Part shown: in pieces, positions 1 to 27,850 of the stretch
How positions within the stretch are numbered: position 1 is the first letter of the stretch
Layout of the letters: the number at the start of each line of letters is the position of its first letter
From: Minisyncoccota bacterium
GTDB taxonomy: Bacteria; Patescibacteriota; Minisyncoccia; Phycocordibacterales; UBA9973
NCBI GenBank assembly: GCA_017992485.1
Contig: JAGOOL010000001.1
Location: 1-27,850, forward strand
Length of the DNA: 27,850 nt
Direction of reading: 5' to 3'
Program-made: the position numbers and the translations under genes
Notes under the pieces: model-generated
Told to the model about the DNA's origin: nothing
The model's database searches: none
The model's input: the letters and a program-made list of their open reading frames with translations, nothing else

Positions 1-353
1 GGTGACATTGGATCTACTTGTACTGAGCTTTTGAAAAATCTCGCACGCTCAGCCATCATATGAGCAACCGTTTTAATGTTATCGACTTTCTTCTTTTGAA
101 AATCATTTACATCGATAAAGAAATCGGCGGTGGCATCTGTTTCACTTTTATTTTTATCAACAATCTTTTTTACCAGGTGATTGAGTGCGGAAAGTGTTTC
201 GCCGTTCTTGCCGATCAAGGCGTGTGAATCATTTGAACGAATTTGATACCAAACGATATCTTCTATTTCGGGTGAGTGAAAAGTAATTTCTTCATAGGGA
301 AAGTTACCTGATCGGAGAACATCTTCAATTATCTTCTTAATTGTTTCGCTCAT
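1..353 (-). CDS. jag: Jag/KhpB-like KH-R3H RNA-binding protein (3' end runs off the window)
   Basis: Manual translation from ATG 353: MSETIKKIIEDVLRSGNFPYEE...DSHALIGKNGETLSALNHLVKKIV...FFIDVNDFQKKKVDNIKTVAHMMAERARFFKSSVQVDPMS. It has the KH motif LIGxxGxTLxAL and the start of an R3H domain, lies directly downstream of yidC, and lacks the Jag_N domain. Not in the ORF track. Confidence 0.88.
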   Translation of the reverse strand, partial: MSETIKKIIEDVLRSGNFPYEEITFHSPEIEDIVWYQIRSNDSHALIGKNGETLSALNHLVKKIVDKNKSETDATADFFIDVNDFQKKKVDNIKTVAHMMAERARFFKSSVQVDPMS

Positions 354-1101
354 AATTTTTAGTGTAACGTTGGCGAATATAATACTCTTGAGCGATCGTT
401 ACAATGATGTTTACTGCCCAATAAATACCGATTGCTGCCGGGAGTGTATATACAAAGAAACCAACCATGACCGGGAGGAAATATTTCATGCTGTTTTGCA
501 TCGATTGCTGCATTTCAGCCTGCATATTTTTCTTTGAAACTCCTTCGGTGGTAACAGCCGGGATTGTAACTGCTTTATTTTGATTAGCAGTACGCATTGC
601 AAGCCATGCTTGAACGAACTGAAGAGCGGCAACAACAAGAGCGAGACCAATCAAATGATTGTGAGTAATATCAAAACCGAGGAACATCGTACTGACGTTC
701 TCAGGGAAGTGAACTGTGCCATAAAGAAATTCTTGGTGTGGAGTAAAGCCACCAAGAACGACACGATAGAGCGCAATAATAATCGGGAACTGGATCAAAA
801 GGAGGAAACAGCCTGTGAAAGGATTGACCTTGTGCTCTTTGTAGAGCTCAAAAGTCTTTTTGCTCTGCATATTCTTGTCAGTGGCATGTTCTTCACGGAT
901 TTTCTGCAATTTTGGCTCAATTGCTTTCATGGCAACCTGACTTTTGATCATTTTCGCTGTAAATGGCAACAAAATAATCTTTACCAAGAGGGTAAGGGCG
1001 ACAACAGCCAGTCCAGCATTACCTGCAAAGAGGATAATGAGGAGGACAAGAAGATTATAAAGTGGTTTGTAGAGTATTGCGTTCCAAAGGGTTTTTAACA
1101 T
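337..1101 (-). CDS. yidC: YidC/Oxa1 membrane protein insertase, short form without a large periplasmic domain
   Basis: Motifs AVVALTLLVKIILLP, YKEHKVNPFTGC and LLIQFPIIIALY, C-terminal GIYW; canonical position in the rpmH-rnpA-yidD-yidC-jag operon. Confidence 0.96.
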   Translation of the reverse strand: MLKTLWNAILYKPLYNLLVLLIILFAGNAGLAVVALTLLVKIILLPFTAKMIKSQVAMKAIEPKLQKIREEHATDKNMQSKKTFELYKEHKVNPFTGCFLLLIQFPIIIALYRVVLGGFTPHQEFLYGTVHFPENVSTMFLGFDITHNHLIGLALVVAALQFVQAWLAMRTANQNKAVTIPAVTTEGVSKKNMQAEMQQSMQNSMKYFLPVMVGFFVYTLPAAIGIYWAVNIIVTIAQEYYIRQRYTKNYERNN

Positions 1102-1149
1102 GCCCGTATTGTAACGGAGTGAGGGTAAAAAAGCTATTACAGAGAGAAA

Positions 1150-1404
1150 TTATTGAACCGGATCGTAACCACCATCATTAAATGGATGACACTTACTGAT
1201 TCTTTTAAGTGACACTGGAATTCCTTTCAGTAATCCGTACTTTTCAATAGCATCAATCGCATATTCTGAGCATGTCGGATGAAAACGACATATTCTTTTT
1301 TGAAAAATATATTTTAAGAAGCTGTGATCAGGAGAAAGAAAACGCTGATACCCTTTTATGAGGGCTATAGCGATGCGCTTTAGGATTTTTTCAATGTTTT
1401 GCAT
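1150..1404 (-). CDS. yidD: Membrane protein insertion efficiency factor YidD
   Basis: [26 protein letters not shown] and [16 protein letters not shown] signature; synteny. Confidence 0.96.
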
Positions 1405-1712
1405 ATTGTCTCAACTGCTGTAACAAGTGTCTTGTATGGAGCGTCTATCGCTTCACGATTTGGCATAAAAACAATCGAGTAGGGAAGTGTGTACATTTTA
1501 GCAGTTTTAAGTGCTGAATATATCCGACGGCGGACCTTATTGCGTTCTACTGCCGTTTTGAAGATCTTTTTAGAGGCGGCGACGGCAAATGTCGGCTTAT
1601 TGGCCTCATTTTTCATATATTTCATTAGAAAATAAGGGTTTTTTAGCGTTTTGGCACGTGAAAAAAGGAGAGGGACCTCTTCTCCTTTCATTCTGTTAGC
1701 CTTAGGTAGCAT
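1380..1712 (-). CDS. rnpA: Ribonuclease P protein component
   Basis: MLPKANR start and the RNR motif [17 protein letters not shown]; starts 1 nt after the rpmH stop. Confidence 0.93.
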
Positions 1713-1713
1713 A

Positions 1714-1863
1714 CTATTTTTTGTGGCTTGAGACCGTCAAAGCCTTGCGGCCCTTGCGGCGACGGCGGACGAGAACTTTCTGGCCGGTCGAAGTTTTGCC
1801 ACGCGTAAGAAAACCATGGGTCTTCGCGCGCTTTCGTTTTTTCGGCTGGTATGTTTGTGACAT
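1714..1863 (-). CDS. rpmH: 50S ribosomal protein bL34
   Basis: Manual translation (49 aa): [49 protein letters not shown]. It has the L34 signature TYQP..RKR..THGF..R and is divergent from dnaA. Too short for the ORF track. Confidence 0.97.
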
Positions 1864-1948
1864 GTGAAGCAATATACACTAGTATACCTATTTAGACAAT
1901 ACTCAGAAAAGCTTTATAAAACATTGTGTAATATTTCATGAAAATATG

Positions 1949-2010
1949 TGTGGATTGAGGAAACCTATATAGGACAAGGTATTAATTGCCTTATCAACAA
2001 GTTATCCACA
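1949..2010. promoter_or_regulatory. DnaA boxes upstream of dnaA (left part of oriC and/or dnaA autoregulation)
   Basis: Perfect TTATCCACA at 2002-2010, TTATCAACA at 1991-1999 (1 mismatch), TGTGGATTG at 1949-1957 (2 mismatches). Confidence 0.8.
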
Positions 2011-2033
2011 TATTATTCTAAAAAGCACAAGGT

Positions 2034-2061
2034 TTGCAGACAGCGAAGAGAAGCCTATAAT
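2034..2061 (+). promoter_or_regulatory. dnaA promoter, probably leaderless
   Basis: TTGCAG (2034-2039), 16 nt, TATAAT (2056-2061), then 6 nt to ATG 2068. Confidence 0.6.
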
Positions 2062-2067
2062 GATGCC

Positions 2068-3429
2068 ATGTTAGATACTAGAGAAATTTGGAATAGCTGT
2101 CTTCGAGATATCGAGAAGGAAGTTTCAGGCGCTAACTTTAGTACATGGTTTAAAAACACACATATTGCAAAGGAGGATTCAGGAACTATTTATGTGGGCG
2201 TTCCAAACGAATTCGTAAAGGAATGGCTTACCACAAAGTACACACCAACAATCTTGCGTATTCTTATGACGTACTTGGATAACGCTCGAAGTGTTGAGTA
2301 CACCATCACAAGATTTGATAGAGACCGAACAAAAGACGAGAGTCCGGTGCATATTTTGCCGTCACGAGAGCTTCCTCTTAAAGATCTCTATATTAATAAG
2401 GAAGATAACCTTAATCCTCGCTATATTTTCGACACATTTATTGTTGGATCGTTCAATGAGCTCGCTTATGCTGCCGCTCAGGCAATCATCAACAAACCTG
2501 GTGTTCTCTATAACCCATTCTTTATCTACGGAAGTACTGGTCTCGGCAAAACCCACCTTATGCAGGCGACAGGTAACGCCATCAAGGAAAAATACCCTGA
2601 GAAAAAGGTTCATTACATTACGCTTGAGAAGTTTGCGAACGACTATATCAACTCTTTGCAGGGGAATAGCAAGTCAAACCCGTTCCAATTCAAGGAAAAG
2701 TACCGAAAATATGACTGTCTCCTTATCGATGACATCCAATTCATCGGCAAAATGGAAAAAACACAGGAAGAACTCTTCCATCTCTTTAATACGTTCTACG
2801 ATCACAATAAGCAAATTATCTTTTCTTCCGACAAACACCCAAACTTCATCCCGGGTCTCGAGGATCGCCTCAAATCACGCTTCTCCGCCGGAATGATCGT
2901 CGACTTTGTTGACCCGGATTATGAGTCTCGTGTCGCTATTCTCAAGGCAAAGAGTCGTCAGCTTGGTATTGAAATTACTGACGAGGTTATGTCATTCATT
3001 GCAACCTCTATCCAAGGCAACATTCGAGAGCTTGAAGGCGTTTTAAACACGATTATCGTCCAGACACAGCTCAAGCAGAAGCCGCTTTCGATAAATGAGA
3101 TCAAAAACCTCATTAAAAACAGCGTCAAACCAAAGAAAAACGTCTCTGTTAAGGATATCGTTAAGCTCATCACTGATTTTTACAACCTCGAAGAGGCTAC
3201 TGTCTATGAGAAAACCCGTAGAAAGGAAATTGTTAAGGCTCGTCAAGTAATTATGTATATTCTCCGAGAAGATTTTAATGTTTCTTACCCTTTGATCGGC
3301 CAAAAGCTCGGCGGTAAAGACCACACAACTGTCATCCACTCACACTTAAAGATCCGAAACGATCTTAAGGTAGATCAAACGTTAGTTGATGAAGTTGAAC
3401 AAATTCGCGTTCTTTTTAAGAGTGTTTAG
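2068..3429 (+). CDS. dnaA: Chromosomal replication initiator DnaA (453 aa)
   Basis: Walker A GSTGLGKT, Walker B LLIDDIQF, domain IV KARQVIMY and GGKDHTTVIH. Start reassigned from GTG 1948 to ATG 2068 (MLDTREIW), because the extension covers DnaA boxes and the promoter. Confidence 0.98.
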   Translation: MLDTREIWNSCLRDIEKEVSGANFSTWFKNTHIAKEDSGTIYVGVPNEFVKEWLTTKYTPTILRILMTYLDNARSVEYTITRFDRDRTKDESPVHILPSRELPLKDLYINKEDNLNPRYIFDTFIVGSFNELAYAAAQAIINKPGVLYNPFFIYGSTGLGKTHLMQATGNAIKEKYPEKKVHYITLEKFANDYINSLQGNSKSNPFQFKEKYRKYDCLLIDDIQFIGKMEKTQEELFHLFNTFYDHNKQIIFSSDKHPNFIPGLEDRLKSRFSAGMIVDFVDPDYESRVAILKAKSRQLGIEITDEVMSFIATSIQGNIRELEGVLNTIIVQTQLKQKPLSINEIKNLIKNSVKPKKNVSVKDIVKLITDFYNLEEATVYEKTRRKEIVKARQVIMYILREDFNVSYPLIGQKLGGKDHTTVIHSHLKIRNDLKVDQTLVDEVEQIRVLFKSV

Positions 3430-3670
3430 TTTTCAAAACTGGGGATAAATCGGTTAATAAGTGGATAACTATTCTAGGAAAACCACATGAATAGCTTGTG
3501 GATGTAAAAAGAACAACTTGGAGGTAGTGTGGTTAGGTGGAAAACGAGCCGACGTTATCCACAAAACCAAAAACACGGTTTCCAAAACAGGGTATATGGA
3601 TTAAGGCCTAAAAAGTAATCCACATATCCACAGCGCTAATAGTAATAATAGATTCTTAATATATAAATAT
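3430..3670. other. oriC: Replication origin oriC (dnaA-dnaN intergenic unwinding region)
   Basis: DnaA boxes at 3440-3448 (TGGGGATAA), 3460-3468 (AGTGGATAA), 3497-3505 (TGTGGATGT), 3555-3563 (perfect TTATCCACA), and tandem 3616-3624 and 3624-3632. These are followed by GCG, the trio-like run CTA-ATA-GTA-ATA-ATA (3636-3650) and an AT-only tract. Confidence 0.88.
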
Positions 3671-4768
3671 ATGAGACTAGAGTGCATAAGTGAAAAACTA
3701 AAAAGTATTGTAAGTACAGCAGATCGAATAACAGGAAAGAATGTTGCACTTCCGGCTCTTTCATCTATCCTCCTTGTTGCATCAGGTAAGAGTCTCAAGG
3801 TTAGAGCGACCAATTTGAGTCTTGGTATTGAGATAGAAATCCCAGCCAAAATTGAAGAGGAAGGTACTATTGCTATTACGGGCGCAGTTCTCAACAGTTT
3901 CCTCGGCAATATCCCCAATACTGGAACAGTGAGTCTTGTGGCAGAGAAAGATAATATTCGTTTGGCTTCAAAAACGAGTAATGCTTTGATTAAATGCCTT
4001 CCATATGAAGATTTTCCAACACTACCTTCTGTCGACGGTGCAACATTTACTGTTCCAATAGAAAAACTCCTTGATGGTTTCCGTTCAGTCATGTTTGCCG
4101 GTGCTGTTTCTGATATAAAGCCGGAAATTGCCTCAGTTTACGTCTATACGGACAACGACGATCTTGTTTTCGTAGCTACGGACTCATTTCGCCTTGCTGA
4201 AAAGAAAGTAAAACTCAAAGAACCAATTGATATTCCCTCGATTATCATTCCACTCAAGAATGTTGTTGATATTGTTCGCACTTTTGAATCGGTTGACGGT
4301 GATATGTCTGTAACTATTTCTGAACATCAGATTTCATTTACTACAAATGGCGTGTACGTCACTAGTCGCCTCATTAACGGTACCTTCCCTGATTATCGGC
4401 AGATTATCCCAAAAGAGCACACAACAGACGCTGTGGTACTCAAATCAGACCTCACACAGGCACTCAAGCTTTCAAACGTCTTCGCCGGAAAATTTAATCA
4501 AATAACATTCACACTCGACCCTGAGGCAAAAGAATGTTCACTCGCTTCTCGTAATAGTGATGTTGGTGAGCAAAAAACCACAGTCAGTGGAGCAATGAAA
4601 GGAAATAAAATCGAAGTCCTGGTTAATTACCGTTACCTTTCAGAAGTTCTCAATGTCATTGGCAGTGATAGTGTTTCTATTGAGTGTAGTGAATCAAATC
4701 GTCCTATTTTGGTAGAAGGTGTTGGTGATAAAGGATTTCTCTATCTCATGATGCCGATGAATCGGTAA
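3671..4768 (+). CDS. dnaN: DNA polymerase III beta sliding clamp
   Basis: 365 aa; LKVRATNL, VATDSFRLAEK, SRLINGTFPDYRQIIP, YLMMPM; follows dnaA. Confidence 0.98.
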   Translation: MRLECISEKLKSIVSTADRITGKNVALPALSSILLVASGKSLKVRATNLSLGIEIEIPAKIEEEGTIAITGAVLNSFLGNIPNTGTVSLVAEKDNIRLASKTSNALIKCLPYEDFPTLPSVDGATFTVPIEKLLDGFRSVMFAGAVSDIKPEIASVYVYTDNDDLVFVATDSFRLAEKKVKLKEPIDIPSIIIPLKNVVDIVRTFESVDGDMSVTISEHQISFTTNGVYVTSRLINGTFPDYRQIIPKEHTTDAVVLKSDLTQALKLSNVFAGKFNQITFTLDPEAKECSLASRNSDVGEQKTTVSGAMKGNKIEVLVNYRYLSEVLNVIGSDSVSIECSESNRPILVEGVGDKGFLYLMMPMNR

Positions 4769-4804
4769 TTTCTCCAAAAAGTATTTTAGGAGTACTATCA
4801 AACT

Positions 4805-5056
4805 ATGAATTCTTTTGCTTCATTTTCCGAAGATATTAGAAAAAGGATAATGAAATCTTTTGATGAGAAGGAAGTTATTTCTCTTGCTCTTAAAAAAATA
4901 GTTAAACAAGATATAAAAAAAGATCTCATTTCTATTCGCGATACTGTCCTCTCTATTCGAGTTAGTGGTGTTTTAAAACAAGAAATTTACGCTAAATCCA
5001 AAGAAATACAGCGCCTATTGAATGGCGCTGGGATTTCCGTAACTGAAATTCGGTAG
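4805..5056 (+). CDS. Small hypothetical protein, possibly DciA/DUF721-like
   Basis: 83 aa with AGGAG and TACTAT upstream. The pattern ISIRDTVLSIRVSGVLKQEIYAKSKEIQRLLN resembles the DUF721 core by eye only. Confidence 0.6.
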   Translation: MNSFASFSEDIRKRIMKSFDEKEVISLALKKIVKQDIKKDLISIRDTVLSIRVSGVLKQEIYAKSKEIQRLLNGAGISVTEIR

Positions 5057-5088
5057 TGTTCCGAAAAATAATTATTTTTTTATTTAAT

Positions 5089-7620
5089 TTATAGTCCTGA
5101 AACTGTGAAGCTAACTGTAGCTTCTTTTTTATTGAATATAGAATCAGTAGCTATGGCTTTCAACTCATTAAGTGAACTAATACTGGCAACTGATGATGGT
5201 GTGACAGTAAATGAGAATGGTGAATTATCTGAAGTTCCGATATATGTTTCGTTGATAAAGTAATCAACTTTCTTTATTTGATTTGGACTACTTACAGAAA
5301 CCAAAACAGTCAGTGCTGCATTTGCATCATATGTTGTGTTTGTATTTGGAGTGAGGATACTAACACCGATACTATTTTGGCTTGTGTGGACATTGTCATA
5401 GTAGGTTGGAGGAGGAATATTTCCTGTATTTGGAATTAAACCAGGATGTTCTGCTGCCCACTTAAGAACAGGAGCTTCCCAGAGATGGAATTGAGGATCA
5501 GAACTTGGGTTTGTTGGAACTGGTCCTGTTGGGTCATTTTTATTTACCCAATAGAGAATATCGTGAACACCTGTTGTAACAACTTCTTTTTTTGTTTCAT
5601 CAGGAGTAAATTCTGTTGCAAGCCCACCAGAAACTGTATCAATAAAATAGCTTTGGCCGCCTTGCCACTGACCACGGAGAACAGGTTTGAGTGAACTATA
5701 ATTTTCAGGTTGATTTGGTTCTTCAAATTGTTCGTTTGGCATAGTCTTGAGTGCTTCAGCCATAAATGCGTGCCAAAGTGGACCAGAGACCGCAGATCCA
5801 CCTTTTGTCATTTTTGAATTATCACTATTGCCTGACCAGGCACCAACTGCAATCGTTGGAGTGTATCCCATAACCCAAGCATCACGGTTGTCGTTTGTTG
5901 TACCAGTTTTAGCTGCAACATCACGACCAGCGAAGTAGAGAGGGGAGTTTGCACCAAACGTTGGAATACGAGCATTATTATCAGAGAGAACATCAGAAAT
6001 TTGGAGAGCAACATTTTTCGGAATAACTTGAACACTTTCTTCTTTATATTCCTCAATAATCTTTCCATCTTTATCTGTAACAGTAAGAACCGGTGTTGGT
6101 TGCATACGAACACCTTCGTTTGCAAAAACACCATAAGCACTAGTCATATCAAGAAGTGAAACTTCACCACCACCGAGTACGAGGGTGAGGCCATATGTTT
6201 TTGCTTCACCAAGAGAGTGAATACCCATATCTTTTGCAGTTTTAAGTGTTTCATCGAGACCAGCGAGATAGAGTGTTTTAACAGCTGGAACGTTTCGTGA
6301 TTCAGCGAGCGCACTTCTCATTGAAATCGGACCCTTAAAAAGGTTATCGAAGTTGTCCGGATTGTAGCAAGATGCACTGTTACCGGAACATGAATTTGAG
6401 AATTCTGTTGGAACATCAAAAAGAACAGTTTCAGGCAGGAATCCTTTTTCAAATGCAGTCGCATAAGCAAATGGCTTAAATGATGAACCAGGCTGACGAG
6501 GAGAAGTCGCAGAATTAAAGTTTGGATCGAACTTACAGTCTTTTCCGGAAATACAACCTTCAGGAAGCGCTTTACCGAAATAATCTCGACTACCAACCAT
6601 AGTTAAAATCTGGCCGGTTTTTGGATCAACTGCAACAAGTCCAGCATTTGAGGCCTTGGCTGTTTTTTCATTTTTCTCCGCCCATTCCTTAACTATTTTT
6701 TCACCCTTTTCTTGAAGGCTCCAATCAAGTGTTGTAATAACTTTGAGTCCACCAGTATATACGGTATCTTCACCGTATTTGTTCATAAGGTAATCACGAA
6801 CATAAAAAACGAAGTGTGGTGCTTTGATACCGACTTGTTCTTTTGGTTGAAAAACAACAACTTCAGCTTTTGCTGCTGTATATTCTTCCTGGCTAAGGTA
6901 ACCTTGGTCGAACATATTTTTGAGTACTTGGTTTTTTCGGTTTTCAAGTCGATCGAGGTTTTTACCGTATGGAGAATATTGAGTTGGAGATTGAGGAATA
7001 GCTGCGAGGTAAGCAGCTTCTGCAACAGTGAGGTCTGCCGGATTTTTTTTGAAATAGCTCTGAGACGCTTCTTGAACGCCATATATAGCACCGCCATATG
7101 GGTTTTCATTGAGATAGAGAGCAAGAATTTCATCTTTACCGAGTGTCCGGTCGACTTTTATAGAGAGAATCCACTCTTTGAATTTACGCGTGACACTTTT
7201 TTCTTGAGTAAGTAATGAATTCTTGATAACTTGTTGAGTTATTGTTGAGCCTCCTTGTGAGTCACCTTTAAAGATGGTGGAAAAAACCGCTCGAATAATA
7301 GATGTCGGTCGAATACCGTGATGGTTGTAGAATTCTCGATCTTCGATTGAGATTGTCGCGTTTTTAATATTTTCACCCATACTCTCAAGAGGAATAATTG
7401 TGCGTTTAACATCATCATGGAGGTCGTAGAGGAGTGTTTCACCTGTGCGGTCGTAGATTTTTGTCGAATTGAGGATTTTACGATCATTGAGTGATCGAAA
7501 ATCAGGAATTTTAGCTGTTCCTATCCAAATAAATAAAACACCAACAGCAATGGCACCTAAGCCAAGGATGGACAAACCGATATTTCTGATTTTCCGGGAG
7601 ATAATTTTTTTCTTTCTCAT
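5089..7620 (-). CDS. Class A bifunctional penicillin-binding protein (PBP1A family) with C-terminal Ig-like domain
   Basis: N-terminal TM; glycosyltransferase motifs EDREFYNHHG and GGSTITQQ; transpeptidase motifs SSFK, SRN and KTGT; beta-rich C-terminal ~90 aa. Confidence 0.95.
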   Translation of the reverse strand: MRKKKIISRKIRNIGLSILGLGAIAVGVLFIWIGTAKIPDFRSLNDRKILNSTKIYDRTGETLLYDLHDDVKRTIIPLESMGENIKNATISIEDREFYNHHGIRPTSIIRAVFSTIFKGDSQGGSTITQQVIKNSLLTQEKSVTRKFKEWILSIKVDRTLGKDEILALYLNENPYGGAIYGVQEASQSYFKKNPADLTVAEAAYLAAIPQSPTQYSPYGKNLDRLENRKNQVLKNMFDQGYLSQEEYTAAKAEVVVFQPKEQVGIKAPHFVFYVRDYLMNKYGEDTVYTGGLKVITTLDWSLQEKGEKIVKEWAEKNEKTAKASNAGLVAVDPKTGQILTMVGSRDYFGKALPEGCISGKDCKFDPNFNSATSPRQPGSSFKPFAYATAFEKGFLPETVLFDVPTEFSNSCSGNSASCYNPDNFDNLFKGPISMRSALAESRNVPAVKTLYLAGLDETLKTAKDMGIHSLGEAKTYGLTLVLGGGEVSLLDMTSAYGVFANEGVRMQPTPVLTVTDKDGKIIEEYKEESVQVIPKNVALQISDVLSDNNARIPTFGANSPLYFAGRDVAAKTGTTNDNRDAWVMGYTPTIAVGAWSGNSDNSKMTKGGSAVSGPLWHAFMAEALKTMPNEQFEEPNQPENYSSLKPVLRGQWQGGQSYFIDTVSGGLATEFTPDETKKEVVTTGVHDILYWVNKNDPTGPVPTNPSSDPQFHLWEAPVLKWAAEHPGLIPNTGNIPPPTYYDNVHTSQNSIGVSILTPNTNTTYDANAALTVLVSVSSPNQIKKVDYFINETYIGTSDNSPFSFTVTPSSVASISSLNELKAIATDSIFNKKEATVSFTVSGL

Positions 7621-7686
7621 AGGGTATATAGTAGCACGATAAAGATGACGAAATGAGGCCTTTTGTGTTACATTTGAGCCAATACT

Positions 7687-8904
7687 ATGGCAAATAAGAT
7701 AGATACTGATATCACTAAAATAGAGGACATCCTGAGCCGGGCGGTTGAGGATATTATTGTTAAAGAAGATCTCAAGGAAAAATTACTTTCCGGTAAAAAA
7801 TTACGAATTAAATTTGGTATTGACCCAACAGGTCCGTCTATTCACCTCGGTCGTGCGGTCCCGTTGTGGAAGCTCCGTGCTTTCCAAGATCTTGGACATC
7901 AAATTGTTTTAATCATCGGTGATTTTACTGCAACTATCGGTGACCCTTCAGATAAGCTAGAAAAACGTCCAATGCTCGACAAAAAAACAATCGAGAAAAA
8001 TATGAAGGAGTACAAAAAAATAATCGGTAAAATCATTAATATAAAAAAAGCTGAATTTACCTACAATAGTTCATGGCTCAAAAAATTGAACTTTGCCGAG
8101 ATCAGTCAGCTCGCTGAAAGTTTTTCTGTGCAGCAAATGTCATCTCGCCGCAACTTTAAAGATCGTATTGATAAAGGAGTTGATATTTCTCTTCGTGAAT
8201 TTCTCTATCCACTCATGCAAGGCTACGACTCTGTCGCTGTTAAGGCCGATGTTGAGCTCGGTGGTTTTGATCAATTATTCAACCTAAAGGCTGGTCGTGT
8301 TATTCAGAAACACTATGGGCAGAGAGAACAGGATGTTCTCACGACCGCCATGCTCGAGGGAACTGATGGTAGAAAAATGTCGACGAGTTGGGGAAATGTT
8401 ATTTTGATTACTGATACGGCAGCAGATATGTTCGGTAAGATAATGTCACTCCACGATGATTTAATTGGTAAATATCTTTTACTCACAACCGATACATCAA
8501 CAACAGAAATAGAAAAAATAAAAGCCGAGATTGCTGCTGGTGCTAACCCTCGTGACGCAAAAGTGTTACTCGGTAAAAAAGTTGTTGCGCGATATTACGG
8601 AGAGAAGGAGGCCGAAGCCGCTTATGAGGCTTTCATAAATACGTTTCAGAAAAAAGAAATCCCAGATGATATTGAAGTAGTAAAAATGGAAACAGGAGAA
8701 AAGCTTGGAGATATTCTCGTCCGCGCAAAAGTAGTTGAATCAAAAAGTGAATTTCGAAGACTTGTTGAACAAGGAGGAGTTCATAAACTAACCGGTGTAG
8801 AGAGCAATGAAAAAGGCGAAGGTGAAAAAGTAGAAGATCAGTTTGTGGTCGCGGAAGCCGGAACTTACAAAATCGGCAAACGCAGATTTATAAAGATTAC
8901 ATAG
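7687..8904 (+). CDS. tyrS: Tyrosine--tRNA ligase
   Basis: KFGIDPTGPSIHLG, FLYPLMQGYD, ELGGFDQLFN, KMSTS (KMSKS-like) and an S4-like C-terminus (SKSEFRRLVEQGGV ... IGKRRF). Confidence 0.96.
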   Translation: MANKIDTDITKIEDILSRAVEDIIVKEDLKEKLLSGKKLRIKFGIDPTGPSIHLGRAVPLWKLRAFQDLGHQIVLIIGDFTATIGDPSDKLEKRPMLDKKTIEKNMKEYKKIIGKIINIKKAEFTYNSSWLKKLNFAEISQLAESFSVQQMSSRRNFKDRIDKGVDISLREFLYPLMQGYDSVAVKADVELGGFDQLFNLKAGRVIQKHYGQREQDVLTTAMLEGTDGRKMSTSWGNVILITDTAADMFGKIMSLHDDLIGKYLLLTTDTSTTEIEKIKAEIAAGANPRDAKVLLGKKVVARYYGEKEAEAAYEAFINTFQKKEIPDDIEVVKMETGEKLGDILVRAKVVESKSEFRRLVEQGGVHKLTGVESNEKGEGEKVEDQFVVAEAGTYKIGKRRFIKIT

Positions 8905-8940
8905 TGTTCGCGCCAAAATGATTTACTAAAAAGTAACATA

Positions 8941-8970
8941 AAAAAACGGTCTCAAAAGACCGTTTTTTTT
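8941..8970. terminator. Bidirectional intrinsic terminator
   Basis: AAAAAACGGTCT-CAAA-AGACCGTTTTTTTT between the converging tyrS and the acidic ORF. Confidence 0.85.
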
Positions 8971-9142
8971 ACATATCGAGTAGAAATTCTTCGGGAATGA
9001 CACCTTCCTCGTCTTCTCCCTTGAGTCCGACGTGAGCCACGGCATCATCTTCTGGGTCATCAAAAAGGCTTTCATCTTCGAAGGCTGCAGCAAGATCTAC
9101 ATCTCCTCCGTCCAAATCTTTTTCGTTTTCTTCGTAATCCAT
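8969..9142 (-). CDS. Small hyper-acidic hypothetical protein (57 aa)
   Basis: Manual translation: MDYEENEKDLDGGDVDLAAAFEDESLFDDPEDDAVAHVGLKGEDEEGVIPEEFLLDM. It fills the ruvC-tyrS gap and its stop sits at the terminator's edge. Not in the ORF track. Confidence 0.7.
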   Translation of the reverse strand: MDYEENEKDLDGGDVDLAAAFEDESLFDDPEDDAVAHVGLKGEDEEGVIPEEFLLDM

Positions 9143-9259
9143 TTGTATATTTTCGAGCAGAGCTCGCTCCTACTTATAATTCAACAAAAGTAGTTGTATC
9201 AAATAGTGTTTTCTTTTGCAAGAGGAAAACTTCATTTTTAAAGATTTCACTACATTTTT

Positions 9260-9751
9260 CTATTTTCTTGAGGCATATTGGTGTCCGAAAACGGCGGACC
9301 CAGCGAGAGCAATAGCAATTGCGTCCATTTCATCATCCACCATTTTTCGATCGGGGAGCGTTATGAGTTTGCCAACCATCATAGCAACAGCTGACTTTTC
9401 AGCTTTTCCGTAGCCGGTAATGGCGAGCTTTACCTGCATTGGACCGATCTCACGAGTTGGAATACCAAGTTTTCCAGCCGCCGCCAAAATCACACCTCGA
9501 GCCTCGGCAACACCGATTACTGTCGTCACATTCTTCGACATAAAAAGTTGCTCCATAATAAGGAGATCAGGTTTATATTCAAAGAGAATTCGTTCGATCT
9601 CGACTGCAACCACAGCGAGACGTTCTGACATTTCTTGTTTCTTGTCGGTTTGTACAAGCATGGAAAAAAGCAGAGCATCTTTACTGCCATTGCGGTCAAT
9701 TACCGCTATTCCATTTCTATCAAAGCCGGGATCGATACCGATGATTTTCAT
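9260..9751 (-). CDS. ruvC: Holliday junction resolvase RuvC
   Basis: IIGIDPG, LIMEQLF, AEARGVI, VKLAITGYGKAEK and DDEMDAIAIAL catalytic motifs. Confidence 0.97.
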   Translation of the reverse strand: MKIIGIDPGFDRNGIAVIDRNGSKDALLFSMLVQTDKKQEMSERLAVVAVEIERILFEYKPDLLIMEQLFMSKNVTTVIGVAEARGVILAAAGKLGIPTREIGPMQVKLAITGYGKAEKSAVAMMVGKLITLPDRKMVDDEMDAIAIALAGSAVFGHQYASRK

Positions 9752-9769
9752 GGGGTAAGTATAGCGTAT

Positions 9770-10822
9770 TTAAATAAGTGAATCTTGTTTCGGTTCCTTC
9801 CATTCAAAACCGAGATGGTCGTATGCGCGCTTTGTCGCAGTGCGTCCGCGCGGGGTGCGCTCGAGAAAACCGATTTGCAGCAAGTATGGCTCGATGACAT
9901 CTTCGATTGTACCTTCCTCTTCACTTGTCGCAGCAGCAAGTGTTTTAACACCAACTGGTCCGCCGTTAAATTTTTCAATCAATGTTTCGAGGAGGATGCG
10001 ATCTGTTTGTCCAAGTCCGTATTCATCAATACCAAGAAGTGCGAGCGCGCGCTTTGCAGCTTCAGTGCCAGCTTCAGTTTTGTGAACCTGTGCGTAGTCG
10101 CGAACACGTTTCAAAAAGTAGTTTGCAGTGCGGGGTGTGCGGCGGCTGCGTTTTGCTATTTCACTATGAGCATCGCCATCAAGTGTGACATCGAGAATTT
10201 TTGCAGAGCGCTCAATGATACGTTCGATTTCTTCAGGTGTGTAGTATTCGAGACGAAATGTGCCACCAGAAAAACGAGAGCGAAGCGGCGCAGAGAGTAG
10301 GGAAATACGAGTTGTTGCGGCGATGAGGGTAAACGGCGGAAGTTCGAGCTGAATTGTTCGAGCTGACGGACCTTTACCGATAATAATATCGAGCGTACCA
10401 CCCTCCATGGCAGGGTAGAGGACTTCCTCGATCATTTTGTTGAGGCGATGTATTTCGTCGATAAAAAGAATATCGCCAGGGGTGAGATTGGTGAGAATGG
10501 AAGCTAAGTCACCGACGCGTTCAATGGCCGGTCCAGAAGTAACCTTGATATTGCGGCCAGTTTCCTTGGCAATGAGGTGGGCGAGGGTGGTTTTGCCCAA
10601 ACCTGGTGGTCCATAGAAGAGAATATGTTCTGCTGTATGCCCTCGTTCTTGTGCCGCATCGAGCAAAATACGGAGATTTTCCTTGATATGGCTCTGTCCT
10701 ATGTATTCCTCCCATTTAGCAGGGCGAAGCGTAACGTCGAGGAAACCGTCATCGGCTGATTTTTTGGAAATGCCCGGATTTGGGGCAGTATTTTCATTGA
10801 TTTCTTGGTCTGTGCTTGACAT
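9770..10822 (-). CDS. ruvB: Holliday junction branch migration ATPase RuvB
   Basis: [45 protein letters not shown]. Confidence 0.98.
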
Positions 10823-10921
10823 AAATTTTTGTCTATGCTATACTCTTTTTAGATTAAACGTGCTTAACAGAAAACGGTGTTGTGAAATAAGGGTGCTTCG
10901 GCAATCCACACAATACACATC

Positions 10922-10930
10922 TTATCCACA
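10922..10930 (+). promoter_or_regulatory. Perfect DnaA box outside oriC
   Basis: TTATCCACA at 10922-10930, with CAATCCACA at 10902-10910 and TATAAT at 10933-10938. Confidence 0.5.
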
Positions 10931-11001
10931 GATATAATCACAGCTTCTGCGGGATGCGCGCTTACAACCAAACTACAATATGAATAATAGCAGATATCTA
11001 C

Positions 11002-11163
11002 GAAGAGGTCTTGAATCTCTAAGCAATCGGATCAACGTCTATAGAGTTTTGCGAAGGACGTCTTGGTGCCTGGCTTCGGCCGCGTTCCTGGGGCTATCCT
11101 TCAAAAATCTTTTACTTGTCTCCTCCGGGTTACAAGGATTGTTTGGAGATTTAAGATTTTTTC
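11002..11163 (+). ncRNA. ssrS: Probable 6S RNA (SsrS-like long hairpin with central bubble)
   Basis: 11002-11028 pairs with 11137-11163 over 27 consecutive bp (6 G-U pairs that work only on the + strand). There is an asymmetric central bubble (11029-11042 / 11111-11136) and an inner irregular stem (11043-11110) capped by GGC-UUCG-GCC. Ends are approximate. Confidence 0.72.
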
Positions 11164-11211
11164 CTCCTAACTAACTAATTATATTTCAGTATCGTGTGTA
11201 TCTAATCTAAT

Positions 11212-11241
11212 AGAAAAACCCAGAGTAATCTGGGTTTTTCT
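11212..11241. terminator. Bidirectional intrinsic terminator
   Basis: AGAAAAACCCAGA-GTAA-TCTGGGTTTTTCT, between the + strand ncRNA and the - strand pilB. Confidence 0.85.
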
Positions 11242-11284
11242 TATTGGTTTTTAAATAATCAAAGGTGTATTACGTGGTGCATTT

Positions 11285-12979
11285 TTATTCTCCCTCCATT
11301 TCCACAACACTTGCGAGCTCTTCAATAGAAGTCACACCATTTAAAATCTTGATGACACCATCTTCTTTCATATCAAGTGTTCCTTGGAGGTCGCCAACTT
11401 TTTTAATATCACGCTCAGAAGGATTCGTTGGAATAATTTTCTCGAGATTTTCGTCTGTGTAAATTGCCTCAAAGACACCAATACGCCCCTTATAACCGGC
11501 ATTGCATTTATCACAACCAACAGGTTTATATAGTTCGATCTTCTGATCAGCCTTAACCCCGTACACTTCGATATTTTTTCCGGCAGCAACTGCGCCAGTG
11601 AGAATATTCCTAATAAGTGTTTCTTCTTCGGATGTCGGTTCACGTTTAGCCTTACAGACCGGACAGAGTTTACGAATGAGTCGCTGCGCCATTGAGAGAT
11701 TGAGTGCCGAAACCAAAATTTTTGCATTTACATCGAGGTCAATCAATCGGGGAATAACACCACCGGCATTGTTGGTATGGAGCGTTGAAAAAACCAGGTG
11801 ACCAGTGAGTGCTGATTCAACAGCAATTTTTGCGGTTTCCGAATCTCGGATTTCACCCACCATGATAACGTCCGGGTCCTGACGAAGCGCAGAGCGCAAA
11901 CCTTCTAAGAAGGTATACCCTTTTTTACTATCTGTCTGCGTCTGCGTAATGCCTTTCAAATGGTATTCAATCGGGTCTTCAATAGTAATAATCTTGATTG
12001 CCTCAGAGTAAATACGTCTCAGAAACGCATACAAGGTCGTGGTTTTACCGGAACCAGTCGGACCAGTAATGAGAATGAGACCATTTGGTTTCTTAATCTC
12101 GTGCTCGATGATGCCAAAGAGTTTCGGTTCAATGCCAAGCTCTTCGAGATCAACTTGAATTGATTTTGGATTGAGAAGACGCATCACTGTTGATTCACCA
12201 TACGCACCGGGAATAGCAGAGACACGAACAGAAATTTCAGTTTCACCGATCCAAATCGAGAAGCGGCCATCTTGGTTTTTGACTACCGTCAATTTCATGC
12301 CGGACAAAAGTTTGATACGAGAGATTAAATATTTGTAGACGTCATAGTTAAAGAAAAGCACGTCTTCGAGTACGCCATCAAGACGGTATCGCAAGCGAAT
12401 TCTATCTTCTTCCGGTTCAATGTGGATATCGGATGCATTCATCGAGATAGCGCCAGCCAAAATAATCTCGAGCATATGTGAGATTTTGTGTGTTTTATCA
12501 TCTGCTGAAATCTTTTCGATTGCACTCGTGAGGTCGGGGATAGTGTGAATGTCTTTTCCGATTTCAATAAGCTTGTCTCCGGCAATATCAAGAGTGCCAG
12601 ATTTAACCCGGTCAGCATACGAAATTTCTTTGTAGCGTTCCCAGACTTTCTCAAGCGAAGAACGTGAGGCCATGTAGAAAATCGGGTCCATTCCCTTATC
12701 TTTGAGTTTTTTGAATAGGTCTTGAATTTCGCGACGCTCCGGAGCATGGACGGCAACGTGAATTGTGTGACCGAGAACCTTAAAAGGAGCAGCTTCTATA
12801 GCGCGGGCTTCGGGCTCAGTGAGAGCGCGAACAGCCTCGTTCTCAATCGGGATACTGTTGAGATTTACATAGGGAATATTGTACTTTTGCTCAGCGAGCA
12901 TCTGTATGAGTTCTTCTTCTTCCTTCTTTTTGAGGTCATCGATCTTTTTGAGCTCTTTTTGTTCATCGAACTTCGGCAT
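11285..12979 (-). CDS. pilB: Type IV pilus/T2SS assembly ATPase, GspE/PilB family
   Basis: ASDIHIEP, RYRLDGVL, GPTGSGKTTTLY, TIEDPIEY, LRQDPDVIMVGEIRD, TGHLVFSTLHTN, and the Zn motif CPVC...CDKC. Confidence 0.92.
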   Translation of the reverse strand: MPKFDEQKELKKIDDLKKKEEEELIQMLAEQKYNIPYVNLNSIPIENEAVRALTEPEARAIEAAPFKVLGHTIHVAVHAPERREIQDLFKKLKDKGMDPIFYMASRSSLEKVWERYKEISYADRVKSGTLDIAGDKLIEIGKDIHTIPDLTSAIEKISADDKTHKISHMLEIILAGAISMNASDIHIEPEEDRIRLRYRLDGVLEDVLFFNYDVYKYLISRIKLLSGMKLTVVKNQDGRFSIWIGETEISVRVSAIPGAYGESTVMRLLNPKSIQVDLEELGIEPKLFGIIEHEIKKPNGLILITGPTGSGKTTTLYAFLRRIYSEAIKIITIEDPIEYHLKGITQTQTDSKKGYTFLEGLRSALRQDPDVIMVGEIRDSETAKIAVESALTGHLVFSTLHTNNAGGVIPRLIDLDVNAKILVSALNLSMAQRLIRKLCPVCKAKREPTSEEETLIRNILTGAVAAGKNIEVYGVKADQKIELYKPVGCDKCNAGYKGRIGVFEAIYTDENLEKIIPTNPSERDIKKVGDLQGTLDMKEDGVIKILNGVTSIEELASVVEMEGE

Positions 12980-13082
12980 AGGGAAATTGTAGCATGGAAT
13001 GTCAGAGCAGAGGCCAAAAAGCCTTGTGAAATAGCCCTAAAACGGGTTTCTCCACAACCCATATATAAGTAAGGTCAAGACC

Positions 13083-13111
13083 TTGACTTTTGTATCATAA
13101 AGTGTTATCAT
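13083..13111 (+). promoter_or_regulatory. Sigma70-type promoter for the 599-aa secreted protein gene
   Basis: TTGACT (13083-13088), 17 nt, TATCAT (13106-13111). Confidence 0.65.
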
Positions 13112-13182
13112 ATACACAAATAACAAATCTACTTATTCCCCAAAATCCCTTAATTCTGTAACCCCATAACAAAGAAATAGAT

Positions 13183-14982
13183 ATGAAAAAGCTCATTACA
13201 ATGACAGTAATTGCCATTTTGGCTCTTACTGCTACACAAGCGTTTGCACGCAAACCACAACCAGTTGCTCCGTTCCTGTTTGATAGCAACAACAACAAAG
13301 TTGCTTATACAGCAGAACAAGTGAGAGAAATCTTTGCGACTAAAACTGGACTTAATTGCTCAGTAGATGCAGCCGCAGCAAAAATTCTTGAGAAAATAAA
13401 CGTTCAAAAGGAAAATGCAGGTTTGTATCCGGGACAAGATTATACCGAACTACAGGATTTTCTTGATTCAATGAAATTGTATCAAGCGGAAGACTGGGTA
13501 TATACCCTTGGACTAGATCCTGATCAGCCGGATGTATTTGTTCCAGTAATGACCGATGGTCAACCGGGACGAGCAAAAGAAGGAGATGAAGGTTTTTTTG
13601 GAGTTTGGGTAAGTCAGTTGGACGAGACGATTACGCCGGAACAAGATGTTTTATTCATTCTGTTCTATGCAAATTGTATCAATCCTCCTGATGTTGCTCT
13701 CAACGTCAAAAAACTTTCTCAGCCTCAACTTCCTGCTGCTGATGGAATGCAAAATGAAAACAGTGATGAAATTGGTGGAAGCAGTAGCTCTTCATCAATA
13801 GCGTCATCGAATGTCGATGTCGACATTGCAAGTTCTGAACCGAATATTATTTATGTTGAAACTGCTCCCCAGCAAATGATGCCATATGGAGGCGGAATGA
13901 TGGGTGGGCAAGTATATGCTCAAGCAAGTTTCGGTGGTGGATGTGGTGGTTGTAATCAACAATCACAAGCCCCTACATTTATTGATAACAGTATTCAGAA
14001 TATTGATAACTCACAAGTTATCACTGAAACGATTATCAATGAACACAACAATAATAATAACGGCAACAACAGCAATAACATTATCGACAGCGGTAACGAC
14101 AACAGTAATACTGATAGTCACGACGACAATAGTACGACTGACAGTCATGATGTAATCGTTAACAACATTCCTAGAACCCCTCGTGGTCATCATCCTCATG
14201 TTCCAGGTCCGATTATCGGTGGCCCAGTGGGTGCTGATAACGGTGGAACAGGTGGAACAGGTGGTACTGGTGGAAATGGGTCTGACGAAGAAGGTTGGAT
14301 CGATGAAAACCCAGGTACCGGTGGTACAGGCGGCACAGGCGGAACAGGTGGTACAGGTGACGATGAAGAAGGTTGGAATCCTCCCGGAACCATCGATGAA
14401 CAAGGTGGCGGGAGAATAATAAACCCTAGAGGAAATGGAAATTCGGGTGGTGGATTGGCTTCTCAAAATCAATCAGCACAACCGAAAAGAAAACTTTCTT
14501 ATTCTGGTCAATCAGAATCTAACCCATCTAACCCAACGCCAACACCTACGAACAACACTTCAACAAGAAATGATGTCCAAGGAAAAAATGTTGGTAACAA
14601 CTATCCATCGAACACAATTCCTGCCGCTGGCGGTCTTACATTAAAAAGAAGACTTGCTTCGGAAAATCAGCCAATGGCTTCTCTTGAAAAAAAGAATGAC
14701 AATTCCTCACGTCAACCTTCGGTAACGAAGCCGCGCCAAGAAAAGTCAGGATACAATTTTGATAGAAGAGATCAAAACAATAACCAAAAAGTTGATCAAC
14801 CAAGCGCTGAGAGAAAGAATCCTACTGTTAAGAAAGAACAAGTTCGCAAAGAACACGTTCAGAAAGAAAGAAAAGAGTATCGCCGTAAATCTCAGGTTAA
14901 AAAACCTAAGCAAAACAGTGTCTCTAGACCGAAATCTAAAAAGTCTAACAGTAAAAAAAGTGGTGGCTATTCATTTAGCTAA
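13183..14982 (+). CDS. Secreted low-complexity hypothetical protein (599 aa)
   Basis: Sec signal peptide (MKKLITMTVIAILALTATQAFA), ~150-aa folded-looking N-domain with two Cys, then Ser-, Gly/Met-, Asn/Asp- and (GGT)n-rich tracts, and a Lys/Arg-rich tail. Confidence 0.85.
   Translation: MKKLITMTVIAILALTATQAFARKPQPVAPFLFDSNNNKVAYTAEQVREIFATKTGLNCSVDAAAAKILEKINVQKENAGLYPGQDYTELQDFLDSMKLYQAEDWVYTLGLDPDQPDVFVPVMTDGQPGRAKEGDEGFFGVWVSQLDETITPEQDVLFILFYANCINPPDVALNVKKLSQPQLPAADGMQNENSDEIGGSSSSSSIASSNVDVDIASSEPNIIYVETAPQQMMPYGGGMMGGQVYAQASFGGGCGGCNQQSQAPTFIDNSIQNIDNSQVITETIINEHNNNNNGNNSNNIIDSGNDNSNTDSHDDNSTTDSHDVIVNNIPRTPRGHHPHVPGPIIGGPVGADNGGTGGTGGTGGNGSDEEGWIDENPGTGGTGGTGGTGGTGDDEEGWNPPGTIDEQGGGRIINPRGNGNSGGGLASQNQSAQPKRKLSYSGQSESNPSNPTPTPTNNTSTRNDVQGKNVGNNYPSNTIPAAGGLTLKRRLASENQPMASLEKKNDNSSRQPSVTKPRQEKSGYNFDRRDQNNNQKVDQPSAERKNPTVKKEQVRKEHVQKERKEYRRKSQVKKPKQNSVSRPKSKKSNSKKSGGYSFS
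14242..14376 (+). repeat. Internal coding repeat (GGT)n-x-DEEGW, 2 copies
   Basis: GGTGGTGGTGGNGSDEEGW and GGTGGTGGTGGTGDDEEGW; the DNA copies differ at synonymous positions. Confidence 0.8.
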
Positions 14983-15014
14983 AAAACACGCAAACATTTG
15001 TAACCCTAAAAACT

Positions 15015-15036
15015 GGAGGTTTCTATAGAAACCTCC
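15015..15036. terminator. Perfect 22-bp palindrome, probable terminator
   Basis: GGAGGTTTCTATAGAAACCTCC followed by TTATTTT. Confidence 0.7.
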
Positions 15037-15106
15037 TTATTTTCAAGAATTTGAGTTCGACTCGAATTTTTAAAAGTAATTATTATAAGTTTATTAGAAG
15101 AAGTAT

Positions 15107-17446
15107 ATGAATATAAAGAATAGTATAAAAACAATTTTTGTTTTAGTAATCGCTGCAATAGCGTTCTTTGGAGTGTCTGTTGCAAAGGCGAGTGCTGGTA
15201 CAGCGGTTTTTAATACAGACCCGCGAGACTTGATTACGACATCAGTGTCGAATGCAACACTTCAACCAAACTGTATTAACTGTTGGACACCATCAGTTGA
15301 AATGCAGCCAGGACAGATTGTTTCTGTTCGCGTCTACTACCACAACACTGGTACAGATGTTGCTCGCGACACACGCATTCGCATTTCTCCCGAATTTGAA
15401 CCAGCGGTCAACACTAAGTTGATGACAGGTGGCGTTTGGGCAAGTAATGCGAGTCTCGTGCGTGCATACGCAACGGTTCGTATCCCAGGTACACCGCAGA
15501 CAATTACCTACATTCCAGGTACTGCTGCATGGTTCCCAGACCAGATCGAAACAAATCCACGTTACTTGAACGCGGCACAACAGGCGGCACTTTTCAGTAC
15601 TGCTGGTTTCTCGATCGGTGATATTGCTCCAGACAGCACATGTCAGGTGACTTTCTGTCACCAGGGTTCAGTTGTTGCTCGTTTCCGAATCGGCAATGCT
15701 GTTACTCCTCCAACTGTCTACGTTTGTAGCGACAGTCGTGACAACGACGGCGATGGTCTCACAGACTTTCCTTCAGACCCAGGATGTTCGTCTCCAACAG
15801 ACAACGATGAATATAATCAGATTATTCCACCAGTTGTCTACATCTGTAGCGATGCTCGTGACAACGACGGCGATGGTCTCACAGACTTTCCTTCAGACCC
15901 AGGATGTTCGTCTCCAACAGACAACGATGAATATAATCAGATTATTCCACCACAGGCTTTTGTTACTGCTACAACTCAACCAGCAACAAACATCACTGAA
16001 ACAAATGCGACAATCAACGGTTCATTTGCAACCAACCAATCTCAGGCTGCAACATGGTTCGAATGGGGAACATCACAAAGTCTCGGCAATACAACTGCCC
16101 AGCAAATAATGTCTGGCTCATCTGGTAGCATGTCTGCTCCACTCTATGGTTTGTCTCCAAATGTTCGCTACTTCTTCCGTGCTTGTGCAGATACTTCAGT
16201 AACTGCACCATCATGTGGTGGCGTACTTCAGTTCATGACAAGCATACAGGTAATTAACGCTCCAACAGTTATCACAAACTCAGGCAACTGTAGTGCAACA
16301 CAGAACTCATTTAGTATGTCTGGCTCATTCAACTCAAATGGTCAGTCAGCTGTAACAACATGGTTCCAGTACGGTATTGCACCATCACTCAACATGCAGG
16401 GTGGTAACCAAAACCAGTCTTCTCAGTCAGGAACAATGAACTTTACGGTATATGGCCTTCAGGCAAATACTACGTACACATTCCAGGCTGTTGCTCAAAA
16501 CCAGGGTGGCACGTCATACGGAACTGTCCTTACTTGTACAACAAACGGTGTTGTTATTCCTCCACCACCAGTAGTTACACAGCCGGTTGTCACAACTGTC
16601 GGTGCATCTAATGTCTCTCAGACATCAGCTCGCTTGAATGGTTTCCTCAATACTGCAGGTGGTAGTTCATGTACGTCAGCACTCTGTTTTCCAGTTGTTG
16701 CTCAGGCAGATGTCTGGTTCGATTGGGGAACAAATCCTTCACTCGGTTACACAACACAACGCCAGACTGTTAGTGGTGGTATGACATTTAGCAACTTCCT
16801 CCCAAACCTTCAGCCAAATACTACATACTTCTTCCGCGCTATGGCACAGAACAATTATGGTATTGCAACTGGTCAGACCCTTTCATTCACAACTGCTCCA
16901 GCTGGCCAGGGCCCACAGGTTATCTATGTAAATACAAATACTGGTGGTAGTGGTCCGGTTGTCATGCTCAAGCTTGAATCAAACTTCTCTTCAGTTTGTG
17001 TCGGCGATACTGTGTACTACACAGCAACGTACGAAAACCTTACTCGTAAGTCACTCAAAGATGTTGTCGTTCAGGTAATCCTTCCTCAGGAAGAAACATT
17101 CCTCCGCGCAAGTCGAGGTAGTTACGCTGACGGTCCAAATACAATCACTGTTCTCGTTGGTGACCTCGCTGGTCGCGAAAAGGGAACATTCCAGATCGAA
17201 TCAACCGTAAATAGTCGCGGTAAAGCTGACGATACTCTCGTAGCAACCGGTACTGTCGTTTACACTATCGCTTCATCACATATTCAGGGAGATGCAATTG
17301 CATACTCACTTATCAATGTTGATTGTGGCGGTAACAGTCTCGCTGGTCTTGCACTCTTTGGTTCAGGCAGCTGTATCTTCTGGATAATCGTACTCCTCAT
17401 TATCCTTATCGCAGTTCTCCTTACACGACGATCATACCGCTATTAA
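15107..17446 (+). CDS. Membrane-anchored multidomain surface protein (779 aa)
   Basis: Signal peptide; DUF11-like segments near the N- and C-termini (SVRVYYHNTG; DTVYYTATYENL); two CSD.RDNDGDGLTDFPSDPGC repeats; three FnIII-like repeats (WF.WG...L.PNT.Y.FRA.A.N); C-terminal TM plus RRSYRY. Domain names are assigned by eye. Confidence 0.88.
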   Translation: MNIKNSIKTIFVLVIAAIAFFGVSVAKASAGTAVFNTDPRDLITTSVSNATLQPNCINCWTPSVEMQPGQIVSVRVYYHNTGTDVARDTRIRISPEFEPAVNTKLMTGGVWASNASLVRAYATVRIPGTPQTITYIPGTAAWFPDQIETNPRYLNAAQQAALFSTAGFSIGDIAPDSTCQVTFCHQGSVVARFRIGNAVTPPTVYVCSDSRDNDGDGLTDFPSDPGCSSPTDNDEYNQIIPPVVYICSDARDNDGDGLTDFPSDPGCSSPTDNDEYNQIIPPQAFVTATTQPATNITETNATINGSFATNQSQAATWFEWGTSQSLGNTTAQQIMSGSSGSMSAPLYGLSPNVRYFFRACADTSVTAPSCGGVLQFMTSIQVINAPTVITNSGNCSATQNSFSMSGSFNSNGQSAVTTWFQYGIAPSLNMQGGNQNQSSQSGTMNFTVYGLQANTTYTFQAVAQNQGGTSYGTVLTCTTNGVVIPPPPVVTQPVVTTVGASNVSQTSARLNGFLNTAGGSSCTSALCFPVVAQADVWFDWGTNPSLGYTTQRQTVSGGMTFSNFLPNLQPNTTYFFRAMAQNNYGIATGQTLSFTTAPAGQGPQVIYVNTNTGGSGPVVMLKLESNFSSVCVGDTVYYTATYENLTRKSLKDVVVQVILPQEETFLRASRGSYADGPNTITVLVGDLAGREKGTFQIESTVNSRGKADDTLVATGTVVYTIASSHIQGDAIAYSLINVDCGGNSLAGLALFGSGSCIFWIIVLLIILIAVLLTRRSYRY
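15713..15952 (+). repeat. 120-bp tandem duplication (two 40-aa units)
   Basis: 15736-15832 is identical to 15856-15952 (97 bp); period 120 bp. Confidence 0.95.
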
Positions 17447-17480
17447 GAAAAACTAAACTTTTTCTAAAATAAGAAAAAGA

Positions 17481-17510
17481 CAAAAAATCTCGCTTCGGCG
17501 GGATTTTTTG
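17481..17510. terminator. Intrinsic terminator
   Basis: CAAAAAATCTCGC-TTCG-GCGGGATTTTTTG after the surface protein gene. Confidence 0.85.
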
Positions 17511-17523
17511 CTATAGTACCGAT

Positions 17524-18000
17524 ATGGAATTAGAGACTAAAAAGGGGAGTGACTTCGGCCGTGTGGCTGTTGCGCTCCAGTCGATGATCGATGACTTCAA
17601 GAGCGATTCAGCCACAGTTGTGGCTCTTTGGGGTGACCTCGGGGCAGGAAAGACGACGCTGACGCAGTACTTGGCCAAGAGTTACGGCATCGAAGACGAA
17701 GTCGTTTCGCCGACATTTGTCATTATGAAAATCTATCCGCTCGCTGACCGAAGCCACGAAGATGATGACTCTGTGAACAATGGTCGCTACGAACGCTTCA
17801 TTCACATGGATGCATACCGTTTTGAAAATCCTGAAGAAGCAGCTGGTATTCGCCTACACGAATACATCGCTGATCCCAAAAATATTATGCTCATCGAATG
17901 GCCGGAGCTTTTGGGTGATGGTTTGCCGGACCGCAGAATCGATGTGAAGATCGCGCATAATGGTGAAGGGAGGAGAATTACGATTGCGGAACATACCTAA
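17524..18000 (+). CDS. tsaE: tRNA t6A biosynthesis ATPase TsaE
   Basis: LWGDLGAGKTT, VVSPTFVIMKIY, HMDAYRF, LIEWPE. Confidence 0.96.
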   Translation: MELETKKGSDFGRVAVALQSMIDDFKSDSATVVALWGDLGAGKTTLTQYLAKSYGIEDEVVSPTFVIMKIYPLADRSHEDDDSVNNGRYERFIHMDAYRFENPEEAAGIRLHEYIADPKNIMLIEWPELLGDGLPDRRIDVKIAHNGEGRRITIAEHT

Positions 18001-18010
18001 TTACTACAAC

Positions 18011-18035
18011 ATCGGACCCCGTGTCCGATTTTTTA
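18011..18035 (+). terminator. Intrinsic terminator after tsaE
   Basis: ATCGGAC-CCCGT-GTCCGAT-TTTTTA. Confidence 0.7.
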
Positions 18036-18095
18036 TTGACATTTCGTGTGAGTAGTATAAATTTAAGAAAAATTCTTACATAAATACACAAAACC

Positions 18096-18479
18096 ATGGC
18101 AGAAAAAACGAATAGAAAAAAATCCGAGGGAGGCGATATCCCTCCGTTGCGGTTTATCGACGTCTCAACAAAGTTTAAAGATGGAGAAAATATTTGTACA
18201 CTTAATGATTTGTTCAATAAGTTTGGACGTAATAAGAAAGTGAAACCGGTGCAGAGTAAAAAAGTCCTTACTACTCTTTTTCAGAATCAAAACAGTATTC
18301 CTTCTTTTATTACAAAGAAGCCAAACTCGACACTTATACTATTGTCGTCGAGTAAACCGAATTCACCGTCGGTTACTGTTCATGCACTTGTTCATCTAAA
18401 AGGTGAATGGAAAAAGGCGAAAGTTTCCAACGCCCCGTGTTATGTCGAAGGAGATTATGTAATCTGCTCGGAAAGGTAG
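18096..18479 (+). CDS. Hypothetical basic protein (127 aa)
   Basis: AT-rich ORF bounded by terminators on both sides; no recognisable motif. Confidence 0.65.
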   Translation: MAEKTNRKKSEGGDIPPLRFIDVSTKFKDGENICTLNDLFNKFGRNKKVKPVQSKKVLTTLFQNQNSIPSFITKKPNSTLILLSSSKPNSPSVTVHALVHLKGEWKKAKVSNAPCYVEGDYVICSER

Positions 18480-18502
18480 ATTTGATTAGAAAGCTCAGAA
18501 TA

Positions 18503-18531
18503 GAGTACCCGCGCACGCGGGTATTTTTATT
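18503..18531 (+). terminator. Intrinsic terminator
   Basis: GAGTACCCGC-GCAC-GCGGGTATTT-TTATT. Confidence 0.8.
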
Positions 18532-18589
18532 TGGCATCGTCGCAAATTGCCTCACAATATAATCTGTCAAAATGCTATAATCACTCCAT

Positions 18590-20989
18590 ATGCCAGCCAA
18601 GAAAGCCGCAGCAAAGAAAGAGGGTGCCGAGCTAAAAACTACTAAAACTGCCAAGAAAAAGCGCCTCATTCTCCTCGATACTCATGCGATTTTGCATCGC
18701 GCATATCACGCTATGCCTGATTTTTCTACAGCAGCAGGTGTGCCGACTGGCGCCCTCTATGGTCTTTCGACTATGCTTTTCAAGATTGTCGACGACCTCA
18801 AGCCGGACTATATTGTCGCGGCGTATGACTTGCCGAAGAAAACCTTTCGCCATGAAGTCTACGAAGGCTACAAGGCGGGGCGCAAAACAATTGATGACGC
18901 CCTCAGTACACAGCTCGGCGCTTCCAAAAAATTACTCGAAGATTTTGGCATCCCTGTTTATTCATGCCCCGGTTTTGAGGCCGACGACATGCTTGGCACT
19001 ATTGTTGAACAGCTGAAAGACGACAAAGATATAGAGATATACATTGCAACAGGCGATATGGATACGCTGCAGCTTGTCGACAAAAAGCGCGTGAAGGTCT
19101 TTACCCTTCGAAAGGGAATCACCGATACTATTGTGTACGATGAAGCTGCAGTTAATGAACGCTACGGTTTTGGTCCGGAGCATATTGTCGACTACAAAGG
19201 TTTGCGCGGAGACCCATCCGACAACATCATCGGCGTTCCTGGTGTTGGAGAGAAAACTGCAACCATTTTGATTACGCAGTTCGGTACGATCGAGAACATG
19301 TACAAAGTCCTCAAAAAAAATCCAGAGAAAGTAAAAGCTGCTGGCGTAACTGATCGACTCATGGTCATTTTGCTTGAAAACGAAGAAGAAGCGCTTTTCT
19401 CAAAAACACTTGCGACAATTTCGCGCAATGCTCCAGTTGAATTTATTTTGCCAGAAAAAACATGGCAACTTGGCGTTGATCCGACCCATTTGGAAAAAAC
19501 ATTTACAGAGCTTGAGTTCAAAAGTCTTGTTCCGCGAGTGAAAAAAATGTTCGGTACAAACGATACGACAGGCGAGCGTGTTGAAAGTACAACAGACAAA
19601 GAAGAAATCGAAAAAACTGCGATTGCGCTTTGGTTGATAAATTCCGACATCAGTTACGCAGGGGAGTCTGAAATTTTGTCGTACGCCAAGACTGATAATT
19701 TTGAAAAAGCCAAAGAGAAAATTATGGCTGACCTTGTGACCGAGAAACTCGACAAAGTGTACAGCGAAATTGAATTGCCGATTTACCCGATTGTTCGCAA
19801 GATGGAAACATTTGGTGTTGGTATTGATCAAAAAGTCTTTGCTGATATGTCGAAGAAGTATCATGAGAAAATTGATGCAATCGAAAAAGAAGCGTGGAAA
19901 CTCGCCGGCGAAGAATTTAACCTTGCTTCTCCAAAGCAGCTTGCTGAAATTTTGTTTACCAAACTTGGTCTCAAGCGAAAGACTCGCACGAGTAAAGTTT
20001 CGACAAAAGCCGAAGTCCTCGCTGAGCTTGAAGATGCGCATCCGATCATTCCGCTCATCATGGAGCATCGTGAATATTCAAAGCTTGTCGGTACATATAT
20101 AGATACGATTCCGACAATGGTTGGCGCCGACGGCCGTTTGCATACGCAATTTATTCAACACGGTACAACAACAGGTCGCTTCGCTTCGCTCAATCCAAAC
20201 TTGCAGAACATCCCGATCCGCACAGATGCCGGCCGCGAAATCCGCAAAGGTATGATCGCCGGTCCTGGTCGCTGTCTCATTTCGCTCGACTATTCGCAGA
20301 TTGAGCTTCGTATCATGGCGATATTATCTAAGGATAAAGAATTAATAAAGATTTTTAATGATGGCATCGACGTTCATACGGGCGTCGCTTCACGCGTCTT
20401 CGGCGTATCTCCTGAAGAAGTTACTAAGCAAATGCGCAGCCGCGCCAAGACGATTAACTTCGGCATCATTTATGGCATGGGTATTTCTGCGCTCCAGAAA
20501 AATCTCGGCAGCACACGTGATGAAGCACAGCAATTCCACGATGCATATTTCGAAAACTTTACTGGAGTCGGGAAGTTTATCGAAGACACAAAAGCGTACG
20601 CCAACAAACATTTTTATACTGAAACGCTCTTTGGTCGCAAGCGTCGTTTTCCAGCGCTTCGTTCAGCAATGCCATTTCTCCGTTCGATGGCTGAGCGCAT
20701 GGCTTCGAATGCTCCGCTCCAGGGAACACAGGCTGATATCATTAAGCTCGCTATTCGTTTTGCCGATGAAGACCTCAAGGCCGCAGGCATCAGTGACAAA
20801 GTAAATCTTATTCTCCAGATCCACGACGAACTCGTGTATGAAGTCGATAATGATCTCGCTGACCAATCTGAAAAAATAATTCGCGCTGCTATGGAAAATG
20901 TTTTTCCTCGCTCGTATATAGAGTACAAACCGGAAGTGCCGATTTTGGTATCGAGCGGAAAAGGGGAGACTCTCTACGACTTAAAGTAG
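18590..20989 (+). CDS. polA: DNA polymerase I (5' nuclease plus polymerase; 3'-5' exonuclease domain largely missing)
   Basis: LLDTHAILHRAYHA, FEADD, ATGDMD, LRGDPSDNI.GVPGVGEKTA; motif A SLDYSQIELR, motif B RSRAKTINFGIIYG, motif C LQIHDEL. Confidence 0.97.
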   Translation: MPAKKAAAKKEGAELKTTKTAKKKRLILLDTHAILHRAYHAMPDFSTAAGVPTGALYGLSTMLFKIVDDLKPDYIVAAYDLPKKTFRHEVYEGYKAGRKTIDDALSTQLGASKKLLEDFGIPVYSCPGFEADDMLGTIVEQLKDDKDIEIYIATGDMDTLQLVDKKRVKVFTLRKGITDTIVYDEAAVNERYGFGPEHIVDYKGLRGDPSDNIIGVPGVGEKTATILITQFGTIENMYKVLKKNPEKVKAAGVTDRLMVILLENEEEALFSKTLATISRNAPVEFILPEKTWQLGVDPTHLEKTFTELEFKSLVPRVKKMFGTNDTTGERVESTTDKEEIEKTAIALWLINSDISYAGESEILSYAKTDNFEKAKEKIMADLVTEKLDKVYSEIELPIYPIVRKMETFGVGIDQKVFADMSKKYHEKIDAIEKEAWKLAGEEFNLASPKQLAEILFTKLGLKRKTRTSKVSTKAEVLAELEDAHPIIPLIMEHREYSKLVGTYIDTIPTMVGADGRLHTQFIQHGTTTGRFASLNPNLQNIPIRTDAGREIRKGMIAGPGRCLISLDYSQIELRIMAILSKDKELIKIFNDGIDVHTGVASRVFGVSPEEVTKQMRSRAKTINFGIIYGMGISALQKNLGSTRDEAQQFHDAYFENFTGVGKFIEDTKAYANKHFYTETLFGRKRRFPALRSAMPFLRSMAERMASNAPLQGTQADIIKLAIRFADEDLKAAGISDKVNLILQIHDELVYEVDNDLADQSEKIIRAAMENVFPRSYIEYKPEVPILVSSGKGETLYDLK

Positions 20990-21118
20990 TCAGGAATATA
21001 TTCACTAAAAGGTACGGAAATTTTCTACTGAAAATTTCCTCCTTCTCGCGCCAGTCGCGCTCAAAAGACCTTTTAGTGAATATATTCCTTCCTGGAGTAT
21101 TTCTGATACACTAACCAT

Positions 21119-21625
21119 ATGGATACTCATAACAATCACCATAACCCTAGCGACGACAAGCAGCTCAGTCGGGAGCAACATATCAACTACCTCGGCAGCT
21201 TTCCTCCAATGGTGCAATTTGGTGGCCTCATTCTCGGCGTCTTTATGGAGTTCATTTTGCCGACAAAACTTTTCCCTCCGACAACAGCAAAAATAATCGG
21301 TACAGTACTTGTCGTTCTCGCCACAATTATTATTCTCTGGTCACAAAAAGCATCTGCCGAATTTCGTGCGCGTGAGAAAAAAGGTGAGGCTCGTAATTTC
21401 CGACAAGGCCCGTATCGTTGGAGCGACAACCCGACATCTTTTTCACTCGCTATGCTCATCATCGGTTTTGGTTTTATTGTAAACTCGCTCATGATCGTCG
21501 CACTGTCTGCGATCGCATACTGGATCTCATACATTGTCTACGAAGAAAAGAAACAAAAAATAATGATGGAGACATACAAGGAAGAATATATCGACTACAA
21601 GAAAAAAATTAATTCACTTTTCTAA
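21119..21625 (+). CDS. ICMT/PEMT-family integral membrane methyltransferase-like protein
   Basis: Several TM segments; QGPYRWSDNP resembles GPYxxxR[HN]PxY; C-terminal YEEKK...ETYKEEYIDYKKK resembles EE...L...FG..Y..Y. Confidence 0.7.
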   Translation: MDTHNNHHNPSDDKQLSREQHINYLGSFPPMVQFGGLILGVFMEFILPTKLFPPTTAKIIGTVLVVLATIIILWSQKASAEFRAREKKGEARNFRQGPYRWSDNPTSFSLAMLIIGFGFIVNSLMIVALSAIAYWISYIVYEEKKQKIMMETYKEEYIDYKKKINSLF

Positions 21626-21626
21626 T

Positions 21627-22343
21627 ATGCTTTCAGTTTTCTTTGGCGCAAATCCGGAACGCGCGCAATCTGCAAAAAAAATAATCGATACAGAGGTCGG
21701 GAAGGGGAAACAGCTCGTTTCTTTTTCTGATGCATCGTGGCAGAAAGAAACAGTGCTTTCATATGTGTCAGGTGCGGATATGTTTGGTGCAACGTACGTT
21801 GTTCATCTTTCAAATATTAGTGAGAGTGTCGGCGGTCCGGAATTTTTTACTGAAGAAGCGGAACGACTTTCAAAATCCGAAACAATGTATGTCGTTGAAG
21901 AAAATGAATTGTCTAATGTATTGAAAAAATTTTTTGAAGACGCCGGCGCAAAAATCTCAGAAACGAAAACAGCGAAGCCAAACTTTTTCGGGGGACTGAC
22001 ACCGTTCCAGTTAGTTGATGCGTACAACATGCGCGATAAAAAAAATGCGTGGGTCTTGTACGGTAAATTAATTGCAGCCGGAAACTCGGCGGAAGAAATC
22101 GCCGGCGCAATGATTTGGAATTTCAAAAACCTCGCACTCTACTTTTCTGTACCACAACCAACAGCCGAAGTACTTGATATGAAACCATTCGTCTTTTCAA
22201 AAGTTGCCGCCGCGGCAAAACATTTCTCAAAAGAAGAAGTCGCGCAAAAATCATATAAACTTTCATCTGCACTCCACAACTCACATCGCGGACTTGGTGA
22301 TGGCGCAACACTTATCGAACTTTTTATTTTGAAGTCGCTGTAG
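21627..22343 (+). CDS. holA: DNA polymerase III delta subunit (HolA-like, shortened)
   Basis: C-terminal domain pattern FQLVDA...KKNAWVLYGKLIAAG...EEI...PFVFSK...HFSKEE...LIELFIL; N-terminal DMFG motif region. Confidence 0.75.
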   Translation: MLSVFFGANPERAQSAKKIIDTEVGKGKQLVSFSDASWQKETVLSYVSGADMFGATYVVHLSNISESVGGPEFFTEEAERLSKSETMYVVEENELSNVLKKFFEDAGAKISETKTAKPNFFGGLTPFQLVDAYNMRDKKNAWVLYGKLIAAGNSAEEIAGAMIWNFKNLALYFSVPQPTAEVLDMKPFVFSKVAAAAKHFSKEEVAQKSYKLSSALHNSHRGLGDGATLIELFILKSL

Positions 22344-22711
22344 TTCGAAACAATTTTCTTCCTAGTTGTTTTTATCAAACCCTCCTAAATAAAAAATACC
22401 CATTTTAAAAATGGGCAAAAAATTAACCTCTTCAAATAGAGGTTATTGAAGAGGTTATATGGGTAGTGATAGGGAGTATCACTTTATTTAGTTTTAGTGA
22501 AAGAACTGGGTCTGTGGTGTACATGACAATGGAAAAGCATGTACTGAGGGAACAAAAGAACTAATGTAGATCTTGGGTGGCTTTCATTTTTTATAAGCCC
22601 ATAAGTTGGGTAAACATCTGAAAGCGAACGATCTTTGCTTATAAGTATATAGCCTTTATCTTGTCCGCAAAGGATAAATCTGTGGATACTGATGACGTGT
22701 CTCTAAATCCA

Positions 22712-22740
22712 TTGCAAAATAAGACTCTTTCGTCTACTAT
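22712..22740 (+). promoter_or_regulatory. Sigma70 promoter for the ZIP gene, near-leaderless
   Basis: TTGCAA (22712-22717), 17 nt, TACTAT (22735-22740), then 8 nt to ATG. Confidence 0.65.
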
Positions 22741-22748
22741 ACGCCTAT

Positions 22749-23498
22749 ATGACAATCGCTATTATTGCTGTTCTCGTCTTTACCGCAACACTTCTCGGCG
22801 GTTTCTTCGCGCTCAAATTTAAAGACAAGCTCCATCTCATTGTTGGCTTTTCGGCTGGCGCTGTTCTCGGCATTGCGTTCATTGACTTGCTTCCGGAGGC
22901 GGCTGAGCTTGTCGGTTCGTCAGAGCTCTCGCTCCAGATCGCGCTCGCGGCTGTGCTCGGCTACATGATTATAGATCGTGTGTTCTTCAATCACTCACAC
23001 AGTCATCATCATGAACATGAAAATGAAGTTCACGAACACAAGGGTCGGGGGATTGTACGCGCAACAAGTTTGGTGCTCCACAGTTTTCTTGATGGTCTTG
23101 CTATTGGTTTCTCATTTCAAGTTTCAATAGCGACCGGTGCTGTTGTTGCGATTGCAGTTCTTGCGCATGATTTTTCTGATGGTATCAATACTGTCGCCGC
23201 GATTTTGAAAGGTGGCGACAATGGTGTCAACGGCGAGAAAAAAAATATGGGTGCGAAGAAGTGGCTTGTTATCGATGCAGTCGCACCGGTTGTTGGTATC
23301 ATCGTCGGCTCGATCTTCGTCGTCAATGCATTTTCACTCGGTGTCATTATTTCTATCTTCGCCGGTTTCTTTGTGTATATCGCGCTCGCCGATATGATCC
23401 CGGAAAGTTTTCATTCGCATCCAAAAAAATGGACGACAATCATGACGGTGCTCGGTGTCGCGTTCATCGCACTCGTTATGCATTTTGCGCATTTCTAA
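22749..23498 (+). CDS. ZIP (ZupT/GufA) family divalent metal transporter
   Basis: GFSAGAVLGIAFIDLLPEA, His-rich loop HSHSHHHEHENEVHEH, LVLHSFLDGLAIG, AVLAHDFSDG, ADMIPE. Confidence 0.93.
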   Translation: MTIAIIAVLVFTATLLGGFFALKFKDKLHLIVGFSAGAVLGIAFIDLLPEAAELVGSSELSLQIALAAVLGYMIIDRVFFNHSHSHHHEHENEVHEHKGRGIVRATSLVLHSFLDGLAIGFSFQVSIATGAVVAIAVLAHDFSDGINTVAAILKGGDNGVNGEKKNMGAKKWLVIDAVAPVVGIIVGSIFVVNAFSLGVIISIFAGFFVYIALADMIPESFHSHPKKWTTIMTVLGVAFIALVMHFAHF

Positions 23499-23614
23499 TT
23501 TTTATTTTTTGTGTATCTTTCAATACTATTTTGTGAGCAAGTTGGCCAAGTCGTCGATTTGATTTTTCTCGCTCCACGTGGTATTTTCAGATAGCGTTTT
23601 GTGACGCACAATAT

Positions 23615-23687
23615 CCGCCCGTAGCTCAGTCGGTAGAGCAGCTCCCTTTTAAGGAGAGGGTCGCAGGTTCGATTCCTGCCGGGCGGA
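23615..23687 (+). tRNA. tRNA-Lys(UUU)
   Basis: Cloverleaf: CCGCCCG/CGGGCGG acceptor stem, GCTC-AGTCGGTA-GAGC D arm, anticodon loop CT-TTT-AA, GCAGG-TTCGATT-CCTGC T arm, discriminator A. It is followed by CCT, so CCA is not fully encoded. Confidence 0.96.
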
Positions 23688-23723
23688 CCTGAAGAGTTGT
23701 AAATTAAGTAGTACTATTACTTC

Positions 23724-23993
23724 ATGCAAACAAAAAGAAAACTCAAGGCCTCGATACTTGTCATTGTGGGACTTATATTAATTATTTTTAGACAAGAAGT
23801 TTTTACTGCAGTCGGTAGTTCAGCATCTCCTTTTATTGATAAACATATTACAAATGACTCACTGGCTTTTTTGGCATATCTCCTTACGATGTTCTCTTTT
23901 CCTTTAATAATGTTGGTTGCGGTGATAATGGTTATTTCGGGGGCCTATTTACTGTTTACTCGCGCTGAGCAAAAAACAGAAGTATTAAAATAA
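23724..23993 (+). CDS. Small membrane hypothetical protein (2 TM)
   Basis: 89 aa with two hydrophobic segments; TACTAT 6 nt before the ATG. Confidence 0.7.
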   Translation: MQTKRKLKASILVIVGLILIIFRQEVFTAVGSSASPFIDKHITNDSLAFLAYLLTMFSFPLIMLVAVIMVISGAYLLFTRAEQKTEVLK

Positions 23994-24003
23994 AATTATC
24001 TTT

Positions 24004-24651
24004 ATGGACTTAAAAAACTTTTTCCTCACATTCGAGCATTACGACATCGTTGCTATTGCACTGTTTATATTTGTTATGATTGCTTCTGGGTTCACAAAGA
24101 ATACTGGCACTCAATTAAGTAAAGAAATAGATACGGCTAAGTTGTATCCGGACATTCGACATATTTATATAAAATATTTTAGAGTACGCAGTGGTTTCAA
24201 TCTCATGGGTGCCGTTACCGGAAACGAACCGATCTATGTTGTAAATAGTCCTTTCTTTTGGAGCTATAAAATTGCATGGCCACAGCAACTACTAAGACTT
24301 AGCTTTGCTGGCTTAGGTATTATCTTGGGAATAGCAATTTTGGCATTATTTTTTACATTTAAAAATACTTTTAATCCGCAAATAGCGAACATCGTTCTTG
24401 TGTTAGCAGTTCTCACTTCAGTCCTGATATTTTTCTTGCAAAAGAAACTACAAAATAGAATTAGAAAAAACCTTAACGATTTTAATAAAGAAATAGATCT
24501 TTTCCTCCAGTCTCGATCAATAAATAGAAATGATATTGCACTACCGGTTAATTACCAGTACGGAAGTGGTTCGTTAAAGTATTCATTTCTAATAACATTG
24601 TTTATTGGTATTGTCTTACCAGTCATTCTTATTTTGTTTGTTCAAGAATAA
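24004..24651 (+). CDS. Membrane hypothetical protein (about 4 TM)
   Basis: 215 aa, AT-rich, hydrophobic segments at the N-terminus, middle (2) and C-terminus. Confidence 0.75.
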   Translation: MDLKNFFLTFEHYDIVAIALFIFVMIASGFTKNTGTQLSKEIDTAKLYPDIRHIYIKYFRVRSGFNLMGAVTGNEPIYVVNSPFFWSYKIAWPQQLLRLSFAGLGIILGIAILALFFTFKNTFNPQIANIVLVLAVLTSVLIFFLQKKLQNRIRKNLNDFNKEIDLFLQSRSINRNDIALPVNYQYGSGSLKYSFLITLFIGIVLPVILILFVQE

Positions 24652-24663
24652 GTAAATACATCT

Positions 24664-25176
24664 ATGAAAAAAACAGCTCAGAAAAAATCGAGGGAGGTCG
24701 CCATTCTCCTCGAAAATATCCGCAGCTCCGAAAACGTCGGTTCGATTTTTCGTACGTCTGATGCGGCCGGTGTTTCGCACATCTATCTCGCCGGCTATAC
24801 TCCGACGCCGCTTGATCGTTTCAACCGACCGAACACCAAAGTCATTACGCGCTCACTTGGTGCAGAAAAAAATATTCCGTGGACTGCTGTTGCACGAACA
24901 GGTTCACTTATTTCAAAATTAAAAAAAGACGGTTGGACAATTATCTCGATCGAGCAGTCTCCAAAATCTATTGATTATAAAAAAATACGCATCGGCACAA
25001 AGAAAGGGGAGATAGAGAAAGCGCTCATTATTCTCGGTAATGAAGTCGACGGTGTTTCGTCTAAAGTTCTTGCGGTTTCCGACATCATCGCAGAGATTCC
25101 GATGCACGGTGAGAAAGAATCGCTCAATGTTTCAGTTGCGACAGGAATCGCACTGTTTAGAATGCTCGGAATATAA
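24664..25176 (+). CDS. SpoU/TrmH-family SPOUT RNA methyltransferase
   Basis: LENIRSSENVGSIFRTSDAAG, ILGNEVDGVS, EIPMHGEKESLNVSVATGIALF. Confidence 0.93.
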   Translation: MKKTAQKKSREVAILLENIRSSENVGSIFRTSDAAGVSHIYLAGYTPTPLDRFNRPNTKVITRSLGAEKNIPWTAVARTGSLISKLKKDGWTIISIEQSPKSIDYKKIRIGTKKGEIEKALIILGNEVDGVSSKVLAVSDIIAEIPMHGEKESLNVSVATGIALFRMLGI

Positions 25177-25206
25177 ATAGAAAAGGTGCAGAAATCTTTT
25201 GGAAAA

Positions 25207-25368
25207 CTAGCGATCGTATTGCTCAGGTTCCTTGTTGTATGAGCCATCCTTGAGAAATGGTTTTGAGTCCAAGTAACGCTCTGGTCCGCCAGTAAATAGC
25301 CAAATAATATAGAGGGCGACGAGGCCGAGGAAAACATAGAGGAGGTCTTTTTTTGGTTCGAGTGCCAT
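25207..25368 (-). CDS. Small single-pass membrane protein (53 aa)
   Basis: Manual translation: MALEPKKDLLYVFLGLVALYIIWLFTGGPERYLDSKPFLKDGSYNKEPEQYDR. TATACT lies 6 nt before the ATG. Not in the ORF track. Confidence 0.75.
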   Translation of the reverse strand: MALEPKKDLLYVFLGLVALYIIWLFTGGPERYLDSKPFLKDGSYNKEPEQYDR

Positions 25369-25417
25369 GGGAAAAGTATACACCAATTACTAAAATAATT
25401 TTACAGCCCAGCAAATG

Positions 25418-26392
25418 TTACGAATATAATTTCTGATGAACAGGGCAAAAGTGCGCGCTGCGTCCACCAAAGGGAAGTTTCTCAATCGTACCTTTACAGC
25501 CGCGTCTCGGACACGGCTTGCCGGCGCATCGATAGACATTGTGGGCGGACTGGAACTTGCCGCGATTTCCGGTAATGTCTCTGTAGTCACTTGTTGAGTC
25601 ACCACCGAAATCAATACCTTTTTTTAGCACAGTAATCATGCCTTTGTATAAGAGAGATAGAAGATTCTTGGGAATTTTTTCAACAATAGAAAAAGGATGA
25701 ATACCTGCGAGGAAAAGCATTTCATCTGAATAGATATTACCAATACCGGCAATCACTGTTTGGTCGAGCAAAACTATTTTTATTTTGCCACGCGGCTTTT
25801 CCATGAGTCGCTCGACGAATATTTTTTCGGTAAAGCTTTTGTCGAGCGGTTCTGGTCCGAGGTGTTTGAGGTGAATACTCGTTGCTAGGTCGGCTGTATC
25901 GACAAGCGTCATTTTGGCAAACTTGCGAACATCAGAGAGCACGACGTGTTTTCCGTTCGAAAGGGTAAAGACAACGTGAAGAAATCTATTGTATGGATCG
26001 CGAAGCGCATTATTTTTCTCAGTCGGAGATGGTATCCATTCTTTTTTCTTGGTATCGAGTACATATTTCCCAACCATCATATGGCCGGTCATTTTCATAT
26101 GGATCAAAACCGTTTTTTGGTTCTTTGAATAATTTTTTGCTCCAGTTTTTGTGCTGGCAGTTTCGATATGGATCAAAATATTTTTTGCACGACGCGTCAC
26201 CGAAATAACTTTCGCGCCGACAACATGTTTTTTGAATAAAGCAAAAAAGTTTTTATCTTTGTGGGATGTTTTTAGGTGTGGGGAAGTGTGGTTGCCATTT
26301 GCAAGATCGGTCCAGACATCAGTAATACGAAGACCCGGCAAAGTCTTTTGCAGTCCGCTCACGGTTGTGTGTACTTCGGGTAGTTCAGGCAT
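25418..26392 (-). CDS. mutM: Formamidopyrimidine-DNA glycosylase
   Basis: N-terminal PELPEV, RRAKNILI, IHMKMTG, DVRKFA, H2TH motif AGIGNIYSDEMLF, C-terminal zinc finger with GGRSAHFCPVHQ. Confidence 0.96.
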   Translation of the reverse strand: MPELPEVHTTVSGLQKTLPGLRITDVWTDLANGNHTSPHLKTSHKDKNFFALFKKHVVGAKVISVTRRAKNILIHIETASTKTGAKNYSKNQKTVLIHMKMTGHMMVGKYVLDTKKKEWIPSPTEKNNALRDPYNRFLHVVFTLSNGKHVVLSDVRKFAKMTLVDTADLATSIHLKHLGPEPLDKSFTEKIFVERLMEKPRGKIKIVLLDQTVIAGIGNIYSDEMLFLAGIHPFSIVEKIPKNLLSLLYKGMITVLKKGIDFGGDSTSDYRDITGNRGKFQSAHNVYRCAGKPCPRRGCKGTIEKLPFGGRSAHFCPVHQKLYS

Positions 26393-26492
26393 GGTGATTT
26401 AAGAAAACTTTTACTTTACTAAATATTTATTTTAGAAAAAATTACGGACGTGGTTTTGGGCACTATAGTCGCTCGCCAGCGCGCCATTAAAC

Positions 26493-27065
26493 CTACTTCC
26501 CGATATATTTAAGCGCTTCGCGAAGCTTATCATTGAGCGTAACGGCAGTGGCTGGAATTCTCTTGATCGCATCGCGACCTTCTTCTCGCGTATAACCGAG
26601 CTTCATCAAAGCCTCAATAACATCTGAGTCACCAGACAGTTCGCCACTCGCAGCAGTGTGACCAAGGGCCGCAAGTTTGTCACGAAGATCGATAATTATT
26701 TTTTCAGCAGTTTTTCTTCCGATGCCGGAAACACTCGTCAGATACGTCGCGTCGCCAGCACCAATCGCGCGCTGAATCGAATCGATCGAGCCAAGCGAAA
26801 CAATAGCAATCGCCGAACGGGGACCGACACCGGAAACCGTAATAAGCATTTGGAAAAATGTCAGCTCCTGGCGAGTCCGAAAGCCGTACAACTCCATAGA
26901 ATCCTCGCGAACGACCAGGTGAGTAAACAGCGCCATTTCAGCGCCGAGCTTGGCAACGGCAAGCGTCTCGGTAGTAGTTGAGACCTCATAGCCCACACCT
27001 TGGGTTTCGATGATAACCGAGCGGTCTGAAATGTCGGCAATTGTGCCTTTAACGAATGCGATCAT
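26493..27065 (-). CDS. ruvA: Holliday junction DNA-binding protein RuvA
   Basis: MIAFVKG, GVGYEV, LVVREDSMELYGF, HhH motifs VSGVGPRSA and VSGIGRKTAEKI, C-terminal EALMKLGY. Start moved from 27080 to ATG 27065. Confidence 0.97.
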   Translation of the reverse strand: MIAFVKGTIADISDRSVIIETQGVGYEVSTTTETLAVAKLGAEMALFTHLVVREDSMELYGFRTRQELTFFQMLITVSGVGPRSAIAIVSLGSIDSIQRAIGAGDATYLTSVSGIGRKTAEKIIIDLRDKLAALGHTAASGELSGDSDVIEALMKLGYTREEGRDAIKRIPATAVTLNDKLREALKYIGK

Positions 27066-27201
27066 GGAGACAGTATACAAGGAAGCCGCCAGCTTGCATA
27101 TTGCGTCTTTTCTGGTATAGTAATCCCGTCTCAGTCAGTTCGAGCGAAAGCGTAAGCAATCGCAAAAAGTCTCTCGTTATTACCTTATTTAATTACATTC
27201 A

Positions 27202-27456
27202 ATGCCAATCATTAAGTCAGCAAAAAAGGCCCTCCGACAGTCAATCAAGCGTAAAGCTGTGAACGACCGCCGCACCAAGGCTATGCGTGATGCCATCAAA
27301 AAGGTAGAACGTTCAGTCAAGGAAAAGAAGGCCGACGAAGCGAAAAAGCTCCTTCCGGTTGCGTTTGCCGCAATCGACAAGGCCGCAAAGCGTGGCGTCA
27401 TCAAGAAGAATAACGCTTCTCGAAAAAAGGCCCGCCTCGCTCGTATCTCAAAGTAA
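27202..27456 (+). CDS. rpsT: 30S ribosomal protein bS20
   Basis: MPIIKSAKKALRQ, IDKAAKRGVIKKNNASRKKARL. Confidence 0.97.
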   Translation: MPIIKSAKKALRQSIKRKAVNDRRTKAMRDAIKKVERSVKEKKADEAKKLLPVAFAAIDKAAKRGVIKKNNASRKKARLARISK

Positions 27457-27505
27457 GTATAAAAAGTAGTCAAAATACGTTCTGAGCAAACTATAAATTG
27501 AACGC

Positions 27506-27531
27506 AGAAAAAGCCCTTCGGGGTTTTTTCT
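27506..27531 (+). terminator. Intrinsic terminator after rpsT
   Basis: AGAAAAAGCCC-TTCG-GGGTTTTTTCT-TTTTTT. Confidence 0.85.
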
Positions 27532-27614
27532 TTTTTTGGTACCGATGTGATCTAAAGAGTATTTTTCAATTCTATTTTTACTAAGCGAGTCGTCCATGCT
27601 ACACTTTCCAACAT

Positions 27615-27850
27615 ATGGAAGACCACAAACGCCAAACACCACTTACAATAATTATGATCTTGTTCGCGATAATGATTGCTGCTATTTTCCTCGTGAAAGG
27701 GGATGGTACACAAAACAATCCGACAGACACAAATGGTATAGACACACAAAATCCTCCGGTCGTAATTGCGCCAAAATATAAATGCGGCATGACAGTTACA
27801 TCTCCACTTGAGGGAAGCACTGTTTCATTCCCACTACCTGTTCAAGGTGG
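27615..27850 (+). CDS. Membrane-anchored protein, 5' part only, possibly with a Gmad2-type Ig-like domain
   Basis: Manual translation: MEDHKRQTPLTIIMILFAIMIAAIFLVKGDG...CGMTVTSPLEGSTVSFPLPVQG. It has an N-terminal TM and the V.SP..G..V..PL.V.G pattern, with TGcTACACT upstream. It runs off the window. Confidence 0.75.
   Translation, partial: MEDHKRQTPLTIIMILFAIMIAAIFLVKGDGTQNNPTDTNGIDTQNPPVVIAPKYKCGMTVTSPLEGSTVSFPLPVQG

Follow-up and report, generated by a model that had tools for sequence, protein, structure and literature searches.

Hexamers placed like -10 boxes just before ATG start codons point to leaderless mRNAs for part of the genes of a Paceibacteria genome

The question raised by a 27,850-nt stretch of DNA from a Minisyncoccota bacterium (the window, below, is the whole of that stretch) is why so many of its genes carry a hexamer of the form TAnnnT 6-9 nt before the ATG, and what this implies for where transcription begins and how ribosomes find the start codon. 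An earlier sequence-only reading took the hexamers as -10 boxes of leaderless transcripts. In silico tests (positional peak, ATG specificity, TGn extension, evolutionary footprints, absence of SD motifs and, in the 16S rRNA of relatives, of the anti-SD) favour that reading of the signal but not the share of genes ascribed to it: most probably the hexamers are -10 boxes yielding leaderless mRNAs for part of the genes, with the rest being served by A-rich leaders or by coupling. The sites and the starts to which they point are the following.

351..369, minus strand: jag/khpB start; TACACT, 7-nt spacer, ATG 353; box within the 3′ end of yidC; KH_KhpA-B Pfam match; absent from the earlier list.
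1099..1116, minus strand: yidC start; TACAAT, 6-nt spacer, ATG 1101; 60KD_IMP Pfam match.
1861..1879, minus strand: rpmH start; TATATT, 7-nt spacer, ATG 1863; Ribosomal_L34 profile positions 1-44 on residues 1-44.
2053..2070, plus strand: dnaA start; TATAAT, 6-nt spacer, ATG 2068 rather than the upstream GTG 1948.
3654..3673, plus strand: dnaN start; TAATAT, 8-nt spacer, ATG 3671; weak box in an AT-only tract; absent from the earlier list.
4790..4807, plus strand: ORF4805 start; TACTAT, 6-nt spacer, ATG 4805; AGGAG just 5′.
7618..7636, minus strand: PBP1A start; TGcTACTAT (extended -10), 7-nt spacer, ATG 7620; Transgly and Transpeptidase Pfam matches.
9749..9766, minus strand: ruvC start; TATACT, 6-nt spacer, ATG 9751; in the 18-nt gap behind ruvB.
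12977..12994, minus strand: pilB (T2SSE ATPase) start; TGcTACAAT, 6-nt spacer, ATG 12979; Pfam match.
17480..17526, plus strand: tsaE start; terminator hairpin CTCGCTTCGGCGGG and T-run, directly abutting TGcTATAGT, 6-nt spacer, ATG 17524.
18573..18592, plus strand: polA start; TGcTATAAT, 8-nt spacer, ATG 18590.
21104..21121, plus strand: PEMT/ICMT-like methyltransferase start; TGaTACACT, 6-nt spacer, ATG 21119; PEMT Pfam match.
22712..22751, plus strand: ZIP transporter start; -35 TTGCAA, 17-nt spacer, TACTAT, 8-nt spacer, ATG 22749.
23709..23726, plus strand: ORF23724 start; TACTAT, 6-nt spacer, ATG; tRNA gene 37 nt before.
23988..24006, plus strand: ORF24004 start; TAAAAT, 7-nt spacer, ATG; weak box overlapping the ORF23724 end; absent from the earlier list.
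25366..25383, minus strand: ORF25368, candidate 53-aa microprotein; TATACT, 6-nt spacer, ATG.
27063..27080, minus strand: ruvA start; TATACT, 6-nt spacer, ATG 27065 rather than TTG 27080.
27597..27617, plus strand: ORF27615 start; TGcTACACT, 9-nt spacer, ATG; N-terminal transmembrane helix; the ORF enters a scaffold gap.

On re-checking of coordinates, each of the 15 hexamer and spacer pairs reported earlier proved exact, the six TGn extensions (PBP1A, pilB, tsaE, polA, ICMT-like, ORF27615) are in the sequence as described, and the ruvC box does lie within the gap of 18 nt between ruvB and ruvC; three further sites, those of jag/khpB, dnaN and ORF24004, fit the same rule. The SD-like sequence pointed out at ORF4805 is present, as AGGAG ending 12 nt from the ATG, but is probably there by chance, since SD motifs are otherwise absent genome-wide. 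Five of the ATGs predicted by the rule, those of rpmH, dnaN, ruvC, ruvA and dnaA, yield products on which Pfam profiles align from the extreme N-terminus (DNA_pol3_beta positions 1-120 on dnaN residues 1-119, RuvC 1-146 on residues 3-149, RuvA_N 1-61 on residues 1-61, and DnaA_N 2-63 on residues 6-66 numbered from ATG 2068), in independent agreement with the corrected dnaA and ruvA starts proposed earlier. A Pfam search with the ORF25368 product matched no family.

TAnnnT at a spacer of 6-9 nt precedes the ATG of 18 of the 28 genes of the window (64% raw), a count that carries a circularity caveat in that the rule itself was used in picking the dnaA and ruvA starts, ORF25368 and ORF27615. The peak is at spacer 6, followed by 7, 8 and 9, and in the same upstream regions five control spacer sets give only 3-5 genes. 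The claim stood or fell on the box being commoner than in shuffled upstream regions, and it is: shuffling the upstream regions (50 nt each) 2000 times with dinucleotides preserved gave 3.72 genes on average (sd 1.75) and at most 11, never 18. TAnnnT being loose, with a background of 15-20% of genes, weak single sites (dnaN, ORF24004, rpmH) may be chance matches, and at spacers of 8-9 nt the transcript may have a leader of 1-3 nt instead of none.

The genome is a 570-kb Paceibacteria MAG, about 80% complete, with 505 long ORFs, and the positional enrichment that had been proposed as a check is evident in it, with TAnnnT peaking at spacer 6 and SD motifs not peaking at all. TAnnnT starts at -12 from the first ATG in 16% of ~500 long ORFs vs ~3% at other offsets, and a candidate ATG with TAnnnT at spacer 6-8 is found for 36% of the 505 ORFs vs 15-20% at nine control spacer sets (the window, at 64% raw, being richer in boxes than the genome). 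A cross-validated PWM places 27.7% of ORFs above a 5% false-positive threshold. When genes are left out of consideration altogether, TGnTAnnnT-N6-ATG occurs 55 times vs ~18 at other spacings; of the extended -10 boxes up to 120 nt from starts, 50 fall at spacers 6-8 vs ~3-4 in each other bin. For ATG the counts at spacers 6, 7, 8 and 9 are 95, 59, 42 and 45 vs a background of ~30, and the same genome-wide spacer count for GTG and TTG starts has no peak. Leaderless initiation is known to depend on AUG, with which the ATG-only peak is consistent. The commonest hexamers genome-wide are TATAAT, TATACT and TACAAT; TGn precedes the hexamer at 49 of 148 sites vs ~9 expected (5.5-fold enriched), and at 127 of the 148 sites base -1 is a pyrimidine, then comes the purine A. 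The -35 signal is weak (4 or more of the 6 bases match at 23% vs 13%) and is seen in sites without TG. As most leaderless sites lack a good -35, a two-hexamer promoter scan of positions 8000-27850, with 43 sites vs 34.3±5.7 in shuffles, is uninformative about them.

RNA polymerase normally starts ~7 nt past the last T of the -10 box, and transcription from these sites should therefore begin at or near the AUG. From the motif statistics, the conservation, and the lack of SD motifs and of the relatives' anti-SD we infer where transcription starts and how ribosomes bind. The hexamers would act as sigma-70-type -10 elements, often extended (TGnTAnnnT) and with little or no -35; with boxes 6 nt, less often 7-9 nt, before the ATG, the first transcribed base would be the A of the AUG or lie 1-3 nt before it, and the 5′-terminal AUG would be recognised by ribosome and initiator tRNA without mRNA-rRNA pairing. 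This layout would serve roughly one gene in four overall, about one in three of the conserved genes and 18 of the 28 in the window; translation of the others would rely on leaders rich in A and poor in G, or on coupling to the gene in front. Two RNA runs have small shares of window positions 900-2100, with none listed for 15000-24999, and the short RNA contigs within 1-20000 (e.g. X26 at 8681-8833, 8945-9106, 11236-11485 and 14393-14607) are too short to show transcript starts.

Among relatives it is the box that is retained. At polA, tsaE and ZIP, boxes and spacings vary little or not at all across 5-7 genus-level relatives. When 6 polA upstream sequences are aligned, the only invariant positions are TG, TATAAT, AT and ATG, sequence farther upstream being unalignable; for tsaE 5 genus relatives keep box and spacing although their flanks have diverged, and for ZIP both hexamers and both spacings are kept in 5. 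A family relative has the same peak at spacer 6, and in one relative (L012) the box indicates another in-frame ATG, which lies four codons before the one aligned. Across 153 orthologue pairs from two genera box status is correlated, with an odds ratio of 2.45 (p=0.009) and controls of ~1.1. The host is a member of Candidatus Paceibacterota / Parcubacteria (CPR): polA relatives with 80-96% identity have Candidatus Paceibacterota, Parcubacteria or Nomurabacteria in their titles, and the related genomes are of 0.5-0.9 Mb, with insertions in some of their 16S genes.

GGAG, GAGG, AGGAG and GGAGG have no peak upstream of starts genome-wide, and GGAG-N4-9-ATG occurs 247 times vs 219 in the reversed control. 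The host's own genome (about 80% complete) has no 16S gene, so its loss of the anti-SD is inferred from relatives: in 8 from the family or order, and in one of the same genus (G001), the 16S 3′ end lacks CCUCC and ends in ...GGAAUCAUUCAA or GGAUUAAUUCA. A search for ribosomal protein uL1 (PF00687) gave no match in any of 31 related genomes, 24 of them at least 90% complete, and a match in 14 of 14 control genomes. Pairing of a replacement kind with the altered 16S tail is rejected, since words complementary to it (TGAAT, GAATT, AATTA, ATTAA, TTAAT) show no positional peak. Counting against the leaderless reading, an IF3 gene is present; IF3 disfavours leaderless mRNAs in E. coli. Judged from these genes, the host is to all appearances one of the already published anti-SD-less, uL1-less Parcubacteria subgroup (PMC9297842).

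The sequence-only reading had most housekeeping genes expressed gene by gene from leaderless transcripts, which is overstated: the net excess amounts to ~120 of the 505 ORFs (roughly 24%), and for the 153 conserved orthologues ~50% raw comes to roughly a third net. The layout is not the general rule, three quarters of genes being without such a box. Between -20 and -2 these boxless genes (~75%) are rich in A (40-50%) and poor in G, with no SD, and others among them lie directly behind, or overlap, the stop of a preceding gene.

That boxless genes clearly cope without SD is among the features of an account in which the boxes are real but secondary promoters, with longer leadered or polycistronic transcripts dominating, leaderless mRNAs being minor, and translation proceeding via A-rich leaders or re-initiation. 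It is helped by window genes with full -35/-10 promoters and 30-70-nt leaders, by the modest box enrichment (31% vs 14%) of genes 0-20 nt behind a same-strand gene, and by boxes of some genes in same-strand clusters (ruvC, jag, ORF24004) that sit in a tiny gap or within the last part of the gene before. Such boxes could be minor internal promoters atop read-through transcripts. However, tsaE, polA, pilB, PBP1A and ORF27615 follow a terminator or a divergent gene with no other promoter-like element upstream, and what relatives conserve is the box and not the upstream sequence, leaving secondary promoters an improbable general explanation, though the most serious of the rivals.

Action of the motif on the mRNA instead, as an AU-rich translational signal on leadered transcripts (a replacement SD or an S1-binding enhancer), would suit a lineage that has lost the canonical anti-SD and must still select start codons, that has a multi-domain S1 protein in 31 of 31 relatives, and whose upstream regions are generally A/U-rich. 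Against it, in addition to the lack of a peak for words complementary to the new 16S tail, are the variation of that tail among relatives while the box consensus is constant, the enrichment of the upstream TG, which is a sigma region 3 contact feature, and a spacing that agrees, to the nucleotide, with the distance from -10 to +1. Moreover, in two SD-using CPR genomes with another translation set-up TAnnnT likewise peaks at spacer 6, and before ATG alone: G047 (same class; 39 vs ~13) and G126 (another class; 61 vs ~15). This possibility is judged to be quite unlikely. Least credible of all, and next to negligible, is a chance effect of AT-rich intergenic sequence combined with start codons picked after the fact. 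TAnnnT does occur at 3% of positions, and two starts and two ORFs in the earlier list were picked by the rule, but chance is refuted by the window shuffles and control spacers, by genome-wide peaks that persist with first-ATG starts, and by the gene-agnostic counts, with the cross-validated PWM and the conservation in relatives agreeing against it.

For the preferred reading, leaderless mRNAs from ATG-placed boxes for part of the genes, the nearest known parallel is GeneMarkS-2 group C (M. tuberculosis, Deinococcus deserti), with a Pribnow box 6-8 nt from the start codon (PMC6028130, PMC3898074, PMC4007540) and 25-50% of operons leaderless, other genes being leadered (PMC6028130). The likeness extends to the box at 6-8 nt, the start codon as the expected TSS and the substantial minority of genes. 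The parallel drawn earlier with Actinobacteria and Deinococcus-Thermus is apt on promoter geometry but overlooks their retained anti-SD and SD use: group C phyla keep CCUCC, with an SD-type RBS on leadered and operon-internal genes, whereas here there is no SD signal and the boxless genes have an A-rich leader only. For D. deserti PMC4007540 also gives leaderless GUG starts, in contrast to the peak confined to ATG here. Further differences from group C are the prominence of the extended TGn and the tiny genome (about 0.6-0.7 Mb).

Most Bacteroidota keep the anti-SD sequence. In GeneMarkS-2 group B (Bacteroidota/Flavobacteriia) a non-SD motif precedes all genes, initial and operon-internal, and leaderless transcription is no defining feature (PMC6028130). 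The ~75% boxless genes here resemble the SD-independent A-rich leaders of that group (PMC6028130, PMC10783764, the latter not extending to CPR), but relatives here lack the anti-SD and a large leaderless class exists beside the A-rich leaders. Closer to home, G047 and G126 also have a GGAG/AGGA peak at -8 to -13 and are still SD users, which the window's family is not. A full-text literature search brought up no account of leaderless genes in CPR, Patescibacteria, Parcubacteria or Saccharibacteria, the papers in which both subjects occur naming them in no more than reference lists or legends, and a TM7x transcriptome preprint leaves promoters and UTRs unmentioned. Tsurumaki, Saito, Tomita and Kanai (RNA 2022) described rRNA and ribosomal-protein losses with which SD helices should not form, in a Parcubacteria subgroup of the same lineage and ribosomal traits (16S of relatives without CCUCC, uL1 in 0 of 31), start-codon selection being left undescribed (PMC9297842).

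From a practical perspective, SD-tuned gene callers misplace starts (here dnaA by 40 and ruvA by 5 codons too long) and possibly miss small genes, and the -10-to-ATG rule could mend starts in CPR MAGs by the thousand. The mechanism is a textbook one, the value being in breadth and annotation, not in a new principle. With anti-SD loss published for a large Parcubacteria subgroup, and how these ribosomes find start codons having been left open, the leaderless layout goes part of the way to an answer, which together with the A-rich leaders becomes a concrete and testable one. The idea that anti-SD loss gave rise to the layout is rejected, the same peak being seen in SD-using CPR genomes; a crude pattern index picks it up in about three quarters of a sample of 60 Paceibacteria and, among 77 further CPR genomes, in two thirds, with SD users among them. 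A wider reading, to be held tentatively and with the balance tipped slightly against it, is that initiation in this lineage is wholly pairing-independent, with ATG-placed promoters, among them those within or close behind an upstream gene, selecting starts for about a third of conserved genes, and that the layout is widespread and probably old in Patescibacteria. If so, it would predate anti-SD loss, and it may have made that loss tolerable.

The fifteen TAnnnT hexamers of the -10 type that the sequence-only reading had listed before window genes, each 6-9 nt from an ATG, all match the sequence exactly in letters and spacer, and the TGn extensions claimed for six of them are all present. Additional genes obeying the rule are:

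jag: TACACT, 7 nt before the ATG
dnaN: TAATAT, 8 nt before the ATG
ORF24004: TAAAAT, 7 nt before the ATG

TAnnnT at a spacer of 6-9 nt is found in 18 of the window's 28 protein genes, as against 3-5 matches at five other spacer sets in the same upstream regions and 3.72±1.75 (maximum 11) in 2000 dinucleotide-preserving shuffles, four of the 18 boxed genes having been picked using the rule itself. The shorter dnaA and ruvA starts have independent backing: alignments to the Pfam profiles DnaA_N and RuvA_N begin at the N-terminus of the proteins so defined, as do those of rpmH, dnaN and ruvC to their own profiles. Pfam also bears out the gene names proposed earlier (yidC, yidD, rnpA, rpmH, dnaA, dnaN, PBP1A, ruvC, ruvB, a pilB-type ATPase, tsaE, polA, a PEMT/ICMT-like methyltransferase, ZIP and ruvA) and adds the following, by start coordinate:

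353: KhpB/Jag-like protein
7687: class-I Tyr/Trp-tRNA synthetase
21627: holA
24664: SpoU methylase
26392: mutM

ORF27615, which starts with a charged head and has one transmembrane helix in its N-terminal part, is interrupted at the window end by a 100-N scaffold gap (27850 onward, contig C13).

The positional enrichment that leaderless starts would entail is evident genome-wide. With a simple longest-ORF set, the first ATG of long ORFs has a TAnnnT peak at -12 (16% vs ~3%) and a second position at -13 (8%), and a spacer of 6-8 nt before a candidate ATG occurs in 36% of 505 ORFs vs 15-20% at control spacings. A PWM trained on half of the genes places 27.7% of the other half above a 5% false-positive threshold, and a count free of gene calls gives 55 instances of TGnTAnnnT-N6-ATG vs ~18 at other spacings. 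The peak is specific to ATG, with counts of 95, 59, 42 and 45 at spacers 6 to 9 over a background of ~30; for GTG and TTG starts there is no TAnnnT peak genome-wide at these spacers. The most frequent hexamers are TATAAT, TATACT and TACAAT, with TGn ahead of the hexamer in 49 of 148 sites (~9 expected), a pyrimidine directly 5′ of the ATG in 127 of the 148, and a weak -35 signal. Extended -10 boxes up to 120 nt from gene starts number 50 at spacers 6-8 vs ~3-4 per other 3-nt bin. In net terms ~120 genes, about one in four long ORFs, carry a box beyond background.

Conservation in relatives is also pertinent. Before polA, six genus-level relatives have invariant TG, TATAAT, AT and ATG, the rest of the upstream region being unalignable; five keep a tsaE box (TATAGT, TATAAT or TATACT) 6-7 nt from the ATG, and five keep TTGCAA-17-TACTAT-8/9-ATG before ZIP. 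G013, a genome from another genus in the family, of which 400 kb were examined, has the TAnnnT peak at weaker level, and no SD signal was found there; in 153 reciprocal-best pairs, box status in the one genome is associated with that in the other (odds ratio 2.45 with p=0.009, as against ~1.1 at control spacings). In one relative, L012, the tsaE ATG that aligns with the window's has a second ATG in frame four codons ahead of it, and TATACT lies 6 nt from that earlier ATG, so that the -10 rule would shift the start there upstream. In the window, the tsaE -10 box is directly abutted by a terminator hairpin and T-run (17480-17517, + strand), the T-tract thus being the upstream spacer of the promoter, and less than 50 nt contain terminator, promoter and start codon. 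This arrangement also occurs in relatives, before tsaE and polA.

The host is a CPR/Patescibacteria bacterium of class Paceibacteria. Its genome is of 570 kb (60 contigs, ~80% complete, ~43% G+C), the window being the opening 27,850 bases of contig C13, and DNA sequencing runs from 12 studies contain the stretch. PolA has relatives with 80-96% identity titled Candidatus Paceibacterota, Parcubacteria or Nomurabacteria; related genomes are of 0.5-0.9 Mb, with insertions in the 16S genes of some. Genome-wide, the regions ahead of start codons have next to no GGAG, GAGG, AGGAG or GGAGG. The 16S gene was not found in the ~80%-complete genome, and we infer its anti-SD state from relatives: in eight of the family or order and one same-genus genome, helix 45 ends with GGAAUCAUUCAA or GGAUUAAUUCA in place of GGAUCACCUCCUUA. 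Words complementary to the altered tail are not enriched, so no replacement SD is evident. No gene for ribosomal protein uL1 (PF00687) was found in 31 related genomes, but all 14 control genomes have one. A Parcubacteria subgroup has been reported to have lost both the anti-SD and uL1, the mode of initiation being left unstated (Tsurumaki et al., PMC9297842), and the window's lineage probably is that subgroup. IF3 is present, as is an S1 protein of several domains. Searches of two genomes from the genus (G000 and G007) did not find bS21 (PF01165), which has only a weak match in two family members; control genomes also without it are Thermus, Deinococcus and Corynebacterium, of classic leaderless-rich phyla.

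The broader proposal, that most housekeeping genes are expressed from gene-by-gene leaderless transcripts, is overstated. Ahead of box-less genes the sequence between -20 and -2 is rich in A (40-50%) and poor in G, and some of these genes start directly behind the stop of the previous gene, as with holA, where a TAA 1 nt ahead of the ATG is kept in relatives. Two window genes have near-consensus promoters at a distance and no SD evident before them:

13083-13111, + strand: TTGACT-17-TATCAT, -10 box 71 nt from the ATG of ORF13183 (a 599-aa secreted protein)
18036-18063, + strand: TTGACA-16-TAAATT, -10 box 32 nt from the ATG of ORF18096

Both are predicted leadered counter-examples to the rule; the leader of ORF18096 is A-rich. 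Boxes precede 46% of genes behind a divergent gene (23% control), 56% after gaps of 51-100 nt (20%) and even 31% after gaps of 0-20 nt (14%), with no enrichment for overlapping genes. Given the A-rich box-less leaders, stop-adjacent starts and leadered promoters, the predicted picture is mixed, a large leaderless class standing beside other modes. The window's best sigma-70 match (TTGACA-17-TATACT with TG, 11 of 12 matches; 10816-10844, + strand) faces away from ruvB, into the intergenic region between that gene and pilB, with no ORF start at leaderless distance, and could drive a candidate structured RNA at 11002-11163. Short contigs from a metatranscriptome run (X26), nearly identical to the window within 8681-9106, 11236-11485 and 14393-14607, one of them (over 8945-9106) spanning most of a 57-aa acidic ORF (8969-9142), show that such sequence occurs in an RNA library and are uninformative on transcript starts.

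The mechanism, here predicted from sequence, is already known from other bacteria, being the same as in GeneMarkS-2 'group C' genomes (PMC6028130), Mycobacterium tuberculosis (PMC3898074) and Deinococcus deserti (PMC4007540); a literature search found no paper on leaderless genes in CPR. A crude leaderless index, the TGNTANNNTNNNNNNATG count vs that of the reversed pattern (across phyla, one of small counts and imperfect control), is 2.6 in the window's genome, 0.9-1.6 in four non-CPR genomes and, by hand count, at least 2 in ~45 of 60 other Paceibacteria and ~49 of 77 other CPR genomes. An index for GGAG-N4-9-ATG stands at 2-4 in most of the class; the window's genome gives ~1.0-1.4, as do its two order mates and about eight further genomes. 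One 0.6-Mb MAG titled 'Crocinitomicaceae bacterium' (L034/G093), its PolA 49% identical to the window's, has a strong leaderless index (112 vs 20) and looks like a mislabelled CPR genome. The layout might have been a by-product of anti-SD loss. That reading is rejected, since the leaderless index is seen in genomes of low and high GGAG index alike, and two SD users checked in full (G047 of the same class, G126 of another) combine a spacer-6 peak of TAnnnT, for ATG alone, with one of GGAG/AGGA between -8 and -13. The leaderless layout instead seems to be a trait common in the CPR, and one that the window's lineage now leans on more.

Follow-up and report, generated by a model that had tools for sequence, protein, structure and literature searches.

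A four-way-junction RNA gene between ruvB and pilB in Paceibacteria, and the canonical 6S RNA of the same genomes

The ruvB–pilB gap and its signals

The window (the whole stretch of DNA that was analysed, 27,850 nucleotides) contains a ruvB gene and a gene for a pilB-type ATPase, both on the minus strand, and the gap between them is the site of a plus-strand RNA gene. The following genes and signals were located in this region (positions are those of the window):

9770–10822, minus strand: ruvB, divergent, upstream of the RNA gene (Pfam RuvB_N, AAA_lid_4 and RuvB_C)
10816–10844, plus strand: distal near-consensus promoter, TTGACA-17-TATACT with TG; its -35 box overlaps the ruvB start codon (10820–10822)
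10922–10930, plus strand: DnaA-box-like sequence TTATCCACA in the ruvB–RNA spacer
10961–10988, plus strand: proximal promoter-like site, CTTACA-16-AATAAT, with a predicted start about 6–8 nt before the first helix (P1) of the RNA
11002–11163, plus strand: four-way-junction RNA gene, about 162 nt from first to last paired base; homologues align exactly to these ends
11212–11241, both directions: hairpin terminator (A-run, 13-bp stem, T-run)
11285–12979, minus strand: pilB-type ATPase gene, convergent, downstream of the RNA gene (Pfam T2SSE, 377 bits)

The RNA gene was found to be single-copy per genome and syntenic. Among the 99 homologous loci collected (see below), the upstream neighbour was ruvB in 95 and the downstream neighbour pilB in 72, and the pilB stop codon was separated from the RNA 3' end by a median of 45 nt (quartile, 9 nt). 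Class-level homologues were followed by pilB in 18/18 loci and preceded by ruvB in 16/18, the remaining two loci stopping before the ruvB side.

Two promoter candidates precede the RNA. The TTGACAT of the distal one was invariant in the 8/8 genomes of the genus, and this promoter faces the minus-strand TGnTATAAT promoter of ruvB head-on. At the proximal site, the block AATAATAGCAGAT was conserved in the genus, and a -10 box was present at most 70 nt from P1 in 97/99 homologues, which is weak evidence in genomes as AT-rich as these. At the other end of the gene, a run of at least six U was found at the 3' end of P1 in 83/99 homologues, so that P1 together with this U-tract (U6–8) would constitute the RNA's own terminator. 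The initial annotation had reported a strong terminator about 50 nt downstream of the RNA. This hairpin is indeed present at 11212–11241, but it was conserved only in the closest relatives and was absent downstream of most homologues, and it does not form part of the conserved gene; it is most likely the bidirectional terminator and back-stop of pilB, outside the conserved RNA gene.

Boxes similar to TTATCCACA were enriched 9-fold in the ruvB–RNA spacer (10823–11001 and the same spacer of 98 loci), in a single orientation, and none was found inside ruvB. Most of them were located 29–38 nt from the ruvB ATG, beside the minus-strand TGnTATAAT, and they probably belong to the minus-strand promoter or leader of ruvB. 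Their fixed distance from the ruvB ATG and their position beside this extended -10 box speak against a role as regulators of the RNA; DnaA may control ruvB-ruvC. Five further DnaA-box-like sites were found in the spacer between dnaA (1948–3429) and dnaN (3671–4768), at 3440–3632 and its edges. This region, which lies about 7.5 kb from the RNA gene, is probably oriC, and the distance of the box cluster ruled out an origin at the RNA locus itself.

Several other observations were made in the window. The segment between the distal and proximal promoters (10851–10950) was conserved in part of the genus, and a contig assembled from a true RNA library covered 10814–10942 and the pilB end, not the RNA, with 91% identity over 10851–10950; this segment may be the 5' leader of ruvB or a leader of the RNA. 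Among public sequencing runs, no library on record as RNA was listed for the RNA gene, partial pieces of which turned up in assembled contigs from runs of unknown or guessed kind. An ORF of 599 aa without Pfam match (13183–14982, plus strand) lies beside pilB, and yidC was found at 337–1101 on the minus strand. The genes ruvA (26493–27080) and fpg (25418–26392), both on the minus strand, are situated about 16 kb from ruvB-ruvC, and the apparent lack of ruvA near ruvB-ruvC is a matter of gene order and not of loss.

Fold, covariation and distribution of the four-armed RNA

Both strands of the element were folded. The plus strand reached a minimum free energy of -67.5 kcal/mol (z -7.2), with 0/200 shuffled sequences as good, versus -34.4 kcal/mol (z -1.05) for the minus strand, in which the stem contains A–C mismatches and folds poorly. 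The predicted structure is a four-way junction of helices P1 to P4 (27 bp, 4 bp, a long irregular arm of about 25 bp, and 8 bp) with junction linkers of 0, 2, 2 and 0 nt. Its parts, all on the plus strand, are the following:

11002–11028: P1, 5' strand; 27/27 positions paired with 11137–11163 (21 Watson-Crick pairs, 6 G-U pairs, no mismatch)
11029–11040: P2, a 4-bp hairpin within the 14-nt 5' strand; double changes in 3/4 pairs, 92.2% paired
11043–11112: P3, long irregular arm with a variable apex that includes UUCG
11115–11136: P4, 3' hairpin CUUGU...ACAAG of 8 bp, stacked on P1 without linker; double changes in 7/8 pairs
11137–11163: P1, 3' strand, ending in U6 (11157–11162), similar to an intrinsic terminator

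These results bore out the initial annotation in its assignment of the RNA to the plus strand, in its uninterrupted 27-bp closing stem with six G-U pairs, and in its 3'-side hairpin. It had also described an open central bubble and a cUUCGg apex, and both descriptions stood in part. The 14-nt 5' side of the supposed bubble, GGAUCAACGUCUAU (11029–11042), is present, but since this strand forms the covarying hairpin P2, which was also seen in single-sequence folds of divergent homologues, the centre of the molecule is a four-way junction and not an open bubble. The tetraloop is present in the window but was not conserved among homologues.

Using blastn, homologues were detected in 19/41 relatives, all of them aligned to exactly 11002–11163, and compensatory changes were found in 31 of the 61 pairs of the resulting 19-sequence alignment. 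Searching with a covariance model (R1) and scanning species genomes with a pattern yielded 99 members (96 distinct sequences), from metagenome-assembled genomes labelled Ca. Nomurabacteria, Paceibacterota and Parcubacteria. Over the 96 distinct sequences, 92.8% of cells were paired and 38/61 pairs showed double changes; 0/500 shuffles reached the observed value on any measure, and slid controls were 37–53% paired. Covariation among homologues, which the initial annotation had proposed as a check, was thus found, and the structure is well beyond chance. The strand preference was maintained throughout: R1 scored 85–158 bits on the plus strand of the homologues versus 35–53 bits on the minus strand, and 158.4 versus 44.4 bits for the RNA of the window.

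Conservation was unevenly distributed over the arms. P1 showed double changes in 13/27 pairs, with 96.9% paired among the 96 sequences, and its CUC/GAG and CAA/UUG segments were retained across families. The most conserved motif was located in P3, where GGA-C-GUCUUGG (11055–11066) faces CCUGGGGC-UA-UCC (11088–11100), forming a 1x2 internal loop that adjoins tandem G-U pairs; its class-wide consensus is AGGACgu..UGGU / Cugg..cuaUCCU. In other families the P4 loop carries a conserved CCCA. The core conserved throughout the class therefore consists of the two P1 segments, AGGAC..UGGU versus CUGG..UAUCCU in P3, and the base of P4, and the most conserved nucleotides are those of the P3 internal loop and its flanking helix and not a single-stranded seed. 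The four-arm plan was kept in 17 divergent homologues of other families. Mutual information revealed no tertiary pairs or pseudoknot beyond the helices.

Model R1 detected one locus per genome in 37/41 genomes of the order (own family, 22/24; other families, 14/16) and, being a narrow model, the RNA in 19/151 genomes of the class sample. A strict pattern was matched by more than 119 species genomes. Sites complementary to the conserved strands of the RNA were searched for elsewhere in the genome and none was found.

Canonical 6S RNA and other known RNAs in these genomes

The initial annotation had taken the RNA for the organism's 6S RNA in a compact form, with a new class of non-coding RNA as its fallback should the Rfam models miss it. 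Canonical 6S RNA is a rod with a large single-stranded central bulge that bears the pRNA start, a hairpin that faces the 5' strand of the centre, and closing and apical stems broken up by small loops and bulges (PMC8414754). In contrast to such bulged stems, the closing stem of the four-armed RNA consists of 27 uninterrupted pairs, with an irregular apical arm, and the GGGAG/CACCCAC helix that is a hallmark of 6S RNA is absent from it. Neither RF00013, RF01685 nor any other Rfam 15 model matched positions 10800–11300 at the gathering score or at E ≤ 10, and no Rfam 15 family was found at E ≤ 0.5 in the 17 divergent homologues. A search of the whole genome with RF00013 gave no match at the RNA locus or elsewhere.

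Paceibacteria do carry a canonical 6S RNA, recognisable by the hallmark GGGAGC...GCACCCACCU. In the class sample RF00013 matched 7/151 genomes at E ≤ 0.01, of which five reached E ≤ 1e-4 and two were weaker; one of the 151 was above the cut-off. These matches display the hallmark. From five of them (alignment A5) a lineage 6S model, R2, was built, and with it 6S-type RNAs were detected in 10/16 other families of the order. The lineage 6S alignment of 17 sequences showed double changes in 41/47 pairs. Its core model, R3, found the hallmark in 13/16 other families and in 8/24 own-family genomes, to which an unfiltered search added one more genome (G013).

The 6S RNA of the genome under study was found by a motif scan on another contig:

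C49:10950–11098 (= L219:1451–1599), minus strand: the genome's own 6S RNA

This locus, whose fold had a z of -5.85, reached a score of 22 bits under R2 (E 1.7e-4 in 3 kb); under RF00013 the score was 16 bits. It was conserved in 7/7 genomes of the genus, was linked by blastn to the 6S loci of the family and could be aligned with them block by block. Its GAGAG/CACUCAC helix is a compensated form of GGGAG/CACCCAC, the pair in question being G-C in 9 sequences and A-U in 6. The RNA forms a canonical rod, with a terminator behind it and with CCUAG/CUAGG alternative pairings of the kind typical of 6S release hairpins.

Cross-tabulation of the searches showed that both RNAs are present in at least 28 of the 41 genomes, including the one under study. 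Since the canonical 6S RNA coexists with it in these genomes, the four-armed RNA is not the 6S RNA of these organisms. The original identification could therefore not be maintained in view of the missing Rfam match, the closed centre, the unbulged stem and the separate 6S RNA on C49, and it was the fallback that held: a highly structured, non-coding, plus-strand RNA that Rfam 15 misses both in the window and in the divergent homologues. The likeness of the four-armed RNA to the description of canonical 6S RNA is real but superficial. No description of this RNA was found in Rfam 15 or in the literature searched, and it is best read as a new family that no catalogued RNA matches. What is new here is the direct demonstration of a canonical 6S RNA beside the four-armed RNA, also in this very genome.

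Other identities were considered as well. RNase P RNA and tmRNA were found normally in these genomes, whereas no SRP RNA (RF00169, RF01854) was found. The Ffh M domain (PF02978) and the SRP-type GTPase (PF00448; Ffh, FtsY) were absent in 5 relatives and in the 151 class genomes, a motif scan found neither in the own genome, and loss of SRP in Parcubacteria has been described (Nelson and Stegen 2015, PMC4508563). The missing RF00169/RF01854 match, the variable apex and the lack of Ffh and FtsY ruled out SRP (4.5S) RNA as the identity of the four-armed RNA. A Y RNA or YrlA was rejected because the Ro/TROVE protein (PF05731) was absent in 5 genomes and the locus gave no tRNA-like match. A coding gene was rejected because the 64-aa ORF at 10980–11174 is open in only 10/99 homologues and has no Pfam match, and a riboswitch or cis leader is unlikely because no gene follows on the same strand, pilB being convergent and ruvB divergent. 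Finally, the presence of ruvA in the window and in 137/151 class genomes ruled out a substitute for RuvA.

Possible functions and likeness to known systems

The element is very probably a real and new RNA gene that is distinct from 6S. As the best explanation overall, to which we assign a probability of roughly 0.45, we propose that the element is a gene in its own right, present once per genome, whose product is a stable, structured RNA of a new family that probably binds protein. Transcription would proceed from the plus strand, antisense to pilB and ruvB, and P1 with its U-tract would end the transcript. Pairing of the U-tail with the purine-rich 5' end would seal both ends of the RNA against exonucleases, which could make it abundant and stable. 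A partner protein would dock on the junction and the conserved loop of P3, and the RNA would then serve as a scaffold or decoy in trans. Protein recognition is favoured over base-pairing with targets because conservation is concentrated in the P3 loop and helix, there is no seed and the genome holds no complementary sites; nevertheless, this protein-binding, trans-acting mechanism is a model that we hold tentatively, at somewhat short of even odds. A secondary, position-dependent role is likely in addition, in which the convergent RNA gene, with its strong promotion and long hairpin, would keep pilB transcription apart from ruvB-ruvC, and its distal promoter would compete with the opposing ruvB promoter. 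That the gene is almost always found in the pilB–ruvB gap, which an RNA acting purely in trans would not require, hints at such a local role. RNase III was present in 4/4 complete relatives and should be able to cut a perfect 27-bp duplex, so the mature RNA may differ from the primary fold.

The same facts keep alive the main rival, that the element acts locally in cis, either instead of or on top of a role in trans. It would be an insulator or bidirectional terminator between pilB and ruvB-ruvC and would tune ruvBC, either through competing promoters or through base-pairing of its transcript with read-through RNA from pilB and subsequent cleavage by RNase III. Retention of the slot in 95/99 loci and in all 18 class-level homologues, the short distance to the pilB stop codon, the overlap of the distal -35 box with the ruvB ATG opposite the minus-strand TGnTATAAT, and the presence of RNase III are all consistent with it, as are the A-rich 5' and U-rich 3' flanks, which in many genomes allow P1 to be used on either strand. 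However, neither an insulator nor an antisense RNA needs a conserved four-way junction, G-U-specific pairs or an internal loop, the mismatched minus-strand stem folds poorly, and the window holds a separate pilB terminator. As a full account of the element, a local function is therefore unlikely.

By analogy with 6S-2 of B. subtilis, the RNA might instead be a second, non-canonical 6S-like RNA, an open-promoter mimic that would bind sigma70-RNA polymerase and serve as template for pRNA. Its length of about 160 nt, the long stem in which it ends and its irregular apical arm would fit, and so would the hairpin opposite the 5' central strand (PMC8414754); two 6S RNAs occur in some bacteria (PMC3923129). 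The conserved P2 hairpin and linkers of 0–2 nt, however, leave no open bubble, and to this are added the bulge-free closing stem, the missing hallmark helix, the failure of RF00013 and other Rfam models at permissive thresholds, and the coexisting canonical 6S RNA, which together make this reading improbable.

A ligand-sensing or catalytic RNA, modelled either as an aptamer inside its own terminator stem or as a new self-cleaving ribozyme, is similarly improbable. Conserved internal loops in a compact junction of several helices are typical of aptamers and small ribozymes, and since P1 is also the terminator, folding of the core could set the efficiency of termination; but no same-strand gene lies downstream to be regulated, no known riboswitch or ribozyme model matches, and the conserved nucleotides are few and mostly paired. 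The four-way topology and the near-absolute linkage to ruvB-ruvC could also suggest a mimic of the Holliday junction that would bind or titrate the RuvABC machinery. This model is very improbable: RuvA is encoded in the window and in 137/151 class genomes and nothing needs replacing, the arms (27, 4, about 25 and 8 bp) are very unequal, RuvA and RuvC recognise B-form DNA, and gene order is conserved in these genomes anyway. The remaining identities (SRP RNA, Y RNA, a small protein gene, or a MITE or single-stranded DNA element) can be dismissed, since the lack of a detectable SRP RNA, the 64-aa ORF and the inverted repeat that bounds the element are outweighed by the absence of Ffh, SRP-type GTPase and Ro/TROVE, by an ORF open in so few homologues, by single copy and synteny, and by a promoter and U-tract that indicate an RNA.

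Within the preferred reading of a protein-binding RNA of a new family, the position of the gene, locked between pilB and ruvB-ruvC near oriC, suggests a further step that we regard as speculative and improbable: the RNA would be a subunit or specific decoy of a ribonucleoprotein found only in Paceibacteria, which may couple DNA uptake or recombination, for instance through the Holliday-junction machinery, to an RNA signal. Paceibacteria belong to the candidate phyla radiation. With genomes of about 0.6 Mb, they have shed even SRP, yet they have kept the four-armed RNA in nearly every genome of the order, which ranks it beside the few universal RNAs that they keep (rRNA, tRNA, RNase P RNA, tmRNA and 6S RNA). 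Its retention in such reduced genomes implies an important job. For annotation, the 6S label, though obvious, is wrong for this RNA and should not be transferred, while the real 6S RNA of Paceibacteria, largely invisible to RF00013 and mostly unannotated, can now be modelled. Metatranscriptomics and in vitro experiments with RNA polymerase could take both RNAs as concrete, testable targets.

Three groups of known RNAs invite comparison with the four-armed RNA. With 6S RNA (SsrS; RF00013, RF01685) it shares a length of about 160 nt, ends that pair in a long closing stem, internal loops in an irregular apical arm, a central hairpin on the 3' side, an own promoter and a gene of the stable-RNA type in a tiny genome. 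It differs from 6S RNA in its closed junction, with a covarying hairpin where 6S has a single-stranded template strand, in its uninterrupted stem, and in lacking both the GGGAG/CACCCAC helix and a match to the models. With YrlA and the tRNA-like domain of tmRNA it has in common the cloverleaf order of four helices with a long terminal stem, a last arm stacked on this stem without linker, and a 3' U-tail paired to a purine-rich 5' end. In contrast to them it lacks the T-loop/D-loop consensus and a CCA end, and ARAGORN and the Rfam tRNA and tmRNA models matched at other loci only; as regards YrlA, no Ro60 (TROVE) protein was found in the 5 genomes searched. Orphan non-coding RNAs such as raiA, OLE and HEARO resemble it in being restricted to a lineage, with strong covariation, a multi-helix junction, an own transcription unit and no known function when first described. 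The four-armed RNA is set apart from these by having no match in Rfam 15, by its restriction to Paceibacteria and by its fixed slot beside ruvB.
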